From Psammoneis japonica (Eukaryota): 64,000 nt of DNA. Positions 1 through 64,000 of the stretch are shown one piece after another. The stretch is from positions 64,947 to 128,946 of the forward strand of contig QPGO01000113.1 in the NCBI GenBank assembly GCA_008632985.1, written 5' to 3'. Under the pieces are notes generated by a model. The model did not search any database. It was not told the DNA's origin and worked only from the letters and a program-made list of their open reading frames with translations. The translations under genes and the position numbers were made by a program. The number at the start of each line of letters is the position of its first letter. Positions within the stretch are counted from its first letter, which is position 1.

Positions 1-3000
1 TCTCGCTCGAAAAGTGTTCGCATGACATGTCGCGTCCGACAATTTGGAGGAAATGTCTTTGTCCCGTTTTGTTCAGTGTCGAGAACTTTGCAATTTAATG
101 GAAAGACATTGTCGCAGGATTTTGGTGGGACCTTTTCAGCTGACTCTTCTGTGCTGAGGTTTTCCACAGGTTCTATTTTTTTTCACAGCAAGTCGGCTGA
201 TCGCTCTTGCGACGCGTTCGCCTTGCCCTCGATGCATTTTATTTCGGGACTGGAATTCTGCATTCTAAGTCGTCAACGCATGACTCTGTCCGTTGTGTGT
301 CATGAACCGCACACATGACAATCTGTTGGCCAAACAGCACATTCCGGGAATTGTCAAGTGTTTCCACTGTGGACAGAAGTTCTTTTTCCGTTGTGACTTG
401 AACATCACAATGCCATGTTTGACAGTGACACAGTTTTTGATGTGATGCGCTCCATGTTTTCGGAGACTTTTCGTTCTGCACTTGTCCTTTTGCCGTTTGA
501 CCTTTGTTGAGGTGGATTTGGCTAGAAATGCACAGGAGATCATTGAGACTACATGTCTTTACAGTGGCAACATGTGTCGACAAGCTGTCGTAATTTTCTT
601 TGCGTTTTGCTCAATGTTGCGATTGCCGGAATCGCCTCCATTTTCTTTGCAATCGGATGCATGCCATTGCGCATGGAAGTCTTGATAATTTTTTTCAAGT
701 CAAGCAGTGAAGGACTTTTGTTTGTCAACCTTCAAAGCGACTGCTCCAGTTGCATGAATGCCATTTCAAGTTTTTCTTGTGCAGGTGACATTTTGAAGTT
801 GTTTTCTGTCAGGTGCAAATGTTCATTCTCAGTCGTTCTGACAACTCCAAACCTGCCATGAGTTCGCTCATGCGTTGCACGAAAATGTGTGGGGCTCCAC
901 AGATTCTTGTCGGAAGTCCACAGCACTCATTTTCCCCCACGGCATCACTCTGATGTGAGCACGACGTGTGCTTTTTGATTTTACATTGTGGTGTTCCATG
1001 ATTGAATCGCAACTTCATTTTTAAAACTTCAATCTTTCACAATTGGTTGAATTCCTTTCAAATGAATGCCTCCAAAGACCATGACAGGAGAAGGTTCTCA
1101 CACGTCGTGGAATCGCGTCAGATTTTTTCACGGCGAGATCCATTGATTCTTTTAATTCATTTGTCCAAGGAACTTTTCAAAAGGATTTCAAACCTCTTAA
1201 GAAGGAGACTGAGTGGTTTATCTTCTTTTGGTCAAGATGCATTGCTGCAGCTGTCACTTGATTAGAATCGACGGCGTGACAATGTGAGTCGAGAACCATC
1301 GGTCTCGTCATTGACTCTGTTCACCGCGCAATGTTTTTCAATGTGATCGGCATTCAGCTGGAACATTTCTGCATCGAAGAGTGCATCAACATTCTTCATG
1401 GGGCAATTGCTTCATTCCCATTTGATTTCTTCAATTGCGCAGTCTAGTGTGATTGCAAAACTGGACATTGAGTCGCGTCCCATGATCATGTCATTCGACC
1501 TTGAAGGGCATTTGGTGTCATTGACACACACTGTTTGAACATCAGCAAGTCTTAAATTCGCGCACTGAGAACTGAATTCGGTGTTTGCCATCAGTCGTAA
1601 AGAGCTCACCCTTGGTTTCCCAAGTTTTTTGGTGGCGGATGTCTTGGTTCTCAACTTTGCACGATTTTGCACAAAATCATGGGCTGACGATGTTCTTCAT
1701 CGAGAGAACACGCAGAAGCTCATTTTTTGCTTTTCTCAGAGAAGTGGTCATGTGGACAGCGAGAATGGGACTCGCACAACACACTGTGATGCTTTTTCTG
1801 GGTTTCCAGACGTCCTGTGGTGCGCTGTGCTCCTTGAGCGGCATAAATTTTTGATCGGACTCGATCGGGTCAATTTTTCTAAATTGACAGTTTCACTTGT
1901 CAAGCGTTTTAGAGTCTTAATTTTCGCTCTTGTTTTTACGTTCCTTTGTCGAGGAACTCGCTTTGATTGTTTTTGTGAACTGCCTGGTTCACAGTTCAGT
2001 TCAGTTCCTCTTTCACAGAGGCATTTCTGCTCTCGTCACGTTCGCGTGCGATTGCCATTTAGAGCGTCGTATTTTTGGGTCTCTTTTAGAGCCACCCTTG
2101 CACTCTTTCGCTTGTTCATTTTCAGGGTGGCTTTAATCCGTGATGTGGGCATTCTTCTTTCAAAGATTGGACCTTTCACTCACTTTGGATTGTGGTGGTG
2201 CCATGCAGGAGACCATTTTTGGAACCAAAATTGGAACCTTTTTGATTGTGGAATCAACTGCACTGTCAGAGCCCGAATTGACATGTTTTTTTGTCACAGA
2301 CGTCCTTGCCGACCTCTAGACGACTCAAACCTCAATCAGCTCGTCAAGGGTGTGATCCAGCAGTTCAACATTTTGGACAGCAGGCTGATGCTGCCATCCT
2401 TGCGGTGCGAGTGATGGCTGATAAATCAGCGCTCGGTTTCCCGCTAGATTCGACTTAGAATCCATCTGAGGGTCGTGTGGACTCTCATCGTTGACCTCTT
2501 GGGTCTGTCAGAGGCTTTCTTGCTGTTGAGCGGCTCTGGTTTCTTCAGGTCGTCTCGAAAACAATTTCCCTGATTCTGAAGTGCATTTCCTCGGAGGACA
2601 TGAGTTGTGAGACGCTTGAGGTACTTTCCAACGATTCCCTCTTGCTCCTTGGACTCGAGGATCATCGATTCGGTCTCAAAAAACTCTCCAATAGTCTCTC
2701 CTTGCATGGCAGACGCATTTCTCGGATCTGATCGACTCGGAACTTGCACTCTCTGCAACCATGACTTGGTGTAGATTTTTTGATGGTGCGGTGCACTTGA
2801 GAGCCCTTGATCCTTGGGTGCTTGGAATAGACCGCATTAGAGCGAATCCTCTTGTTTGGTAGACGAAAAACAGCGTTCCATCTTGAGGTGCTGCTCGGCT
2901 TGAGCTTCTTCCGCTCGGAAATCGATTCCAGCAGAACTGATGCGATTCGTTCCTGTTTATAGAAGAATTTGCAAAGGCACATTAGTTGAAATTTTCATTT

Positions 3001-3403
3001 TCCGTGCTTTTTACCTTCTGTGGTGTGTATACACAATGCACTATGCTCGAAGAACGAGTGTAAACGAAAGTAGAACAGTGTGCGAAAAGTGGAAATTACA
3101 AGATTGGATTTTACTCTGTGATTTTTGGTTTCTCCGAATGAGTTCTCAATGGCCTAAAGCTTCTGCACTGCTTCTACAGACAAAAGGCCTTTCGGAGAAT
3201 ATAATCGTGACAACAGATAGTCCGAATACGATTGCTTTTGACACATAAGATGTCAGCATCGTCTATCGATCGTATTTGCGATTTTCGACTTCCGATCAAC
3301 TCTGTGTGATTGTTCTGTCCTTCGCACGCATCCACGACTGTGGCACGATTGACATATAAATAATATATAATCATATATATGTATATAACAGTCGCATACT
3401 GCA
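1..3403 (-). mobile_element. Degenerate Ty3/gypsy LTR retrotransposon (copy 1; 5' LTR, gag and pol remnants; runs off the left edge)
   Basis: Broken pol motifs on the - strand (MGRD..SS protease end, LPTRICGAPHIF RT, TTEKELLSTVETL RNase H). Colinear with the elements at 43462-48164 and 50857-55926. The LTR is bounded by TGCA...TGCA. Confidence 0.9.
3037..3403 (-). repeat. 5' LTR of gypsy copy 1 (TA-rich, largely unmutated)
   Basis: Homologous to the LTRs at 43462-43799, 47798-48164, 50857-51201 and 55548-55926; TG...CA termini. Confidence 0.9.
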
Positions 3404-4003
3404 CCTTGTTCTTGGGTCTCTCCTGGTTCTTCTCTTGTTGGTTGCTTGTGGATGCAGTGACAATGCAGTGACTGATGACAGTCATGAATGGTGTCTCTAG
3501 AGCTAGTTAGAGTACACGGTGGGAGATTTCGAAGTGGGGTTCACTTCAAGAATGTCACTGTATTTTCATCATTGTTTTGTGTTTGTGATTTGTGTGAGCT
3601 TGTGGTGATCGAGGTTCATGGACAGGCAGACAGTTGATGGGATATCTGAAAACGCGCGATCTACGTAGGTTTAATACTACGATCTACAAGATCCTCCTCC
3701 ACCGCCATTCAGATGTGCGGAGATTTTTCGTTTTGCCTTTTGCACCTGCACATGATGGGAACAGAGCGCTTTGTAAGTCGAGGAAAAAGCATTGCAACAC
3801 CATTTTGAAAGCATACCGCCATGTTGGTGCACGTGTCACCGTGGCAGCCAATAAAGACCTCTCTGTCGGTGACTGGATCGCGTAAAGGACGCCGGAGAAG
3901 CAATAGCCATGGTTCTGAGACGAATGATGTGAACATGTGTAGACCAGTCGCTGTGGCTTCAGTTGTGGCTCCTGTTCGACGTAACGCCAAGAAAAGAAAG
4001 AGC

Positions 4004-6871
4004 ATGACGAGCGGAAAGATTGTTGAAGATCTTATCCCATCGCTGACCATCACATCTGCACATCGAGTAAGTGTGCTGGGAAAGCTTTTGAGAAACAACA
4101 ACGAGGACGGGGAAAACACACCGGTGTTTCGGGAAAGCGCAGCGTGGCAGTACTCAAGCCGACCTGGCAAATCCACGTCGTTTCTTCAAAAACCGCTAAT
4201 AAATGGAAGTTCCAAGAAGATGATAAATATCCCATCCGTTCCTGCTATTTTTGATGCTAAGAACAATCTGGTGTATGCTTTGCAAAAAGAAAACTCGATT
4301 CTGAGTTGCTGGGACGCAGCTGCTGACGGTCCAGACGACCCTAGCCAAACTACTGTTACCAAAGTTACACTCAAGGCACCAGCACTGAGTTTGTCACTAC
4401 ATACCTTCAAAAGCGGGTTTGTATATGGAACTTGTATCGATGGTTCCCTATTTGTCGGACGATGGATCAGTCTCGATGGTGCACGAGCAAGATCATTTCA
4501 GGTTCATTACTTCCACTCACCCCTCGCAAAAGGCAAACATCACGTATTTACAATGGCTATCAATGTAGCAACACTTTCTTCAAAGGGTTCGGGACAGAAA
4601 CGAAAAGCAAGCGAAACAAGCAACGACTCGGTCGTATCTTTCCACCAGCTATTTATGAACGAAGGAGGAGAAATTACCTTGTTGAAGCATGAAGTGTCAC
4701 TCCCACCAGATAACGACGATAGGGATATGTCGTCATTGTCACTGAATTATGTTGGAATTGACCTTGTTTCCGATTGTGGGGGGCAAATGGAGGACTGTTT
4801 TGTGGACCATTCATGTACGGTGGCGTGCCCGATGGACAAATGTTCCGTTGCGGTTGTTTACTACCTTCGAAAGCCGGACGGAGTGTTTGGTAGTTATCAC
4901 GTTGCACAAATTTGCTTACAAACGGGTTCCTTAAGGCGAGCCCCATTCATGGTGTCCTTAAAACCAGGAGAAAACATAAAAAGACACTCTGCCGGCTCTC
5001 TTACGCCCTCGATGCTTGTCGTGGGCACGACAGATCAAATATTGTTTTGTGACATCCAATTTGGAGCTGTCATACAGTCTTTGCCATTTTCTCAGTCCAT
5101 TGATGATGATGTTGTGGATTGGAGCTTTATTGTGGATAGAAAAGCGCGCTCTATTGCTGTTCTATCTCATAAGGGTGAAGACGTCCAAGCCTATGTAGCC
5201 GGTGCCTGGCTCGAGAAGCCATCAAACGAACGTACGCAAGAACGAGCCACCCTTACCCTGGCTTCGGAACTGCGCTCAACACTCACGACTCGTACATCCC
5301 TTACTTCAAATAAGTCGTCGGGAGAAACAACATCAGCGAGTTTGCTAGAAATAAATGAAGCATCACCCGTTACAGGAAGCGAAATGGCAGACGCGGTGGA
5401 CAGCGCATTGCAGAGCATGGAATCCTGTCGACGAATGACAATGGACCCAGTGATATCTCAGCTAGAGCCAAATTTCTTAACAGTATATGAAACTGCCATT
5501 CTCACCGTGGCAGCTGCTCAAACCAGCCCTTCAACAGAAAGTTCCAAGACAATTCTAGCAGGCAATCCACAAGATGCCATTCCGTCCTATATGGAAAAGG
5601 AACCAGATGTTGTGGAGAGAGATGCAGAAGGCAAGAAAGAACTGAATGGTGGCGTTCGAAAGGAGAAAGATCGACGCATTCAACCGCTGACGAATGGATT
5701 AAAGGATGATGTCGCAAACAGACTGGCATCTATTCGTGCATACACTCCGTCATCAACTCCACAACAATTCTTAGACGGGGCAATGTCGATTGTTCTGTCT
5801 GTTCTACAGTTGCCCAGAGTGAACAATGAAATCGTAGGGCGAAAGATCCAGTCGGCCAGAATGGATGCTCGGTTGATACTAAGCAGGCTGATCCGAACTG
5901 GCAAGATTTCTGCCCGGCTTCATTTTGAAAACAAAGCTACCAAAGGAGAAGATGAAGACGAGAATACGGCGGACGACAATTGTCTTCTCAGAATGCTACG
6001 CTCCGTCAAGTTAACCAGGAAGCGGAGACGAGTATTCTCGCCTGTCGATATGATGCATGACATCTTGACATATTGCTCTGACGTCTCGGAACGAGTCATG
6101 GTCACCATGATTGACTACGTACTACGTAGAGCACTCCCAGATGATATTGCAGAGAATTTGATTGATTCCTACGATGCTCCTCGAGAGGACAAATACCTCG
6201 CCAAGCAATATTTTCACGCTCGCAGCAGGTTAGGTCACTCTACTATCCAGCATCAGCGGGAAGGAAGGAAGTCTGCCCTTGCGGAAGAGATTAAGGAGTT
6301 GCAGGTTGAGCTTGATAGAGTTTCTCAGCAGCTGCTCAAAGCCGGTGCAGTATTTCTTGTGAAACGTCTAATTATCTATTCAAGATGCAACGAAAGTTTG
6401 CTCAGAAGTGCCTTTCTGGAGCGCCTTCACCGCCGTCATGAACCCGCCCTTCTTTTATATATTCTGGCTGATTTATTGCTAGACTGCAGCATGAATGGGA
6501 TCTTGTCGGAAAGCGCGCGGCAAAGAAGGATGCTGGTGAGTTCTTCTGCCATCACGAAATGGATCGCTGCTCTTTGTGACGCTTTCAGAGAGATACTGCA
6601 AAAGCCGCCGGAAGAAACGTTAATGAGAGGAGCCACTCGGATCAGACAGACACCGATTGAGTATGTGTGTAATGCTGTTAAAGTTACGATTGGTCAGGCT
6701 GAAGCTACGATTTTGCTGCGTGATACATTCGAGCAGGCGGCTGAAGACATACGTGAGACGGCCTCGAGAGAAGTTGCGCAAACCGTGCAAGAGTTCACCC
6801 GTCAAACAGAAACAGAAAAGGACGATGCCGCTGAATCCCCACCTTACAGCATCGAAAATCTTGTATTTTAA
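4004..6871 (+). CDS. Large protein, probable NOL11/Utp8-like nucleolar (t-UTP) protein; start uncertain (ORF opens at 3821)
   Basis: Intronless ~950-1016 aa ORF with normal composition. Beta-rich N-terminus, helical C-terminus ending YSIENLVF, which resembles the NOL11/Utp8 C-terminal YS/TxE motif. Confidence 0.6.
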   Translation: MTSGKIVEDLIPSLTITSAHRVSVLGKLLRNNNEDGENTPVFRESAAWQYSSRPGKSTSFLQKPLINGSSKKMINIPSVPAIFDAKNNLVYALQKENSILSCWDAAADGPDDPSQTTVTKVTLKAPALSLSLHTFKSGFVYGTCIDGSLFVGRWISLDGARARSFQVHYFHSPLAKGKHHVFTMAINVATLSSKGSGQKRKASETSNDSVVSFHQLFMNEGGEITLLKHEVSLPPDNDDRDMSSLSLNYVGIDLVSDCGGQMEDCFVDHSCTVACPMDKCSVAVVYYLRKPDGVFGSYHVAQICLQTGSLRRAPFMVSLKPGENIKRHSAGSLTPSMLVVGTTDQILFCDIQFGAVIQSLPFSQSIDDDVVDWSFIVDRKARSIAVLSHKGEDVQAYVAGAWLEKPSNERTQERATLTLASELRSTLTTRTSLTSNKSSGETTSASLLEINEASPVTGSEMADAVDSALQSMESCRRMTMDPVISQLEPNFLTVYETAILTVAAAQTSPSTESSKTILAGNPQDAIPSYMEKEPDVVERDAEGKKELNGGVRKEKDRRIQPLTNGLKDDVANRLASIRAYTPSSTPQQFLDGAMSIVLSVLQLPRVNNEIVGRKIQSARMDARLILSRLIRTGKISARLHFENKATKGEDEDENTADDNCLLRMLRSVKLTRKRRRVFSPVDMMHDILTYCSDVSERVMVTMIDYVLRRALPDDIAENLIDSYDAPREDKYLAKQYFHARSRLGHSTIQHQREGRKSALAEEIKELQVELDRVSQQLLKAGAVFLVKRLIIYSRCNESLLRSAFLERLHRRHEPALLLYILADLLLDCSMNGILSESARQRRMLVSSSAITKWIAALCDAFREILQKPPEETLMRGATRIRQTPIEYVCNAVKVTIGQAEATILLRDTFEQAAEDIRETASREVAQTVQEFTRQTETEKDDAAESPPYSIENLVF

Positions 6872-7582
6872 GGCTTCGTTAAGAAAGGACAAGTTGAGGG
6901 CACGTGTATGACAAGCTGAGGAGCTACGTAAGCTGCAAAGGAGGTTGAATATGACGTACCGTAGGATTGTTCTCTAGGAGTTTATGTAATTCTCTAGTGC
7001 TGATCTTCCGCAGGGTAGGGACCTACGATAGAGGATTCATATGCCTTGACAACACGACACCATTTTCGGTGCCGCGCGATGCTGTGTTTGAAACTTGTGA
7101 GAGTCTGTTCTGGACGTCGACCGCTCGCCCGGCTCGGTGTCGCGAGAAATTAGATTCAAAATTAACGAATATTCATTATATATATTATGTCCGTACGACG
7201 TAGATGCTACGTCACGAGAACAATTTGCTATTTCGTGCATACGTCAGCGCGTCGCTCACGGCGCGGCGGCCAGCCAACGCTGAACACACACAGAAAAAAG
7301 GCCTGAAACACCAGAAAAAGCAGAGAGGAAACTGCCGACTCTTTCTAGTTCTTCTTCCAGTCAGAGACAGTTAATCCTGCTCTGCTTCGATCACCGTTGT
7401 GCTCATTAATCCATATATTGACGCCGGTTCTTCAGATTTCTGGCCTCAGTGTGATTGATTGATTAAAAGAGGTTCTACGAGGCCAGTCTCGTTTCTAGTA
7501 CAGTTGCACGTACGTTCTACATACGGCTTTGTTCCGTGACTCACGCTCGCGCTACAAAAAGACCATAAAAACGAAAACGACC

Positions 7583-8333
7583 ATGGCAAGTGATATGTGC
7601 GTTCGCCGCCTCACGCGGGAATACAATGCTTTACAAAAGGACCCAATGAAAGACCCACGCGTCGTTGCAGTACCGAATGAAGCGAATATTTTGGAATGGC
7701 ATTACGTAATTGAAGGCAACAAAGGAACTCCGTATGAAGGAGGCTTTTATCACGGAAAGCTGATCTTTCCGAAAGAGTACCCCCTCAAACCTCCTAGTGT
7801 CATTATGTTGACACCCTCTGGAAGGTTCCAGCCGAACCGTCGGCTGTGCTTATCGATGAGTGATTTTCATCCTGAGAGGTAAGGCATTTGACGGGATCGA
7901 CGATTGAAATTCTTATGTTCAGGCCACTCTCACATTTATTTTCCGTGTTGTAATCCTCTCGAATTCACTTAGCTGGAATCCCATGTGGTCTGTAAGCACC
8001 ATACTCACAGGGTTGTATTCGTTCATGATTGAAACGGCGCCGACACTGGGGAGTATTGAAACCAGCACTCATCAGAAGCATAGGTTTGCGCGACTAAGCT
8101 TAGACTTTAACGTTCGGGACCCCATGTTTTGTAAGTTGTTTCCAGAATATGTCGAACTTCAGCAGGAGCGACGAAGACTCGCGGCATCCGAAGCGAATAT
8201 GCGAAACTCTTCCTTGCGAACATCTGGAAGTCCTGTAGCTCAAGGTGATCATGATGAAATGCAGGGGTTGTTTGCGGCGGCTGCAGGTCTCATTGCAATT
8301 GTATCTATTGTTTTTGCCATGAGATTCCTCTAA
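7583..8333 (+). CDS. UBE2J2: ER-anchored ubiquitin-conjugating enzyme E2 J2 / Ubc6 (exons 7583-7878, 7973-8333)
   Basis: NILEWHYV..G..TPYEGG.YHGKL.FP.EYP.KPP, TPSGRF....[24 protein letters not shown] spliced across a GT-AG intron; C-terminal TM anchor. Confidence 0.93.
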
Positions 8334-8808
8334 GTAATGGAGATGGGATTGTGCTATGTACCGGTATGCGAGTACGCGCACGACTTTTTAGAGCCGCCGT
8401 GGGTGTAGAGGAGAGGTTGTCTTTTTTCTGTACGATGATAACTTCCCTAAGTTGATTTGCATTTCACTCTTTCACATACCTCTGTATATTTACTTTACGT
8501 CCGTTCAGATCCTTCAAGCACTAGCCTCACACTTGACTACAGTTAGTACTTCTGTAGCAATCCCACAATGCATGTTGTGGAGCGTTCGACAACTATTGGG
8601 AGTCGAGCAATCGTAGGAAGTATCGTAAACACCCGGCATTCCGCCAGCATAGTTAGTCTTCATACTGAACCTATCTTTTAATATTGAATGCCCACGCAAT
8701 CTAGGAACCAAGGGGAGCACGATAGTAGGAAGAACCTTTGTCACCAAGTACGCCAACTACCTTTTTGCTGTTATTACTTTAGCTTTAACTTACATGCCCA
8801 CCTATCCC

Positions 8809-9888
8809 CTATTCTCCTCTCATATCTTTCAGATTCTCGACTTCTTGTGCCAAGTAATTCAAGCGGTCCTTCAGAACACGCAGACTAGACATGAGGATCT
8901 CCTCCGCATCCATCGCCCCGGTCGATTCAACAGAGAAAATAAACCTGTCGGTTGAAGGCTCCACCACCACAAAATCATCGTCTTCAGGACGCTTCTTCAT
9001 GGCCTGCTGCGTAGATTTTAGGTCTTCTGTATACGTTGCAATATCCCACGCATTCTCCACCGCTTTGATGTTTCCAGTCACTTCATCCAACTCCAAAATC
9101 CGGTCAGGACAAACATCCACCAATTCATGTTTCTGTTCCATGGTGAGCGTCGAAATCATCTCGTCGTTAATATGAATGTTGGGCCAGAACCGATACGTGG
9201 CAACAGCTACGGGGCACCATTTTGCATGTTCCTTGGCAATACCCAAGCGTGCAATAGCCTTGAGCTTTAAATGTTGGCCGGGGCCCATCTTGACAATAGC
9301 AATACCGTCATCCTGAGATTCATCTTGCTCGTCCTGGTTGAGAAAGTGGGCTGGCATGACTAATTCATTGTTTGATTTCTAAACGAAAAAAGAAGCGTTG
9401 TAAGCAATCATATGGCTGAAATCTGTAGCGGGTTCAAATTGCTACAAGTTGTTTCTTTTTTCTGAACTTACCAAATCTTTACTCGTCACAGTCAGCGGCG
9501 CTAGTACCTCATCTTCTTCCAATCTTGTAGGATGAACACTGTCAAAATCCACGTCTAGCTCAAACTCGACTGAACATCTTGGACACCGTTCAAAGCATAC
9601 ACACTCGCGATGAGGCAAGAAGACTCCGTTGCAATCTCCTCCTCTTAGAGAATCCGGTTCTTGATAACGAATAGGTACCAAACCCAATCGATGAGCAATA
9701 TATTCATCATTCAGTACAGTGGAGTTCTCGTGGAATTCGACCAGGTCAATGGCGAGAGTTGGAACCTCGGCAATCATGATGCGTCGAAGCGTGTTGGCTA
9801 CGCTCGTGTCGGTGTCGCTCAAAACAAACTTGATCTCATGCGGAGCCAAGGAAAGGATTTCGATTTTTGGGAAGCGTTGATGAGGCAT
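8809..9888 (-). CDS. POLR2C: RNA polymerase II subunit RPB3 (exons 9888-9472, 9378-8809)
   Basis: ANTLRRIMIAEVPTLAIDLV, DEYIAHRLGLVP, the C.C...CPRCSV zinc site and G.AKEHAKW.P; phase-0 GT-AG intron. Confidence 0.95.
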
Positions 9889-10270
9889 ACTGTGTTATTG
9901 GTAGTTTGCGTTGTCAGGGTGGTGTAGTTGCTGTCTTGAGTGCTCTGCAAGAGGTTACTGCGTATGATATCGACGGTGTTCGATCATTGTGTCGTGCACT
10001 GCCACAAAAAACAAAAACCGCGGGAAAGATGGTGACGGACCGACGGAAGGACCGTCTGTCTGCCGCTCACTCGCTCGAGCGCGCGCGCGAAAGTTAGGCT
10101 GAAGTCTGGCCGGCGTCGAATTTGACGAAAATCGGCACAAAGCCAAAGCGAACTGATGAGAAAAAACCAAAAAAGATCCGTCGACGCGACGCGACCATCT
10201 GCCCTATTCATCGGCATCACTCTATTAGCGCTTTCTTGTATTCCGACAACTGAACAGCATCTCGATCAAA

Positions 10271-10747
10271 ATGTTACGCATTGCTCAGTCCTCGGTGGTA
10301 CCAGCAGCAGCGCTGCGAAGGTCTGCTGCGACGATGACGACTCGTCGCCCCATGTCTTTGAGCAGCAGCAATGCGAAGAATCTTCTTGAAGGCGATGCTG
10401 GTGCATTGGCGACGCACGTGTACCACAAGGCGACATTGGTATTGGCTGCGACGGCCCCCATTGTATTCTTGGTACCTGATCGGTGGACAGATGGAGCCCT
10501 AAACAAGGCCTTTGGTTTGTTTGTGGCTGCGAACATTACTGTTCACAGCTGGGTTGGGTTGAACTACGTCGCAACCGATTATGTGCCCAAGATTAGCAAG
10601 GCCTTGCTGGGTCCCGCTCGTATCGTCAATGCTGGGATTGCTGTGGTGACGCTCCTTGGACTAGGCAAAATTGCTTTGAGTGATGGTGGTATCAAAGGAA
10701 CTGTCAAGGCTCTTTGGAATCCTCCAGAAAAGGGTGAGAAGAAGTAG
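10271..10747 (+). CDS. SDHD: Succinate dehydrogenase small membrane anchor subunit (SDH4/CybS), with mitochondrial presequence
   Basis: Arg/Ser/Ala-rich presequence, three TM segments, HSWVGLNYVATDYVP (H..G......DY) motif. Confidence 0.85.
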   Translation: MLRIAQSSVVPAAALRRSAATMTTRRPMSLSSSNAKNLLEGDAGALATHVYHKATLVLAATAPIVFLVPDRWTDGALNKAFGLFVAANITVHSWVGLNYVATDYVPKISKALLGPARIVNAGIAVVTLLGLGKIALSDGGIKGTVKALWNPPEKGEKK

Positions 10748-10903
10748 AGCAGCTTACGGTGAGGAGTATTGAATTGGCAGTGGAAGAAGGTGGTTTCTCT
10801 TTGTCAAATTGTAGATATTACGGACATTTTAGAACGCAGGCTGCTGGTTTTTAACAGTCAACCTTTAGAATAGCTTTGTCGCAAAATTTCGTTTTCTCTA
10901 TCT

Positions 10904-12179
10904 CTAGCTGCTAGCCTGTACAGCAGCCCCTTCAGCGGCAGCAGGCTTCTGTTTATTTGCTTCTTCTCGTTTCTTGCTCTGTGCGGCATCCACCTTTCTT
11001 CTAGCATTCTGGAGAAATGCTCGCAAGTATCGATTCAAAAGTTTCATGGCGCCAATGCTTGTGTCCTTGGCAATGTGAAGGGACTTTCCGAGAACAATTT
11101 TCAGCGGGCCTCTCAATGGCTTCGGAACAACAATATCAGCCACCTTTGTGAACAGTTTCTGGATATTTTCACCTCGTACTCCCAAATCCTTTTTAATTTC
11201 GGCCAGAAATTCCTCGAGAAAAGGCAAATCTTCTTTTGGTGTGTCTGATAGCGCTTTACTGCTTTCTTCCTCACTAGCCCCCGTCGTGCTCGACGCATTC
11301 TGTGTCGGCATTGCTTCCTCATTGTCAACCGATCCGATAGATTCCGTACTCGCCCTGTCTTCTGTAGCTTCTGCAGTTGCTTCTGTCGAGTCTACCGGTT
11401 CTTTCGGTTCTACCACCGACTCGGTGGCTGAAGTTGCTGCGTCCGTTTTCGGTGGGTTAGTTTCAATTTCAGGTTCTGCCGCGGCGCTTTCTGTTTCGTT
11501 CTTCTCGCCCACTACTGCTTCTTCCTTTCCAGCATCACCTTCGGCAAGACCAAAGGCACTCCCACCTTCGGAAGCGCCGTCCTTTGCATCATCTGTTTCT
11601 GTTTCACTCGCCTCCTGTGAGACAAAGGCTCTCGCAGGATGAGATTCGGTTGCATTGTCCGCTCGTTTCTTTTCCGCATCTGCAATTTCTTTTTCCAGCC
11701 TCTCCTTCTCAGCCTTCATCGTGTCGACCTCACTTTGGAGTTCTTCCACCAACTCTGGATGTTCCGCAAGAAGTTCTCCCCTAAATGAATCAAAAGAGCA
11801 ATTTCATTCATAAGAGATAGAATTCGTTTGATTTTACAAACACACTCTTAATCAATCTATACAAAACTTACATTTCACGTTCAACTGCAAGGCATTGTCT
11901 CGCAGCTTCAACGTAGTCCGCGTGTGAAAACACATACTCCTCGCCTGTTGCTTCGTCCATTTCTCGATACAATTCAAAGCCTCGTGTTGTGCAGATTGCC
12001 TCTAGTTCCTGATCTGACATGGAATCCAAGTCTTTGTCATTTATTAATGATTGCTTCTCCGAATCAGCGACAGACGCATCCTGCCCAGCCGAAACTAGCG
12101 TCGACACGAGCAAAACTATTATTTGAAGGAACAACAACTTCCAAATTCTTCGTGACTCATTTTGAGATGGATAGTTCAT
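10904..12179 (-). CDS. Uncharacterised secreted/ER protein with SAP-like helical motif and acidic linker (exons 12179-11872, 11780-10904)
   Basis: Signal-peptide-like N-terminus and LDSMSDQELEAICTTRGF motif. A GTAAG...TAG intron joins the 106-aa and 282-aa ORFs in frame (..EM|GELLAEHPELVEE). Confidence 0.75.
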
Positions 12180-12527
12180 TGTATTCAAGAGATCCTATCG
12201 ATATACAGGAATCTCTGTCGTCGAGATGTCTCACCAAAAAGGGTTGGTGAGGTGATGTAGGACAAGGACAACAAATGAGAAGGTCGAGTAGTCTACAGTA
12301 GTGTTGAGGTGATGGGCGGGTGGGTGATGGATTTTCCCGTCTTGTTCCCGTGTTGTTTTTTCGTTTTGCGGGCATTGGCATGTGCCGTAGCTTTGTACGA
12401 GGGAGTCGTAGTAGGAAGTTTGGAAACGAAAACTTGCCGCCACCTGGAAGTTTTCGCGCGATTTCGCACGATCTTTTAGAAGAATTAAAATATTTATTCA
12501 ATTCTGAATAGTTATATTGAAATATCG

Positions 12528-13187
12528 AAACCAGGCCTGCGGGGAGCATTGACCACTTCTCTTTCTTTTTGTGGGTGTGGGTGTGTGCCGTTGCATGCTG
12601 TATTGCCTGTACGTACGTAGGGCCCTACCGTATGATACCGCCGGGGCCGGCATTGTGGCGGCTGAGTAAGTGGCGTGGCCACCGCAGCACCGGTGACGCG
12701 GATGACCGTTATATTTGATGTCTCATGCCATTTTTGGGGCTGTAGCGAGGTGCACGGACACTCTTTTTTTCCAATTTATCGCCATAATAGCGCATCGCAC
12801 AAACTCACTTATTGTTCGATATGTTTTCCCAAATACGGACTGTTTTCGTGTAGAATTCACGATTAATTATCTTTGTATATAACTGAATACATTTTTCAAC
12901 ATGCCACGCCGGCAATCCCAATTTTTGAGAACTTTCGAGCTCTCCTGAAAAACCGTGCCACGTACCCGTCGTAGGGAATTTATCGATTTTTTAGGATGTC
13001 CCCACGACCTCTCATGTCCTCAATGATCATTCTACGAATCCGAAGAATTCATCTGTACTAAACAACCCATCCCGTTCCAAAATCCGAGGGACACACTTTC
13101 AAATTCAGACGGACAACCCGACTGCCCGACTGCCGGACCGACACGAAAAAGTCTGCAATCACCAACCACTGATGAGTGGTCAATGAA
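12528..13187 (-). mobile_element. Non-autonomous HINE/DINE-1-like (Helentron-type) element, copy 1 (TpA retained)
   Basis: Asymmetric sub-TIRs CATTGACCACT (12547)/AGTGGTCAATG (13175), a palindromic CAGGCCTG end and T-run flanks. Homologous to 15586-16262 and 41433-42117. Confidence 0.7.
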
Positions 13188-13218
13188 TCCCTGCACTTCG
13201 CAGTTTGCAGTAAGCACC

Positions 13219-15186
13219 ATGGCCAGCGAGGAAGAGGCCAAGCCACATAGCGGTGGCTCCCCTGATCAATCTAGTAGCACCGTGAGTGCCTCTCCAAAGA
13301 AATCAAGAAATGAGAACGATCACAAAAAGACGGACCAGAATGAGAGGTTCTCTGTCCACATCAAGAAAGAATACGTCCTTTCACATCGACCGTCATCCCT
13401 ACCTCCACTGCCGGTAGATGCTGATACGAAGAGCAGCACAGACGACCGAGACAATCGCCATGGCAAGAATAGGAATCGTGGGAAGAAGAAGCGTCCTCGT
13501 GATTCAAGAACCGCAAATGCCGACAAAATATGCCTTAGCGTTCTTGCTGGGGAGGAATGCCAGTACGGCGCAGAAAAATGTCGATACTCTCACGACGTGA
13601 AAGAGATGCTGGCGAATCGTGAACCTGATATAACCCAAGTCGAAGGTGGATGCCCCAGATTCAACTTGTATGGGTTTTGTCCTCATGGTGTAATGTGTCG
13701 AATGGGTTCCAGTCACATCAACTCGAGCACCGGGGAGAATCTTAGAGACAGCAGCAAACAACAGCCCCCACCGATTATGAATGTGCTGTCAAAGGATGTA
13801 CAAACGGAACTTCGAACCAAGAAGTATCCGTTTAAGTGTAAGAGATACAATGAGAAAAGTGTTGATACTGCAACCGAACAGAATGCAGATGCTGCTGCAC
13901 CCAGTTCAGATTTTTCTCCTCTCCCCGTAAAAGAGAGAAAGTTGATTGACTTTTCAAACAAAGTATACGTGGCTCCCTTAACTACAGTTGGTAACCTGCC
14001 ATTTCGTCGCATCATGAAGCGCTTCGGTGCTGATATCACTTGCGGAGAAATGGCAGTCGCAAGCAACTTGTTGGAAGGCAAAGCGGGAGAGTGGGCACTC
14101 CTGAAGCGGCATCCTGAAGAAGACGTGTTTGGAGTGCAGATTGCTGCAGGATTTCCGGATCAGTGCACAAGAGTGTCTGAGCTTTTGGAGGCGCACACAA
14201 CTGTTGATTTTGTAGATCTCAACATGGGGTGCCCGCTTGATATCGTTTGCAACAGAGGAGCTGGATCCGCACTAATGTCAAAGCATAAGAGACTGAAGGT
14301 AAGGCGATCTCGCGAAATCAAAATGCCATTTGACGTCGACTGAAGCGTCGTTTCAAATTGCACGTCCTCACACAAAATCTCTGATATTCAGGCATGTTTA
14401 CAAGGTATGACAAGCACTTTGTCTTGTCCGGTAACTCTAAAGATGCGAACAGGCTGGGCGGACGACAAGCCTATTGCGCATCAATTGGTAGCAAAGGTTC
14501 AAAGCTGGGATCTTGGCATACCAGCAATCATGGTTCATGGACGGTCGCGTCTTCAACGATATTCGAACTTGGCCAACTGGGACTACATTTCGGAGGTGTC
14601 CGCAAGCCAAACCCCAGACTATCCTAGAATTCCCATTATTGGCAATGGGGATATCTTCTCGTACACCGACTACGAAGAAAGGGTGGCACGAGAGGGTTTA
14701 TCAGCGACGGCCATGCTTGCTCGTGGCGCTCTCATCAAACCTTGGCTCCCCACCGAGATAAAGGAGCGCCGCCATTGGGACATATCTGCTTCTGAACGTT
14801 TGGATTTTTTGAAAGACTTTGTTCGCTTCGGTTTAGAGCACTGGGGCTCAGACCAACAGGGTGTAAACAACACAAGACGATTCCTGTTGGAATGGCTATC
14901 TTTTTTGTATCGATATGTTCCTGTTGGAATCCTTGAAGTCATACCGCAGCACATGAATCACCGCTCTCCACTACATGTTTGCGGAAGATCTGACCTCGAG
15001 ACACTCATGCTCTCTAGAGAAGCGTGAGTCCCCATTTTGTCGATTGAACCCATGTGTGCTGTTGCTGGCGACTAACATTTGTTGTGAATTGCGTGCAGCT
15101 CCGACTGGATTGCAATTTCCGAAATGCTGTTGGGCCCCGTTCCACCGGGGTTTCAATTTGAGCCTAAGCACAAAGCCAGCGGATAG
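13219..15186 (+). CDS. DUS3L: tRNA-dihydrouridine(47) synthase 3-like (exons 13219-14298, 14392-15023, 15099-15186)
   Basis: Two CCCH fingers, APLTTVGNLPFRR, DFVDLNMGCP, HGRSRLQRY, GNGDI, ARGALIKPW, GLEHWGSD, and C-terminal DWIAISEMLLGPVP..F.F.PKHKA after two GT-AG introns. Confidence 0.95.
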
Positions 15187-15585
15187 GGAGACTGCACTAC
15201 TTCCTGAATGTGATAACTGAAGAACAGAGTGATTGAGCGGTCTCGTGTTTATCGCTTGTAGTTGTCTCACTTTGTCTTATGTTTATTGCTTGCATATGTT
15301 GGCAAGTTTAGCGACATTTTTTTGCGATAATTTTTTTGTTTTAAAAGCAACAGTAAATTATTATTACACAATGACACATGGATAATGTATTACATGTAAT
15401 GTCCCAAATTGTCAAAGGAAGGACAAAATGTCACTTTTTTCTGGTTATGCAATGTTTTCATGTGTGTTCCTGGCATGACAACATTTTTAATTTGCATCAG
15501 CTCTCTAAACAAGAATCTACAGAAAGCAACATTGACTTTCAGTTATTTCGCACACCACCAAAAAAGCCACCAACAGTGCCATTTT

Positions 15586-16262
15586 TTCATTGACCACTCA
15601 GTGGTTGGTGATTGCAGACTTTTTCGTGTCGGTCCGGCAGTCGGGCAGTCAGGGGGTCGGGCAGTCGGGGGGTCGGGCAATCGGGCAGTCGGGCAGTCCG
15701 TCCGAATTTGAAAGTGTGTCCCTCGGATTTTGAAATGGCATGGGGTGTTTGGTGCAAATGAATTGCACGGATTCTTGGAATGATCATTGAGGACATTAGA
15801 GGTCGTGGGGACATCCTAAAAAATCGACAAATTCCCTGCGACGGGTGTGTGGAACGTTTTTTCGGGAGAGCTCGAAAGTGCTGAAAAATTGGGATTGCCG
15901 GCATGGCATGTTGAAAAATGCACTCAGTTGTTGACAAAGACAGTTGATCGTGAATTCCATGCAAAACAGTCATGTGGGGGAAAACACATCGAACAACAAG
16001 TGAGTTTGTGCGATGCGCTGTTGTGGCGACAAATTGGAAAAAAGAGAGTCTGCGCACCTTGCTGCAGCCCCCAAAATGGCACGAGACATCAAACACAATG
16101 GTCATCCGTGTTGCCGGTGCGGTGGCCATGCCACTCTGCGCTGCGGCCACAATCTGCTGGCCATGGCAGCAGGGCCCTGCGTGCGTGCAGGCAACACAGC
16201 ATGCAACGGCACACACCCACAAAGAAAGACAAGTGGTCAATGCTCCCTGCAGGCCTGGTTTT
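15586..16262 (+). mobile_element. HINE/DINE-1-like element, copy 2 (TpA-depleted), with GTCGGGCA octamer array at ~15627-15700
   Basis: Reverse-complement homologue of 12528-13187; sub-TIRs at 15588 and 16232; terminal CCTGCAGGCCTGG-TTTT. Confidence 0.7.
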
Positions 16263-16616
16263 CTTGTTTGCTGCATGTCTGCTGCATTGCATTGGGGCTT
16301 GTGCTGCAGTTAAACAGAGCAAAAAAATTCCTGTGCCTTGACATGTGTTTCCCAGCTTCCTTCAGAGTGGAGCACCAGTCACAAGAAACCTGAAAAGCGA
16401 GTGAATGGAAACCCAAACAGACGTGCAGGTGCGCTGGTTGCAAGAAACAACAGGTCTTTGGGGCGCACATTTTGAAAGTCAGCATTTTCTTGTTGTTGAG
16501 TTTTTTGCTGGTGTTTTTTCTTCTTGTCAGCAGCATGTTGACAACAGCCCTCCTCTCCAGCAGAAAGCATGGCAGTTGACTTCTGCCATGTCCTTGGTTC
16601 CCATTGATGTTTGCCA

Positions 16617-19600
16617 TGACAGAAATTGAAGGCAAGTGGCAAGAATTCAAACAATGACTCCTCACTGCTGTCTAAACAGCAGATGAGTCTCCGCTCAGAG
16701 ACCGTTGCAGGAGCCGAAAGACGTGTGAGTTGGTGTGATCGGGCTGCTGTCATCATTCTTGTGAGCCGAAGTGGCTCAAAAGCAAACTGCATCATGCGTG
16801 CGCATGGAACTGAAGAGCACACAAAACTGTGCACGGTGAACTAAACAGCGCGCCACATGTCGCGTGCACCCAAATCCTGTTCAAATCCTGTCACTCCCCA
16901 GTTTGCTTGAAGAGTCACAGAAACAGATTCAAACTCGGATTGACTGAAGAACTTTGGAGTCAAAGCACCAAAAACATGAGGAGACAAGGAAGGATCAAGA
17001 TCCTGAAGCAACGTTGCATTCTCCAAGTGGGTCATCTTGAGATGAGCTGCGTCTCCCCAATTGCAGATGCCGTTGTGCTTTTCAAAGCTCAAGGCACACT
17101 TGGGATCTTGTGGGATTCCACATCCGCACTTGCAATGGAAGGAGCAAAGCTTGGTCTGGTTGACAATGTTGAACAGCGGGGCAACATCGCAGGACAATGC
17201 AAACAAGTTAACATCACCTTCACTCCCTGAGCAAAGGTCATGAAGAATGACAGCTGTCTGTTGGTTCTTGGAACGGTTGCCACACTGGGCTGCTGCCAGA
17301 AAAACAGAGCAGTGCTCGAGCAGGGTGGCATGGCATTTGCACGACTTGGGGAACAGAACAAGCATGAGTTCAAAGGCACAAGCAGCATCTCCTGAGAGAC
17401 TGATCCAATTGGAGGAATGACATCTTGTGGTGCAAGACTGCAGACATCTGATTGGGGCAACCAGTCCCGTGCTGCAAGACTTCTGGAATCCAAAAGGACT
17501 TGCCAGTCTTGTGACACGAGTCTTTGGGGATCCAATCAGGAGGCCAAGTCTTGAGGTGCGAGACTTGGGGGATCCAATTGGGGGGCCGAGTCTCGTGGCG
17601 CAAGGCTTGAGGGATCCAACCCGGAGGCCGAGTCTTGAGGTGCGAGACATGGAGGATCCAATCTGGAGGCCCAGTCTCGATGTACGAGACTTGAGGCATC
17701 CGATCAGGAGGCCCAGTCTCGAGGTGCGAGACTTGGGACATCCAATCAGGAGACCTGGTCTCAAGGTGCGAGACTTGAGGGATCCAATCCGGAGGCCTGG
17801 TCTCAAGGCACGAGACTTGGGGCATCCAGTCAGGAGGCCTGGTCTCGAGGTGCGAGACTTGGGGCATCCAACCAGGAGGCCCAGTCTCGAGGCACGAGAC
17901 TTGAGGCATCCAGTCAGGAGGCCTGGTCTCAAGGCACGAGACTTGGGGCATCCAGTCAGGAGGCCTGGTCTCGAGGTGTGAGACTTGGGGCATCCAACCA
18001 GGAGGCCCAGTCTCGAGGCACGAGACTTGAGGCATCCAGTCAGGAGGCCTGGTCTCAAGGTGCGAGACTTGGGGCATCCAATCAGGAGGCCTCGTCTCGT
18101 GGTGCGATGCTTGGAGGATCCAAAGACAAAGAAGCTGCTTGGATGTCCTGAACTCCCCATCTGATGAACCGGTTGAACTGCTGTGAACAGATTCAATGAT
18201 GTCAAAAGGAGGCTCCCCATCAGGAGATACGAGAAGCAAGTTGTCATCTCCATCACTTCCCAAACCAAGGTCGTGAAGGGTGACAGTGGTCGACACGTGG
18301 AGGTTGGCAGCACGTGGTTTGCGGGGTGCAAAGGCTGCAGCTTTGGAAGCCATGGGTGGAGTGTCCCAACTGGTTTTGAAGTGCGGGCCTGCGCAAGGGC
18401 TGCAATCCTGCACTGGGCCGAGTTTGCTTGCAGGCAGGTTGGTCAAGACATGCGGGGTGCGACTGACACCACTTCTTGGGGACACCTGAGTGGCGGCACA
18501 GTGCAAGGCTGGTGTAAAAATGGCACTGGGTTCACCTGGTTTGGAAGGCAAGGGACTCGGCACAGGTGCAGAGGGTGCTGCGCCAGTGGCCAGAGAGGTC
18601 AAGCAGTCCGGACCAAGGCGGCAGTCGCAAAATTCCTCGGGTGTGAGCAACTGGGGTTCATTGGTCACATCATCACCATTGCAAACTTTGACAAAGTAGA
18701 AGCTGATCAAAGCTGCCAGGAGGTTTCTGTAGGTCCATGGCAAAGGAACTACATTGGCGCCGTCTCTGCAAGTGAAACGTGAACAATTCCTCACACGATT
18801 AAATCCCGTTGATGGACAGGGCAGAACGAAGAGGGCTGTCATCGTCTTGATTGAGCACAGTGCCCAGAATGCATTTGAAGCTTTCGGTTTGTTGCTGTTG
18901 CATGAGAGCCATGACGGAGGACGGTGCAGCAGAAACAAAAGACAGGAGCCAATCTAGAGCGCGGTCTTGACTCGGAATTTTGGCTTGCAACTTGGCTTGA
19001 AAAAGACTTGACTTGAGCCAGACTTGACTTGAAATCTTGGACTGTCTTAAAATCAGAAGTTGCCGGGTTGTGTCACCCCGTTCGTTGTTGAGTGCCAAAC
19101 TTCCTGTCCGGTCCGCAGAGTTGTGCCGGCACATCTGAACCACAAACCCCTGCAGGCAAGCTGACTGGAGGTGGACAAGACCCCCGAACCATTCTCATTT
19201 TATGTCGGTTGGATTTCCCGATCAGGCTGGCCAGTTGACGCAGGCGTCAGACACTGTGGACGAACAAACAAACGTGGGAAAACACCCTCGCCCCAATGCA
19301 GGCTGCAATCATGGCTGCTTGCTCTCACAGTCGTCCTCGTGGACCTGGCAGAACTGCAGAGCACCAGCAGTCTGGGGTGGATCAGGTGCAATGGACTCGG
19401 TGTGCTTGTAGAGTGGCAGCAAAATGGCAGTCCAAAGAGTGGGTTCAAGTTCTTGGCCGTGAAGACATGTGTGTGTGTGTCTTCAGCAACGAAGATCTTG
19501 GAATGTGTGGGGTTCTTGACCGTCAACCGATGAGTGGGTGTGTCAAGAGATGAGGATCAAGGAGGGACTTGGATGTGACCATTGAGTGCATGTCTTCAGC

Positions 19601-19903
19601 AACAAAAGGTGGCACAATCAATCCAGACATCCAGCGGCAAGGAGACTTGACAGTGACGTTAAATTCCTGCCGATGCCTGGCATTGAATGCACGCAGACTT
19701 GCCGATGTACGCAGAACATGTGCGGAGGTCCACGCAGAATTGAGGTGGCATCGTCTGTAAATCAACGACGACGATGGCGGTTGCTCAATGGGTTGACAAT
19801 GAGCAAGACTGTCAATCTGACAGAAATTGAAGGCAAATGGCAAGAATTCAAACAATGACTCCTTGCTGCTGTCCAAACAGCAGATGAGTCTCCGCTCAGA
19901 GAC
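16617..19903 (+). repeat. 86-bp direct repeat pair (16617-16702 and 19818-19903) bracketing a 3.1-kb segment
   Basis: TGACAGAAATTGAAGGCAA.TGGCAAGAATTC...CCGCTCAGAGAC occurs twice with about 3 differing sites. Confidence 0.9.
17440..18115. repeat. 42-bp tandem repeat, ~15 units (reads PPDWMPQVSHLETR on the - strand)
   Basis: Unit TTGGGGCATCCAGTCAGGAGGCCTGGTCTCGAGGTGCGAGAC repeated head-to-tail without spacers, degenerating towards 17440. Confidence 0.92.
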
Positions 19904-22194
19904 AAAATTGAAGAACAACAAAAGATTCATGTTGTTTGTCAATTTGTCAGCACTGCAATTGTCCAAGACAAACAAAAGCAACACAAACAAAACAATCACA
20001 TTCAATTGATCTAAACGGTTAATTTCTGGACCACTGGGTTTTTGAGCAATTTTTTTGTCTTGCAATTGTTGTGTCATTGTCACTGACACTTGTGCTCATT
20101 TTTTGTCTTTTGTGCCAGAACACAAGGTGCCAAAGTGCTGCAAGCCCAAGTTTGAAGCTGACAAGCAGAAGAGATCTTGGGATGAGATTAAAAAAGAAGA
20201 GACTTGAGAAAATTTTGGACTTTTTGTGCCAGACGAAGATTGACAAGAGCCAACGGATTTTTGCGAAAGTTGTTTTGTCGCTTGGCGACTGAGCAGCACC
20301 TGCTTCCTTGAGTTTGTTTGGTCTTGTTTAACACAAAGAGCACATTCTGTGAGTTTTTGTTCTCTCAGTGCAGCTTCTGTCTTTTTGCTCTCATCTCCGT
20401 CCATTCTCGCCATTGTGCTGTTGTTTTCGTTGCCGCAATTGATGACGTCATTCTGCACCTCGCAGGTGAGAGAAATGGGCAATGCTGATGGTCATCAGTG
20501 ACACACCAAGTCCTGTCAGCAACAACTTGGCTGTGGTTGTCAAGCAACAAAGAGGAATTTCTGTTGGTTCTGGAGCAACGAGCCACCAAAGTTTTTCAAA
20601 GCATCTGCCACTCGCCCTCCAGAACATGGTGCAGAAGGCATGCTCCCATTGGTTTTGCAAAAGACACTTGAAATTGCTGGTGGCACTGTCAAATGTGCCC
20701 CCCATTGTTGTCTGAATTTGAAGTTGGTTCTTGCTCCAAACATGCAGCAGATGATTGAGAAAATGTGCGCAGCTGTTTCAGCAGAGAAACAAAACATGCC
20801 AGCAGACGGCAGCAGACAATCATCGAAGTGCTGAGCAATTGAACTGCAAGGGAATGACATGACACCCATGACATTAAAACAGAGCACATGAGATCCATTG
20901 GCAACAAAATCAATGCTTGTGTCTGTGTTGTTGCGGTGTGTCCTCTGACCAAAAGCACCTGAAAGCTGGGCAAAAGCCAAGCCCCAGGACTCCTCTGTCA
21001 ACGATTTTTTGATCATCATGTGCTGGACAAATCCAAAAACATCTTCCTGGCTCCAAGCCACCACAACACTGTTGCCTCAAAGAAGCAGGCGTCGCAATCC
21101 ATCTTCACAAACTTCCAAGCAAATTGGCAACAGCTTCATTTTCCACTCCAATGGTGTGTTTCTCCACCAGCTTTCTTTGCATTTCGGCTGTGAATGTGAT
21201 TTATTGGGGGGGGTTAATTTCGCGAAAAATTGGAGAAATGAGAAAAAGAGGGCTATAAAAAGGCAAAAACAAGGGGATTCCCCCCTTCAACCTTATTTGG
21301 GGCCTGGCCCCATCCAATTTCCCCGCGCGCCAAATACTGTAGTGGCCATACAAGACTAAATTCAACGGATAGCCGTTAAGTTCTAATCTCGCGCACGCAG
21401 TGCGCGGTTATTAGACTGTGTAAGCGGGTGTACGTGTGTGAGGTGTAAGTAGAATATACGTAGAATTACTACTGAGAGAGTTGACATGCGGTGGATTTTC
21501 CTCCGGTACACAATCTACGTGGTCTACGTGGAAGATGAATTTATGAACATCTGTAAGGCTTTTACATATCATTAAATTTTATTACACCTTTAAAATATAT
21601 ATACCCCAATTCAAAAGTCTCGCAGAACACCCCGAAAGAACTCTGGAATCTGCATAAAAAAATTTCTATTTAACGGTCCGAACAGGGTTGTCGCGAAGCG
21701 CTTCTCAAATTATCTACAGATTGTATATAGCTAAAACTCCACTATTACCAAAACAGAGTCACTATGGGCAAAATAGAAGTCCGTCCTTCGCGCGCAATAA
21801 CAGCAGCGCCTCACGACAACGCACAACAACACCATGGCGAGCAACGCGAACGCCGTTCACTTATCTACCAGCTGGTATTTCCAGATAAGATCAAACCTAT
21901 TGGACAATATTTATGCAATGTATTTCTGGGTCTAGTTGGGATTCTTCTCATTGCTTGTTTGCCGTGCCGTGTTACAACGTTTGACCCACGCCCACGCCGT
22001 GTTTTTTGCTTTGTTGCCTCTGCTCGCGCGCCACCAACAGCTTTTCCTGCAGGGTATGGCTAGTTGGATGGTCACATGGAACCCAAACGTGCGCGACCAA
22101 CTAGCCCTACCCCGGCTAACTCATAAGTACTTTATCCGTTGGGATATAGTTTATAAATAATATCACACGATAATCATCAAAACATTCGCGGACG

Positions 22195-22392
22195 GCGCAG
22201 ACCCACAAAGCACGCAGAATACAGCAGGACCATGGCTACTCTTTGGGATCGAATCATCACCGACGAAAGCTACAAACAATGGACCTCCCAGTTGGGAGTG
22301 GGTGCAGCGCAGGACCCACAAAGCACGCAGAATACAGCAGGACCATGGCTACTCTTTGGGATCGAATCACCGACGAAAGATACAAACAATGG
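22195..22392 (+). repeat. ~87-bp tandem duplication spanning the start codon (22195-22282 / 22307-22392), separated by a 24-nt filler
   Basis: GCGCAG(G)ACCCACAAAGCACGCAGAATACAGCAGGACCATGGCT...TACAAACAATGG present twice. Confidence 0.9.
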
Positions 22393-24483
22393 CTGATCAA
22401 TCGCCAGTTTGTCGCTGAAGAGTTCAATCAGATATCTTTGGTGGATAGAATCACCCTTCGTAATCAATTCGAGCAACAACAACAACAACAACAAGATGGT
22501 GAGTTGGAAGGTGGTGTCGTTCTGATCGAACGTCGACTCACTCTGGTGTGTTCTTCATTTCGAGCGGTTTAGGCAGCATGGTGCTGACGTTTTCGTTATG
22601 TGAATGGCACGGATCTTGAGTGCGTGAGGCGAGCATGATTCCTTGATGTGTTTGTTTTCGTCCTATTTCTCTCAATTTAGTTTGATTATTGATGCGTGCT
22701 ATTCAGCATGCATTCATATCACGCTGCTCTACATCGTTGTCCGCCTTTGTTTTTCTGTTGCTGCATGCAGTTTGCGTTGCGTGATTTTTGAGTTGTGTTA
22801 CTGTGTTCCCTGTTATCCTGCAACGCGTACTCATATCATCATCGTGGCGCTTCAAGTCTATTCTTTTTTGTTTGGAGGTGTTCTCGATCACTCAATCTCA
22901 CCAGTGCATTGGCTTGATGCTGCTGTGACAATACTCACCTATTTTCCCCTTTTCCAGGCCATTCGCCCCCCCCGGTTTCCCCGACGCGGTCTCGTGGGCA
23001 ACCAGAGGCTCCTCCTGCATCTGACGGGATGAAAGCTTCGAAGAAGCCAAGGATTTATAGCCTAGATCCTCCATCAAGCGAAAAAGAGCCTGGCCCCAAG
23101 TCGGCTCTGAAATATGTGGCGTCTGAGTCGCTCTACTGCTCGTCCAATCGGATGGCAATGGATGTGGTAAAACTACTCGAAATATCGTCGAAGGAAAATC
23201 TCGAGGACAAATACGAAGCCGCGGCCACCCACTTTTTAGCAGCACGTCAAGCTATATTGCAGCAAGCTCTGCGGGAGGAGCAAGTCAATCGGAATGAGCG
23301 ATTTTTTTCAAGCGCCTTCTGCGAGGCACTGAGTGCTGTTGTAGATGAGGGAATGTCTGTCCTGCATCAGGGATGCATTGGACATGGGCCTACACATTCT
23401 GATTTCTCTGCTCGCCATATTCTAGGTCCGCCAAGTACGACGCTCATGGTCGGGGAAGCAAAAGCCAACCACACAATGGACATTCGCGAAGAAACACGTG
23501 GCCAAGTTCTTAATGAACTGATTCGTCACCGCAAGATTGACGAAAAGCTTGGACGCGTGGATGGATCCCACCCAGTTCTCCTGTTGTCGCTGAACTTCTC
23601 GCTCGTAAAGCTGGATCTGGCCTTTCCCTCAAAAAAGGGGAATTCCATGGAGAAAAGAGGATGGTTGACATTCGAAAAAAGTCTTGTCGATGAAATGGAG
23701 ACGTTCTGGACTGTTCAGGTTGCATCGATAGATATTGGCGGTAACGAAGGAACAAAAAAACTCCCCATCGTTCTGCGATTCATTGTTGAAACTCTCCGAT
23801 ATTTGAAGAACTTGAAGCCTAAGCTACCTCGAGCACAGTTCAAAACTCCTTTTCTGACTGAGCCTGAGGAGGAACTGGAAGACGGGGAGAAACGCGGGGA
23901 TAATGTGACCATCATAAGCACGAAATCAGGAAAGCGTGTTTACAAAGAATTTTGCTACTATTTACGTGAAGAGGATGGCTTGAATAAGCTCACGTGGGGT
24001 GCTTTCAATCGAGCTGATCAGCGAAAGCCGCCAGATCGAGAGCTGCTGGAGAAGTTGGGCGAGCCATACTGCAACTGGAAAGTTGAAGCCGGGCCCTTTC
24101 AAATCAAGATTCTTTCGTATGACTTCATAGACGGAGGCAACTGGCCGACGTCGAGGAAAGCATGGTGCAAAGTGCTGGCGCAAGTGCAAACAATGCATGA
24201 ACTGGGATACGTCCATGGCGATTTGTTGCCACGGAATTTTATCTTTTCAGGGGAGTTTGGCTATGTGATTGACTTTGATTTGACGAGAAAGGAGGGCGAG
24301 CCTTATGTGAGTAGATACAATCACGAAGACTTCGCTCCTTATCGTCATGAAGATGCCAAAGCTTGCTGCAAGGTGGAAAAGAAACATGATGTTTGGGCCG
24401 TGAATGAGATGACCCGGGAGTTCTTTGGTCTCAGTGTGCCTCAAACTGTGGAAACAATCGATGCATTGATCCTTTTTTTTTGA
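22345..24483 (+). CDS. PD-(D/E)XK-like nuclease + protein-kinase-like protein, Crinkler/CR-effector-like (exons 22345-22498, 22958-24483)
   Basis: A phase-1 GTGAGT...TTTCCAG intron joins a short polyQ-ended exon in frame to the 484-aa ORF. HSDF...VGEAK...GQV REase-like motif; VYKEF, HELGYVHGDLLPRN, IDFDL, KHDVWA kinase motifs. Confidence 0.75.
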
Positions 24484-26349
24484 AGGTTGTTCCATTTAAT
24501 CACAACCGAAAAATCCTCGGCATGATGATTCGAGGGGCTTTGTGAGCGATGCAACTGGCAGCCCATAGTAACTGCAAGAAATCAGATGAAGCGCTTGCGC
24601 ACAATTATTGTTCCCCGAGAAAAACCGCTAGCTAGTAGCCATACTGTAGCTAATATTTTAATTGTATTTCAGTGCAGAAGGAACTCCCTCATGGTGTAGA
24701 GTGTAGAGCCTGTCTACTAATAGCTAGTAGTGAGGTCCTGTCTCCAAGCGGCAGGCCAGTGGCTCTCAAGCGAATAACTCCAGCTGCCATATAGGCTCAG
24801 CTACTCACAGTCCTAGTAAGATGAAATCAATACAACAATACAAGATGCTTCTAAGGCTCGTTACAACTAACTTGTTGAGTTAGAAGTGAGTACATTCCTC
24901 GTCGGAACCCTCCAATACCACGTCATTGATGCCGCCGCGCATGCCACATGCCGGCATGCCATGCCACGACTGTAATTCGTGGAGCACAACGGACTGACCA
25001 TGATGCTGCTGATTTCACTCGGTCCCCTCGAAATGTACACTTCGACGTGAACCAGTAAAACCAACAAACACATACAACTCTTTAGCATGGTGGAAAACCC
25101 TCACTGGGGACAAAAGCACCACCGACAGCATGGTGTGAACCCTCACTGGGGAAGAAAGCGATGTCACTCGAACCACCTGAACACGGTGCAAACCCTCTCT
25201 TGGGAAGAAATTCACCACCGATCAGGGCCGCACTCATGCCCACACATTGAACTCAACATGTGAGTTTATCTAAAAGAAAATTCTGTTGCACTGAAGCCAT
25301 GACATTTGTGAACAGATCACTGAGATTGATCCTCCTTTGAAATCCTGGCAGCCCCCGCAGCAGCGGCTTCGCCATTGTCATGATGACATGTGATGGAGTG
25401 ATGTTTCTTCTTGAGTGCAGACTCAGGAATGGAACAATTCTTGTGCATGGCCTTGTTGTCACAAAAGACCTTGATTGGGCATCCACCCGCAAGAGGGAGG
25501 TTTTGACATTTTTTGCTGATTTTCTCCTCATGTGTTCACACGCAAATTTTTAACTAGAAATTGAACATCACATTTTGGTGAGAGAGGACGGCCAGAATTG
25601 GGATGCAAGCACAATTGAGAAGCAATTGTGTGTGTGTCAAGCAATCAAAAAGTCCAATCGGCAGCAGCCCGCATCGTCTTCTGTTGATGCCTGCAAGTGA
25701 GAATCACCCTTTCTCTCTGTCAACCTTTGCAGTCAATCGATCCAATCGTTTGCAAATCTCTCTGGAAAATGTGGTTCAGTGGCCCAGTTCAGTCCACGGT
25801 TCTCAGTCCAGCAGTCTCTACACAGCCAGAGAGAGTGAGCAGTCTAGACCCGCAATCTCTGGAGTTGACAAAAAGAACAACATTGCAGCAGGGAAGCAGC
25901 CAGAGAGAGAGGGAGAGGAGCAGTCTAGACTCACACTCCTGGAGTCGACAAAGTGCAATGGCACAGGGAGGCAGCCAGCTGCAGAGAAAGAGAGGAACAG
26001 ACTGGACCTGCAGTCTCCAGAGAGTGTGGCAGCAAAAGTGCATGGCAGGCAGCAACTCTTTGAGTGACACCATGCTTTGTTCTTTCTGTTCCTTGCTCCT
26101 CCAATCTGCGAGTTCACCTGCGACAGGTGCCCTCTCCTCTGCAGCAGCCAGAGAGAGTGCAGCCAGCTGCCAGCTGCTGCTCTCTCTGCCAGCAGCCAGA
26201 GCTGGAGGTCTGCTCTGCATGCTCTCTCTCTGCTGCAGAGCAGAGGAGAGAGAGAGAGGGTCAGCCAGGTGGGTGGGTCTCTCTTTCCTGTTGGTCTGTC
26301 TAGATGGGCATCACAGCTCACATGCCAACAGTCAGGCAGCACATGGAGA

Positions 26350-28300
26350 AGCAGAATGACGGAAAAGCTCTGCATGTTCGATGTTCGCCGACAAGGCACT
26401 GCCTCCGCCATCCCCTTCCTTGTCTCTCAACTGGCCCGCTCCTTTCGACATGCCACACATGGACCAACGACAGGCAACAATGACTCCCCAAAAATCTCCC
26501 CCTTCTGTGCCTGCTCCCTCCAAACCTGGGCCACGTCCCACCGCCCTTTGCATCTTCACCAAGTTTTCCAACACTGCAGCACAGCTGCCACGGGTGATCT
26601 TGACCCTCCCCCGCTCTCCCTCAAACACCTCGTCAAAACACACCTGCGCAACCCATGCCACACCCACTTCAAACAACAACTGGAAAACCTCCGCCAACAA
26701 GGACCATCACATGTCACCCTTGCACTCCCATCCCTCCTCTCCCCACTTGCAAGCCTCCCTCTCCACTCCCTTTCCTGCTCCTTGCCCCAACAATGCCTCA
26801 ACCCAGAGCAGCTCTGCCTCATGTGCTGCAACATGAACTGTGGCTCCCCATCTCGCCTCAACAGCCCCAATCCATTTCATGCCCCTCCTGCTCCAGCACC
26901 ATTGACCCTTGTGGCGACCACGCCTTTTGTTGCCGCTCCCTCAGACACAAATTGGCTGTGTCCAATGCCATCCAAGACAGCTTGCACATGACCCTTCAAA
27001 CACTTGCTCCTCTGTCTGGCATCTGCGCTGACTCATCCGCCATCCACCATGAACCCACCAACCTGGTCCCACATTCACCCCTTAAATGCCCCGCTGATGC
27101 AGGCGTGCAGCTCACCCCATCCGCCTCTGCTGCCTCTCCTCTTGGACACCGCTGCCTGGCAATCAACATCACCATCCCAAAACCTTCCCCATTGCCTGTT
27201 CCTGGCTTGCCTGCCCCCACCCTCAACCCTTGTGCTAAGGCACACCATGCGAGCACCAAACGGAAGTTCAACGGCACACATGAGACCCAACACGAAGCTG
27301 CCCTTGCATCTGCCCTCAACGATGCTGGCATCTGCCTCATTGCAGTGGGCATCCCTGCCACAGCTGCCAAAAATGCTGCTTTCCTGCATCTGCAGGCTGT
27401 CCACAGCAATGTTGATCCCACAGAAGTGCGCACTGGCTGGAAAATGTGACCCCTGGCATGAGACCTGCGAGAGGCTGCAGGAGGTCCATGCGACTGAGAC
27501 CGGCGCGACTGGCCATCGCGCAAGTGACTCACCTTGTGTGAAGGGTCTGCACAGGATGTGCACAGTGCCGAGCATGAGCATGTGGGTTGGCTCCACATGA
27601 GTGTCAACAAGTGTTGCAAAAGACTTGTGCTTGAGTCTTTCCAATGACTCATTGTGTGACAAGAATTCTGGTTTCTTGGAAAAGAACACCATCGCGCATT
27701 TGTGCTCCAACTAAAACAGTCTCACAATTTTCACAACACAAAAATCTCTGCATCATCACAAGTGCTTGTTTCCCTGTTTCTGCACAGGTCATCATCCCAC
27801 TCGCCATTGACCACCTGGGAGCCCCTGGCTCTGCTTCGCTCGCCGCCTTCTTTTCGGTGCCTGCCAAGAGCACCTGATCCCCGCTCCACTGGCCCCCTCC
27901 TGGACCACCAAAACCTCCTTCCAACACCCTGCCACCCATGCTGCATGCGCCTGCACCCAATCATCACTGTCAGCTGTCCTTCCCGCTGCTGCAACTGAAC
28001 TGCTTGGCAAACCATCACCGCTGAATGACTCGGCTTGGCCCGCCACGCATCCACTCCATCTCACAGTGGGGCCTTCAAAGCTTGAGCCTTGCAATCACCA
28101 AATCAATCACCAACCAATTAACCCGCTGCTCCACCAAACTACAATCCCAACTCTCTAACCCCAGCTCGAAATCCATCGCCTTTCCCACCTGCATGACTCA
28201 GCTCCACCCTTGCTCCGCGTCTGCTCCTCCCCCCGCGCCACTCCAGGTGAGCACGTTTCACGTGAACTCCTCAGGCGCGCGTACCACTCTACCCACTCTC
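26350..28300 (+). mobile_element. 5'-truncated, degenerate CRE-like (RLE-clade) non-LTR retrotransposon
   Basis: CPSC....DP(Y>C)GDHAFCC zinc knuckle, then EP....K(R>C)PAD and LAI(D>N)IT endonuclease motifs. CLI|PLAIDHLG is restored when the solo LTR is removed. Confidence 0.7.
27341..27791. mobile_element. Solo LTR (451 bp) inserted in the CRE-like element
   Basis: TG...CA termini; 4-bp TSD TCAT (27337-27340 / 27792-27795); removal restores the host reading frame. Confidence 0.7.
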
Positions 28301-28313
28301 TCTAGCTGCTCTA

Positions 28314-28629
28314 CCGTGATTATCATAGAAAATCTGTGCCAAAATCAGAATCTGTGCCTGTTTTTCAGGGCTTCAGAAAATCTGTACCTATTCTGAACGG
28401 AAATCTGGAATCTGTACCCCAGTACAAATGTACGTAGGATCTACGTAGAACGCGCCAGGCCTGACTGGGGAGGGGTTCTTCAAATCTGAGAAAACCCAAA
28501 TCCAGTTTTAGCAGAATCAGTGAAAATCTATACTTTTTGAGGATCTGTATCTATTTCTCCGGAATCCTTGAAAATCTGTACTAATTTTGAACCAAAATCT
28601 GTGGCACAGATTTTCTATGATAATCACGG
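28314..28629. mobile_element. Tc1/mariner-type MITE (316 bp)
   Basis: Perfect 28-bp TIR CCGTGATTATCATAGAAAATCTGTGCCA, TA TSD on both sides, many internal AATCTGT subterminal repeats. Confidence 0.88.
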
Positions 28630-28819
28630 TACTTTTAGAGCTAGAGTAGTAGCTACCGTACTACTAGCTAGTAGAGAGTTCCTACCGGTAGTAGCTCTAG
28701 CTAAGAGCGAGAGTAGAGGCAGCGCCGTTCCCCTAAAACCATTTTACTGTAAACACATACACACGTTGACAAGCTTTTTTGAAGCTTCCGTTGTGCCAGA
28801 TAGTTTCAGAGGTTCTCGA

Positions 28820-30435
28820 ATGGCACCTTGTTTGATCATGCCAATTTTAAAGAGAAAGCGCCCGAACGATGACGAAAGCACGTCTGTAGACACAGAGTCT
28901 GACGACAGCTCCTCCGATGCGCAGCAAAAAAGATCGAAGCCGATAAAGGGTGCCCCCAAATCCAACATTGCAAATGTCAAGCCTATGGTTGGAATGAGAC
29001 TCGAGATTCTGGATAAGGATTATATTTGGTCGGCAGCTCACCTCATTGCTGTGAGAAATGACAAAAAGAATGGCGATGTGTATGTTACGGTTCGTTGTGA
29101 CGGGTGGGGAAATGCTTGGGACGAAGAAGTGCTGTGGCCTTCAGACCGTTTGGCACGCCTTTACACGTATACCAGAAAAGTGAGGTGTTTTGTTGATTTC
29201 CTCCCCAAGAAGAGCACGAAGACCTGTAAGAAACCAAAGACTGCGGTATCTTCCCAGAACAGCAAAACAAAGACTCAGACTGTTTTTAACATGTCAAATT
29301 TATGGCCATGCGCGGTGCAGTTCCGAATGCCCCACCCGTTTACAAAGGGGGATAGCGATGAGGAGCAGTGCGCTCTTGCAGAAGAGCTGCTAAGAGTCGA
29401 AGTGAATATATTTGTGCAACCTTACGGTATAAACTACTTACCAAAGCACGTTGCAGCATCGCTCGATGCTGATGGTGGTCGATGGATTCATCACACACGG
29501 CTTCGCCTTTGGAAGGACAATCCATTAGACCAACAAGGCTTTCTTCACCAAAATTTTGAAAAAGCTTTTGAAGAAGCAAAAAATGACTCCGACGTGCCCG
29601 GATTTCTTCTCCAGAAAGCGCTAATGGACGGCTCTCTACTAGACGACGTCTTTCGCGTACGTTCTATCAATCCAGAAAATTGTTGTGGGCGGCTGATTGC
29701 CAAACCTTCCGAACATGACCGAAAGAAACTTCCTAAGCTTACCAAGGTAGTGATTGAAAAGGACAGTACGGATAAAGAAGGGAAAAGGGAATCACAGGTA
29801 TGTGCTTTGCGCTACTGCGGGTTTTGCGGCAACGATTTCATGTCAACCTTACAACTCATGTTGTGCTTCTCAACGACGCACAGCGCAAGAAATATGTGCC
29901 GTCCCCAGAGTTTCCACCACCTGTACAGATTACAGAGCCTCTGCTACCCGGCGTCGTGCGCGGCGAAAAATCAAATAAGTGGATTGCATCTCTTTCTATG
30001 GGAGGCAATGACGTGTTTCTCGGCTCGTTTCCGTCGCAGATGCAGGCGTGGAACGCGATTCAAATCGCAAAAAGTAAGCGCAGCGAGAATGAAGAAGCTG
30101 AGCTTCCCCTTGAGGCAATAATCGACGCTTCTCGCACTTCAACTGGTAGTGTTTCGGAAGCGCAATTAGCAGATATTCAAAATCTCCCCATTGAAGCTAT
30201 TATCGACGCTTCTGGCAAGTCTTCTTGCAAGTTTTCGCTGCATGACTGGACAGTGCAGCATATTCGTTACTGTACTCAGGAACGAGAAAAGGATGGATCC
30301 GAATCGATCAGCGGCGGAGATGCCGCTGAAACACCGGGTGACGCATCGCCTAGCTTTGCGAATGATGACAGCAACAAAAGAAAATCTTGCAGGCCGCGAA
30401 AAGTTGATCTAAAGAATCGTTGCTATATGGCATAG
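28820..30435 (+). CDS. Nuclear protein with Tudor/MBT/Agenet-like barrel and C-terminal AP2-like domain (exons 28820-29797, 29884-30435; alternative start 28838)
   Basis: KRKR NLS; VGMRLEILD...W.AA.......VTVRCDGW...WDE barrel motif; PGV.....KWIA......VFLGSF.S...A AP2-like motif; phase-0 GTATG...CAG intron. Confidence 0.72.
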
Positions 30436-30555
30436 ACCGCCTCTATTCTAAAAATGAGACAGGCCCGGACAAACGTTAAATCCAGGAGGCAGTGGCGAGA
30501 CAAACAGACAAGAAAAGCAAATGGTACCGGTAGTGCAAGGACACTACTCGTAATG

Positions 30556-31692
30556 CTAGTAGGCGGATTGCCCCTTGCTAGAATCACTCGTAACCACTTT
30601 CATTTCTCGATTGTCTCGCACGAACACGACGCTGCCATCTGGGTTCCCATTGACCGCAACAAGGAAACCGTCTTTTCCGTTCGATTCAGCGGTTAGACTG
30701 ATTTCGATTTCAAATGGCGCCATGACTTTGGCGTCCAACAACTCTGAGAGTTGCTTCAGCTCGGACGCAAAGGATCCAATCGTGTCCTTTCGATGATGTT
30801 GGGCGTAATAAACCTGCATCGCCGCAAATCTCGCCGGCCAAGATGGATCGCGAATGGTAGGTGAATTTCGATTTTCATCCCCAAACACCACATATCCCCA
30901 TGCATCCGGTAGATGCATGTTCACAAAGCCATTGTATCGATGCTTCTCTGGATTCCACACAATTTGAGCGCCCCATGTCCAATTTATGTCGCCTTGTCGT
31001 TCCACTCTGCTAAAATTAATCCGCCAATGCGTTCCAACGTCCGGAATTTGACGACGCTTCGAATAAGATAAGGTTTCTTTGTGTGCTAACGCAATTTCGA
31101 CTGACCACGTTGCCCCCTTTTCTGGATCATTCAACGACCCAGAGAGCAAGCGGGTAGCTGTTTTCTGCTTGCACACGTCGTAATAAAGTGCTTCTCCAGG
31201 CTTGGCAACCCTTCCAGAGTGTTCCACTCCTCCATCGATGTATGTGTGATCAAGCATAAGATTCCAAACCGTGTTAATAGCATTCAATTCGAGTTCTTTG
31301 TAGTTCGTGTTTTTCCCCTCCGCATCCACAAAGACCTCAAAATCCGAGTCTCGCTGAAAGATTGGAGAATTCCTTTCGGTAAACGTCGCAATGGTTTCCA
31401 TATCACTTGTGAGAATTGCTCCAATGTACAGATATGTGTCGTCCCACATCATCTTGAAACGTGTCTGACACGCTTTCGAAGGGCGATCTATAGGTGGAGC
31501 GTCATCTGGCCCTCGAATGTCATCAAAAACTTCTGAGAAAGGCGCTTTCGACCAGATCTCTTTTGTTAAATCCCCATCAACCATATCAATGGAAGGAAAA
31601 TGTACCCTTGGAGCAACATAGGAACGGGGATAGTGCGACCAGTGGACGGCGAACGGTGAGGCTGACGACTCCATGCCGTTTACCGCCGTCAT
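30556..31692 (-). CDS. Carbohydrate-binding family 9-like (DOMON-fold) protein
   Basis: WDD.YLYI.A, IF..D.DFEVFVD, ELE.NA.NTVW.L.L, W.VEIA, WRINFSRV, NMH.P..WGYV.F motifs; intronless. Confidence 0.82.
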   Translation of the reverse strand: MTAVNGMESSASPFAVHWSHYPRSYVAPRVHFPSIDMVDGDLTKEIWSKAPFSEVFDDIRGPDDAPPIDRPSKACQTRFKMMWDDTYLYIGAILTSDMETIATFTERNSPIFQRDSDFEVFVDAEGKNTNYKELELNAINTVWNLMLDHTYIDGGVEHSGRVAKPGEALYYDVCKQKTATRLLSGSLNDPEKGATWSVEIALAHKETLSYSKRRQIPDVGTHWRINFSRVERQGDINWTWGAQIVWNPEKHRYNGFVNMHLPDAWGYVVFGDENRNSPTIRDPSWPARFAAMQVYYAQHHRKDTIGSFASELKQLSELLDAKVMAPFEIEISLTAESNGKDGFLVAVNGNPDGSVVFVRDNREMKVVTSDSSKGQSAY

Positions 31693-31940
31693 TTTGATGT
31701 GTACCGTACAAAGTTACACGAGAAAGATTTTCGAAATCTTTTATTTATACCAATGTACAAGAACCAATAAATACATATTTTAAACTTCATGTTCAATGAT
31801 TATTAACTTTCAATGAAGTGAATAACGGCTTTCGCGCAAGCTCAAGTCAAAATTCCAAATTGGTACATACTCGGGAGTATCAAGAAATATGAGATTATTT
31901 TGTCACTTCAAACGATGCTCATCATCTTAGCTAGAGGTAC

Positions 31941-34900
31941 ATATGGCTGGAATTTTGCTGTCGCTATGTGAAGTAGGATTCTACCTAATGTAGTATAAAA
32001 TGTAATTAGCTCTCAAATGTTGATAGTGAGCAAGATCAACCGTTATATCTTTGTCCCCATACAAATTCTACAGCGGCTACTGATTTCGAAAATTCATGCA
32101 ACGCTTCGAAGCATTACAACATCGCCTTCGGCGACGCTGTTGATGCAAACTTGAAAGCAAAAGCAACAGCACACCGGTGCGTCTTGTCGAGTGCAATGGG
32201 TCCAAACATTACAGACCTCCCAGTTGGGAGTGGGTCCAAATTCATGGACCCTCTTTGTGTCCTCAACACATCCATCATCAACTGCATGGCAAGCCTGAGT
32301 GTGCCGTGGTGCTCTCTTTGCAAACTTGCGTGTGTGCTTGACAACACCTCATCCAACAAGCAGTGCCCAACCGATTTCTTGAAATTCTCTTTTCCCATTT
32401 TCTGTGACAGGAAAAGGTTTCGACACTTGCCTTTTGCACAAGCCCAAAGATGTTCTGCGCATTCCCACGCCAATTCAGAGCGGCGCTTTGGAGCCAAGAC
32501 CACACGCACTCCCGCGCGATGTGCGTGATGCTGAAGTGGTGCAGCTCCTTTCAAGATGTCCGCACAAGAGGCAAGCATCTCCACAGGAAGAGTGCGCAAT
32601 GAAGCACTGTCGCACTTTGAGCTGCGGGACAATTGTTGCCAGCTGCTGGTGCCTCTGATGCCGTCGTCGCTTGGTGCCACCCTTGGCGCCACCCTTGGCT
32701 TTGCTCTCTTCTGCCGACACCACGTGGGCAGGCAGGGCCTGGACCCATTCGTTCTTGAATGCAAACAAGCTGTTCCAGAGCTGCGGCAGCAGTGCCTGCA
32801 CTCCTTCGATTGGCTCAGCAGTGTTGTTTGGGGTGTGCGCTCAGAGACCAAACTTGCACCCACTCCTGTCTGCCTGCTGCTCAAACCAAACACACATCCA
32901 TTGGTGGAGAAGGCACAAGTGGCCAATTTGTTCCCAAAGCGAGCAGACGGCAGTGCAGACAAGCCCCTGGCAGTGTGACAACGAGCCATCATCATTGGCG
33001 ATTCAAAAGTGTGATGTCAATTGATCGACAGAAAGCTGCAATCCTTGAAATCGTCTCGTCCTAAATTGTGCCCATTGAAAGTGCTCCCACTATGCCCTTG
33101 CTGATGCTTGGTGGCAAAGAACAACCAGGTTTGCAAGATCATGACAAATGTCAATGTTTTTTGCCAAAGACTTGGATCCGACAAAGTGGCTGAGATTCTC
33201 GTGTCCAAACGGAGGTTCGGGAGTTTGCAGTCCTTAAAACGTCTTGCAGGTTGGTGCAGAACCAGGATGCACGGGCTTTAATTTTGTCCTTGAGTTGCTT
33301 CAAGCAACTTGTAAAGTCGGAAAAGGGGCTGGGCTTGACCACCATGTTGGCACTCCGTTTCGCACAAATTCGCCCCGTCAGCAACAATGTTGCTCTCTTC
33401 CATCAAACTCGAAACCCCGCACCCCGTTGATGCTGCCACACGGCTTCTTCAATTGTCCACCCCTGTTTTCGACTCTCTCATCATTGATGTTGAATTTTGC
33501 ATTGCAGCACTCTGCCCACAGGTCCGCTGGCATCCGTTGATTCTGAATGCGAGAATCCAAGAACAGCCAATGCATGTGTTTTGACACGAACGATTTTCGG
33601 ACATCAGACATGATGGGTTTTTGCACTTCGGCCCTCAGGGAGCTTCGCAGGTGGGTTGGTGAGGTGGGTGCAGGTCGCAGTGCTAAAAGCCATGGATTTT
33701 CAAGAAGCTGTGAGCATCATCGTCAAGCAACCGGGCACGCGACAATTCTCGTGCTTTTTGTTTTCCCTCCAACAAAATGAACTTCAACTTGGTGCCATGG
33801 CTGAAATTGATTTTTAGAAATTCGGAGTGGATTTCTGCACAGTCAGTGCAACACGTCACCAAGTTGAAGTTCATTTTGTTGGAGGGAAAACAAAAAGCAC
33901 GAGAATTGTCACGTGCCCGGTTGCTTGACGACGATGCTCACAGCTTCTTGAAAATCCATGGCTTTTGGCACTGCGACCTGCACCCACCTCACCAACCCAC
34001 CTGCAAAGCTCCCTGAGGGCCGAAGTGCAAAAACCCATCATGTCCAATGTCCGAAAATCGTTCGTGTCAAAACACATGCATCGACTGTTCTTGGATTCTC
34101 GCGCTCAGAATCAACGGATGCCTCCGTTTGGACACGAGAATCTCAACCACTTTGTCGGGTCCAAGTCTTTGGCAAAAAACATTGACACTTGTCATGATCT
34201 TGCAAACCCAAGTTGTTTTTTGCCGCCGAGCATCAGCAAGGGCATCATGGGAGCACTTTTGACGGGTGCAATTTAGGATGAGACGATTTGAGGATTGCAG
34301 CTTTCTGTCAATCAATTGACATCATGCTTTTGAATTGCCAATGATGATGGCTCATTGTTGTGCTGCCAGAGGCTTGTCCACACTGCCGTCTGCACGCTTT
34401 AAGAATGAATTGGCTGCTTGCGCCTTCTCTGCCAACAGATGCATGTTTGGTTTCAGCAGCAGGTGGACAGGAGCGGGTGCAAGTTTCGTCTCTGAATGCA
34501 CACCCCAAACAACGCTGCCAAGCCAGCCGAAGGAGTGCAAGCGCTGCCATCGCAGCTCTGGAACAGTTTGTTTGTGTTCAAGAATGAATGGGTCCAGGCC
34601 CTGCCTGCCCACGTGGTGTCGGCAGAAGAGAGCAAAGCCAAGGGTGGCACCAAGCAACGACGGCACCAGAGGCGCCAGCAACTGACGACGATTGTTTCAC
34701 AACTCAAGATGCAGCAGCGCTTCAGCGCACACTCTTCCTGTGGAGATGCTTGCCACTTGTGAAGATTTCTTGAAAGGAGCTGTGCCACTTCAGCATCGCG
34801 CACATCGCATGGGAGTGCGCGTGATCTTGACTCCAAAGCGTCACTCTGGGTTGGCACGGGCAGGCACAGAGTGTCTTTGGGCTTGTGCAAAAGGCAAGCA

Positions 34901-35383
34901 TCGAAACCTTTTCCTGTCACAGAAAATGGGAAAAGAGAATTTCAAGAAATCAGTTGGGCACTGCTTGTTGGATGAGGTGTTGTCAAGCGCAAACGCAAGT
35001 TTGCAAAAAGAGCACCACGGCGCACCCAGGCTTGCCGCGCAACTGATGATGGTGTGTTGAGGGCACCAAGAGGGTCCATGAATTTGGACCCACTCCCAAC
35101 TGGGAGGTCTGTAACATTTGGACCCGTTGCACTCGACAAGACGCACCGGTGCGCTGTTGCTTTTGCTTTCAAGTTTGCATCAACAGCGTCGCCGAAGGCG
35201 ATGTTGTCATGCTTCGAAGCGTTGCATGAATTTTCGAAATCACGTAGCCGCTGTAGAATTTGTATGGGGACAAAGATATAACGGTTGATCTTGCTCACTA
35301 TCAACATTTGAGAGCTAATTACATTTTATGCTAGATTGCGTAGAATCCTACTCCACATAGCGGCAGCGAAATTCCAGCCATAT
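31941..35383. mobile_element. Foldback / long inverted-repeat element (arms 31941-33794 and 33857-35383, 62-bp spacer)
   Basis: The arms are reverse complements from ATATGGCTGGAATTT... to ...CAACTTGGTG. The right arm lacks ~315 bp (33215-33530). Possible TA TSD. Each arm carries the same degenerate outward-reading ORF. Confidence 0.88.
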
Positions 35384-35837
35384 TTTTTTTTTTTCTGAGA
35401 GTTTTTCACTTTAACTTCACGATAAGGAGACATGAGTCTACTTTCAACTTTATATGAAGCCTCTCTCTTTGCGTACAAATAGAATATCGTGCAACAAATG
35501 GAATATCGAGCAAGAATATCGGCACTGTCTGTCCATTGCATGATTCAAAATCGTTCTCTCATTCCCATGGCGCCTTGAGAACACAGTATTGTCCCGTAGC
35601 TAGCTATGTCCCATTTGAGATCGTGCCACTTTCGAGCCACAAATTGACTAAAATGCAGCAGCGCGTGGCGCAATTTCTTTGCAAAATATTTCTTCTCCTA
35701 ATGCTAAAGTTTGAAGTGAACTACAAATATGAACATGGACGAAAACCCACATTACACTACGTCTCATCGAGAGCAACTGCATCTCGAAACGCATGTACCT
35801 TGAAAGGAACTCTTGGGACATGACACAACCTCCTATT

Positions 35838-38231
35838 CTAGAAGCATCGGGTGCAGCATGTGCAAGCTACCTCATTGCAATCCGCCGTGAGCTCTAAGAA
35901 GTTAACCATACACGTTCCAGGAGAAACAGATCCTGTTAACTGGTTCCCGTGTAGATTGAGCGTTTCTGTAGGACAGGAAAAGTAGGACAAATGCGTTAGA
36001 GATGGGAATATGAAAGAGACGCACTTCACCACCTGATTCGACAAGATGCATCGCACTGCCTTATCTTACCTAACGCGGTTAGCGACTGAAAAGCGGACGG
36101 TACGGCGCCCGTAAATTGATTGTGTTGTAGCTGGAGGTTTGTCAGCGCCGTAAGCTCACCGAAACGATCAGATAGAGTCCCGGTCATTGAATTTTGCGTC
36201 AACCGTAGATCCTGAAGATTCTTCAAACTGAACAGCTCGTTTGGGATTTTGTCTTTAATGTCGTTTCCTTCAAGACGAAGCTGTGTTAAAGGAAGTTGAG
36301 TCAACGATAGGGGTATTGAACCTTCAAACAAGTTGCCACCGAGCAAAACCTTGGCCAGTTTCGTCGCCTTCTGGAAAAATGCATCAGGTAACCCCCCAGA
36401 AATCTTGTTTCCCGAAAGGTTCAGTTGTACCAGACTGGAAAGCTTGCCCCATGACTCCGACATAGTACCTAGAAGATGGTTGTTATGGAACTGAACTACA
36501 CGGAGATTCGTCATCAGGAAAAGCTCCTCTGGTAGCTCGCCCACCAAATTGTTTCCTTGTGCTCTCACTGCGTGTTGTTTGATTAAATTTTCAAGCAAAG
36601 AGGCAGTGAGTGCAACGCGAACGAGTACAATGAAAAATAAGAGCTCGCAAAAACGTACAAAATGCGATCCCATTGACAACATCAGAATTGTCGCAGAGTA
36701 CGGCGAGCCATTTGCATTCGTGGTCACCTGTCAGCCATGAGGATCCCGACGTGGCACAACCTGCGCTCCCTCTGCTGCATTCGACCCAATCGTCGCCGCC
36801 TGTTGCAAAATAGAGTACACTTAATAAGTATCGTTGTACCCACTGGTCTCTTTGTTGAGGATTATTGATATCCAAATCGAGGGGATCAATGTCCGTGACC
36901 CATTCCATTGCAAGGTACTGCGGTGAGGTTCTGTCCTCAAAAGCATCCAACTCAGAGATGGAGTTGGAAGAGAGGAATTCAATGGACTCTCTGATCCCTG
37001 ACGAGGTAGGCGCCAACGTTGGACTTGCTGTAGGCGCAAGAGTGACATTTTCAGTGGGCACCTCAGAGTCATCCGAGTTTGATCCCCCCAAAACAAGCAC
37101 AAGAGGTACCGTGATCGCAATAGTAATAACAATGAAGAGGAGGCAACCGCACAAAAGGTAGCGCCGGCTGAGTTTCTTGACGAGCTTAGTCCGGTCTTCT
37201 TCGCTCATAACAACAGCCACACCAAGTGCATCAACAACCGTCTCGGCAACAAAAGCTTCGAGGGCGTCACTCCCGACGTCGCTACCTGGGGGGTCAACGG
37301 GGGCAACACGTGCAGTATGCGCCTGCTCCATTGCGTTCTCAGAGTAACCTGATTCCATCGACGACATCGACAGAATTCCCGTAGGTGACTCAACATCAGC
37401 TGGAGCTCCACTGTCATCTTGTTCAAGCGGCGGTTCATCATGATACGATTCCTGAGATTCCACGTCAAGTTCACGCTCTGAAGCCTGGTTTTCGTCACCT
37501 TCTTCTGACACGGCGTCCAGGGTTCCTAGCCGACCTCCAGATCGTTGAGCGGATCTGGACTTGGCGAGCACATCGCGCTCGAGAGCCCTCATGGACGAAA
37601 ATGCAGTAGAGGCCCCACTTCCACTGCCACTGTTTGCAGCAAGCTTTCTGGCCACTGCACTCGACCCCCCTCGACGTGCTCGACTCTTTGCTAACGCGTC
37701 ACTCTCCAAATCGCGAAGCTTGGCTCTTGACTCAGCGCTTCTGGACTCAATCTTCGAGTCGGACGAAGCTTTCGCGACCCTCGAACCAGATGTTGTTGCC
37801 ACCGCACCGGGTTCCGTAGCGCCAGTATTCCCTGCCATTGATTTGGCCATAACGTCGCTTTCAAGCTGGTTCAGAGCTCCAGCGGCCGCTTTCGAGGGAT
37901 TAGGGTGAGACCGCCCGCGACGTAGTCGACTCTTGGTTCTTGCATCTTCCTCTACCTGATTTGACGATGAAGATTTGACACCTTTGTCGTTTCTCCTTCC
38001 GCCCACTTCGGAAAATGCGCCTGGTACTGTCGCCCTTTCAGAATCTGGACGAGACTTTGACACTACACTGTCTTCTAGTTCGTGTAAACGCCTTCGTGCG
38101 TCTGCTCTGCGCTGGTGACCACTTCCTGAAGAGGAGGAGTCCATATTGTCCCCCTCTGAATCTCCGGAGTGGTCATCCTTATCCACCTCCTTCTTCTTCG
38201 CTTCGTTGTTGCCGGCCTCCTTGTTGTCCAT
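35838..38231 (-). CDS. Type II membrane LRR protein, diatom-expanded family (exons 38231-36659, 36567-36070, 35965-35838)
   Basis: Disordered N-terminus with PGA motifs, one TM, SPQYLAMEW / QRYLL..LYFATGG..W / WL....EC.W cap, plant-type LxxLxLxxNxLxGxIP repeats, C-terminal ADC..V.C.CC..CF; two GT-AG introns in frame. Confidence 0.9.
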
Positions 38232-39007
38232 CTTGAATCTCTGGAGCAGATCTTTCGCTTCTCTGTTCTACGCTGCAGCTTTATTGACTTCAAGTTTTCC
38301 TTCTCTCTCTCTTTCTCTAGCTCCTGAAACTGGCAAAGAGAAGCTGGAAGAGCGGAGAATATTATGATCCTTTGCACAAAGTACTAGGCCTACAACCGCA
38401 ACAAGTCGTCGGTTGCAAGAAGTGTGTTGTTTGTGTTGGGATTGTGGACCCGGGGTGCACGGCGCATCCAAGGTGCACCTCGAAAGTACCCGCCAATTTG
38501 GAAGTGTCGTTTCTACGATCGGTGTGAGTAAGTTTCCACGAATAATGCCGTACACGTGATAACGCATAGTCGAGCCGTTGGATCTTTAAATTTCATACGT
38601 ACATGATATTTCTGAAATAAAACAGACAATTCCAAACAATGACTTCCGGTCACGAACAAGTCACGAGTCATCGTACGAGAATGACCGAGCGAGTCAGACG
38701 GACCGACGAAAAACAAATTCCAGCTTCGAGGTGTTGTGTGTTGTGTCGAGTCTACTCTCTCTCCAGTAGCTACGCAGTACTCTAAGTTGGCTACTCTCTC
38801 TACAATAGCTTGAGGTGGTGTTTCCATCAAGCAGAGTCAGCATCCGATTCACCCTTTCCCACTGCAGAGAGTAGTCGGCGATGACGGTACCTACCCCTTT
38901 GGAGAAATGCGACTAGCTAGAGAGCTGTCTCGAGACATTGGAATGACGCAATTAAACTCAATACTAAACGTGCACTTTAACATTAATATAATCGCCCTTC
39001 TCCATGA

Positions 39008-41077
39008 CTAGAAGCATTCACAGCAGTCTTTGGGGCAGTCGACTTCTTCACAATCCACAGAAGGTGTCAAACCTGGAAGGGCACAAACTGCAAATGTAAT
39101 GGATCCCGTAAATTCGTTCTTTTCGAGGTTAAGAAACTCTGTCGTTATAAAAGAGGTAAACTTGAGATGCATTTGCACTGAAACAGCAAAACCCTAGCAC
39201 ACTGATCTCAAACTCACTCAAATTTTTCAAGGTACTTAAAGCAGTCGGGAGCGGACCATCAAACATATTATCTTGAAGCTGTAAGTCTGTCAGAGCCGCT
39301 AAGCTACCAACGCGTTCTGACAAAGGCCCAGTGAAGTTATTCTGAGCGAACCGCAAATCCACGAGTGATGTGGTATCAAACAGTTCATCAGGGATGGGCC
39401 CACTCATTCTGTTGTTGTCGAATCGCAAGATCTGCAATGACGGCAACCCCGAAATAAACCTGGAGATCGGGCCTTCAAGGTTGTTGTTGGAGAAGACTAC
39501 CCGCGTAAGAGTCGGAATGTTTTGCCAAAACACCTCGGGAACAACGCCAGAGAATTTGTTTCCGTTTAGAAAGACCTGTTGAAGACTTGTCAAGCGTCCC
39601 CATGATTCGGACATGGTTCCAGCGAGCTCGTTGTTCTGAATCAAGATTCCCTCAAGCCCTGTCAAACCAAAAAGCTCTTCAGGCAATTCACCAACCAAGA
39701 AATTTCCAAAGGGGTTGTCTAGAACGGATAAAAAATTGGGACGGTGTTAGGACCACGACCGCACAAACTATCGAAAAACAATCACATTCTCAATGCAACT
39801 TTCAACTTACTGAAGTTGATCACGTGTACCACGCCGTTTCGGCAAAGAAGCGAAAACCATTCGCACTCGTCCTCGGTTTCGAGCCAAATTTTCGACTCCC
39901 CTCCACTGCAGCGCTCGGCATCCCTACCACATTCACGCCAGTCGTCGCCACCGGTAGCAAAGTAAAATGTAACAAGCCTGTAGCGCTGCAGCCAACGCGG
40001 TTCTTGGGCTTCATTGTCAAAGTCCAACGCCAATGGATCCTCGTCCGCCATCCACTGCGCAGCTTTAAACTGGGGCGAATCCCTCGTGCTGAATGCTTCC
40101 AAACTCGAAATCGAGTTGGTGATCAGGTAATCAACGGTAGCTCCCAGCGAAACTGTACTTGGCATCATAGAAGGACTGGCGGATGGAACTTCTGTCGGGG
40201 CAGACGAAGGCTCGTTCTGAATCACATCTCCTTTATTGGTTGTTACAATGACTGCAGGTACAACCGCAGCAACCACGATGACAACGAATATGAGGATGCC
40301 ACCGATGATGTATCGCTTCTTTCGCCGCTTCTCGAGCTCTTCCTCTTCCTCTTCGCTCATGAGAACAGCAACCCCCGTTGCCTCCACGACTTCTTCTTCG
40401 GCAACAAAGGCTTGAAGAGCTTCGCCTCCGTCGTCATCTTCGTTCAAGCCTGGGTACGCTTCTTGACCACTTGGGTCACCGAGGGGCGATGCAGCAGCCC
40501 CTGCTCCTGAGGGAGGGCCTCCGACAAGCGGAGCTTCCTCATCCCCATCCTTGTGGCCATTACTTACCCCCTTGAAATCTTCACTTTCCATATCTCGCGC
40601 GGCCGACATTGCCGGAGCACCGTCAGACTTGCGAAGCGACGCATCCCCGTTCGATGAAGTCATGGAAGAGCTTGCGCGCTTCTTTTCCATCATTTCGGCT
40701 TCGACGTGCTGAATAATAGAGCTGTCCGTGGTACTGCCGTTGCCCACGATCTGTTCTCTACTGACACTTGCTCTGCCACGACTCTTGGCCGCAATGTCTT
40801 CTTCAATGCTCTGAATCGCCGCCTGCCTGTCGGAATCCTCTCCTCCTGCAACGGCACCAGGAGTTACGGCTGGGGCGCCAGAACGACCCTTTGAGGCCTT
40901 TGCCATGGCATCCTCTTCCATATGCGCCAACACCCCACTAGCCTCAAGGTCATCCATCATCTCATCCGACGGCTTCTTCTTTTTCTTCTTCTTCTTCTTT
41001 TTCTTGCTAGATTTTGGGCGCTGATCTAGCTCCTCGTCCTCCTCCCGAAACTGCTCTTCTTCATCATCATGATCCAT
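39008..41077 (-). CDS. Type II membrane LRR protein, tandem paralogue (exons 41077-39811, 39718-39218, 39138-39008)
   Basis: Same architecture and intron positions as 35838-38231 (SPQFKAAQW, QRYRL..FYFATGG..W, LRRs, VDCEEVDC...CCECF). Confidence 0.9.
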
Positions 41078-41432
41078 TGTTACACTTCACGAAGCAATAT
41101 GACTTCGAACACAGAGACTCCTCAACAACAACGCTTTTTGTGTTGTCGTGTGAAAGCGGGAGTGGTCTGGTGTCGTGAAATTCTACGTACGTCCTCATAC
41201 TGAATCATGTATGTACAGCCTACAGAAACTGCGGTACAAAAGGGCATATGTTTCTGTCGAACCGGACATTGCGACTTTTTCTGAAATGTTATGACCAAAA
41301 ATAAAATACATCCAGATCTGAATAATATTTTTATTTCGTCGTAGCAACAATTATTGTTTGCGCAGCTTCCGCGCACCTCTGTTTTCCCGCGCAAAATTTT
41401 CCCACGCGATGCGCCGATCATCGATTGCAGAC

Positions 41433-42117
41433 TTTCATTGACCACTCAGCAGTGTTGGTGGCTGCAGACTTTCATTGACCACTCAGTGGTTGGTGCTTGA
41501 AGACTTTTTTGTGGCAGTCCGTCGGGGAGTCCCTCACGCAGTTAGGGAATCCGCCACAATTTGAAGGTGTGTCTCCCGTGTGCATTTTTGAATGGCACAT
41601 GGGCTGCTCAGTGCAAATGAGCTGCTCAAATTCACGGAATGATCATTGAGGACATTAGAGTTTGTGGGGACTTCCTAAAAAATTGACAAATTCCCTGCAA
41701 TGGGTGCATGGAACTGTTTTTCAGAAGAGCTTGAAACTGCTGCAAAATTGGGGTTGCCGGCACAGCATGTTGAAAAATGCGCTCAGCTTTGTGTGAAGAA
41801 AATTTGCAACGAGTTGCACATGAATTGGTCAGATTGAAAAAAAAACATGTCAAACAACAAAAGTGAGTTTCTGCAATGTGCTGTTTTGGCAGCAAATTGG
41901 ACAAAAAAGAGTGTCCGTGCACTCTTGCCACAACCCCAAAAATGGCATGAGCCATCAAACACAATGGCCGTCTGTGTTGCTGGCGGCCCTGCCACCCTGC
42001 CGCTGCACAGGCACTGTGCAACAGCAACAAACAATGCAGGCACTGCATGACAGCACACACCCACACCCACAAAGAGAAAGACAAATGGTCAATGCTCCCC
42101 ACAGGTGCCTGGTTTTT
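41433..42117 (+). mobile_element. HINE/DINE-1-like element, copy 3 (diverged, TpA-depleted, duplicated 5' end)
   Basis: CATTGACCACTCAG at 41436 and 41473; TGGTCAATGCTCCCC...CCTGGTTTTT end; colinear with copies 1 and 2. Confidence 0.68.
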
Positions 42118-43461
42118 GCTGAGTGCCCACACCGCCAACCAATGTCAGAGTGCTGCATGATTGCCAGTGTTGAGTGTGAAGTTTTGTGGGACAAGATTTG
42201 GGGTTAAGAGCAGAGGCTCAAATTGCAAGCCAATGACACACAAGCCAAAAGTTGTTTTTCTTTGTTGTGCCTCCTCCTTTCCAAAAGGAAATGGCGCTCA
42301 TTCTCAAGCTCTTGGGGAAGAGCCAGTGCTCCAGCCAAAGGAAATTTCTTGGGTGTGCTGTGAACAACAAAATGTGCCTGCTGCACATGCTCACAAGACA
42401 TTGGCAAAAATGGCAGGTGGCCAACCACCCTTGTCATCTCCCCTCCCCTTGCTCCCTCTGAATGCGCGCTTCTCTCTTGTCTCTCTTGCTGCTGCACACA
42501 CCACTTTCTCTGGTTTCTGCCAGCAGAGGCATGTGTCGCAACACAGCCCACCTGGGTGTCCACAAACTCTTTTCCACAAGAAAAAGTTTCAAAGTTGACC
42601 AGGCCTGCCCATTTTCTCCAGAGCCCTGCTGGGGAGGGGGTGTGCTGGAGTGCTGCTGCTCTCCACACATGCCGTTGTTTTTGGCAGCTTTCAACACCCA
42701 CACTTTTCTGTCACAGAGACCTGCCACAATTCAAATGTTGGCCAGTTGATTGAGCATGGTTTGTGGCTGTCAATTGTGGATGCTTTTCTCATTTTCTTCA
42801 CTGTGTGACACACTCTCTCTCTCACTCTGTTGTGCTGTTGTTCATGGTGGTGCAGTGCTGCCTTTCCCACACTGGGCATGGTGTGCCTGGCTTGCCTTTT
42901 GCCATCTTTGCTGCTCTGAATGACAAAGCAATCCATTTGACTTTCCAACCTCAATCAATGAGCACCAAGATTTTTCTGGCCTTGTTTTGGAGCTTTTCAA
43001 GATGGTGACAACTCCTGCCTGGAATTCTCCATCTGATGACATGGTCAAACAATGGCAAGCAGAAAAAGCACATGCCAGAGCAGGTGGGTTCTTGTGGTGT
43101 GAGATGTGCTGGCTTGAGTTGGAAACAAATTTAGGGGGTTCTCAAATTGCAGAATTTGCTCTCACTGCTGGCTTGTAAAAAAATGTTGCACTGCAAAGAA
43201 AGTGCAACTGTGTTGTTGTTAAAAGAAGTGGTTGCACTCATTCTGCATTCACACTGTGATCACATTGCAACAGACCCTCTCTCTGGCAGGGGCACCCCCT
43301 GCACAGGGGCACTCTCCATGCAGAAGCACCCTCCTCACAGGATGAGAGCCTGCAGTGCATGCCAGAGACAAATTTCCAGCATCAATTTGGACTTTGATGG
43401 TGACCTTAAAGACAGTGTCCAAGATGACAACTGGAGACAAATGCCCACACAGAAAACCAGC

Positions 43462-46400
43462 TGCAGCACGCGACTGTCATGTGCATGTTTGTGATTGTGT
43501 GTCATTTGTGTGTCAATCGCACCACAGTCGTGGATGCGTGCAAAGGACAGAACGATCACACAGAGTTGATCGGATGTCGAGAATTGCAAATGCGATCGAT
43601 TGACGCGCACCCGGACAATCTGTTGTCACGAATGTGTTCTCCGAAAGGCCTTTTGTCTGTAGAAGCAGTGCAGAAGCTTTGGGCCATTGAGAACTCGTTC
43701 GGAGAAACCAAAAATCACAGAGCAAAATTCAATCTTATAATTTCCACTTTTCGCACACTGTTCTACTTTCGTTTGCACTCGTTCTTTGAGCACAGTGCAT
43801 TGTGCACACACACCACAGAAGGTAAAAAGCACGGAAAATGAAAATTTTAACTAGTGTGCCTTTGCAAATTCTTCTACAAACAGGAACGAATCGCATCAGT
43901 TCTGCTGGAATCGATTTCCGAGCGGAAGAAGCTCAAGCCGAGCAGTGCCTCAAGATGGAACGCTGTTTTTCGTCTGCCAGACAAGAGGATTCGCTCCAAT
44001 GCGGTCCATTCCAAGCACCCAAGGATCAAGGGCTCTCAAGTGCACCGCATTGTCAAAAAATCTACACCAAGTCATGGTTGCAGAGAATGCAAGTTCCGAG
44101 TCGATCAGGTCCGAGAAATGCATCTGGCATGCAAGGAGAGACTGTTGGAGAGTTTTTGGAGACCGAATCAACGAGCCTCGAGTCCAAGAGCAAGATGGAA
44201 CCGTTGGAAAGTGCCTCAAGAGTCTCACATCTCATGTCTTTCCAAGAATTGCACTTCAGAATCAGAGTTGTTATTTTCAAGACGATCTGAAGAAACCAGA
44301 GCTGCTTGACAGCAAGAAAGCCTCTGTTAGACCCAAGAGGTCAATGATGAGAGTCTGTGCGACCCTCAGATGGATTCTAAGTCGAATCTAGTGGGAAACC
44401 GAGCGCTGATTTATCAGCTGTCACTCGCACCGCAAGGATGGCAGCATCAGTCTACTGTCCAAAACAATCAACTGTTGCAACTCATCCTTGATGAGCTGAT
44501 TAAGTTTTGAGTCATCTAAAGGTCGTTCATGACGTCCGTGACGAAAAAACATGTCAACTCAGGCTCTGACAGCGCAGTTGGTTCCAAAATAAAAAAGGTT
44601 CCAAATTTGGTTCCAAAAATGGTCTCCCACATGGTGCCAGAACAATCCAAAGTGAACGCAAGGTCTCATCTTTGAAAAAAGAATGCCTGCGTCACGGATT
44701 GAAGCCATTCTAAAAATGAACTAGCAAAAGAGTGCAAGGGTGACTCTGAAAGAGACCCAAAAATGCGCCGTTCAAATGGCAATCGCACGTGGTCGCGTCG
44801 CGACAACGAAAATGCTGCTCGCAAAAAAAGAGATGAATGTCATGATTGATCAGGCGGTTCAAAAAACACTCAAAGCGAGTTCCTTGAACAAAGAAAAAGA
44901 GCACAAGGGCAAAGAATCAGATTCTGGTGCCCTCAGTGAAGAAAAGTGCCAATTTGATCGGATGATCCAGACTGAATCCGAAGAATGATTTTGGTCTGTT
45001 CACGAATCACATGCTTTGCTGGATGTCAGGAAGCCCAGAAAAAAGGCAGAAATAATTCACACCAGTCCAGGAGTCATCATTTGCATGAACACTTCCTTGG
45101 GAAAGGAGAGAAAGAAAAAAAGCATCTGCGTGTTCCTGTCGACAACGGAACATCGTCAACCACAATTTTGCGCAAATTCGTGCGAAAGTTGAGAACACAA
45201 GAATCCGCCACCAAAAACTTGGGAAACCAAGGGTGAGCTCTTTACGACTGACAGCAAACACCGAATTCAGTTCTCACTGTGCGAAATTTAAGGCATGCCG
45301 ACATGCAAACAGCATGTGTTGAAAACACCAAATTTTCTTCAGGTTCAAATGATGTGATCATGGGACGCGACTTAATGTCCAGTCCTGCAAGTCACATTGG
45401 ACTGCGCAAATGAAGAAATCCAATGGGAAGAAGCAATCACCTTATGAAGAATGTTCACACACTCTTCGATGCCGATGTTTTCAAGCTGAAAACCGATCAC
45501 ATTGAAAAACATGACGCCGTGAATGGAGTCAATGACGGAACCAATGGTCCTCGACTCACATTGTCACGCCATCGATCTTAATCAAGTGACAACTGCGGCG
45601 ATGCATCTAACCCAAATGAACACAACCAACTCAATCTTCTTCTTAAGAGGTTGAAATCGTTTTGAAAAGTTCCTCAGACGAATGCATGGGAAGCACCAGT
45701 GGATCTCATCGTGGAAAATCTGACGCGATTCCACGACGCGTGAGAACCTTCTCCTGTCACAGTCTTTGGAGGCGTCCAATCAAAAGGAGTTTGACCTGTT
45801 GTGAAAGATTGAAGTCTTGAGAATGAAATTGCTCTGAACAAGTCGCTCTGAGACTCATTGTCTAAAGAAAACAGGTCGAGTTCGACCGCACCCGACACTC
45901 AGAAGCTCAGCACAAGGTTCGTGCAGGTGGTGCATCCTTTGCCCAACATTCAGGAAATGCTGTTGAAGCAAGAACGTTTCATGTGTGTAATCCATTTGAT
46001 TCAAACATGGAATGCCACCATGTCAAATAAAAAAAGCACACGTCGTGCTCACACGAAAATCATGCCGTGGGGAGAAAATGAGCACTGTGGACTTCCAATG
46101 AGAATCCACAGAGCCCCAGACATTTTTGTGCAACACTTGAGTGAACTCATGACAGGTTTGAAGTTGTCAGAACGACTGTGTGTGATCGTTTGTGCCTGAC
46201 AAAAGTAACTTCAAAATGTCACCTGCACAAGCAACAGCTTAATGCGGCATTCAAACGACTGGAACAGTCGCTTAGAAGGTTGACAACAAAAGTCCTTCAC
46301 TGTTTAACTTGAAATAAACTGTCAAGACTTCCATGCGCAACGACATGCAATCGATTGCAAAGAAAATGGAGGCGATTCAAGCAATCGCAACATGAGAAAA

Positions 46401-48164
46401 ACGTAAAGAACACTGCGACATCTCGTTGTCATACGTTGCCATTGTCAAGACATGTAGTCTCAACGATCTCCTGCACAATGCCAGCCAAATTCACCTCAAC
46501 AAAGGTCAAACGGCAAAAGTGCAAGTACGGAACGAAAAGTCTCCGAAAATGTGGAGCGCATCAAATCAAAAACCATGTTGTTGTCATGCACGGATTTCAA
46601 CATCACACGTTACAACGGAAAAAAGAACTTCTGTCCACAGTGAAAACACTCACAAAATTCCGAAACATGCTGTTTGGCCAACAGATTTGTGCATGTGCGG
46701 ATCACAAGACACAATGGACAAAGTCACACGTTGACAACTTCAGTCCCGAATTAGAGTGCAACGAGGGCAAGGCGAACATCGTCGCGACAGACGCGATCAG
46801 CCGACTTGCCACAGAAAATTGAATCCTACGACAATGTCCTGCCGTTAAAACGGGATAAAGACATTCCCTCCAAATTGTCGGGCGCGACATGTCATACGAA
46901 CACTTTTCGTGGAGGCGAGCGAGATCGAAAAATGCTCATGTCACAAGGACAAAATCGCCTTTTTAAAGGACGATTTAGGAAAAAACAGTGACAGATTGGT
47001 GCACATTATACGCACCCACTTCACACTGGCAAAAGACAATCTCACAACACCCGCACGGTTGCATTGTACAATGCACGAGGCAAGACATTAAAATGTGCAT
47101 CATGTCGACACACGAGATGTGCCAAAGATCTAGAAAAAGAAAAGAAAAATGGACATTTGTCCACTTGGTGCACGAAACCAGTGCCTTCGGAATGACAAAA
47201 TGACACCGGTGTGTCAGAAAGAAACGTCCAAATGATGATTAAAATCCAACTGACAGATGGTTGAAGTGCAAAAAAAAAAAAAAATCCATGATGGAATTCA
47301 CAACCATCACAGGATTGATTGTCAAGACGAAATGGTCATGACATCTTTGACCATCGTTTGTTGTCACTTATGAAATGTGGCAGTGCAGCAGAGCAATGTG
47401 GCACACAAAGTGAGCCCGCCAAACTACATGAAATCCACAAGCAAGCAAGTGAACGCCACAATTGAGAGCGCACATTAAGTGCTGGGCACGATGCCATGCA
47501 CAATCGACATCAGGAAAAACACTCACTCCAGGACAATCAGTCCTTGTGTTCACATCAACAAGAACGTCAATGAGAACACTCGACGCAATGCCACATGTGT
47601 GCACATTAAGTGAGAAACAAACAATGTCACTCTCAAAAGACATTCGGAAATTGGAACGGCCCCATGTTGCCCACACAAAACAACAACAGTCATTGCCAAC
47701 GGCACAACACAGTGAAAGTGGAGACATCATTGACACTGTCGATGTCCGTCGAATGATCCACTTACAAATGACTCCAATGTGCAATTAGGGAGGCGAATGC
47801 AGCATGCGACTGTTGCACACATGTTTATGATCATGTGTCATTTGTGTGTCAATCGCACCACAGTCGTGGATGCGTGCAAAGGACAGAACGATCACACAGA
47901 GTTGATCGGATGTCGAGAATTGCAAATACGATCGATTGACGATGTTGACATCTTGCGTGTCAACAGCAATCGTATCCGGACAATCTGTTGTCACGAATGT
48001 GTTCTCCGAAAGGCCTTTTGTCTGTAGAAGCAGTGCAGAAGCTTCAGGCCATTGAGAACTCGTTCGGAGAAACCAAAAATCACAGAGCAAAATTCAATCT
48101 TATAATTTCCACTTTTCGCACACCACTCTACTTTCGTTTGCACTCGTTCTTCGAGCACAGTGCA
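43462..48164 (+). mobile_element. Full-length degenerate Ty3/gypsy element (copy 2): LTRs 43462-43799 and 47798-48164, PPT 47787-47797, TSD CAGC
   Basis: Paired TGCA...TGCA LTRs, AGGGAGGCGAA PPT, 4-bp TSD (43458-43461 / 48165-48168), fragmented gag/pol closely matching copy 1. Confidence 0.92.
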
Positions 48165-48399
48165 CAGCAGTGTCTCTTGCTCATGCTGCAGCTGTTTCTT
48201 CATCTCAAGATGCAGCTGCAGTGACAGGAGGCAAATCAAGGGGCAGCAATTGATTCTTTCTGTCTCTCTTGTTTCTCTTTTCTTGAGAGATGCAGAGTGG
48301 AAACGAGGTGTGATGTGGCATCCAAAAAGAGTGGTGGTGGTGCCTCTGAAAAAAATGATGATGAACAGCATGTGATGCCACAAGGACTCAAGATTCCAC

Positions 48400-50700
48400 A
48401 CTCCAAATTCTCACATTGAGCTCACAAAAGAGCTTGCACAACAACTGCAAATGACTGCAATTGTGGTTGCAACAATGGCGCTTGCAACCAAACTGACCCT
48501 GCATGGCAAGTGCCAACTGTGATCTGGTGAACAGTTGCAACCAATGTTTTGCAGCCATTCTCTGCAACTTGAGGCCCCTGGAAAAATTCATTTTTTGCCA
48601 GCCACAATCTGTCTCCACTGCCTTTGTCTCTCCTGTCACACTGGGAGCCATCCTTGCCTTTGTGGCTGGCACCAAAGCCAAGCAAGGAGAAATGCACAAT
48701 CACCTCTGCAGAGCACACTTGCAAAATTGTTTTTCAGCTGCCACATGGCCACATTGAAAAGAAGTTGAAAAGCCACAAATCAGCTGCATGTGCCTCTGTG
48801 CTCTCTCACACAATTGTTTTCCCATGTGCTGCTGCCATCAGCCAAACCTTGGCTGCCACCTCCACCTGCTCCTGCGCCAAACCTGTTGAGGACAAGCACG
48901 GCACAAGCACCAGCAGAGTGGTCGTTTGGTCTCAACAAGAACAAAACAAAACCCAAAACCCATTTTTAAAAGTGCTGCTGCACTTCCACCCTGCAGCTCT
49001 GGCAGCAAGCTAACCTGCACCACTGCACAAAGTGTGACAGCTGGCCAGGATTGGCACCACAGTCAGGTGATGCCATGGCAAAATGACTTGCAATGGTGTG
49101 CACACCTCCAGCAGCCATGGATGCTTGACTTGAGCATGAAGCCATGGCCAACCAGTTGTGCACTCCATGGTGTGCCAAGCAAGTGAGGTGAGCATCAATG
49201 ACCAAGTTCAACAGATGCAACCTCTCCTTTGTCAAATGGTTGTCTGCTCCAGAGTGAAGTTGTGCCTTGACTTCCACCTCAGCATTGCAGTGCTGAGGAA
49301 ATTTCCCATTCTTGGTTGGAATCATGTCCATGAACTTTGTGTCATCATGTTGTGAGTCCCGCAGTTGCCAACACAGTTGCTGCCCAAAAATTGACCAACA
49401 GACAGCTGATGCCAGCCAATGCTGTCTCCCAAGAATGGAGTGTTTTGAGGACACTGCAGCAAAGGCCATTGTCAACGCAGATCATCTCCTCATGAAACCA
49501 ACACTTGAGAGCAGATCATGAAAGCAAGTCACACAAGGATGCAAACATGTGAGCATCATCACACTTCTTGTGCAAGTGGCCTTGAAGGAACTTTCGACAC
49601 TGGGCTTTTGTTGCAGCAGGGGCACTGGAGCATCATGTGATCTCCATCCTCCACAGGATGTTGACAATGTGCACCACAGTCAGGCAGGTGGGATTGTGCT
49701 GACAAATGATCTTGTTCATTGGCGACAAATCTCAGATGAGCTCAATTGCACTGTGACTTTTCAACAAATGTTTTGTGATGCAAGCTTGGAGTGGATGGGC
49801 CAATCAACAAATTTGAGGAGGATGTCTCACAACCAGCCACACTTCTTCTTCTTCTTCACATGCTGATGTGCAAGGTGGCAGGGCTGGAGAAGCTTCGCAC
49901 CAAAGAAAACAGGCTTGTGTTTGAAAGAGACAGAAAAATCTTGGGCAGCTGAGTTTGCAGAGCAGCAAGACACATGTGGAGCTGGAAGAGCATCCCCAGG
50001 TGCAGGCCTTGGTGACCACTTGCCAACTTGTCATCTTGGACATTTTGCTTGGCAGGAAGAGACAAAGACATGTGCAGGGCGGCATTTCATCATCTTTGTG
50101 TGCTTTGACCCAATGGACATCAACTGAAGAAGTGCCAGATTGTTGGCCCGCTGTTGATGACTCCACAATTTGCTGAAAGGAAACAAACACACTCGCAACA
50201 TGATGCCAATGAAAACGGTCTCTGTCTGCACTGGATGACTCCCCATTTTCAGGAGGTGGAGGCAGCAGGGCACCACAAAAGTCAAAAACATTCTGGACCA
50301 ACACAGAGTTGTCATCACAGTGCATGTCAGTGCCTCAGAGAAAAACCTGATTGCAAGATCCCACAAGTCAAAAAAGGATCTAAAGAAAGGAAAACAGTCT
50401 GGAAGCTGCAATGCTCTCAACTCTGCCAGCCTGCCAACACATGGGTTGCAATGTTTGCAGATGATCTGAGCAAGCATCCCAGCAACTGGCCAACAGCTTG
50501 TCTGGCACATCTGCCCTGTCTCCAAACCATCAAATTGAAGTTGATGGCAATCCACACACAGCTTGCATTTGACACTGTTCCCAATCAATTTCTTTAACTC
50601 AAGACACTCTTGTCAACAGCAAGAAGTGTCATGAACTTTTCCATGTCCCCGCAAATGCAAGAATCAACAGTTGGAAAAGCCACCACTTCTGGACACTGAC
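48400..50700 (-). mobile_element. Highly degenerate RNase H-containing non-LTR retrotransposon remnant
   Basis: VHWVKAHKDD (HWVKAHQD-like) and CD.NS.LV RNase H-like motifs, with a downstream IPT...P.C...E...HL knuckle-like segment; both TA and CG are nearly absent. Confidence 0.45.
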
Positions 50701-51227
50701 TGAACATGTCAAGAATCAAGAACAAAGATCATGATGCATCAACAGTTGTCATTGTTTGCTTCTCTTGTTTGCCACTTGCTTCAAAGGCGAATTTCAAATT
50801 GAGGAAAGGGCCCGCGTTGCACAAATCATCTGCCGGTGAGGCTCGGTCTACAGGTGTGCACTGTGCTCGAAGAACGAGTGCAAACGAAAGCACAACGAAG
50901 TTCAAAAGGTGAAAATTGTGAGAATTGTTTCTCAATGGCCTAAACCTTTTGTACTGCTCCTACAGACAAAAGGCCTTTCGGAGAATATGATCGTGACGAC
51001 AGATTGTCCGGATACGATTGACATTGACACGTAAGATGTCAACATCATCGTACGATCGCATTTGCGATTCTCGACATCCAATCACTTCTGTGTGACTGAT
51101 CTGTACTTCGTACGAACCCACGATTGACGTACGATTGAAATATACTTTTATTTAATATATACATATACATATATAATACGTACATGACAACGCATATTGC
51201 ATTCGCCTCCCTAATTGCACATTAGAG

Positions 51228-54200
51228 TCAGTCGTTAAACGGTATTATTCGACGAATATTGACAGTGTCAATAACGTTACCGCGTTTGATCTGTACTGTG
51301 CCATTAGTATGTACCGTTGTTATTACATACGGTCCAACATAGGGCTGTTCTAATTTTTGCGAGTCTTTCTCGAGTAGTATCTTTTCTCCTACTCTGTACG
51401 TGTAAGGAGTACGTCGAGCATTCTCTCGAGCGTTATTTTTATTTATGATTTCTTGTTTTCGCTGCTGGATTAATTTCCAGTCCGCGACATGTTGGACGTT
51501 AAATATCATGTCTCTATTGAAGACTAGTTGTCCTGGTGTAGCTTGCGTAGTAGTATGATACGTAGAACGTACTGCAAACGCTACCGCTGATAGTATTCCA
51601 GCGAAAGGATCCTCAGCATCTAGAGGTGTATGTTGCAAATCAAATGTACGGAGCATGTTCCCCAGTGCTTGATGTACGCGTTCAATAATTGCGTTTGCTT
51701 GTGGATTTCGTGTAGTTGTGGGCTTGACTTTAATGCCACAATCATCTTGCACCATTTCTCTAAATTGGTGTCCGATGAACTCACTTCCACGGTCACATGC
51801 AATTGACGATGGCCAAGGATGTCTGCTTGGCCATGTTCGTTCTAACAGTCCAGCCACAGTTGTGGACTCCTCATTTGGGATTTCCACAACTTCAAACCAT
51901 CCGGTTGCTGGATCGATCATAGTTGGACATTTCAGGACTGGGGGGTTTTCCTTTCCCTCACGACGCACTTTGCATGGCCCAATGAGGTCCACACACAGTC
52001 GTTCCCATGGTGCGGATTCTGCACACTCAGGAGGTAAATGTCCACATTTCTTGTGTTTCTTTTTGAATTTTTGGCACGTCTCACATCTCGACATGCATTT
52101 TCGTATGTCTTCACGCAAGGTGGACCACCACAGGTGTTGTGAGATTGTTTCTTCTGTTCGATCCATGCCAGGGTGAAGAAGGCACGTGTGATGCCAATCC
52201 ATCACTGCCTTTTGTGACGTCCTCGGGACGACAATTTTGTCCTTGTGACATGTGAGCAACCGGTCTCGCTCGCCTCCACGAAAAGTCTTTGTGTGAAACG
52301 TCTTTATTTGACAATTGGGAGAGAATGTCTTTGTCCCGTTTTTGTTCACAATCAAGAACTTTGTAATTTAACGGAAAGACATTGTCGCAGGATTTTGGCA
52401 GGACCTTTTCAGCTGGCTCTTCTGTGCTGAGGGTTTCCACAGGTTCTATTTTCTTCATGGCAAGTCGGCCAATCGCGTCTGCGACAACATTTGCCTTGCC
52501 CTCAAGGTGTGTCATTTTGGGACTGTGTTCTTCCATTGTCAGACGCCAACGCATGACTCTGTCCGTTGTGAAATTTTTGTGTGTGAGATTTTTGTGATCC
52601 GTGTGTGTGTTTGTCTGTTGGCCAAACAGCACATTGCGGAACTCTTTCAATGTCTCCACTGTGGACAATGGCTCTTTTTCCATTGTGGCACAACGCGTCT
52701 GCGCTCCATTCAGCTTGCGGCTGTAGAAGGCAATTGGTCGGTTTTTCTGAGCAATGACCGCCCCCAATTGAGAATCACTGGCATCGGTGCATGTCTCAAA
52801 GGGGACATTTCGGTCCATTGCCACTTTACTTGGGTAGAAGTGAGTTTGGCTAAAGGAGCTAAAACATGAGATCGTCGAGGCCACATGTCTCGACAGCAGT
52901 TGATCATGCCGACAAAGCGTCGCAATTCCTTGCGAGTTTTAGGAGTTGCGATCGCGTGAATCGCTTCTGCTTTTTTTGGAATCGGACTGATGCCCTTGCG
53001 GGTGATGTGAAAGCCCAGACAGTCCACTTCGGGTTTAGCGAAAAAGGACTTCTCGGCGTTGACCTTCAATCCGGCTTGTTCTAGGCGCAAGAACACCGTT
53101 TCAAGCTTCTTGAGGTGGTCTTGAAAATCACTTTTTGTAAGACACAACACATCGTCAATGTAAGTTCTGACAAACTCCAGACCTGCCATGAGCTCACTCA
53201 TGTGCTCTTGGAAAACATCTGGAGCTCCACAGATTCCCATCGGGAGTCTGCAGCACTCACATTTGCCCCAAGGCATGACGATCGTGCACAAGCGACGCGC
53301 ATGCGGCGTCAATTCGATGTGATGGCATCCCATGTTTAAATCTAGGGACGTTGCATGCATGAAGCCTTCAAGCTTCTGTGGCACATCCTGAATGTTGGGT
53401 GGAGGAAACGGAGTGCAAATTAACCTCTCACTTGGCTCACGAAAGTCGGGTGAGAACCGAACTCTACCATTTTTCTTGGGTTGAATGAAGGTTGGAGCCG
53501 CCCATTCAGAACAATTTGTTTTTCTTGAGACTTTCAACTTGCATGGTCTTTCAACCTCCTTACGAGCAGTCGCCTCCAAGGCTTGTGGCACGGGAAATGG
53601 TTTGGCATGATGCGGACTCACGCCCGATTTCAACTTTAAATCCACCGGTTTCCCGGTCCATTTGCCTGGAGAACCATCGAAAAGGTTTTCAAATCTTTTT
53701 AAGAGGAAGTTCAGCTGCTTCTGCTCTTCAGGAGTTAGATGAGCAGCTGCTGCGGTCACATCATTGAGGTTTGCAGCGTGACAGTCTGAGTCAAGGATCC
53801 GATTGACCCTGTCATTAAGACCAATCACTGCATGAGATTCCTCAATGTGATCGGCAATCAACTTAAAAACATTGGCATCGAAGAGTGCACCAACATTCTT
53901 CATGGGAGCAGTTGCATCTTCCCATTTAATCTCTTCATTCGAGAAGTCCAATGTCATCCCAAGACTTGACATTAAGTCGCGTCCCATGATCACATCATGA
54001 CGACTCGAAGAAGAAGGGGAGTTGTCAACATGTGCCGTTGTTTCAATCATCTTATGTTTGTCAAATTCGGGTGAGGAGAATTGGATCTTACATCGACTGT
54101 CAGTCGTGAAGAGCCCTCCTTTGGTTTCCCAGAGTTTGGTGGCGGATGCTTTTGTTCTGAGTTTCCGCGTGAATTTGCGCAAAATTGTGGTTGACGATGT

Positions 54201-54356
54201 TCCGCTGTCGAGGAGAACGCGCAGAGGCTCATTTTTCGCCTTGCCCAATGAAGCATTCACATGGGCGACAACTGCTGGACTAGTGTGAATTACTTTGGCC
54301 CTTTTTCTGGGCTTCCCAATGTCCAGCAGAGCGCAAGACTCCTCTTGCAGTGCAAG
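51228..54356 (-). pseudogene. pol: pol of gypsy copy 3 (PR-RT-RH-IN), frameshifted and hypermutated
   Basis: LLDSG protease, YIDD RT, TDAS/IAFYSRKL RNase H, H...LHPG..C..C and D-D-E integrase, GPY motif. Deletion/frameshift near 52810 and frameshift near 52300. Confidence 0.9.
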
Positions 54357-55513
54357 TCATTCCTCAGAATCACTGCGCATCATTTTTTCAAACTGACAAT
54401 TTTCCTCGTCAAGGGCATCAGAATCACAATCTTTGCTCTTGTGTTTTTTGTCATTGTTCGAAGAACTCGCTTTGAGCATTTTTTGAACTGCTTGGATCGC
54501 CACAGCATTCAACTCTTCTTTGCGAGCGGCGTTGTCGTTGTCGCGACGAGACCACGTGCGATTGCCATTTGAACGGCGCCGTTTCGGGTCGGGTTCACAG
54601 TTCCCACGGCGTTCTTTTGCAAGTCTTTTGATCGACCAGCACTTGTCCGTGTTATGAGTGGATTTCTCGCATGAAATGCACCACTTCTCGGACTGAGATT
54701 TTTCGGTGCCATGTTGGTGACCATTTTTGGAACCACGTTGGGAACCACTCTTGGCTTTTGATGCAGCACCGCCACTGCCATCAGCCTTGGCATGAATGCC
54801 ATCAAATGTGTCTTCTGCGACCTCTGGGCGCTCCAAGAACTCAACCAACTCGTCACAGGCATGTTTCAAAATTTCGAAACCCTGGACGGTCGACTGACGC
54901 TGCCACTTTCGAGGTGCAAGGTTGAAGAGGATGTCCTTGAGCTCGTCGTCCTCGATCTTCTGTTCCTTCCCAAAGGGAGGATAGAACTTGAGGTCTTCGT
55001 TGACTTCCTGGACCCAAGCAGCAATTTCGCGTGCTTTCATGGACTCCGGCTTCTTGAGATCACGACGCAAACAACGTTTCTGTGCCGAAAGTGCGTTCTT
55101 GGGAAACACATGCCTCGTGAGATGTTGCAGGCATTTCTCGAAGCTTCCTTCCGCAGATTCGTCTTCAAGGTTCGCTGCCGCATTCTCGAAAGCACGTAGA
55201 GCGTCTCCTTGAAGTAACATGTGCATGAGACGAAACTTGTCAGATTGCTTCCTGATGTTCTGGCCCACTGGAAGTTGATCGTAGCTCTTGAGAAATTCGA
55301 TGAACTTGGGGACACCTTGTTTCTTGTAGTGCTCAACATTGATGGTGCAGGTGCGGCTATCCTTCTTCTCGGGATGAAAACGTTGCTCCATCTTGAGGTG
55401 CTGGCTCGGTTTGAGGCTCTTCGGCTCGGAGTTCGATTCCAGCGGTTGAGGGACGATTTTCTCCTGCCTTGACGAAGTTTTGGCATTGGTTGCATGAGGT
55501 GAAAGCTTCATCT
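54357..55513 (-). pseudogene. gag: gag of gypsy copy 3
   Basis: LLQGDALRAFE...LTRHVFPKNAL..QKR(Y>C)LRR.LKKP capsid-like segment and WC..C....HNT..C knuckle; TA-type missense changes. Confidence 0.8.
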
Positions 55514-58500
55514 TGAACTTATTACCTTCTGTGGTGTGTATACACAATGCACTATGCTCGAAGAACGAGTGTAAACGAAAGTATAACGAAGTTCAAAAGG
55601 TGAAAATTATGAGAATTATTTCTGCGCAATCATTTTGGGTTTCTCCGAACGGGTTCTCAACAGCCTAAACCTTTTGTACTGCTCCTACAGACAAAAGGCC
55701 TTTCGGAGAATATGATCGTGACGACAGATTGTCCGGATACGATTGATATTGACACGTAAGATGTCAACATCATCGTACGATCGCATTTGCGATTCTCGAC
55801 ATCCAATCACTTCTGTGTGACTGATCTGTACTTCGTACGAACCCACGATTGACGTACGATTGAAATATACTTTTATTTAATATATAGATATACATATATA
55901 ATACGTACATGACAACGCATATTGCAGGTGAACCGCGCCGGATCGGATCGACGGATCGGATCGCGTCAGAATTCCGTTAGTCGACAGGTGGAACCGGATC
56001 GGATCGCGGATCGGATTCGACATTTTGATGAGTCGCAAAACGACATAAGTTTCAAGATTCCAAACTCCCAAGAACAACAAAGCGCTGACAACAGCGAACA
56101 ACAAGAAGTGTGGCCATGATGCTTCACATCTTGTCATAACGTGACGATATGACGACAGAACCATACTGTTATTACTGCTATACATACATATGAGACCGCA
56201 TCATTGAGAATCGTTGTCACTCAGTGTTCGCAGCAACGCTAAGGAAGAAAAAGCTATCACTTTTGTAATTAGGAAACTAATGCAAATGTTTTCGTATTGA
56301 AATTTCGAATTAAATAATAAATACTTGTTATTTTGCTTATTCAATGTTTCTCCAACAAATCTATACGGCATTATCGGTTTGACAAGCTATTCTATTGCCA
56401 TGCGACCTTTCTCATCGTCATTTCGAGCATGGGAAGACTTTGACTATAATGCTCAGAATGTTCCTTGCCCTTATGGCTGAATCTTATGCCGTTCTGTGTC
56501 ATAATCGTGTGATGTTGTGCCATTGTCGTGATGACGGCACGGAATCTTCAAAATTGGATCCGACATCCGATCCGAGATGGCGGATCAGTCCCACGAAGGC
56601 CACGGATCGACTTTTTGACTCGATGGACTAACATTTTAATGGGTTATGAAGGAGTCGATCCGGCGATCCGATCCGGCTCGGTTCACCTGTAGACCGAGCC
56701 TGAGACCTTGCACCTTTGCAACTTGTGCCAGATGTGCTGCCATTCTGTCTCATCTGGTTCCACAAGACAAAGACCAAATGTGTCAAGACTCTTTGCATTT
56801 TAACTGCCTTCATTCTTGGCTCAACAAAAGAAAAACACCCAGGATGGAAGAATCTGACCGGCGGACCTTTGCAAAGCAGCTGCTTGAGCACTCTGATGAA
56901 TGATGGGCTGTTCTTGAAGCTGCAAAAAGTCCTTTTCTGCCTGGACACTTTCTTGTCTTCACTTGGAACATCCTCGTCCAATGATGTTTCTGCTGCTGCC
57001 ACAATGGCAAAAAAGTGTCTCCATTGGAGAACTCCAATTGTTTTTGCCAACAACAGTGCCCAGCAGGGGATCTGTGGCAGGGTGTCATGTGAGAGCTGTG
57101 TTGTTGGAAAATGAAATCTTCCTGCTGATGTCGAACTGATCAAGATTGTCTGGGATCATGGGATGGAACAACCCAACACTGCCAGCACCAAATCCAAAGT
57201 CCTCCATGGAAGTTAGTTTTCTTTGGGGCTGGGCACAAAAAATTGCACGCGCATGATCTCAAAGCAAGTGGGCGGCAGTTGTGATTTTCTGGGGGGCTGC
57301 CGTGTTCTGTTGCCTGGCATCCAAGCAAGTGCAACCTTTTTTTTGACAAGTTTTTTCAAGAGACTTGAGTTGCACATGGTTTTGGCAACATGTTTGTCAG
57401 TTGACATGATGGCATCACATGCCTGGCCAGTCTGATTGAGTGCATTGATGGATCCCGCATGGCGACCCATGATTGGAACAATGACCATGCATGGCAAAAC
57501 ATCAAGGCAGTTTTTCTGACCAGCTGGCAGCATCTTTTTGAAATCCATGTGTGCTTGATGCCTGCATCATTGACTCTGTTTGCTTTTGTGCACTTTTTGT
57601 TTGACCCGTGGAGGAGACAGGTTGTTTCAGACCAACTGCGTTGTTGATCAACACCAAACAAAAAATCCTTCACAAACCAGAAGGAAAGGGCAGCTGTTTC
57701 ACCCACCAGAACAAGATGAGCAATTTCCACTTCATGGCTGTGTTGCTCCCCAAAAGCACGTTTGTTCTCAAAATGGCCTGTCGGCTTTGGCTCTGGGAAC
57801 TTGTGCGGGTTTGTCCATCAAATCATGTGTTGGTGCCACATGTTGTTTGTGCACAGCTTTGTGCACACACTTGTGTGGATTGTTGGTGATGAGACGGACA
57901 GCACATGTTCAACAGGCTTCAGTTCTTTGCTGCTGCTGTTGTTGTTGCTGCACGCAGCTGTCCAGTGCTTGGATTTTGATTGAGTCAAATTCGATTGTTC
58001 CATTTGGCATTCTGCTGACTGGTTTTTGTCATTTTTGCCATTGTTCTCTTGATGGTTGATCGCATCAGAATCTGCTTGAGCATTTGCATCACACACCCCA
58101 TTGCTGACCAACAATTCATTGATCAGGGCAAAACAACTGCCGAACGAAATTTCCCTTTTGTCAACAAGAGAACAAAAAAGCTCATCTTTCTGAGCTTCCA
58201 ACAGTGTCAAGTCTCTTGTTGTCACCTTCAGAGCCCTGGCATCATCTTCTGCAGCTTCCTCCATGCTGCAGCACAGGTGCTTTTTGTCAAGAGTGTTCAA
58301 CAGCAAATCTTTGGCACTCTGCTCCAGTTCCAAGTTGTTGCTGTTCTTGTTGGTTCTTGATCAAAGAACATTGACTGCAGCTGGTTCGGCAATGTTTTTT
58401 GCTTCATTCCCAGCACTGCAAAGCACAGCACTGGAAAAGGAAAACAAGCAAGAAGGAGCCAAGGTTGGAACAAACAAGGGCTCAACAGGCATTGAGAATT

Positions 58501-59046
58501 GGAGAAGGAGACACACAAGAAGAGATTGAGCAAGTCAAAGATGCAGAGCAATTTGACAAAGTGTGGTCCAAGGAATTTTGGGAATGCATTGACAGCCCAG
58601 AAGCCACCATGATGGACAGGATGGGCAACAAGACAACAATGGAGGACAATGACAACATTGATGAAGAGGAGTTGTGTTGTGTGGAAGCATCGCAGACAGC
58701 AGCAGTGCAGCAATTGGAGCGATGATTCACAATGAAAGGTGAGACAAGAAACAGCTGATTGCCAATGTGAAAAGGGAGCCAAACAGCAAACAAAAACCTG
58801 AAGCAACAGCACACTGTGCAGTGGGGTTGCATTGAAGTCCTCCATGTTGCATGACAACCAGACATGGTGGGCACAGCTGTGTGAAAAGTCAGCACACCAG
58901 CGTGACAAATGCCCAAATTAAAATGAGCTGGGACCCACAGTTCTTGCAGCAGAGTGTGGTGCTGGCTTGAGGTGAAAAAATTCATTTTTTGCCATCCACA
59001 CTCTGGCAGTTTTTGGAGTTGGTGTTGCGCGCATCTCCACCATCTT

Positions 59047-60897
59047 TGTTGGAACATCAGGGTGCAAAGAGTGATTTTTGCAGAACAGACAGACAATGTT
59101 GCAGTGAGCAATGCACTGTGAGGAGCATTGATGCCATTGTGCTCACAACTCATGTCAGTCAGGGGTCTTGTGCTCACTTTTTAGCTTCTGCACCCAGTTG
59201 ACATGGTGGTGGCAGCAATGGCAACAAAAGTGCATTTGCAATCCATGTGGCAAGTCAGGGTTGGTGAGACTGAGCACACACCAGCTGGCAAGTGGCAAAA
59301 TCTCAACACAGAAGCTGAAAAGGACCAGCTGGGAAGTTGTCAGAAATCCAAAAGGCGCAGCTCATGTCAATGGATTGTGGCACAAACAAGCTGGCTGGAT
59401 GAAGGCAGAGAAACAGTCTCTGGCAGAGAACCTTGCTGTGAGGAAGCTGTCAAGGGTCTGCCAAAAGAGGGTGTGGCAAAGTTGTGTCAGACTGGGAAAA
59501 ACATCAACTTGAGCAAGGATTGCGCAGCTGAGTGCAGAAGCACAAAAGATTTGAAGGAGTGTGTGCATGACACTCATTGCCAAGTTGGGTTGACAGGCAG
59601 ATGGTCACACAGAGACCACAAGAAAAACAAGCTGGCATGTCAGAACAATGTTTGGGTCAGCAACAATGTGCAGGTGCTGGTGTCTCTCAGGCAGGAGAAC
59701 AAACCAGCAGAGGAGCCAGAGTGTCCATTGAGCACAGCTGTGCTGGAGAAGGAAAAGGCAATCTGGGAAAGCAATGCAGTCATTGTGTGAAACAGGATGC
59801 AATCTACAAGACACAGAAGGTGAAGACATTTGGCACAATTGTGGGACAGTGCATGAAGGCTGTCCATCACAAGAGGTTGAAGCAGAGTGGCAGAGTTTGA
59901 GAGGGTCACAAAGGAGTGGGGCATGGCTGGGCACTGTTGAAAAAGCTCAAGTCAATCTTTTTTGAGATGCACATGAGAGAATCTGCATGAATGTCCAGAC
60001 AGCAGTTGGTGCTGTTGGGAATCCTCAAGTGGATCTTGTTTGAAGCAAGCAAGAGAATGTGCTTGCATGTCCAGGCTGCCAAGGCTTGGAAGGAGTTGGT
60101 CCTCATTCATCAGGATGAAGGAGAGGTGCTTCAAGATTGTTGCAATTGTTGGCTTGTGAGCATCCTTGAGATGGTGGAAGGGCCCTGCAGCAGACTTGTC
60201 CCAGAAGAAATCACCAAGAAAGAAGATGGGTTGGCAAAAGTGCTGATGACAACCAGAAGAATGAAAGGAACAAGTTGTTCATGGTGCTGCCAGTCAAGGG
60301 CACCAAGGAGTGTTGATGCATCTTGAAAAACCTGCGCCAGCAGTTCACACTGGGGATCAACAATTGCCCCAATTTGGCTGAGGAGGCACTGCAGGTGTTG
60401 GACACATGCAGAGCTGACAAGAAACATGAGCTCATGAGCTTTGTGCAAAATGAGAAGAAGCAGCTCAAATGCTGGAAATGTGACAAGGTTGGGCATGTGA
60501 AGAGGAACTGTCATTTGCTCAATGATGATGATGATCATTTGTCAGTGGAGTTGGAACATGTCAGCCATTGGGATTGACAAGGCAGTTGACTTGGTGTTGG
60601 ATGAAGTGGTGGTTTCCAACTGCCATCCTCCTCTGAGGAGTGTGTTGGAACATCAGGGTGTGAAGTGGTTTTTGCAGGACAGACAGACAATGTTGCAGTG
60701 AATGATGCACTGACAAGTGGTGTTGATGACTTGACAATTTTGTCTTTGCAACTCATGTTGAGTTGTGGGTCTTTTGCTCACTTTTTAGTTTCTGCACCCA
60801 GTTGACAGAGAAACAGCAGTGGTGTCAACAGAAATGTGTTTGCAGTCTACACAGTGAGCCAGGGATCTGCAAAACTGAACACACACCAGCTGGCAAG
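59047..60897 (+). mobile_element. Degenerate gag-only copia (CoDi-like; TR-GAG-like) element with ~245-bp LTR-like repeats (59047-59291, 60643-60897)
   Basis: Direct repeats start TGTTGGAACATCAGGGTG; GAGGAGTG PPT precedes the second; gag remnant TLGINN(Y>C)P...EALQVL and CWKCDKVGHVKRNC knuckle; no room for pol. TSD not found. Confidence 0.55.
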
Positions 60898-61208
60898 CCA
60901 CGCATGTGCACCATAGAAACACGTGCACATGTCACCAGGATGTCTCCACTCAGCCAAAAAAGCTTTGCCCAATGCTGGGATCACCTGTTGGCTGGACGCC
61001 ACAAACAGCAAGTTGCTGCCTTGTTGGGGTGTGACTCATTGATTTTCCAGGTTGAGCTGCACCACACTTGCAGTGCTGCAACAATCTTGTTGGAGGGACA
61101 AAATCATTTTGTCTGTTGGGACATTGCAAAGCCATCTGATGGAAGTGTGTTGCGATCTCTGAGTTTTGCAAATTCCATCGATGACAACAAGCAAGAGCAC
61201 TGCTCAAC

Positions 61209-61635
61209 AGACTGGCTCTGCAAAGGTTTCAGATTCTGAGAAATTTGGTTTGCAGGAAGCTTTGCAAAATGTGACCTCTCCTGCACGAATCAACATTGAG
61301 AAAGAGAACCAACACGTGCAGCAAGTGTTTCCGCTTGAAGGCAAAGCAAATGTGAGTGCCAGAAACAAGGAGTGCTGAACCAAGATGAACAGACTTCAGA
61401 GTCACTGCTCGCGACTTGGGGTGTTCCAACCTGCTTGCCGCACTGATGGTCTGTCGTGTACAACAAGACGGCCATTGGCTGGCCCACAATAACAAAGAAA
61501 CAAACCCAGAAGACAATGTTTGGCATGCCAAGCAGCCTCTGAAAAAAGTACTTTGTGATTGCCACCAGAGGAAACATCATGCCAACAAAGGACCAAGGGC
61601 GGATTACATGGAAGGGGATGCAAATGAGAAGATCG
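61209..61635 (-). pseudogene. Degenerate tandem duplicate of the DGAT1 3' coding end and 3' flank (template 61653-62072)
   Basis: Reads LLICIPFHVIRPWSFVGMMFPLVAITKYF...NIVFWVCF...GQPMAVLLYT, with indels relative to the gene. Confidence 0.85.
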
Positions 61636-61777
61636 GACCAGCGCCACTCAAAAGACTGGAGAAAGGTTTCAGATTCTGAGTAATCTAGACCGCAGGAAGC
61701 CTTGCAAAACGCGACCTCTACGTACATCAGCATTAGGAAAGAGGACCAACAAGTAGCATTTCGGCTCAAAGATAAAA

Positions 61778-64000
61778 TTAATGTGAACGCCAAAAACAAG
61801 GAATGCCGAACCGAGGTAAACAGACTTCAGAATCATTGGCGTCTTGGGGTGTTCCAAACTGCTTTCCGTACTGATAGTCTGCCGTGTACAACAAAATGGC
61901 CATTGGCTGGCCCACAACACAGAAACAAATCCAGAAGACAATGTTTCCTATGGAACTCCCTGGAAGCCTCCGATACAAGTACTTTGTGATTGCCACCAGA
62001 GGAATTTGTAACATCATGCCAAAAAAGGACCAGGGGCGGATCATATGGAAGGGGATGCTTATGAGAAGCTCGTGCATGATTGCCGACAAGAAAAAAACAA
62101 GAAACATAGATGTCAATTTTGAAAGTCTCATGCGGATGCACGGAAAGTAGACATGTCGAATGAGCCAGTAATGAACTGGCATATTCCACAGTCTCCAGTA
62201 AGCCGACACCTCTGAAGAATTCCACCAATCCTTGTAGAACACCCGATCCCCAAAGCGAAGAAGTTCCGCCATTAGATTGAGATAGAGATGAAAGTAGATA
62301 TAAAATATCAATAACCACTTGGCAACGAGAAAGTGGAAGAAAGGTGAGCGCATTTTTTTCATAAAAAAGAGCATCGTGTCGGGAAGCTCCTCTTACCTCA
62401 TAAGTGTTGACGATTGCCAGCTTTAGCCAGTACTCTGCCATGATCTTGGCCGTATACTGCCCATTCGTCCCTTCGAGATCACGCACAAGACTGTTGAGAT
62501 TCGGTGCGATTACTTGAGCCGTGAGAAATAGAGAAAGAGAGACAGCAAACAAAAGACGAGCCAACAATCCAACGACCCTCCAGATTCTAATCCTCTGGGT
62601 GCGAGGAAACGCAATCTGGTAGGTAAGTGTCGGAGCAAGCCAGAAGTAATACATGTTGGAGAGAGTAACATTTCTGAGCGGAGAGCAGTTGACAAGAGGA
62701 GATGATGAGACCAACGTGGTGCTTTTGACATGGACTAGGAATTGAAATCATACACTCATACCTTGGATATGAAACCGAAATTTCTTCGGGATCAACGTCC
62801 TCGACAAGGGTGACTGTAGTGCGATGTGTGGTCTCTGGATTCGCGCGGTAGTCCGCATTGGCCAGCATGTAGGAAAGCAACTTCATCCATGTGATCACTG
62901 CATTCAAGAGAACGATGCCTCCAATGGTCGGACTGTCGATAAAGTTCCAGACGACAAAAATCATTGTGGCTAGACAGGAGTTTGCATTCAGATGGTGGAA
63001 CGTGCCCCCCAGCCCCTCGCTTATCTTGTTTCTGCTGAGAAGCCACTCAATCATAAAGGCACTTATGATGAAGAGCTGAAGAAGCGCGAATTCAGCGATA
63101 AACGGTGTTTCCTTCCACGACTCAAGAGTGAAGAGAGTAAAGAAGGTTGGAATGTGAACATTTGACAACACGAATCCGTGTTTTCGGCTCGTGTCCAGAA
63201 TGAGGCGAAAATTTGATACAACAAGAATGATCATGGCCAGGTTGAAGAAGCCGCGGTAGTTTTGCATAGATGCTTCTGCACTCAGGTAGGAAGGAGCCGC
63301 GGATCTATGCATTGGCCTTGAGGGAGGATATCCACTCGATGACCTCGGATTCGACTTTGCTGTGTCAGCGTTGGCAGACGTCGTGCGGTACTGCTTTTTC
63401 ACTTTCAACTTGGTTCCAGATGGTGTCCGGCTAAGTGGGCGGGCCTCTCCGGGGGCAAAGTAAAGTGCCGGAAGGGTACCCTTTGTGTTGCGTTTGAGGA
63501 TTGGAATTTCGGAGACCATTGAATTATGCTGCTGTTTTTGCTTCTCCATCTCTGCCAATCTCCTCGCCTCCTCCACTACGAATGTTTCAGAATCACAATA
63601 CGCGCAGGCTTCCGATATCAGACGAACCCACTGCGTCTTTTCTGCCAGACTAGGTGTCGAAAACCGCAAGAGTGGCACGATACCTTCCGGAGAATCATCG
63701 CTATGATCACTCGCATCAATGTCATCTTCGAACGTGTCTGGTCGCTGGAAGATACTGAACACGTGGAAATAGGCACCGACCTCATCAAGAGGCGGAGTCT
63801 CGCTATCTTTCCGCTTACGACTCTGCCGCTTATTTAATTTGTAGCCATCATCGCGAACTCCAAAACCTCGCAAAGTGAGGAAATACCTCGGAGCCTCGTC
63901 GGTATGAGACTTGAAATACGAGAGCTTGCCTCCCTCGAGACATACAAACCTCAAATCCCACTTGGTGCCGCCCCAACCGATTGACCGATCTTGCCACTTG
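61778..64000 (-). CDS. DGAT1: Diacylglycerol O-acyltransferase 1 (MBOAT) with N-terminal PH domain; 5' end beyond the window (exons >64000-62762, 62673-62397, 62317-61778)
   Basis: PH-like W..RFVCL....LSYF...LLRFST; QNYRGFFNL, KLLSY, APTLTYQ..FPR, AELLRFGDRVFYKDWWN, WNMPVH.W, F..SA..HE; two GT-AG introns. Confidence 0.95.

What the first reader, a model, noticed from the sequence alone, without database searches (positions are those of the whole stretch)
41436..61480. Candidate new genome-defence system: RIP-like TpA->TpG/CpA (A:T->G:C) hypermutation confined to transposon domains
Seen: TpA is almost absent from every repeat block. By eye there are about 5 TA in 42121-43461 and about 4 in 48165-50836, where tens to >100 are expected; neighbouring genes have ordinary TA. 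The same holds for ~1-2900, 15400-21250, 25000-28270, 32120-35230, 51735-55500 and 56700-61480. Direction is fixed by conserved gypsy motifs. The 516-aa PR-RT ORF keeps one Tyr; expected GYYHIEL, GKYEY, INYYRDMW, PYHAKP and IIEEYSP read GCHHIEL, GKCECC, INCCRDMW, PHHAKP and TMEEHSP. These changes, plus KELLSI>KEPLST, are what TA>CA/TG gives for TAY, CTA, TTA, GTA and ATA codons. Unrelated element types (LTR, LINE, HINE-like, foldback, host-derived DNA) are all hit. Established: fungal RIP is C>T and creates TpA; 5mC decay is CG>TG/CA; ADAR and APOBEC editing of retroelement intermediates is strand-asymmetric. None fits. Inference: a chromatin-targeted process mutates A (or T) of TpA on both strands. 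Candidates are a TadA/ADAT-like DNA adenine deaminase, deamination of 6mA, or Pol-eta-type error-prone repair in methylated DNA. I know of no description of this in diatoms.
Basis: partly seen in the sequence, partly recalled or inferred. Interest (0 to 1): 0.95.

Follow-up and report, generated by a model that had tools for sequence, protein, structure and literature searches.

The report
TpA-erasing hypermutation of diatom transposons
In this diatom DNA, transposon-derived blocks have had nearly every TA dinucleotide turned into TG or CA while neighbouring genes are untouched, which matches a mutation process first reported in 2026 in an unrelated alga and whose enzyme is still unknown.

Summary
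Nine blocks, about 31.5 kb of the 64 kb, have TpA o/e of 0.03-0.17, against 0.54-0.95 in the genic DNA between them. Edges are sharp to 100 bp or less. TG and CA rise to o/e 1.5-2.0.

The direction is TA>TG/CA. In five comparisons of a TA-normal paralogue with a depleted copy, 159 TA sites gave 55 TG, 52 CA, 15 kept, and only 6 reverse changes. Of 15 Tyr columns conserved in 80 gypsy homologues, 11 read His or Cys here.

A>G per strand is 0.39 at TpA and 0.02-0.06 elsewhere. TAA is a poor target.

The change happens in place, after integration. The sister LTRs of one gypsy copy differ by 6 of 6 TA lost in the 72 bp that touch a depleted block, but by 1 of 26 in the next 273 bp.

78 metagenomic relatives of the gypsy are TA-normal. 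Host genes point to a diatom.

The same signature was measured directly in Bigelowiella natans (bioRxiv 10.64898/2026.01.13.699255). My searches found no diatom report. I rate it a new member of a known kind. The enzyme is unknown, and raw reads could not be checked.

The parts
1..2800 (-). Gypsy copy A, internal part, cut by the window start. TpA-depleted (o/e 0.17) with CG near normal (0.86).
3007..3415 (-). 5' LTR of gypsy copy A. It is TA-normal and serves as the unmutated reference for copy B's LTR.
   Evidence: 32 TA in the A LTR correspond to 14 TG, 9 CA and 6 TA in the B LTR.
12528..13195 (-). Segment N: a TA-normal paralogue of the first ~650 bp of two depleted blocks. It lies just upstream of the DUS3L gene.
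   Evidence: N against L1 gives 29 TA > 15 TG, 11 CA, 1 kept, 0 reverse.
15600..21200 (.). Strongly depleted block (TA 0.07, CG 0.51). It begins with L1 (15600-16262) and holds a 42-bp tandem array at 17380-18219. No Pfam family was found.
25101..28100 (.). Strongly depleted block (TA 0.07, CG 0.36). No Pfam family was found.
31941..35383 (.). Foldback (long inverted repeat). The inner part, 32101-35200, is depleted (TA 0.07). The outer ~150 bp of each arm is TA-normal.
   Evidence: over 1530 aligned bases the arms differ at 21 TG<>CA sites and 44 CG<>TG/CA sites.
41401..43460 (.). Left half of a strongly depleted element (TA 0.06, CG 0.29). It begins with L2 (41463-42116) and is split by gypsy copy B.
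43461..48164 (+). Gypsy copy B, nested in the depleted element with the 4-bp target duplication CAGC. Both its LTRs (43461-43799 and 47798-48164) and its interior are TpA-depleted.
48165..50856 (.). Right half of the split depleted element (4 TA in 48165-50836).
50857..55926 (-). Gypsy copy C. LTRs are at 50857-51201 and 55548-55926, with gag, PR-RT, RNase H and IN ORFs between. Depletion covers 51801-55500 and the outer 72 bp of the left LTR. The rest of the LTRs and the IN C-terminal region are TA-normal.
56701..61600 (.). The most strongly depleted block (TA 0.03, CG 0.16). Its last 400 bp (Lb, 61203-61600) is a mutated copy of the adjacent TA-normal 61647-62037.

Best explanation
The transposon-derived blocks have undergone a real, DNA-level hypermutation that acts in place. 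It converts TpA to TpG or CpA (an A:T>G:C transition at the A, or at the paired T) on both strands, until almost no TpA is left. It acts on stretches of a few kb with edges sharp to 100 bp or less. It spares neighbouring genes and short stray copies of the same repeats that sit in gene flanks. It is much faster than the CpG>TpG/CpA decay seen in the same blocks.

Shown: the direction, the TpA specificity, the use of both strands, action after integration, and the poor targeting of TAA.

Inferred: the agent is a dedicated base-modifying enzyme aimed at silenced transposon chromatin. My first choice is a DNA adenine deaminase of the TadA/ADAT kind, which would make inosine that is read as G. I also infer that this is the same kind of process as the TpA hypermutation measured in Bigelowiella natans, and that it serves to inactivate mobile DNA.
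For: 1. Depletion and mass balance. In the six strong blocks, TA loss (39 per kb) plus CG loss (30 per kb) equals TG+CA gain (71 per kb), both strands summed, measured against the window's genic DNA.

2. Polarity from paralogues. Five pairs of a TA-normal reference against a depleted copy gave 159 TA > 55 TG, 52 CA, 15 kept, 3 CG, 34 other, with 6 reverse changes. The best pair, N against L1 over 619 aligned bases, gave 29 TA > 26 TG/CA and 1 kept, with 0 reverse, only 4 A:T>G:C changes outside TpA, and 24 transversions. A control pair of two TA-normal LTRs is symmetric, 6 against 5.

3. Polarity from proteins. Among 80 homologues, 15 columns are at least 70% Tyr. Copy C has Y at 1, C at 7, H at 4 and other residues at 3, with TGY/CAY codons. 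It keeps P at 19 of 19, D at 14 of 15 and G at 16 of 18 conserved columns. Tyr is 0.2% against a mean of 3.73% (minimum 2.5%) in 120 hits.

4. Context. A>G per strand is TA 59/150, AA 15/256, CA 13/204 and GA 4/182. Within TpA it is TAC 21/43, TAT 26/54, TAG 8/23 and TAA 4/30. Surviving TA in the strong blocks are mostly TTAA (0.48 of the genic density) and CTAA/TTAG (0.29), while ATAT is 0. At half-sites the predicted product outnumbers the other 32 to 14, p = 0.011.

5. Action in place after integration. For the sister LTRs of copy C, the outer 72 bp abutting a depleted block has 6 mismatches, all TA lost (6 of 6). The inner 273 bp has 4 mismatches and 25 of 26 TA kept. The sister LTRs of copy B differ at 7 TG<>CA sites and 4 TA-against-TG/CA sites, while 19 of 20 CG are kept. 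Copy B inserted into an already depleted element, with target duplication CAGC, so the process acted more than once.

6. The ancestor was TA-normal. Copies A and B differ at 48 TG<>CA dinucleotides in 2796 aligned bases. This implies about 140 ancestral TA (about 5%) resolved independently. The 78 metagenomic relatives have TA o/e 0.59-1.18. In 30 of them, TA is 6.4% in the RT region, against 1.1-1.6% here.

7. Precedent. In B. natans mutation-accumulation lines, 230 of 231 mutations in two viral inserts are A>G/T>C, all of these at TpA, giving TpG or CpA.
Against: The bases therefore rest on the assembly, plus one run whose contigs hold 0.87 of the sampled 31-mers of 54001-63900. That run may be the source sample.

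No whole genome is held. I therefore have no genome-wide picture, no candidate enzyme, and no test of ongoing activity.

In copies A and C, the LTRs and the last ~600 bp of C's interior are spared, with a sharp edge inside the integrase ORF. A simple 'whole element is silenced and mutated' model does not predict this. Recombination between mutated and unmutated copies is an open alternative for these two copies. It is also open for the 72-bp LTR end, where the edge coincides with a 34-bp indel.

The strongly depleted blocks have no recognisable protein domain. Their transposon nature rests on repeat structure and nesting alone.

None of the 78 metagenomic relatives is depleted. However, the search pattern contained two Tyr, so it was biased against mutated copies.
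Confidence: 0.75

Rival explanations
1. The process is the same, but the chemistry is on the thymine. A TET/JBP-type dioxygenase marks T in RTA context within silenced repeats (5hmU or 5fU). The oxidised base mispairs with G and gives T>C, which on the other strand reads as A>G.
For: The sequence data cannot tell whether A or T is the mutated base. TAY on one strand is RTA on the other. In dinoflagellates, another SAR lineage, TET/JBP homologues make 5hmU that is enriched in repeats and linked to TE silencing (PMC11572971, abstract and passages). That oxidised thymines mispair with G is recalled, not from a call.
Against: No call gives evidence for thymine modification in diatoms. The authors of the only measured case favour adenine deamination.
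Confidence: 0.15
2. It is a sequencing or assembly artefact. A base modification at TpA (and 5mC at CpG) in transposon chromatin is misread by a long-read basecaller, so the real DNA still has TA.
For: The pattern hits exactly the two palindromic dinucleotides that could carry symmetric modification, and only in TE domains. I could not lay reads.
Against: - Products are TG or CA and almost never CG (3 of 159). Independent miscalls on the two strands, merged in a consensus, should often give CG or TA.
- The two depleted copies L1 and L2 mostly share the same product at the same site, as read by eye off the alignment (4 shared, 1 different). This is as expected for inherited mutations.
- Host ORFs of 520-1020 aa are intact, so the consensus is of high quality.
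- Contigs of a small run hold 0.87 of exact 31-mers across a stretch that is half depleted block. Noisy reads would hardly give this.
- In B. natans the same changes were called from Illumina data.
Confidence: 0.06
3. RNA- or cDNA-stage editing during retrotransposition (ADAR-like on RNA, or a deaminase on single-stranded cDNA) produced the depleted gypsy interiors, and each new copy arrived already mutated.
For: In gypsy A and C the LTRs are spared while the interior is saturated, although C's LTRs are about 99% identical over 273 bp. A and B were mutated independently.
Against: - Both strands are hit equally (55:52). Sense-strand TG and CA both gain about 1-3 percentage points against 30 relatives. 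Editing of the genomic RNA would give A>G on the sense strand only.
- Sister LTRs diverged by TA loss after integration.
- The foldback, segment Lb and the L1/L2 ends are hit without any sign of a retroelement.
- The untouched part of C includes the region just upstream of the 3' LTR. As far as I recall from APOBEC3G on HIV (not from a call), single-stranded-cDNA editing is strongest there.
Confidence: 0.05
4. Error-prone patch repair. T:G mismatches from 5mC deamination recruit non-canonical mismatch repair and a Pol-eta-type polymerase, which mutates A:T pairs nearby.
For: TA loss and CG loss rise together across blocks. Ranked by TA o/e from 0.03 to 0.17, the CG o/e values run 0.16, 0.29, then 0.36-0.67 for three blocks at TA 0.07, then 0.33, 0.79, 0.84 and 0.86.
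Against: - As far as I recall, Pol eta's hotspot is WA. Here AA is not hit (15/256, against CA 13/204), and changes are almost purely transitions at TA.
- The gypsy copies lose 80-85% of TA with CG o/e 0.79-0.89. In copy B's LTR, 6 of 32 TA but 21 of 24 CG are kept.
- Metagenomic relative L010 has CG o/e of about 0 with TA 0.42-0.88.
Confidence: 0.04
5. It is native composition or selection. These elements are TA-poor by descent or by selection against TA. GC-biased gene conversion is a variant of this idea.
For: None beyond the depletion itself.
Against: - Relatives are TA-normal.
- Conserved Tyr are destroyed.
- TA-normal and depleted copies of the same sequence lie a few kb apart.
- Gene conversion bias would raise all A:T>G:C changes, not only those at TpA (26 against 4).
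Confidence: 0.01

Closest known systems
TpA hypermutation of integrated viral DNA in Bigelowiella natans (Mettrop et al., bioRxiv 10.64898/2026.01.13.699255). I read the abstract, the whole Results and the whole Discussion.
   Same: - Almost exclusively A>G/T>C changes, only at TpA, giving TpG or CpA on either strand.
- Local domains of foreign or mobile DNA beside normal flanks.
- A long-term footprint of low TpA with high CpA+TpG.
- RT and DDE Pfam families enriched among TpA-depleted genes there.
[quoted passage not shown]
   Different: - The host is a diatom (Stramenopila), not a chlorarachniophyte (Rhizaria).
- The targets seen here are a gypsy retrotransposon, a foldback and unclassifiable repeats, not NCLDV or virophage inserts.
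- Depletion is near saturation (o/e 0.03-0.17). The NCLDV insert there has Rho 0.45 and the virophage insert none.
- It coincides with CpG decay, which that text does not mention (0 occurrences of 'CpG').
- A 3'-neighbour effect (TAA poor, TAY best) is seen here. The main text there has no word on flanking context, and I could not see its figures or supplements.
- There the rate was measured directly. Here only the footprint is seen.
Repeat-induced point mutation (RIP) of Neurospora and other fungi
   Same: It acts on DNA in place, saturates mobile elements with transitions, destroys their ORFs and leaves a dinucleotide footprint.
   Different: RIP is C>T, mainly at CpA, and creates TpA. Here TpA is destroyed and G+C rises. 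RIP hits all copies of a duplication. Here short copies in gene flanks (segment N, the LTRs of A and C) are spared although they are repeated. The properties of RIP are from general knowledge and from the abstract of PMC7296669 in the listing.
5-methylcytosine deamination decay of methylated transposons
   Same: CpG>TpG/CpA is present in the same blocks. C>T at CG is 25/156, against 0.04-0.055 in other contexts. CG o/e goes down to 0.16.
   Different: It cannot remove TpA. The two are separable: the gypsy copies lose TA but keep CG, and relative L010 lost all CG but kept TA.
ADAR hyper-editing and APOBEC editing of retroelement intermediates
   Same: These are deaminase-driven transition clusters in mobile elements. 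ADAR prefers a 5' U, as the preprint's Discussion states.
   Different: Those act on RNA or single-stranded cDNA and are strand-asymmetric. Here both strands are hit, sister LTRs diverge after integration, and stretches with no sign of a retroelement are hit too.

Membership tests
TpA>TpG/CpA hypermutation as described in Bigelowiella natans | Changes are almost only A:T>G:C transitions | tested here: met
   In N against L1, 26 TA>TG/CA changes are the largest class, followed by 24 transversions and 14 CG>TG/CA. Only 4 A:T>G:C changes lie outside TpA.
TpA>TpG/CpA hypermutation as described in Bigelowiella natans | Restricted to the TpA dinucleotide | tested here: met
   A>G per strand is TA 0.393, against AA 0.059, CA 0.064 and GA 0.022.
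TpA>TpG/CpA hypermutation as described in Bigelowiella natans | Both strands are hit (TpG and CpA products) | tested here: met
   55 TG: 52 CA among 159 polarised sites.
TpA>TpG/CpA hypermutation as described in Bigelowiella natans | Confined to integrated foreign or mobile DNA, with normal flanks | tested here: met
   HMM blocks with edges of 100 bp or less. Gypsy Pfam domains. Nested insertion and foldback structure. The strong blocks themselves have no Pfam hit.
TpA>TpG/CpA hypermutation as described in Bigelowiella natans | Directly measured, ongoing rate about 1000-fold above background | not testable with these tools
   No reads could be laid and no lines exist here. The footprint alone implies a much higher per-base rate at TpA than background, if the change happened in place.
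TpA>TpG/CpA hypermutation as described in Bigelowiella natans | Same enzyme or homologous machinery (an ADAT2-like candidate is proposed there) | not testable with these tools
   No genome is held for this window.
Fungal RIP | C>T transitions that create TpA and lower G+C | tested here: not met
   TpA is destroyed. The depleted blocks have G+C of 0.45-0.54, against 0.41-0.49 in the flanks.
Fungal RIP | All copies of a repeated sequence are hit | tested here: not met
   Segment N and the LTRs of A and C are repeated in the window but TA-normal.
ADAR/APOBEC editing of retroelement intermediates | Strand asymmetry, and changes fixed before integration | tested here: not met
   55:52. Sister LTRs differ by TA loss.
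Pol-eta-type WA-motif mutagenesis | A:T mutations at both TA and AA, with transversions (motif recalled, not from a call) | tested here: not met
   AA 15/256 is no higher than CA 13/204.
Ty3/gypsy LTR retrotransposon (copies A, B, C) | LTRs with TG..CA ends, a polypurine tract, and PR-RT-RNase H-IN order | tested here: met
   RVT_1, RT_RNaseH, Integrase_H2C2 and rve in that order on the minus strand. LTR pairs. TG..CA ends, a purine-rich tract before the 3' LTR, and the 4-bp duplication CAGC for copy B.

The most novel reading that the evidence does not exclude
Diatoms and chlorarachniophytes share a chromatin-guided DNA base-editing defence that erases TpA from silenced mobile DNA. It would be an A:T>G:C counterpart of fungal RIP, spread across the SAR supergroup, and run by a natural DNA adenine deaminase (or a thymine oxidase) with TAB preference. 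In diatoms it runs to saturation and is laid over the 5mC-marked transposon compartment.
Probability: 0.35. Interest if true: 0.9.

Novelty: new member of a known kind. Interest (0 to 1): 0.72.

Why it matters
- It would extend the TpA-specific A:T>G:C hypermutation from one chlorarachniophyte to the diatoms. Diatoms are a major, genetically tractable algal group, so the enzyme could be sought by knock-out.
- As far as I know (recalled, not from a call), the adenine base editors in use are laboratory-evolved TadA variants. A natural enzyme that makes A>G changes in DNA at a defined motif would therefore be of biotechnological interest.
- It gives extra constraints on the mechanism: TAA is a poor target, the domain edge is sharp to 100 bp or less, the process is much faster than CpG decay, and repetition alone is not the trigger.
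- It matters for annotation. Mutated elements lose homology (no Pfam hit in the strong blocks). They also lose the TAA and TAG stops, so they throw up many long false ORFs (98 of at least 110 aa in the depleted blocks).
- A simple TpA/TG+CA scan would find this hidden transposon fraction.

Tried and rejected
- Whole genome: none is held. No genome-wide scan, TE consensus or enzyme search was possible.
Nothing was laid.
- Sequencing runs: three coded runs of one sample. X1 holds 0.87 of the words, X2 0.22, X3 next to none. No RNA holder is listed.
- Pfam on ORFs in the depleted blocks. One search listed 98 ORFs of at least 110 aa. Of these, 84 were scanned: 83 had no family and 1 was a weak RNase H inside gypsy B. 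Nine more had been scanned, and only the gypsy C ORFs hit. Five small ORFs inside gypsy C were not scanned. The LINE/HINE labels could therefore not be verified.
- Metagenome scan for gypsy relatives: 593 relatives found, 78 loci kept, none TpA-depleted. The pattern LDLNMGYY contains two Tyr, so mutated copies were selected against. This is no evidence on how widespread the process is.
- Sense-strand bias in the gypsy copies: o/e values suggested TG > CA. Measured against 30 relatives, however, both gain by similar amounts, so I dropped the claim.
- Earlier findings of this scan: nothing on this genome. The listed phage cases of CA/TG bias are unrelated.
- Literature searches: no paper on TpA loss in diatom transposons. 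Only the B. natans preprint describes the signature. bioRxiv supplements are closed, so its Tables S2-S12, which may hold flanking-context data, were not seen.
- BLAST of the strong blocks against each other and the rest of the window: beyond the L1/L2/N and Lb/Nb segments and the LTRs, no homology was found, so their families remain undefined.

Full report
**Observation.**
- A 1-kb scan shows TpA o/e of 0.01-0.28 in about half of the window, with TG+CA o/e up to 1.96.
- A two-state HMM on TA counts cuts the window into nine long depleted blocks and genic stretches between them that are mostly at o/e 0.54-0.95.
- Edges fall within one 100-bp bin. Examples are 8 TA then 1 at 32100, and 4 then 0 at 56700.
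- The blocks fall into two grades. Six are extreme (TA 0.03-0.08) and also CpG-poor (0.16-0.67). Three are the interiors of gypsy copies (TA 0.14-0.17) with nearly normal CpG (0.79-0.86).

**What the blocks are.** The window holds three copies of one Ty3/gypsy family:
- A: 1-3415, minus strand, cut by the window start.
- B: 43461-48164, plus strand.
- C: 50857-55926, minus strand.

Copy C has RVT_1, RNase H, integrase zinc-binding and rve domains in the usual order. Copy B sits inside one of the extreme blocks, flanked by a 4-bp duplication, CAGC. The stretch 31941-35383 is a foldback.

The extreme blocks give no Pfam family. Of the 98 ORFs of at least 110 aa that one search listed in the depleted blocks:
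- 84 were scanned. 83 gave nothing and 1 was a weak RNase H inside copy B.
- 9 had been scanned, and only the gypsy C ORFs hit.
- 5 small ORFs inside copy C were not scanned.

The labels LINE and HINE-like are therefore unverified. The 'host-derived' piece is better read as a stray end-fragment of a repeat family. Segment N (12528-13195) is TA-normal and lies just upstream of the DUS3L gene. It matches the first ~650 bp of two extreme blocks, L1 at 15600 and L2 at 41463.

**Direction, from paralogues.** Wherever a TA-normal copy and a depleted copy of the same sequence exist, the TA of the first are TG or CA in the second.
- N against L1 (619 aligned bases): 29 TA gave 15 TG, 11 CA and 1 kept, with no reverse case.
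- A's LTR against B's LTR: 32 TA gave 14 TG, 9 CA and 6 kept. 23 of the 48 mismatches are of this type and 2 are the reverse.
- Pooled over five such pairs: 159 TA gave 55 TG, 52 CA, 15 kept, 3 CG and 34 other, against 6 reverse. N>L1 and N>L2 share the reference and are not independent.
- A control pair of two TA-normal LTRs is symmetric, 6 against 5.

**Direction, from proteins.** Among 80 homologues of the PR-RT ORF of copy C, 15 columns are at least 70% Tyr. Copy C keeps Tyr in one of them, the YIDD motif. It has Cys in 7 and His in 4, with TGY and CAY codons. It keeps 19 of 19 conserved Pro and 14 of 15 conserved Asp. Its Tyr content is 0.2%, against 3.73% on average (minimum 2.5%) in 120 hits.

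**Specificity and context.**
- In three pairs, counted per strand, A>G occurred at 59 of 150 TpA. It occurred at 15 of 256 ApA, 13 of 204 CpA and 4 of 182 GpA.
- Within TpA the 3' neighbour matters: TAC 21/43, TAT 26/54, TAG 8/23, TAA 4/30.
- The survivors agree. In the extreme blocks TTAA stands at 0.48 and CTAA/TTAG at 0.29 of their genic density. ATAT is at 0, and ATAC/GTAT and ATAG/CTAT are each at about 0.02.
- At sites where only one strand reads TAY, the product predicted by that rule outnumbers the other 32 to 14, p = 0.011.
- Read on the other strand, the same rule is RTA with T>C. The data do not say which base is attacked.
- The main text of the B. natans preprint has no word on flanking context. 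Its figures and supplements were not visible to me.

**Action in place, after integration.** The two LTRs of a retrotransposon are identical when it integrates.
- In copy C, the 72 bp of the left LTR that abut the extreme block carry 6 mismatches to the sister LTR, and all 6 are TA lost (3 TG, 3 CA; 6 of 6 TA).
- A 34-bp indel follows. After it, the next 273 bp carry 4 mismatches, and 25 of 26 TA are kept.
- In copy B, the LTRs differ at 7 TG<>CA sites and 4 TA-against-TG/CA sites, while 19 of 20 CG are kept.
- A TG<>CA difference is what independent resolution of one ancestral TA gives. Copies A and B show 48 such sites in 2796 aligned bases, plus 34 sites where only one copy still has TA and 11 where both do. 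With half of independent resolutions expected to be discordant, this implies roughly 140 ancestral TA, about 5%. That is a normal content (inference).
- The foldback arms show 21 such sites and 44 CG<>TG/CA sites.
- Copy B entered an element that was already there and was then mutated itself. The process therefore acted repeatedly or continuously.
- Repetition alone is not the trigger. N and the LTRs of A and C are repeated in the window and are untouched.

**Relation to CpG decay.** In the extreme blocks, C>T at CpG is also raised: 25/156 against 0.04-0.055 in other contexts. TA loss plus CG loss balances TG+CA gain: 39 + 30 against 71 per kb. The two processes are nonetheless separable.
- The gypsy interiors lost about 80% of TA with CG o/e 0.79-0.89.
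- B's LTR kept 6 of 32 TA but 21 of 24 CG.
- The metagenomic relative L010 has CG o/e of about 0 with TA 0.42-0.88.

TA loss is therefore much the faster process here, and it is not a general by-product of CpG methylation decay.

**Rivals.**
- Native composition is excluded. 78 metagenomic relatives have TA o/e 0.59-1.18, mean 0.79. In 30 of them TA is 6.4% in the RT region, against 1.1-1.6% here. That search pattern contained two Tyr, so it says nothing about how common mutated copies are elsewhere.
- Editing of the genomic RNA is excluded as the main cause. Products are symmetric (55:52). Sister LTRs diverge after integration. Stretches with no sign of a retroelement are hit too.
- Pol-eta-type repair fits poorly, because ApA is not hit.
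- GC-biased conversion would not be TpA-specific (26 against 4).
- A basecalling artefact at modified bases is the one rival I could not test directly. Four things argue against it. CG products are nearly absent (3 of 159). L1 and L2 mostly share the same product at a site (read by eye off the alignment). Host ORFs are long and intact. One run holds 0.87 of exact 31-mers over a stretch that is half depleted block, although that run may be the source of the assembly.

**Unexplained.** In copies A and C, the LTRs and the last ~600 bp of C's interior are TA-normal. The edge lies inside the integrase ORF. All 5 Tyr of that ORF lie in its C-terminal part, on the TA-normal side of that edge. The cause could be a chromatin boundary or recombination between mutated and unmutated copies. 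The window alone cannot decide. The same caveat applies to the 72-bp LTR end, whose edge coincides with an indel.

**Organism and literature.** The DUS3L ORF has its best named hits in pennate diatoms (Mayamaea, Amphora, Seminavis, Epithemia, Nitzschia) at about 46-56% identity over most of the ORF. The best hit overall is 62% and unnamed. The nearest Atlas cluster of the 1020-aa ORF is mostly Bacillariophyta.

A full-text search for the signature found one paper, Mettrop et al., bioRxiv 10.64898/2026.01.13.699255. I read its abstract, Results and Discussion.
- In mutation-accumulation lines of B. natans, 231 of 302 nuclear mutations fall in one NCLDV insert and one virophage insert.
- 230 of these are A>G or T>C, all of them at TpA.
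- 124 clusters of TpA-poor, CpA+TpG-rich windows exist in that genome.
- RT and DDE domains are enriched in TpA-poor genes.
- An ADAT2-like protein is proposed as the enzyme.
- The paper does not mention diatoms or CpG.

Six further searches found no report for diatoms or other stramenopiles.

**Mechanism.** I read this as the same kind of process as in B. natans: an enzyme-driven, locally targeted conversion of TpA in DNA.
- My first choice for the chemistry is adenine deamination by a TadA/ADAT-type enzyme. As far as I recall, these enzymes' natural target, A34 of tRNAs, always follows U33. This is inference, with no support from any call here.
- The second choice is thymine oxidation by a TET/JBP enzyme. 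One such enzyme marks repeats with 5hmU in dinoflagellates (PMC11572971, passages).
- Targeting by silent chromatin and a defence role are inferred from the sharp domains, the sparing of gene-flank copies and the ruin of the ORFs.

**Verdict.** The feature is real and striking. It is a new lineage and a far more saturated instance of a phenomenon described only in 2026, with added detail on context, tempo and domain edges. It is not a categorically new system.

Noticed in passing
window 15601-21200, 25101-28100, 56701-61600 and the other depleted blocks: Because TAA and TAG are erased, the depleted blocks are full of long overlapping ORFs in several frames. One search lists 98 of at least 110 aa, including 533 and 527 aa on one strand at 16841-18953. 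None has a Pfam family outside the gypsy copies. Gene finders would call false genes here.
   Followed up: partly
window 17380-18219: A tandem array of about 20 units of 42 bp lies inside a depleted block. Its origin is unknown.
   Followed up: no
window 12528-13170 and 15600-16262: The DUS3L gene is bracketed by an inverted pair of a ~650-bp repeat. One arm is TA-normal and the other is mutated. The mutated arm also carries a ~40-bp expansion of a TCGGGCAG-like motif at 15641-15680.
   Followed up: partly
window 51228-52367 (-): The edge of the depleted domain of gypsy C lies inside the integrase ORF, near 51800. All 5 Tyr of the ORF lie in its C-terminal part, on the TA-normal side of that edge. 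The cause could be recombination or a chromatin boundary.
   Followed up: partly
window 3809-6871 (+): A 1020-aa ORF has no Pfam hit. Its Atlas neighbours are diatom hypothetical proteins and NOL11/Utp8-like nucleolar proteins. This is a lead only.
   Followed up: no
L010 (metagenome contig), whole locus: A gypsy relative has CpG o/e of 0.00-0.18 over 3 kb but ordinary TpA. Its host shows heavy CpG decay without the TpA process.
   Followed up: no
window 11501-11800 and 37401-37800: The HMM flagged two short TA-poor stretches (o/e 0.12 and 0.21) with normal CpG, inside otherwise genic DNA. They may be chance or coding composition.
   Followed up: no
window 54357-55592, 52710-54356, 52111-52938, 51228-52367 (-): Gypsy C's gag and pol are split into four ORFs: an in-frame stop after gag and two frame changes inside pol. 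The copy is therefore dead apart from its Tyr loss, although its LTRs are about 99% identical over 273 bp.
   Followed up: partly

Follow-up and report, generated by a model that had tools for sequence, protein, structure and literature searches.

The two long terminal repeats (LTRs) of a retrotransposon descend, in the standard scheme of reverse transcription, from one template. At positions 43462-48164 of the 64-kb stretch of DNA from the diatom Psammoneis japonica analysed here (the window), the two LTRs of a single insertion nevertheless carry CA in one and TG in the other at steps where a related LTR reads TA. This raises the question of which process changed these steps, in which direction, and when and where it acted. 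An earlier note on this sequence had proposed that the differences arose in the chromosome once the element had inserted, by mutation that reached both strands and came near saturation. Here we evaluate that proposal by comparing copies of several sequence families in the window.

Results

Three copies of one Ty3/gypsy-type element

The element at 43462-48164 (copy 2) is an LTR retrotransposon of Ty3/gypsy type, flanked by a 4-bp target duplication (CAGC), and the window holds three copies, with five LTRs, of its family (Table 1). Features of this type found in the family are TG...CA LTRs, 4-bp duplications at copies 2 and 3, a purine tract, and the RT-RNase H-integrase order of copy 3, in which the Pfam domains RVT_1, RT_RNaseH, Integrase_H2C2 and rve follow one another. 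The hypermutated interior of copy 3 holds gag, protease-RT, RNase H and the integrase N-terminus across four long frames. As copy 3 has its own CACC/CACC duplication, 4 bp is the target-duplication length of the family, and the CAGC on either side of copy 2 assigns both of its LTRs to one insertion, as had been proposed. The three LTR strings quoted in the earlier note were recovered at the reverse complement of 3403-3346 (copy 1) and at 43462 and 47798 (copy 2). Relative to its 3' counterpart, the 5' LTR of copy 2 has a 29-nt deletion. A search of metagenome contigs for further family copies with a 23-base invariant LTR motif gave no matches.

Table 1. Positions of the elements, polarity references and relic zones within the window.
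Feature	Position	Strand	Remarks
Copy 1 interior, cut at window edge	1..3036	-	TpA-poor, 0-4 per 100 bp
Copy 1 5' LTR	3037..3403	-	27 TpA kept; outgroup for copy 2 LTR pair
MITE-like copy A	12528..13195	+	Unmutated; terminal inverted repeats CATTGACCACT...; polarity reference
Relic zone without TpA	15501..21000	.	1-6 TA per 500 bp; CpG O/E 0.2-0.6
MITE-like copy B	15586-16261		Mutated; in relic zone 15501..21000
Tandem array, 42 bp x 14.5	17517-18123		In relic zone 15501..21000
Relic zone without TpA	25001..28000	.	
TpA-free inner part of large inverted repeat	32001..35000	.	Arms 31941-33215 and 34121-35383
MITE-like copy C	41463-42115		Mutated; in relic zone 41501..43457
Relic zone left of copy 2	41501..43457	.	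Oldest-looking; TA and CpG both near zero
CAGC duplication, left	43458..43461	+	Identical four bases at 48165-48168
Copy 2 5' LTR	43462..43799	+	338 nt, TG...CA; 4 TpA remaining
Copy 2 interior	43800..47797	+	Stops and frameshifts throughout; TA O/E 0.13-0.26, CpG near normal
Purine tract AGGGAGGCGAA	47787-47797		End of copy 2 interior, before 3' LTR
Copy 2 3' LTR	47798..48164	+	367 nt; 7 TpA remaining
CAGC duplication, right	48165..48168	+	
Same relic zone, right of copy 2	48169..50852	.	0-4 TA, 2-13 CpG per 500-bp bin; end bins overlap copy 2 and copy 3 LTRs
CACC duplications of copy 3	50853-50856 and 55927-55930		
Copy 3 3' LTR	50857..51201	-	25 TpA
Copy 3 interior, last ~500 bp (integrase C-terminus)	51202..51700	-	Normal TpA, tyrosines retained
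Copy 3 hypermutated interior	51701..55547	-	TA 0-4 per 100 bp
Copy 3 5' LTR	55548..55926	-	32 TpA
Relic zone	56501..61202	.	TpA-free and CpG-poor
Mutated tandem pseudo-duplicate of DGAT1 3' end	61203..61635	-	
DGAT1 (MBOAT) gene, functional 3' end	61647..62072	-	Polarity reference

The LTRs of copy 2 resolved the same TpA steps independently

Over 338 aligned positions the two LTRs of copy 2 show 19 differences, all of which (19/19) are transitions. With the copy 1 LTR as outgroup, 17 of these come out as A>G or T>C changes, and the remaining two are a G>A at TpG and a C>T at CpG. When all five LTRs were aligned and tabulated by dinucleotide, the TpA columns of copy 1 were found to make up only 52 of the 338 positions (15.4%) and yet to hold 13 of the 19 differences (Fisher p 8.8e-8; binomial p 2.9e-7), the other six lying outside any TpA of the copy 1 LTR. 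The number of TpA per LTR drops from 25-32 in copies 1 and 3 to 4 and 7 in copy 2, while that of CpG is flat, at 20-25 across the five LTRs. Decay of methylated CpG was therefore rejected as the cause of the differences in this pair, as it could account for one of the 19 and leaves the TpA loss unexplained.

The 27 TpA steps of the copy 1 LTR had several fates in copy 2. Both LTRs carry the same product at 12 of them (TG/TG at eight, CA/CA at four) and opposite products, CA in one and TG in the other, at five; one LTR alone changed at three, both kept TpA at three, and the rest are transversions (three) and a deletion (one). Identical local contexts gave different products in the two LTRs. Independent resolution of the same TA sites is thus seen directly at five steps, and as the two LTRs share the CAGC duplication, these different outcomes show that mutation took place in chromosomal DNA after the insertion. 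The excess of shared products (12 vs 5) may mean that part of the change predates insertion, although about 57% of the products would be expected to agree from the context bias by itself. Small local inversions were rejected as the source of CA<>TG swaps, since the LTR strings are not mutual reverse complements.

Outside references give the direction of change

Copy 3, tried as an 'intact' outgroup for the differences between copies 1 and 2, yielded a symmetric and uninformative spectrum, and as copy 3 itself was found to be hypermutated, outside references were used for polarity instead. In the tandem pseudo-duplicate of the DGAT1 3' end, 12 TpA of the gene have become CA (four), TG (five) or CG (one) or were kept (two), and 52 of the 56 CA/TG of the gene are unchanged. 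At conserved columns where the two DGAT1 copies differ, 53 full-length homologs match the gene in 24 of 28 and the duplicate in 1 of 28. Among the MITE-like copies, 26 of 27 TpA of the unmutated copy A are converted in copy B, and 19 of 22 became CA or TG in copy C.

The third reference was the RT family. An alignment of 80 homologs has 17 columns with consensus Tyr, and copy 3 keeps Tyr in one of them; its residues at the other 16 are Cys (7), His (4), Phe (3), Arg (1) and Ala (1), and its other conserved RT residues are kept at 57-100%. The Tyr codon is likewise absent at 15/17 of these sites in copy 1 and 14/17 in copy 2. Copies can differ at the same codon, one reading CAT where another reads TGT, with TAT still present at one copy 1 site, which indicates independent hits per copy. 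Tyr makes up 0.2% of the residues of copy 3, and none of 120 homologs falls below 2%; nor do any of 79 metagenomic relatives have a TA O/E below 0.3 (range 0.43-1.06), both sets being best-scoring matches and so biased against mutated copies. TpA depletion is not a property of the retrotransposon family. The earlier note had expected inactivation from erasure of an AT-rich, promoter-like tract of the LTR; judged from the sequences, the near-total loss of conserved RT Tyr codons is the more direct sign of a probably inactivated element.

Comparison of sequences with these three independent outgroups, the RT family, DGAT1 and the MITE-like copies, confirmed the TA>CA/TG direction, with TpA as the dinucleotide target, on both strands and close to saturation, as proposed. 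An opposite history, in which RIP-like C>T changes at CpA/TpG made the TA-rich copy 1 LTR, or in which a CpG ancestor decayed to TG/CA, draws some support from counting, as a single site where two LTRs have TA and the other three CA/TG takes two events in either direction, and CpG>TG/CA does occur in older zones. However, CA and TG at one site are impossible by C>T alone, the three references make TA ancestral and the mutated sequence is TA-poor, whereas a CpG ancestor conflicts with the constant CpG counts and the single CpG difference in copy 2. For the copy 2 LTR pair, both versions are refuted by the LTR differences, CpG counts, RT tyrosines and DGAT1, and overall we consider them extremely improbable.

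Each step is hit once, with a preference set by the 3' neighbour

From MITE-like copy A to copy B, 26 transitions fell on 57 TpA bases, a rate of 0.456 per A/T base in TpA (ceiling 0.5), against 11 on 260 other A/T bases (0.042). Rates for C/G were 0.169 within CpG and 0.023 elsewhere. The difference between 0.456 and 0.042 led us to reject GC-biased gene conversion, and CpG loss in the zones was slower than TpA loss. Between copies 1 and 2 there were no TA<>CG doubles against 49 CA<>TG swaps, so that each step received one hit.

Survival of TpA in the zones ranged from 0.71 (TTAA) down to 0.01 (ATAT), and was fitted by a multiplicative per-strand model in which surviving TpAs reflect a T-A-N preference of T>C>G>A. 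Used to predict products, the same per-strand context model was correct for 45 of 65 informative events (p 0.0026; the pooled events are not fully independent).

TpA loss is regional and affects more than LTRs

The relic zones cover about half of the window, with TA O/E 0.07 and CA/TG 1.69. By class, TA O/E was 0.07 in relic zones (21.3 kb), 0.29 in the three element copies and 0.52 in host ORFs, and it was 0.36 for the whole 64-kb window. Its distribution is bimodal, and on both 100-bp and 500-bp maps the zone edges are sharp, one of them lying within copy 3. The arms of the large inverted repeat have 134 differences, of which 119 are transitions. None of the 70 relic-zone ORFs of at least 110 aa matched Pfam at E 0.01.

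The sequences affected include LTR retrotransposons, MITE-like relics and the inverted repeat, and also the duplicated piece of a host gene. The mutation of the LTRs put forward in the earlier note stands, but not as a matter of LTRs, since whole zones, a DNA-transposon-like family and the host-gene piece are hit as well. Its description of copy 1 as unmutated likewise holds for the LTR and fails for the interior (TA O/E 0.12-0.27). Similar copies were not all hit: MITE-like copy A, a repeat, is unmutated, and B and C are mutated, so that simple homology triggering is not supported. Copy A may simply be younger than B and C.

An ordinary neutral spectrum favouring TA>CA/TG and CG>CA/TG, with unconstrained DNA drifting to equilibrium and no targeting, would fit the low TpA throughout the window, host ORFs included, and the deeper depletion of older-looking copies. 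This is improbable, as TA O/E is 0.69 and CpG O/E 1.01 across 10.7 kb of non-ORF sequence lying outside the zones, against 0.07 and 0.37 inside them, the distribution is bimodal with an edge inside a single element, and copy 3, whose LTRs show it to be young, already has an interior stripped of TpA. The comparisons thus show regional restriction of the TpA loss within the window.

We also weighed an artefact of assembly or base calling, in which a modified base at TpA would be misread systematically in certain regions. A single public run, possibly the assembly's own source, contains the stretch (72% of sampled words). That 72% of the 31-letter words sampled, from DNA largely devoid of TpA, occur letter for letter in its contigs argues against misreading, although it is not independent evidence. 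Moreover, TpA loss among copies scales with ordinary divergence and CpG decay, mutated copies also carry frameshifts and deletions, and the same contexts yield different products in the copy 2 LTRs, all of which makes an artefact highly improbable.

Spared parts of copies 1 and 3

In copies 1 and 3 the LTRs are spared, together with the last ~500 bp of the copy 3 interior, which an abrupt edge within the integrase gene sets off from the hypermutated part. The LTR pair of copy 3 differs at 10 of 345 positions, and its 3' LTR carries five TA>CA/TG changes relative to the 5' LTR, so that this pair, like that of copy 2, supports mutation after insertion and on both strands. These spared parts are not explained by a uniformly acting zone-wide process, and either patchy targeting or pre-insertion recombination of mutated with intact templates must be added.

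Editing before integration, of the RNA genome in an ADAR-like manner or of cDNA with APOBEC-like timing, would let copies arrive already mutated. It could account for mutated interiors between TpA-normal LTRs in copies 1 and 3 and for the shared-product excess in copy 2, and ADARs favour a 5' U (cited in bioRxiv 10.64898/2026.01.13.699255). However, as both LTRs descend from one template, the 19 differences of copy 2 must postdate integration, and the DNA-transposon-like family and the host-gene piece bear the same signature. RNA editing gives sense-strand A>G only, whereas copy 3 shows T>C (Tyr>His, 4) as well as A>G (Tyr>Cys, 7). Gradients of cDNA editing by APOBEC3G peak just upstream of the 3' LTR, which is where the spared segment of copy 3 lies. 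Taken together, we regard editing before integration as very improbable.

Discussion

The reading that we favour, with a probability of about 0.8, is a DNA-level, regionally targeted TpA hypermutation that would act after integration and hit each step once, where 'hypermutation' refers to comparisons of copies inside one 64-kb window. A transition process aimed at 5'-TpA-3' would act on integrated DNA of silent or repeat-rich zones, and the A of the hit strand, later read as G, would leave TpG there and CpA on the opposite strand. This product falls outside the target, so that each TpA would be resolved once, to TG or CA, with a bias that depends on which base follows the A on its 3' side (T>C>G>A), and the two LTRs of one insertion, being separate substrates, would resolve the same ancestral steps independently. 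CpG in the zones is lost to TpG/CpA more slowly, as expected of 5-methylcytosine deamination. Mutated elements lose tyrosine and other TA-bearing codons, and because TA>TG/CA destroys TAA and TAG while creating no stops, long 'ghost' reading frames persist. A factor that guides the process to the zones may be presumed, as may a function in defence of the genome.

Within the hypermutation reading, we give about even odds to adenine deamination to hypoxanthine in DNA as the chemistry. A nested alternative keeps the same target and zones and differs in the chemical step only: the T of TpA would be the primary lesion (an oxidised or modified thymine mispairing with G), or T:G mismatch repair would be biased towards C. 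Indeed, A>G on one strand and T>C on the other are indistinguishable by sequence comparison, the T-A-N rule can be recast as a 5'-neighbour rule for T, and dinoflagellate DNA contains 5-hydroxymethyluracil preferentially at TpA. Since the sole experimental precedent, as its authors present it, leans instead to an adenosine deaminase, itself just proposed, we hold a thymine lesion to be possible but rather unlikely.

That precedent comes from mutation-accumulation lines of Bigelowiella natans, in which integrated viral DNA undergoes A>G/T>C hypermutation at TpA only, with de novo mutations at a rate raised roughly 1000-fold in culture, chiefly in a virophage and in a giant-virus insertion present as a single copy; the viral region has TA O/E 0.45, and an adenosine-deaminase hypothesis is favoured, as a proposal (Mettrop et al., bioRxiv 10.64898/2026.01.13.699255). 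As described in that preprint, the changes are almost exclusively A>G/T>C at TpA, giving TpG or CpA by strand, they are confined to particular nuclear DNA regions with patchy activity, and clustered TpA depletion with CpA/TpG gain is enriched for reverse-transcriptase and transposase-like sequences. The window shows the same A>G/T>C transitions, the same target and products, and the same regional character. The preprint, however, concerns a rhizarian with observed de novo mutations in mainly viral insertions, whereas here, in a diatom (a stramenopile), the process is deduced from copies of LTR retrotransposons, a MITE-like family, an inverted repeat and a duplicated host-gene piece. Depletion here is also far deeper (TA O/E 0.07 vs 0.45), with CpG decay alongside, and the 3'-neighbour and one-hit rules found here are absent from the account in the preprint's Results and Discussion.

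Fungal RIP, as in Neurospora, is similar in being DNA-level, transition-only, dinucleotide-specific and active on both strands, and in ruining transposon copies and duplicated segments already in the chromosome. RIP, however, converts C>T mostly at CpA and leaves AT-rich, TpA-rich products with many stop codons; here the change is the opposite, A:T>G:C at TpA, so that TpA is removed, no stops are created and CA/TG is raised. RIP was rejected on this polarity, given by DGAT1, the RT tyrosines and the MITE-like copies, and because the mutated DNA is TpA-free.

With ADAR the process would share an A read as G and a 5' U/T preference, but the ADAR substrate is RNA, whereas DNA must be the substrate to account for the differences within the LTR pair and for the relics of DNA transposons. 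The 3' preference also differs, G being best for ADAR and the order here being T>C>G>A. ADAR-type RNA editing was rejected, since the sense strand shows T>C as well as A>G, the LTR pair differs and non-retroelement repeats are hit. APOBEC3 resembles the present case as a deaminase-driven hypermutation of LTR elements that serves host defence and is recognisable by comparing copies. It acts, however, as C>U on minus-strand cDNA before integration, with strand-asymmetric G>A, whereas here A:T>G:C is strand-symmetric, CA and TG being about equal, and follows integration. CpG decay by 5-methylcytosine deamination, also with one hit per palindromic step (CG>TG/CA), resembles the slower second component, and was found only as such, in the older zones (CpG O/E 0.37).

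Our literature search found no report linking diatoms with a TpA hypermutation signature, and A:T->G:C change at a defined dinucleotide in DNA has, to our knowledge, been reported only recently, in that one preprint and from one rhizarian alga. A natural DNA-level process of this kind stands as a mirror image to both RIP and APOBEC editing. For annotation, it matters that hypermutated DNA without TAA/TAG has long spurious ORFs in all frames, and ages estimated from LTR divergence would come out far too high if TpA and CpG sites were left unmasked. A near-saturated signature in a diatom would bring a second major algal lineage, and an ecologically dominant one, within the reach of the phenomenon, and would show the process acting on ordinary transposable elements, beyond viral insertions. 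We tentatively suggest, at less than even odds, a RIP-like genome defence of opposite polarity in diatoms and chlorarachniophytes, old or widespread in SAR, with a DNA adenine deaminase acting strand by strand, or some equivalent, as candidate. Such an activity would prefer T-A-[T>C>G>A], be guided to silenced repeat chromatin and rewrite each TpA once, and, as it makes no stops, its traces would be the 'ghost' frames and the CA/TG-rich sequence that takes up about half of the window. The context and one-hit rules are constraints that any candidate enzyme must reproduce, and genes shared by the diatom and chlorarachniophyte lineages offer a comparative route to it; if the proposal is true, the enzyme would be a natural DNA A-to-G editor.

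Insertion and divergence of the LTR pairs

Self-comparison of the window revealed three copies of one LTR retrotransposon (c1, c2 and c3), with five LTRs between them. The element is of the Ty3/gypsy type, as judged by the Pfam domain order in c3 (RVT_1, RT_RNaseH, Integrase_H2C2, rve). The c2 LTRs start with TG and end with CA, a purine tract immediately precedes the 3' LTR, and CAGC stands on either side of the copy. As c3 is flanked by its own 4-bp duplication (CACC/CACC), 4 bp can be regarded as the habit of the family and c2 as a single insertion, as the earlier note had held. The gag and pol regions share one frame with a single TGA between them, at aligned places in c3 and c2; this codon may be a stop that is read through, or it may have arisen from TAA. 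For the neighbouring DGAT1 gene, every named homolog comes from a diatom, and the remaining host genes are ordinary.

Features of the window, with positions on the forward strand
Feature	Position	Strand	Remark
c1	1-3403	minus	truncated by window edge; 5' LTR 3037-3403
c2	43462-48164	plus	LTRs 43462-43799 and 47798-48164
c3	50857-55926	minus
Presumed primer-binding region	3018-3036 (c1), 55529-55547 (c3), 43800-43818 (c2)
TGA between gag and pol	54357-54359 (c3)
MITE-like copy A	12528-13195		unmutated; just upstream of DUS3L-like gene
MITE-like copies B, C	15586-16261, 41463-42115		in relic zones, progressively decayed
DGAT1 gene 3' end	61647-62072		polarity reference
DGAT1 tandem copy	61203-61635		directly downstream of gene
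Long ORFs (examples)	16844-18442, 26068-26988, 58485-59180		relic zones
Tandem array	17517-18123		TpA-free zone
Large inverted repeat	31941-35383		palindromic centre 33529-34122

The three LTR stretches quoted in the earlier note were all found where it had placed them. Over 338 aligned positions the two c2 LTRs differ at 19, all of them transitions, which supports the note's main inference, that mutation acted on chromosomal DNA after insertion. When the differences are polarised with the c1 LTR as outgroup, A>G and T>C account for 17 of the 19, and the remaining two are a G>A change at TpG and a C>T change at CpG; CpG decay, accounting for 1/19 differences, was rejected for this pair. Alignment of the five LTRs and tabulation by dinucleotide placed 13 of the 19 differences in columns with TpA in c1, which make up 15.4% of columns (Fisher p = 8.8 x 10−8). 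At 12 of the 27 TpA steps of the c1 LTR both c2 LTRs carry the same product, and at five they carry opposite ones, one LTR having CA and its partner TG, which confirms that the same TA sites had been resolved differently; the others were changed in one LTR (3), kept in both (3), replaced by transversions (3) or deleted (1). TpA steps number 25-32 per LTR in c1 and c3 and 4 and 7 in c2, with CpG flat across all five LTRs (20-25). Such a pair of products implies a TA or CG ancestor; the constancy of the CpG counts, together with the TA found in both c1 and c3, rules out CG. The younger c3 pair differs at 10 of 345 positions and shows the same pattern at an earlier stage: at five of them the 5' LTR has TA where the 3' LTR has CA or TG, the other copies giving the polarity. 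The presumed primer-binding region after the 5' LTR, on which replication of the element would depend, reads TTGTGTATACACACC in c1 and c3 and TTGTGCACACACACC in c2, a difference of two further TA>CA changes.

Direction of the change

Three references outside the family settle the direction as TA to CA or TG. The first is provided by protein homologs, 80 of the 120 listed (553 pass E 1e-10) being aligned with the protease-RT frame of c3. In the 17 consensus-tyrosine columns c3 has Tyr once, His in 4, Cys in 7, Phe in 3, Arg in 1 and Ala in 1, and all other conserved residue classes are retained at 57-100%. The codon changes TAY>CAY and TAY>TGY match TA>CA and TA>TG exactly. The tyrosine content is 0.2% in the c3 frame versus 3.7% in homologs, and none of the 120 homologs listed among the 553 has less than 2%. 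The TA observed/expected (O/E) ratio ranges over 0.43-1.06 in 79 metagenomic relatives of the element, so that TpA depletion is not a family trait as far as these best-scoring matches go.

The second reference is DGAT1, a PH + MBOAT gene whose extra 3' copy is hypermutated and can still be read as a long ORF. Twelve aligned TpA steps of the gene correspond in the tandem copy to CA (4), TG (5), CG (1) and TA (2), and 13 CpG steps to CA (2), TG (6) and CG (5), while 52/56 CA/TG steps are unaltered. Gene and copy differ at 28 conserved columns; of these, 53 full-length homologs match the gene in 24, the copy in one and neither in three.

The third is a MITE-like family of ~650 bp (terminal inverted repeats CATTGACCACT...). 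Relative to copy A, copy B has converted 26/27 TpA and 14/39 CpG steps, and copy C 19/22 TpA (to CA/TG) and 29/35 CpG, indicating that TpA is lost first and fast, and CpG afterwards. RIP was rejected, its polarity being the opposite.

One hit per step and a 3'-neighbour rule

Conserved tyrosine codons often differ among c1, c2 and c3 (CAT/TGT at one codon, TGC/TGC/CAC and TGC/CAC/TGC at others, TAT still in c1 at another), which indicates that every copy was mutated separately. Comparison of c1 with c2 gives 49 CA<>TG swaps and 0 TA<>CG pairs, and both changes on one converted step are very rare in the DGAT1 duplicate and the MITE-like copies. This scarcity follows if the target is T then A, since after a single hit neither strand reads TA. 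From MITE-like copy A to B, transitions per base amount to 0.456 in TpA (ceiling 0.5) and 0.042 at other A/T, a disparity that argues against GC-biased conversion; the values are 0.169 in CpG and 0.023 at other C/G.

Survival of TpA was computed for symmetrised tetranucleotides from the 239 steps left in 32.6 kb of mutated DNA and the 1356 in the remaining 31.4 kb of the window, and fell from TTAA (0.71) and CTAA (0.47) through CTAG (0.22), GTAA (0.19), ATAA (0.16) and CTAC (0.14) to ATAG (0.08), GTAC (0.06), ATAC (0.05) and ATAT (0.01). From the four palindromic contexts, survival per strand comes to ~0.84, 0.47, 0.25 and 0.10 when the base 3' of the A is A, G, C or T, respectively, and the products of these values match the six mixed contexts within about a factor of two. 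The same rule gave the correct product in 45/65 informative events (p 0.0026; some events share history). ADAR editing was rejected, the substrate here being DNA, with both strands affected and a 3' preference unlike the one reported for ADARs.

Extent in the window

Maps at 500 bp and 100 bp show that the window is bimodal for TpA, with six TpA-free relic zones.

Dinucleotide O/E ratios by compartment
Compartment	Length	TA	CpG	CA/TG
Host ORFs	18.1 kb	0.52	0.94	1.13
Non-ORF DNA outside zones	10.7 kb	0.69	1.01	1.16
Three element copies	13.2 kb	0.29	0.93	1.38
Six relic zones	21.3 kb	0.07	0.37	1.69

CA and TG are roughly balanced in each zone, so that overall the process is strand-symmetric. Copy c2 is surrounded by the most decayed zone; its CpG is still normal amid flanks nearly without TA or CG, which indicates that it arrived later and has lost only TpA so far. 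Long ORFs occur in the zones in several frames on both strands, and none of 70 zone ORFs has a Pfam match; their length reflects the missing TAA and TAG, not coding, and gene finders will probably make spurious gene calls there. The tandem array (42-bp unit x 14.5, 82% matches) is likewise open in several frames on both strands. The inverted repeat has arms of ~1.27 kb that are 88% alike (transitions 119/134 differences), with TpA-free inner parts and a TpA-normal outer ~400 bp per arm.

Spared tracts

The earlier note called the c1 LTR unmutated, which does not extend to the interior of c1: both c1 and c3 have interiors stripped of TpA and TpA-normal LTRs. In c3 the normal part also takes in the final ~500 bp of the interior, next to the 3' LTR, and stops abruptly near 51700, within the integrase gene. 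On the upstream side of this boundary (51600-51800, minus strand) there are 0-4 TpA per 100 bp and zero tyrosines; downstream, TpA is normal, with five tyrosines in 112 residues, the return of tyrosine coinciding exactly with the edge. Such an edge suggests that targeting is tract-wise or that the copy is a recombinant: either the process would act in tracts whose ends are not bound to element ends, or template switching would have joined RNA of a mutated copy to that of an intact one. MITE-like copy A is unaffected although a repeat, and the duplicated piece of a host gene is mutated; homology, foreignness and chromatin state are the candidate determinants of a target.

Comparison with known systems

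Overall, the observation of the earlier note is confirmed and its main inference supported: the phenomenon is TpA>TpG/CpA hypermutation at the DNA level, confined to certain regions and acting after insertion, whose chemistry, targeting and enzyme are inferred. A 2026 preprint on Bigelowiella natans reports that, in mutation-accumulation lines, two viral regions integrated in the genome mutate at ~1000x the rate of the rest, nearly exclusively by A>G/T>C and every time at TpA; transposon-like domains are enriched in clusters of windows poor in TpA and rich in CpA/TpG, and the authors propose an ADAT2-like deaminase as the agent (bioRxiv 10.64898/2026.01.13.699255). The present case agrees in all sequence-level features tested and differs in the host, a diatom, in the substrates (retrotransposons, MITE-like relics, an inverted repeat and a host gene duplicate) and in the depth of TpA depletion. 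No report of a TpA signature in diatoms was found in the literature searched. The diatom sequences also add proof of timing from the LTR pair, together with the one-hit and 3'-neighbour rules, and the finding is best filed as a new lineage and new substrates for a process known from this single preprint.

What the first reader, a model, noticed from the sequence alone, without database searches (positions are those of the whole stretch)
48165..50836. Sequence specificity: surviving TpA sites are almost all YTAR
Seen: the few TAs left in old domains are TTAA (42205, 43220, 43407, 48967, 50595), CTAA (49011, 50381) and TTAG (43132, ~57213, ~59182, ~60786), with rare GTAA/CTAC. ATAT, GTAC, GTAT and ATAC are gone. 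Inference: a TA with a 5' purine or 3' pyrimidine is susceptible and YTAR is resistant. This is an enzyme-like fingerprint. Established for comparison: TadA-derived editors favour TA contexts, and Pol eta favours WA>WG.
Basis: partly seen in the sequence, partly recalled or inferred. Interest (0 to 1): 0.7.

Follow-up and report, generated by a model that had tools for sequence, protein, structure and literature searches.

The report
Sequence motif of diatom TA-erasing mutator
In this diatom, a targeted process rewrites TA steps in silenced repeat DNA to TG or CA; it prefers an A that sits between a T and a following C or T and spares TA steps beside runs of A, which is a fingerprint that candidate enzymes can be tested against.

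Summary
The bias is real but graded, not YTAR-or-nothing. The interval holds 4 TA against 181 expected, all YTAR. In old domains YTAR makes up 48 of 69 survivors (window) and 265 of 464 (39 other 10-kb stretches), against 18% in ordinary DNA; RTAY is nearly gone (14 of 464).

Thirty Ty3 copies and 43 copies of a non-retro element give rates and direction: RTAR goes to RCAR and YTAY to YTGY (85 vs 19 sites; held-out 25 vs 3). The single-strand target is therefore T-A-Y with the A changing, best in ATAT and worst in TTTAAA. CTAG survives no better than GTAA.

Pol eta fails: AA>AG is no higher than CA or GA, transversions are about 0.4%, and there are no same-strand clusters. Rare non-TA hits keep the 3'-pyrimidine bias (40/9510 vs 7/13161).

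Closest known: TpA hypermutation in Bigelowiella (bioRxiv 2026), whose main text reports no flanks. The motif resembles TadA, but the enzyme is not identified, and a lesion on the paired T cannot be excluded. The scan noted this motif earlier on other pieces of this genome.

The parts
48165..50856 (.). Old TA- and CG-erased repeat-derived domain (the finding's interval); 4 surviving TA; no Pfam match in six frames
   Evidence: one 70-77% relative on C38, also erased, and a short segment (about 70-200 bp) with about 40 partial matches
48966..48969 (+). Surviving TTAA (in TTTTTAAAA, the most resistant context)
49010..49013 (+). Surviving CTAA
50380..50383 (+). Surviving CTAA (CTAAAG)
50594..50597 (+). 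Surviving TTAA
41500..43461 (.). Left part of the same old domain, split from 48165 onward by a Ty3 insertion (4-bp target duplication CAGC)
43462..48164 (+). Ty3/gypsy-type LTR element A (LTRs 43462-43799 and 47798-48164); TA-depleted with CpG largely kept (TA o/e 0.13-0.25, CG o/e 0.74-1.06 over 44001-48000)
50857..55926 (-). Ty3/gypsy LTR element B (integrase, RT; 4-bp target duplication GGTG); member of the 30-copy set used for rates; LTR pair 97.5% alike with 25 of 25 TA kept
50940..51712 (.). Protected (unmutated) tract of element B, with a sharp edge to the mutated interior
56800..61400 (.). Second old TA- and CG-erased domain (7 TA in 56900-61300, 4 of them YTAR)
12528..13195 (+). Unmutated copy of a ~660-bp non-autonomous element with short imperfect terminal inverted repeats (MITE-like); used as the non-retro test family
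15585..16262 (-). Erased copy of that element: 26 of 29 TA became CA (15) or TG (11); the one kept is TTAG
41463..42116 (-). Older erased copy of that element (TA and CG both lost)
15600..21150 (.). Further TA-erased domain used in the window tally
25200..28150 (.). Further TA-erased domain used in the window tally
32250..35150 (.). TA-erased fold-back repeat used in the window tally

Best explanation
SHOWN: after insertion, TpA steps inside sharply bounded chromosomal domains of this pennate diatom are converted by single A:T>G:C transitions, one site at a time and on either strand, until few TA remain. The rate depends on flanks. On the strand whose A changes the target is T-A-Y. The 5' T is nearly obligatory (roughly 100-200-fold over A, C or G). 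Relative to A, position +1 gives T 3.8, C 3.4, G 1.6; +2 not-A gives 1.6-2.0; the base 5' of the T is best as A (others 0.5-0.65). A TA is safe only if both strands read T-A-R, and safest if both read T-A-A(-A), which is why TTAA, TTAG/CTAA and above all TTTAAA are left. I put this sequence rule at about 0.93. INFERRED: a nuclear adenine deaminase of the TadA/ADAT or ADAR-like fold, confined to silent (probably CpG-methylated) chromatin, turns that A into hypoxanthine, which is copied as G. It acts distributively, on duplex or briefly opened DNA, not along long single-stranded tracts. The 3'-A protection may be an A-tract resisting base opening rather than direct readout. The stated confidence is for the whole, enzyme class included.
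For: Rates: survival in mutated tracts of 30 Ty3 copies, 247 sites: ATAT .025, ATAC/GTAT .085, ATAG/CTAT .085, GTAC .099, ATAA/TTAT .152, CTAC/GTAG .184, CTAG .325, GTAA/TTAC .342, CTAA/TTAG .513, TTAA .618; position weights with site bootstrap. These rates rank the survivors in 155 kb of unrelated depleted DNA (Spearman 0.985), and a one-parameter decay fits far better than no context or steady state (G 32 vs 582 vs 156). Same order in 27 mutated of 43 non-retro copies. Purity: TA outcomes CA 1919, TG 1892, TA 982, CG 32, other 14. Off-target A>G in mutated tracts keeps the 3' rule: VAY 40/9510 vs VAR 7/13161, p = 1.5e-9; intact tracts 2/4218. Copies mutate independently (median direction concordance 0.59 over 301 pairs). 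No same-strand clustering beyond 10 bp. CpG>TpG is 4.8-fold higher in the same tracts (86/5326 vs 9/2648). TadA editors are highest after T, higher before C and lower before A (PMC8989541, passages). The same dinucleotide process was measured de novo in B. natans, with an A-deaminase proposed (bioRxiv 10.64898/2026.01.13.699255). The genome encodes ADAT2, a plastid-type TadA, an ADAT1-like gene and a second ADAR-like editase without dsRBD.
Against: Sequence cannot tell whether the lesion is on the A or on its paired T. No dedicated or expanded deaminase was found: 9 PF00383 and 5 PF14437 matches collapse to an ordinary set, and the ADAR-like gene is pan-diatom, while 16 of 16 metagenomic relatives of this Ty3 family are not TA-depleted (TA o/e 0.55-1.12). 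TadA editors rank 5' A lowest, whereas here AA = CA = GA, and the 5'-T selectivity is far stricter than in ABE8e. A 2023 review states that no natural DNA adenine deaminase is known (PMC10661471, passage). The six-position model explains only 44% of site-level variance in survival. The held-out 5' part reproduced the direction but not significantly the survival order (Spearman 0.49, p = 0.15; 50 sites, only 1 TTAA and 2 CTAG). The decay fit is imperfect (G 32 on 8 df, GTAA over-predicted). Methylation itself was not measured.
Confidence: 0.5

Rival explanations
1. The lesion is on the thymine of R-T-A (the same base pair): an enzyme deposits a modified T (for example an oxidised or O4-alkylated T) in silent domains, and it mispairs with G.
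For: Every sequence result fits equally, because T-A-Y with A>G and R-T-A with T>C are one base pair. CpG decay is co-localised. The genome gives 27 C5-methylase matches, and diatom DNMT4 is RID-related with unknown function (PMC9998398, passages). Hydroxymethyluracil at TpA in dinoflagellates is recalled, not from a call.
Against: No Tet_JBP match in the genome (but its controls were also blank, so this is weak). The only thymine-dioxygenase-like hit examined is a free-base-type 2OG enzyme fused to a guanine-deaminase-like domain. The near-pure transition spectrum suits inosine better than oxidised T (inference).
Confidence: 0.2
2. A TpA-specific adenine mark (6mA-like) is laid in silent domains and is then deaminated, enzymatically or spontaneously, in the way 5mC decays at CpG; the motif would be the writer's.
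For: Distributive hits on both strands with no clusters, whole-domain saturation with boundaries shared between independent copies, and a palindromic dinucleotide target. ATAT is the best site and 3' T the best flank.
Against: TAC is nearly as good as TAT, while AAT, CAT and GAT are about 100-fold lower, so this is not the ApT-type 6mA recalled from ciliates and early fungi. I did not search for MT-A70 genes.
Confidence: 0.13
3. Error-prone gap filling by a Y-family polymerase (eta- or iota-like) after repair of deaminated 5mC makes A>G at TA.
For: CpG decay is raised in the same tracts; five Y-family loci are present; WA is the Pol eta hotspot (PMC6423074, passages).
Against: AA>AG is not above CA or GA (p = 0.65) and is 47/8352 against about 40% per A at TA. 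Transversions are 14 of 3857 changes. There is no same-strand coordination at 11-1000 bp in saturated tracts or among 141 mutations in lightly hit tracts. TA loss is not higher near CpG (residual survival vs nearest CpG rho -0.08, p = 0.2; CpG within 10 bp if anything protects, rho 0.15). Young copies lose 80% of TA and under 10% of CpG.
Confidence: 0.09
4. The flank bias is not enzyme readout but DNA mechanics: the mutator sees only TA, and A-tracts or stiff steps limit base opening. (Compatible with any of the chemistries above.)
For: Protection grows with the 3' A run: TA followed by at least 3 A is 13.7% of survivors vs 2.2% in ordinary DNA; +1 A 51% vs 22%, +2 A 54% vs 26%. Alternating purine-pyrimidine RTAY is most labile. 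Slow opening of A-tract base pairs is recalled.
Against: The bias is strand-directional within one TA step (85 vs 19), 3' G is also disfavoured relative to C and T, and the 3'-Y rule holds at non-TA off-target sites.
Confidence: 0.3
5. Survivors are newly regenerated TA sites, compositional leftovers, selection on coding sequence, or an assembly artefact.
For: Old domains are slightly rich in T/A runs (P(Y before T) 0.56-0.58).
Against: Markov expectation 31-33% vs 57-70% observed. Steady-state model G 156 vs decay 32. The same order is seen directly in aligned copies and in non-coding as well as coding parts. Contigs of run X1 agree with the interval.
Confidence: 0.03

Closest known systems
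TpA hypermutation of integrated NCLDV and virophage DNA in Bigelowiella natans (Mettrop et al., bioRxiv 10.64898/2026.01.13.699255; parts 1-4 of 5 of the text read; figures and supplements not seen)
   Same: A:T>G:C transitions confined to TpA, on both strands (TpG and CpA), in bounded regions of foreign or mobile DNA; not tied to copy number (their NCLDV is single-copy); an adenine deaminase is proposed but not shown.
   Different: Here a diatom, with about 40% of sampled DNA erased to TA o/e near 0.05 (their NCLDV Rho 0.45); targets include LTR elements, a MITE-like element and gene duplicates. The main text has no occurrence of 'context', 'flank', 'trinucleotide' or 'diatom', so the TAY motif, the A-tract protection, the off-target rule and the lack of strand clusters are not stated there; Fig. 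2B or Table S2 may show flanks. They measured a de novo rate; I could not.
TadA-derived adenine base editors (ABE8e, ABE8.20-m; PMC8989541, passages)
   Same: Clean A>G; best after T, better before C, worse before A.
   Different: Engineered, Cas-guided and acting on R-loop single strands. Their 5'-T gain is 25-52%, against roughly 100-fold or more here; 5' A is lowest for them, equal to C and G here; here 3' T is as good as 3' C.
Repeat-induced point mutation (RIP; RID/DIM-2) of ascomycetes (features recalled; search listings)
   Same: Dinucleotide-specific, transition-only, post-insertion saturation of repeats; diatoms have RID-related DNMT4 (PMC9998398).
   Different: Opposite direction (creates CpA/TpG from TpA). 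Not simply homology-driven: 16 of 43 copies of a multi-copy element are untouched, and a linked 97.5%-identical LTR pair is intact while its interior is erased.
Polymerase eta WA>WG mutagenesis in somatic hypermutation (PMC6423074, passages)
   Same: A>G at TA.
   Different: No AA component, almost no transversions, no strand-coordinated patches.
ADAR A-to-I editing (5'-UAG; PMC10661471, passages)
   Same: 5' U/T preference; base flipping from a duplex; repeats as targets. A dsRBD-less ADAR-like gene is present.
   Different: 3' preference here is Y, not G; changes are in DNA, on both strands of the same copy, and also in a non-retro element.

Membership tests
B. natans-type TpA hypermutation | Almost only A:T>G:C transitions | tested here: met
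   CA 1919 + TG 1892 + CG 32 vs 14 other outcomes
B. natans-type TpA hypermutation | Restricted to TpA, on both strands | tested here: met
   80% of TA lost vs 105/23736 non-TA A>G; per-copy TG share 0.40-0.60 in all 29 copies that have a mutated tract
B. natans-type TpA hypermutation | Confined to bounded regions of foreign or mobile DNA | tested here: met
   Sharp tracts in copies; genes keep TA
B. natans-type TpA hypermutation | De novo rate about 1000-fold raised, active in only some lines | not testable with these tools
   Needs mutation-accumulation lines
B. natans-type TpA hypermutation | Same flanking motif or same enzyme | not testable with these tools
   Their mutation table (S2) is in supplements that are closed for bioRxiv; the main text gives no flanks
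RIP | C:G>T:A at CpA | tested here: not met
   Direction is T:A>C:G; non-CpG C>T is 18/16815 in mutated tracts
RIP | Triggered by sequence homology; linked repeats most exposed | tested here: not met
   16 of 43 copies intact; LTR pair of element B intact, 25 of 25 TA. Caveat: intact copies are somewhat less diverged (2.2% vs 3.9%), so age may contribute
RIP | Needs a RID/DNMT4 methylase; premeiotic | not testable with these tools
   27 PF00145 matches present but not classified
Pol eta WA mutagenesis | AA>AG raised along with TA>TG | tested here: not met
   18/7948 vs 29/14723, OR 1.15, p = 0.65
Pol eta WA mutagenesis | Patch synthesis giving same-strand clusters near initiating C lesions | tested here: not met
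   Same-strand share 0.50 at 11-1000 bp, equal to null; no gain near CpG
TadA-fold adenine deaminase signature | 5' T best; 3' C favoured; 3' A disfavoured | tested here: met
   vs PMC8989541 passage
TadA-fold adenine deaminase signature | 5' A the worst neighbour | tested here: not met
   AA = CA = GA off-target; counts are small (47 events)
TadA-fold adenine deaminase signature | Inosine intermediate and an enzyme active on DNA | not testable with these tools
   ADAT2 and TadA genes present; activity unknown
ADAR-type editing | 5'-UAG preference (3' G) | tested here: not met
   +1 G 1.6 vs C 3.4 and T 3.8
ADAR-type editing | Acts on the RNA stage, hence one strand of a retro-copy | tested here: not met
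   Both strands in each copy; non-retro element equally hit

The most novel reading that the evidence does not exclude
The T-A-Y fingerprint is that of a natural, chromatin-guided DNA adenine deaminase (a native adenine base editor, perhaps ADAT2/3 or the dsRBD-less ADAR-like diatom protein). It acts distributively on duplex DNA in silenced domains, has rewritten about 40% of this genome, and is the same genome-defence system that acts in Bigelowiella, which would make it an unrecognised SAR-wide counterpart of RIP.
Probability: 0.3. Interest if true: 0.9.

Novelty: new variant of a known kind. Interest (0 to 1): 0.62.

Why it matters
A 2026 preprint left the enzyme behind TpA hypermutation open and, in its main text, gave only a dinucleotide. 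A quantified, strand-resolved motif (T-A-Y; worst TTTAAA; off-target V-A-Y; no clusters; no AA component) turns that into a direct test. A candidate enzyme must reproduce a 16-value rate table, the Bigelowiella mutation list can be checked for the same table, and Pol eta and RNA-stage ADAR editing are already excluded. If the agent is a natural DNA adenine deaminase, it is a long-sought activity relevant to genome defence and to base editing. In practice, the process removes TAA/TAG stops and raises GC in dead repeats, which misleads gene prediction and repeat dating in such genomes.

Tried and rejected
Literature: 'diatom + transposable elements + TpA + hypermutation' gave 0 papers. Searches listed no paper on TpA loss in diatoms; and one search returned the Bigelowiella preprint. 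These searches cover open-licence PMC and bioRxiv only. Searches for a TadA 3'-context source failed; PMC12398605 and PMC13403082 (passages) were not useful.

Enzymes: a TET/JBP search was blank, but so were its controls. The PF00383 and PF14437 searches found no expanded deaminase family. The deaminase-2OG-oxygenase fusion looks like a free-base enzyme and is pan-diatom, so it was not pursued. The ESM Atlas look-up of the ADAR-like family gave only A_deamin clusters.

Other organisms: 16 of 16 metagenomic Ty3 relatives are not TA-depleted (assemblies favour young copies). The viral-contig scan found no relative. No RNA holder was listed. Run X2 gave no laid contigs. Contigs of the same sample showed no usable TA polymorphism in the interval.

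Models: proximity to CpG and nucleosome-scale periodicity of residual survival gave no clear signal. Per-copy TA loss vs CpG loss was not significant (rho 0.27, p = 0.18, 26 copies). The interval's original identity was not recovered (0 Pfam families in 6 frames).

Rows dropped: 15 of 262 Ty3 sites (likely CpG-origin or gained TA); copy L049 (98% concordant with L046); changes shared by 4 or more lightly hit copies; sites without a gap-free 8-mer context (240 of 247 kept); C20 stretch missing and 2 N-containing 500-bp windows skipped. Only the best-scoring 40 candidates per genome search were scored (of 535, 389 and 153), so the oldest copies are under-sampled.
Full report
SETTING. The window lies at C115:64947-128946 of a 91.4-Mb eukaryotic assembly. 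A DUS3L-like gene has its best named relatives in pennate diatoms (Mayamaea, Amphora, Seminavis). Genes have TA o/e of about 0.5-0.8. Repeat-rich blocks drop to 0.01-0.1 with TG and CA up to about 2. The finding's interval is an old erased block, continuous with 41500-43461 before a Ty3 element inserted between them (target duplication CAGC). A second, inverted Ty3 copy starts at 50857 (duplication GGTG). The interval has no Pfam match.

THE OBSERVATION. All 11 listed sites are as stated. The interval has 4 TA against 181.5 expected, all YTAR. In six old domains 48 of 69 survivors are YTAR, 18 mixed and 3 RTAY, against 248 of 1383 in the rest of the window and 33% from local flanks. In 39 fixed-position 10-kb stretches from other contigs, 155 of 389 kb are deeply depleted. 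Their survivors are 265 YTAR, 185 mixed and 14 RTAY of 464, with 0 ATAT, against 17.6% YTAR in ordinary DNA. The bias is real; 'almost all' overstates it. Contigs of run X1 reproduce 48260-50883 with one difference; X1 may be the source sample, and its library is not on record.

DIRECTION OF THE PROCESS. An intact copy of a ~660-bp element (12528) and its erased copy (16261) show 26 of 29 TA turned into CA or TG. Thirty copies of the Ty3 family all keep about 170 CG over 3.5 kb but range from 38 to over 200 TA. Site by site, each copy is a mosaic of untouched and saturated tracts with sharp edges, and the choice of TG or CA differs between copies (median concordance 0.59 over 301 pairs). The changes therefore arose after insertion, independently in each copy. 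Outcomes in mutated tracts are CA 1919, TG 1892, TA 982, CG 32 and 14 others.

THE MOTIF. Survival runs ATAT .025, ATAC/GTAT .085, ATAG/CTAT .085, GTAC .099, ATAA/TTAT .152, CTAC/GTAG .184, CTAG .325, GTAA/TTAC .342, CTAA/TTAG .513, TTAA .618 (247 sites). Two strand rules would both spare YTAR: 'A of TAY changes' or 'A of RTA changes'. They predict opposite directions at mixed sites. RTAR goes to RCAR and YTAY to YTGY at 85 sites against 19 (p = 4e-11), at 25 against 3 in a held-out part of the element, and at 13 against 2 in the non-retro element. The target is therefore T-A-Y on the strand whose A changes. A competing-risk model gives, relative to A: +1 T 3.8, C 3.4, G 1.6; +2 1.6-2.0 for any non-A; -1 0.50-0.65 for non-A; -2 C 0.66 and T 0.58. 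The +1 term gives the largest gain in fit. These rates rank survivors in the unrelated genome sample (Spearman 0.985), and longer exposure (x1.65) fits much better than steady-state regeneration or no context (G 32, 156, 582). The non-retro family repeats the order (ATAC 0, ATAT .01, GTAC .11, CTAC .20, ATAA .25, CTAA .66; 28 sites, 27 mutated copies). YTAR is not one class: CTAG equals GTAA/TTAC (p = 0.54) and is below TTAA+CTAA (p = 0.04). The top surviving hexamer is TTTAAA, and TA followed by 3 or more A is 13.7% of survivors against 2.2% elsewhere. Limits: the model explains 44% of site variance, and the held-out survival order was not significant (rho 0.49, p = 0.15; very few YTAR sites).

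WHAT THE SPECTRUM EXCLUDES. Transversions are negligible. Neighbouring hits are not on the same strand more often than chance at 11-1000 bp, either in saturated tracts or among 141 hits in lightly touched tracts; immediately adjacent hits show only a slight excess (0.521 vs 0.508 +/- 0.007). TA loss is not greater near CpG. This argues against patch resynthesis and against processive editing of long single strands or cDNA. Both strands per copy, and a non-retro target, exclude RNA-stage ADAR editing; ADAR's 5'-UAG (PMC10661471) also has the wrong 3' base. Rare non-TA A>G events are raised in mutated tracts and keep the 3' rule (VAY 40/9510 vs VAR 7/13161, p = 1.5e-9; intact tracts VAY 2/4218), as expected of one agent with a strict 5' T and a softer 3' Y preference.

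TARGETING. Sixteen of 43 copies of the short element are essentially untouched and 27 are saturated; a few are hit only at one end. Flanks hold 51 TA in 1584 bases beside intact copies and 24 in 2062 beside erased ones. In element B the 97.5%-identical LTR pair is intact while the interior is erased. Tract edges recur at the same element positions in independent copies. CpG>TpG is 4.8-fold higher inside mutated tracts, and the oldest domains have lost both TA and CG. I infer guidance by silent, probably methylated chromatin rather than by homology. Methylation was not measured, and intact copies are a little younger (2.2% vs 3.9% background divergence).

ENZYME. The favoured reading is adenine deamination. 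TadA editors are best after T, better before C and worse before A (PMC8989541, passages), and inosine gives a clean transition. But the A of TAY and the T of RTA are one base pair, so a thymine lesion fits the sequence equally. The genome holds ordinary candidates: ADAT2 (L066), plastid-type TadA (L063), dCMP deaminases, RibD, a guanine-deaminase-like/2OG-oxygenase fusion, an ADAT1-like gene, and a second, ADAR-like editase without dsRBD that has intact zinc motifs and is conserved across diatoms. There are also five Y-family polymerase loci, 27 C5-methylase matches and no Tet_JBP match (controls blank). None is singled out. Sixteen metagenomic relatives of the Ty3 family are not depleted, so the process is not a property of the element lineage.

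COMPARISON AND NOVELTY. The closest described case is TpA hypermutation in Bigelowiella natans (bioRxiv 10.64898/2026.01.13.699255; parts 1-4 of 5 read): the same change, the same dinucleotide, regional, ADAT2 proposed. Its main text never mentions flanks or diatoms; Fig. 2B and Table S2, which I could not see, may. I learned of this paper from earlier scan notes. My searches found no diatom report. Earlier scan notes on other pieces of this genome reached the same YTAR/TAY reading. I had derived TAY before seeing them, and they are not independent support. It works like the Bigelowiella system and passes every testable feature of it; shared enzyme and shared motif are untested. It is not RIP, not Pol eta and not RNA-stage ADAR. 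Recalled, not from calls: general RIP features, hydroxymethyluracil at TpA in dinoflagellates, ApT 6mA in ciliates and early fungi, slow opening of A-tract base pairs.

VERDICT. Observation partly confirmed (real, graded); interpretation partly supported (one TAY rule with A-tract protection; Pol eta rejected; TadA-like but unproven). New variant of a known kind; interest 0.62.

Noticed in passing
L221:1372-3085 (G000 C79:344.2-345.9k): A second A_deamin gene besides the ADAT1-like one: ADAR-like editase with no dsRBD, HAE/PCG/CSDK motifs intact, lacking the RTK motif, conserved across centric and pennate diatoms. Function unknown.
   Followed up: partly
L065:313-1785 (G000 C79:87-89k): Guanine-deaminase-like domain fused to a DIOX_N/2OG-Fe(II) oxygenase (best PDB hits TropC and thymine dioxygenase, E about 1e-20); fusion conserved in Attheya, Chaetoceros, Cyclostephanos and Seminavis.
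   Followed up: partly
L075-L077, L081, L084, L087, L088 (C301, C297, C28): Several duplicated C5-methyltransferase copies lie in TA-erased DNA (0.9-6.8 TA/kb), while other DNMT genes keep normal TA: gene duplicates are hit too.
   Followed up: no
Ty3 family, L031-L060; window 50940-51712: Two recurring protected zones: LTR plus 3' UTR (about 0.1-0.9 kb) in some copies, and the integrase region (about 1.1-1.95 or 2.34 kb) in others; some copies have both or neither. Edges recur across independent copies. Unexplained; may mark open chromatin or promoters.
   Followed up: partly
L066:1351-1953 (G000 C26:119.7-120.6k): ADAT2 has a long insertion (about 80 aa instead of about 30) between HAE and PCxxC.
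   Followed up: no
window 12528-13195, 15585-16262, 41463-42116: A ~660-bp MITE-like family with at least 45 long matches; one intact copy overlaps the 5' end of the DUS3L open frame.
   Followed up: partly
window 61222-62072: Tandem duplication across a domain edge: the copy nearer the erased domain lost 9 TA to TG/CA relative to the outer copy.
   Followed up: no
window 31941-35383: Large fold-back repeat (1277-bp arms 88% alike, with an inner 595-bp palindrome), TA-erased with CpG only partly lost.
   Followed up: no
window 15600-61400 (erased domains): Loss of TAA/TAG stops leaves many spurious long open frames on both strands in erased domains, a trap for gene prediction.
   Followed up: no
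L046 and L049; L061 and L062: Near-identical loci on different contigs (C295/C26; C41/C317) suggest haplotigs or segmental duplicates in the assembly.
   Followed up: no

Follow-up and report, generated by a model that had tools for sequence, protein, structure and literature searches.

That a TpA-destroying process operates in this genome is confirmed, and a young Ty3/gypsy LTR retrotransposon (element A) within the 64-kb window, the whole stretch of DNA that we analysed, records it as sharply bounded mutated and spared patches. We propose a model, to which we assign a probability of about 0.58, in which element A inserted recently, in a diatom-like genome, into a MITE situated within an old mutation domain that was already exhausted. 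This genome would run a TpA-specific transition process on discrete transposon-derived regions, with host genes staying at baseline. Some 80-100% of TpA would have been erased from the interior (51734-55514) and from 80 bp at the outer end of the 3' LTR, leaving 50941-51731 (the remainder of this LTR with the integrase tail) and 55520-56690 (the 5' LTR, leader and MITE) essentially untouched. We infer that the mutations of the interior arose at this locus and did not arrive with an already mutated source copy, and the borders would then be the edges of a targeted chromatin state that began in the coding interior and is continuous with the state of the flanks, LTR-proximal DNA being converted last. 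The chemistry would probably be deamination of adenine, yielding inosine in DNA through a TadA/ADAT-type enzyme like that proposed for Bigelowiella natans.

Results

Structure and insertion site of element A

Element A has the layout of a Ty3/gypsy element, with TG..CA LTR ends, a short target duplication and gag followed by PR-RT-RNaseH-IN (Table 1), and has 1348 relatives at E<=1e-10. The pol domains follow one another on the minus strand in the order RVT_1, RT_RNaseH, Integrase_H2C2 and rve, and the gag-like ORF has no Pfam match. The target duplication is the 4-bp GGTG, at 50853-50856 on the left and 55927-55930 on the right, and joining 50840-50856 to the sequence from 55927 onward rebuilds the MITE that element A split. 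The interior contains two frame changes and one in-frame stop; the integrase reading frame is unbroken over the border between spared and mutated sequence.

Table 1. Coordinates and state of the features discussed, in window positions
Feature	Position	Strand	Basis or state
Gypsy copy B, truncated by window start	1..3387	-	interior 15-2823 depleted; 5' LTR 3037-3387 spared
R1, copy of ~680-bp MITE-like repeat	12528..13190	.	normal DNA beside Dus3 gene, TA kept
R2, copy of the same repeat	15586..16261	.	inside depleted domain; 19/22 R1 TA now TG or CA
R3, copy of the same repeat	41463..42115	.	inside depleted domain
Older depleted domain, left	41355..50839	.	TA fraction 0.039, CpG O/E 0.51
Gypsy copy C, within left depleted domain	43513-48166	+	both LTRs depleted
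MITE left end (terminal inverted repeat)	50840..50856	.	reverse complement of MITE right end (~56660-56699)
Element A, Ty3/gypsy LTR retrotransposon	50857-55926	-	LTR pair, target duplication, Pfam matches
3' LTR, element A	50857..51201	-	TG...CA ends; 34-bp deletion vs 5' LTR
Outer (U5-side) segment of 3' LTR	50857..50937	.	LTR alignment
TA-rich spared patch	50941..51731	.	rest of 3' LTR and last ~170 integrase codons
Integrase ORF	51228..52367	-	Pfam Integrase_H2C2, rve
TA-depleted interior, element A	51734..55514	.	TA map, HMM, Tyr columns
RNase H ORF	52111..52938	-	Pfam RT_RNaseH; frame differs from both adjoining ORFs
Protease and reverse transcriptase ORF	52710..54356	-	Pfam RVT_1
Gag-like ORF	54357..55592	-	in-frame TGA divides gag from pol
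5' LTR, element A, spared	55548..55926	-	LTR alignment, TA map, HMM
MITE body and right end, spared	55927..56699	.	TA map, HMM
Older depleted domain, right	56701..61677	.	12 TA in 5 kb, CpG O/E 0.17

Mutated and spared patches within one element

Alignment of the 5' and 3' LTRs yields seven differences at TA (50863, 50881, 50891, 50893, 50918, 50927 and 51022), each a TA of the 5' LTR that reads TG or CA in the 3' LTR; the remaining differences are a C/G change at 51162, a TG-versus-CA site at 50936-7 and the 34-bp deletion. A preliminary description of this stretch had listed seven TA-destroying substitutions and these other differences, and the alignment bears it out to the exact position. 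The losses are confined almost entirely to one side of the LTR: out of 32 aligned TA of the 5' LTR, 6/6 are lost left of 50937 and 1/26 to the right (Fisher p=7.7e-6). None of the 22 CpG common to both LTRs differs, and the outer segment keeps 4/4 of its CpG.

Along the element, TA is absent from 50857-50940, occurs 74 times in 50941-51731 and 42 times in 51761-55358, and is dense from 55520. A two-state HMM places borders at 50936/50941, 51731/51734, 55514/55520 and 56690/56701. The spared patch thus spans 791 bp, in which TA makes up 0.415 of TA+TG+CA sites, and adjoins the 3.8-kb TA-poor interior, where the fraction is 0.061 and CpG O/E is 0.83; the spared zone at the 5' end starts 28 bp inside the leader. 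These borders agree with the TA-rich tract at 50940-51720, its switch near 51720-51735 and the spared 5' LTR and adjoining MITE that had been noticed beforehand. A TA at 50849, between the depleted flank and the mutated LTR edge, is retained, and the MITE keeps its TA up to 56690, 10 bp from the fully depleted right flank.

The same partition is seen in the proteins. Tyr occurs in the integrase ORF only at residues 270, 322, 324, 343 and 347, as expected from the earlier observation of a tail with five Tyr behind some 260 residues without any, and among the 548 residues of the protease and reverse transcriptase ORF the only Tyr is that of the YIDD motif. The integrase head has a TA O/E of 0.14, lower than in all 73 relatives compared, and the tail one of 1.12, a level reached by 4/73 relatives (top 5%). 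Two TA in the spared tail, at 51686 and 51713, stand where ~85% of the family depth has CA, and relatives back the family state at 51686; unless something unexplained is at work, these are ordinary C-to-T changes. We also considered that TA is being created in this tail, and rejected the idea because its frame is open and those four relatives are equally TA-rich.

Direction, strand and sequence context of the changes

As judged from comparison with related sequences, the direction of change is proven to be TA to TG or CA, i.e. A:T to G:C, because conserved Tyr became Cys or His, because outgroup copies polarise the sites in this sense and because ancestral TA sites have split into TG and CA; the preliminary description's view that TA is being destroyed is backed on each of these grounds. 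In 23 alignment columns, Tyr is found in at least 80% of the related loci compared (20 or more out of 80); at these columns the interior of element A carries 11 Cys (TGY), 7 His (CAY), 3 Tyr and 2 Phe, and the tail keeps Tyr. Between the repeat copies R1 and R2, the change runs in the direction given in Table 1, with the reverse change at 0/69 TG/CA sites. At 10/62 outgroup-polarised ancestral TA sites, one copy has TG and another CA. Such sites were counted only with a TA outgroup; a TG-versus-CA double difference alone was discarded as proof of a TA ancestor because a CpG ancestor yields the same pair. Copies B and C served as outgroups for the LTRs only, having proved too diverged for the interior (10-25% transversions, gag ~50% identical).

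The opposite polarity, in which a RIP-like conversion of CpA to TpA (C to T) built the TA-rich patches out of originally TA-poor sequence, can draw on the fact that two LTRs alone give no direction, on the high TA content of the tail and on three private CA/TG to TA changes within it (51686, 51713 and His322Tyr). Yet where 28/28 relatives have Tyr, the TA-rich part has it too and the TA-poor part has His or Cys instead, and the frame of the TA-rich tail is open, without the TAA/TAG stops that RIP would make. Outgroup-polarised sites stand 19:0 and 14:0 for TA loss, and TA O/E is at least 0.57 in 79/80 related loci, which makes the TA-poor state the odd one; we regard the probability of this reading as negligible.

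TA loss works on either strand independently and prefers 5'-TAY-3'. TG/(TG+CA) is balanced at 0.38-0.61 per kb, and runs tests over 14 regions gave no strand clustering of TG and CA (|z| up to 2.2). Strand-coordinated tracts, at which 15 hand-polarised sites had hinted (6 runs vs ~8 expected, hand-computed z about -1.2), were dropped, the full runs test being unsupportive. Among surviving TA, TTAA is enriched 4.3x and ATAT depleted 0.04x. The struck strand reads TAY at 25/33 asymmetric unique sites (p=0.005), or 36/46 with duplicates kept, and TAG is relatively resistant to TA loss.

Position, rate and order of events

The HMM divides the window into 7 depleted and 7 normal segments, about half of it lying in depleted domains, and confirms with its sharp borders the regional process suggested in the preliminary description. 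Host-type genes with Pfam matches (Dus3, LRR, PH and CBM9) all lie in normal segments; in depleted domains, 0/47 ORFs of at least 130 aa have a credible Pfam match (E<=0.1), the right domain has no Pfam match, and these domains show no recognisable origin by which a clearly single-copy target could be picked out. The arms of a foldback repeat are also TA-depleted. In R3, 14/22 R1 TA are lost and 2 more are now CG. Position, not copy number, decides targeting: R1 is spared and R2 and R3 are hit, and the MITE and the high-depth LTRs are spared although they are repeated. Copy B belongs to a different subfamily than element A. The host genes of the window point to a diatom. A 1020-aa host ORF in the window has protein matches of the NOL11/Utp8-like kind, which are leads only, with diatoms the commonest taxon.

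Because the two LTRs of element A differ, mutation acted at this locus after insertion, and because the MITE-like repeat, probably a DNA transposon, is also hit, no RNA copy step is needed; the process acts on chromosomal DNA. It is far faster than background, as had been proposed: the outer LTR lost 6/6 TA against one non-TA substitution and 0/22 CpG. This amounts to ~0.75-1 hits per target base vs 1 non-TA substitution in ~279 LTR bases, and the TpA rate would be ~10^2-10^3 times background, with a very wide interval. CpG loss is slower, with an O/E of 0.83 in the interior vs 0.17-0.5 in the old domains (0.17-0.67 in depleted domains overall), and with 10/33 CpG lost from R1 to R2 and 24/33 from R1 to R3. 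These values show the order of events, TpA loss first and CpG decay later.

Discussion

Proposed in-place protection and its alternatives

We favour, at slightly better than even odds, the reading that the sharp patches reflect protection in situ. Copy B matches the layout of element A, with a depleted interior and a spared 5' LTR, and integrase mismatches outside the TA/CpG type are equal in head (13/100) and tail (12/96), both as in-place mutation would have it. It is plausible from the sequence pattern that the patch borders are chromatin borders, and plausible too that the process avoids open or transcribed DNA. Spread of the state in from the flanks, as put forward in the preliminary description, is plausible in part. 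LTR state equals flank state in 5/5 LTRs within the window, including the spared 5' LTR of copy B, which adjoins host-type DNA, and this agreement also counts for in-place mutation; against spread, the TA at 50849 is kept and the MITE shows no spread from the depleted right flank. If LTR protection is real it would be temporary, as copy C has no spared LTR.

The interior could instead have been mutated in an older copy elsewhere and joined to unmutated ends, through template switching between co-packaged RNAs in reverse transcription or later gene conversion from an intact copy. In that case ~51732 and ~55517 would be recombination breakpoints, and in-place mutation would be limited to 80 bp at the outer edge of the 3' LTR. 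The frame changes and stop of an interior with pristine-looking ends would fit such an origin, and the sole certain in-place change adjoins the depleted flank, as simple spreading would predict. Family variation, which we read from sequencing-run contigs (Logan) of one study and three runs at the best 40 of 448 variable places, is transition-only among these places. Donors exist, the summed contig depth being ~6000-28000 on the element vs ~75 on its flanks (to be taken roughly and not as copy number), and at 52669-70 and 53544-5 the TG of element A stands against CA in most of the family, showing that several lineages were mutated separately. A mosaic would, however, require two breakpoints and a heavily mutated donor that was still transcribed and packaged, and copy B has independently acquired the same layout in another subfamily. 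Private alleles at 51959, 51968 and 55033 stand at about single-copy depth (~75-100), with no surviving donor visible there, and the barely decayed interior CpG would make the donor young as well. Furthermore, private variants common to both LTRs (50998/55723) show that the patch did not receive its LTR portion from a typical family member. We consider a mosaic origin unlikely. It is quite improbable that the assembler switched between mutated and unmutated family copies inside the element. This would be eased by the high copy number of the family and the short Logan contigs, none of which spans the element among the contigs listed, and the sole run containing the stretch may be the assembly's own source data. 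But the target duplication and the rebuilt MITE tie both ends to one insertion, the integrase frame is continuous at the border, and a 1244-base contig of single-copy depth covers the junction of flank and LTR, including 50863 and 50881, with 0 differences. The LTR-internal border at 50937/50941 lies only 80 bp from unique flank, and copy B and R1, R2 and R3 show the same biology without any chimera.

Stage and chemistry of the process

Adenine deamination is probably the chemistry, and the T-A-pyrimidine context is compatible with an ADAT2/TadA-like agent, though no proof of one; it argues against an ADAR-like enzyme. Edited retroelements are known in animals, and changes made by an ADAR-like enzyme on element RNA, or by a deaminase on cDNA, could have been fixed by integration. 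ADAR favours a 3' G, a preference opposed by the relative resistance of TAG found here. The differing LTRs place the changes after integration, the coding strand shows both A-to-G (11 Cys) and T-to-C (7 His), and the MITE-like repeat (probably a DNA transposon) and the foldback repeat were hit as well. The main text of the B. natans preprint gives A-to-G after a 5' U as the neighbour preference of ADAR, which speaks for such editing, and places the B. natans events in integrated DNA that was silent, in cells growing vegetatively, which speaks against it (bioRxiv 10.64898/2026.01.13.699255). Editing before integration is contradicted for the LTR edge and for the repeats that are not retroelements, and is very improbable overall.

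Since TpA is its own reverse complement, T-to-C and A-to-G are inseparable from sequence, and the context bias is equally readable as R-T-A. A TET/JBP-type dioxygenase might therefore oxidise the T of TpA to 5-hydroxymethyl- or 5-formyl-uracil, whose mispairing with G would turn T to C. Dinoflagellates have 5hmU at TpA and 5-formyluracil is mutagenic, both of which favour this route; the U-A-C context of the tRNA substrate of bacterial TadA resembles the T-A-pyrimidine preference and favours the deaminase instead. The only published proposal, in the part of the literature represented by the B. natans main text, is an ADAT2-like deaminase (bioRxiv 10.64898/2026.01.13.699255), and we hold oxidation of thymine to be improbable, with adenine deamination as the preferred chemistry.

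Comparison with known systems

The same signature was measured directly, very recently (2026), in B. natans, and is seen here in another host and on ordinary transposons. The mutation-accumulation lines of B. natans gained A:T to G:C changes in integrated viral DNA, confined to TpA and ~1000x more frequent than baseline (Mettrop et al., bioRxiv 10.64898/2026.01.13.699255). The main text of that report also describes a genome-wide footprint of TpA-poor, CpA+TpG-rich clusters, an excess of reverse transcriptase and DDE transposase domains among low-TpA coding sequences, and a single-copy target, so that duplication is not needed (bioRxiv 10.64898/2026.01.13.699255). As far as the main text goes, both systems convert TpA only to TpG or CpA, on both strands, in discrete foreign-DNA regions with the rest of the genome normal, and at rates orders of magnitude over baseline, which were measured in real time there and are inferred here. 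B. natans is a chlorarachniophyte of the Rhizaria, whereas the present host is diatom-like and would belong to the Stramenopila. The process seen here strikes LTR retrotransposons, MITE-like repeats and a foldback repeat, as against an integrated giant virus or virophage in the B. natans main text, and depletion is near-saturated (TA O/E 0.01-0.1) compared with the 0.45 reported there for the viral region. Borders within a single element, sharp to 5-30 bp, contrast with that report. Found here, but mentioned nowhere in its main text, are a T-A-pyrimidine context, CpG decay at a later stage and a footprint of Tyr turned into Cys or His; in that text the words CpG, LTR, gypsy, retrotransposon, trinucleotide, flanking and context have 0 occurrences. 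In a full-text literature search for TpA-specific hypermutation, the B. natans preprint was the only report found, with none for diatoms; the single 'TpA' match in a paper on diatoms (PMC4504042) came from the word 'Tpase'.

Fungal RIP resembles the process in making DNA-level transitions in a dinucleotide context on both strands, in degrading transposons, at times slightly past their edges, and in strongly skewing dinucleotide content. Its polarity is opposite, as RIP makes TpA from CpA (C>T) and the process here destroys TpA. RIP is triggered by duplication and hits all copies above a length threshold, whereas here R1, the MITE and the LTRs of element A and copy B are repeated yet spared; it is also premeiotic and all at once, whereas the present process appears to be gradual, by analogy with the B. 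natans main text. ADAR and APOBEC share deamination-type transitions with a neighbour preference, clustered in retroelement copies, but act on RNA or pre-integration cDNA and mark one strand; here the changes are post-integration, on both strands, and extend to elements that are not RNA-copied. Methylation-driven CpG decay leaves the same TpG and CpA products in the same domains, but is separable and slower, and low CpG goes together with normal TpA in many related elements elsewhere.

Implications

Saturated depletion of ordinary transposons over about half of 64 kb turns a single-species case into a candidate for a widespread defence. Tentatively, diatoms could have a defence of the Bigelowiella kind, in which a chromatin-addressed adenine deaminase with T-A-pyrimidine preference begins in transposon coding regions and joins up with neighbouring domains, LTR-proximal DNA forming a temporary barrier, and which is old and widespread in eukaryotes; we rate this whole extension as speculative, its odds being rather worse than even. 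If true, its presence in two distant SAR branches would indicate an old, widespread eukaryotic immune mechanism, the mirror image of fungal RIP, in that TpA, Tyr codons and TAA/TAG stops are erased and not created. Young elements would then record its addressing rules at base resolution, element A being young, with its LTR pair as an internal clock and its relatives supplying the ancestral state. To mutation-accumulation data this locus adds few-base borders in one element, position dependence, the TAY context and the order of events. Finally, depleted domains, lacking TAA/TAG stops, produce long spurious ORFs in all frames, the loss of Tyr from their proteins misleads gene finders and homology searches, and ages of LTR elements taken from LTR divergence will be far off if TpA sites are left unmasked.

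The LTR pair and the TA zones of element A

Alignment of the two LTRs of element A, a young Ty3/gypsy element, bears out the preliminary description, which had listed seven TA-destroying substitutions (50863, 50881, 50891, 50893, 50918, 50927 and 51022), beside a single C/G difference, one site with TG in one LTR and CA in the other, and a deletion of 34 bp. TA stands in the 5′ LTR and TG or CA in the 3′ LTR at each of the seven; the C/G difference lies at 51162 and the TG-versus-CA site at 50936-7. All six aligned 5′ LTR TA to the left of 50937 are lost, as opposed to one of the 26 to the right (32 in all, Fisher p=7.7e-6), and none of the 22 CpG common to both LTRs differs, including four within the outer segment, where every TA is mutated. 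Provided that the assembly is correct, it is certain that after insertion the outermost 80 bp of the 3′ LTR lost every TA and the next 265 bp almost none; therefore a border sharp to ~5 bp can arise in place. The TA map, with no TA in 50857-50940, 74 in 50941-51731, 42 in 51761-55358 and a dense population again from 55520, upholds both the TA-rich patch and the sparing of the 5′ LTR side that had been described. A two-state HMM of TA versus TG/CA sites places the borders at 50936/50941, 51731/51734, 55514/55520 and 56690/56701, and the integrase ORF has, as claimed, five Tyr, all at residues 270-347, and none earlier.

Positions of element A, its relatives and other features of the window
Feature	Positions	Strand	Remarks
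Element A		minus	Ty3/gypsy retrotransposon
3′ LTR	50857-51201
integrase	51228-52367	minus
RNase H	52111-52938	minus
PR-RT	52710-54356	minus
gag	54357-55592	minus
5′ LTR	55548-55926
Copy B	1-3387		older relative of element A; truncated by window start
Copy C	43513-48166		older relative of element A; opposite orientation
MITE holding element A	50840-50856 and 55927-56699
Domain around MITE	41355-50936 and 56701-61677		almost without TA or CpG
Foldback repeat	31941-35383		TA-depleted
foldback arms	31941-33215 and 34121-35383		both mutated
foldback centre	33529-34122		palindromic
Dus3 ORF	13027-14343		host-type
Dus3-like gene	13027-15027		two same-frame ORFs; stop between at 14341-14343
Tandem array	17423-18123		in depleted domain

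The Pfam matches of element A follow the order RVT_1, RT_RNaseH, Integrase_H2C2 and rve, its coding sequence has two frame changes and, separating gag from pol, a single in-frame TGA, its LTR ends are TG..CA and its target duplication is GGTG. In the PR-RT ORF (548 residues) the sole Tyr left is that of the catalytic YIDD (TAC, 53160-53162), which may be a chance survival of one of the 12 conserved Tyr columns there. Element A inserted into a MITE, within its left terminal repeat, and this MITE is itself embedded in a depleted, or TA-poor, domain. A TGA lies on both sides of this MITE (50837-50839 and 56700-56702) and may represent a target duplication of 3 bp, of PIF/Harbinger type. Elements of this type follow a TWA target rule, and it is more likely that the target was already TGA than that it was TAA with both copies changed alike.

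Direction of change

In 28 related integrases (50-60% identical) drawn from public metagenomes, invariant Tyr correspond to His59 (CAT), Cys132 (TGC), His183 (CAT) and Cys210 (TGT) in the TA-poor part of element A, and to retained Tyr in the TA-rich tail. With 80 related DNA loci as reference and a conserved column defined as Tyr in at least 80% of at least 20 loci, the 23 such columns of the pol interior read 11 Cys, 7 His, 3 Tyr and 2 Phe in element A. Single TA-to-TG/CA changes account for 10 of 24 integrase-head mismatches at conserved columns (Leu to Ser/Pro, Lys to Glu across codon borders, Tyr to Cys/His) and for one of 13 in the tail. The three copies of an unrelated ~680-bp MITE-like repeat agree: R1, which adjoins the host Dus3 gene, carries 22 TA within its aligned core, at 19 of which R2, in a depleted domain, has TG/CA, as does R3 at 14, with two more now CG; none of 69 R1 TG/CA sites is TA in R2 or R3. 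Furthermore, 10 of 62 outgroup-TA sites read TG in one derived copy and CA in another. Because TA loss is shown alike by the relatives at the Tyr columns, the repeat copies and the outgroup-polarised sites, the reverse, RIP-like polarity is excluded.

Substrate, strand and sequence context

The process, in which TpA becomes TpG or CpA, acts on integrated DNA, since differences have arisen between LTRs that were identical at insertion; editing by ADAR or APOBEC before integration is rejected. The MITE-like repeat, probably a DNA transposon and hence without an RNA copy step, is mutated too, as are both arms of a foldback repeat. These arms are 88% identical and differ at 38 CpG-type, 19 TG-versus-CA and 3 TA-type sites.

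The two strands are hit about equally (11 Cys versus 7 His, with TG and CA balanced per kb), and strand-coordinated runs were not detectable across 14 regions. Target choice is a matter of position and not of copy number: R1 is spared and R2 and R3 are mutated, and in elements A and B it is the LTRs, of highest summed read depth, that are spared. The preferred context reaches beyond the TpA itself. Compared with TA elsewhere (n=1331), the TA surviving in depleted domains (n=223) are enriched in TTAA (4.3x) and CTAA (2.6x) and depleted in ATAT (0.04x), GTAC (0.27x) and ATAC (0.31x). Where T-A-pyrimidine occurs on one strand only, that strand was hit in 25 of 33 unique polarised cases (p=0.005; 36 of 46 before duplicate removal). 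This makes Tyr codons (TAY) ideal targets and accounts for the Tyr-free proteins.

CpG decay and speed

In old domains TA and CpG are both scarce (CpG O/E 0.17-0.67), the interior of element A has lost most TA with CpG O/E still at 0.83 and no CpG loss in the LTRs, R2 has lost 86% of TA versus 30% of CpG and R3 about 73% of each, and many of the 80 related loci combine low CpG with a normal TA content. TA loss can therefore be separated from CpG decay, and of the two it proceeds faster. If the interior was mutated after insertion, its ~80-87% TA loss would amount to ~0.75-1 hit per target base. Between the LTRs there is one non-TA substitution in ~279 non-TA bases, ~0.002 per lineage, and the TA process may accordingly run at ~10^2-10^3 times background, with a very wide interval because the ratio rests on one event. 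The core of the preliminary description, a fast, regional, TA-destroying process in progress, was right.

Origin of the sharp patches

We favour the reading that the interior of element A was mutated in place and the LTR-proximal zones were spared. Only one process is needed, and copy B, of another subfamily, has the same layout, being depleted to 2823 and spared from 2828 through its 5′ LTR. Each of the window's five LTRs agrees in state with its outer flank: the 5′ LTRs of A and B are spared next to normal DNA, both copy C LTRs are depleted next to depleted DNA, and the 3′ LTR of A is depleted solely at the edge adjoining depleted DNA. Moreover, mismatches that are neither TA nor CpG are equal in integrase head and tail (13/100 versus 12/96). 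A mosaic element, assembled from differently mutated copies by template switching or gene conversion, would account for a broken interior between pristine ends and could draw on the several separately mutated lineages within the family; we consider it less likely than mutation in place. A switch between copies in the assembly is unlikely, given the target duplication, a single-copy contig across the left junction and the independent cases.

The spared integrase tail is TA-rich even for its family (O/E 1.12; 4 of 73 relatives are as high, top 5%). At 51404, 51686 and 51713 element A has TA and the relatives or most of the family CA; His322 of 25 of the 28 relatives is Tyr in element A, and family read depth at 51686 and 51713 is ~85% C. 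These three private CA/TG-to-TA changes in the tail are probably ordinary transitions.

Two details speak against simple spreading from the flanks: a TA at 50849, between the flank and the mutated edge of the LTR, is retained, and in the MITE TA persist up to 10 bp from fully depleted flank. Elements A, B and C may form a time series in which the interior is mutated first, merging with the flanks follows and the LTRs come last. Chromatin might be the cause of the borders.

Comparison with known systems

The finding is real and was well observed, and a process of this kind has already been described, very recently, in Bigelowiella natans. In mutation-accumulation lines of that species 231 of 302 new substitutions lay within integrated giant virus and virophage, nearly all changes in the viral regions were A:T to G:C with the GC-biased ones all at TpA, and the rate, in some lines only, was ~6e-7 per site per generation, 1000x baseline; the genome has 124 TpA-poor, CpA+TpG-rich clusters, and an ADAT2-like deaminase is the agent proposed by the authors (bioRxiv 10.64898/2026.01.13.699255). 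As far as the main text of the preprint describes it, that hypermutation works alike: every sequence-level property that had a clear test outcome is found here. The estimated ratio of 10^2-10^3, which presupposes mutation after insertion, would be comparable in magnitude with the 1000-fold increase measured in B. natans. The words CpG, LTR, gypsy, retrotransposon, trinucleotide, flanking and context do not occur in that main text (bioRxiv 10.64898/2026.01.13.699255), and a full-text literature search returned no report of the signature in diatoms or any other lineage beyond B. natans. Relative to that main text, our analysis adds a new lineage and further information on targets, borders, sequence context and the order of events. 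RIP is rejected, as its polarity is opposite and it is driven by duplication, which is not what drives the process here.

As to chemistry, ADAR enzymes have a neighbour preference with which the relative resistance of TAG contrasts, and this resistance, together with the T-A-pyrimidine preference, would argue against an ADAR-like enzyme. The natural substrate context of TadA is U-A-C, which the T-A-pyrimidine preference appears to resemble. Because TpA is its own complement, thymine oxidation is a candidate alternative chemistry, which we rate as less likely.

Other loci and host genes

Only one of the 80 related gypsy loci, L020:181-1319 (metagenome locus of 1518 bases), has strong TA depletion (TA O/E 0.19, CpG O/E 0.04, TG/CA 1.67), and at four invariant positions its Tyr has been replaced by Cys or His (e.g. 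WYH to WCH, GPY to GPH, RYPWP to RHPWP). The signature is therefore present in at least one other source, where the same process seems to act.

The best named relatives of the host-type Dus3 ORF are only from diatoms (Mayamaea, Amphora, Seminavis, Epithemia, Nitzschia, Eucampia and Chaetoceros), and its best match of any kind is 62% identical. The window is accordingly diatom-like. In the Dus3-like gene ~32 residues are unmatched between two Pfam Dus matches, and the gap resembles a short intron more than a disruption of the gene.

The depleted domains 15551-21197, 25086-28272 and 56701-61677 have many long overlapping ORFs in several frames (e.g. 16844-18442 with 17373-18953; 25688-27721), likely because TAA and TAG stops were erased. 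None of the 47 depleted-domain ORFs of at least 130 aa has a credible Pfam match, and such spurious ORFs would mislead gene finders. Finally, a tandem array in one depleted domain has self-matches offset by 84, 126 and 210 bases, which suggests a unit of ~42 bases.
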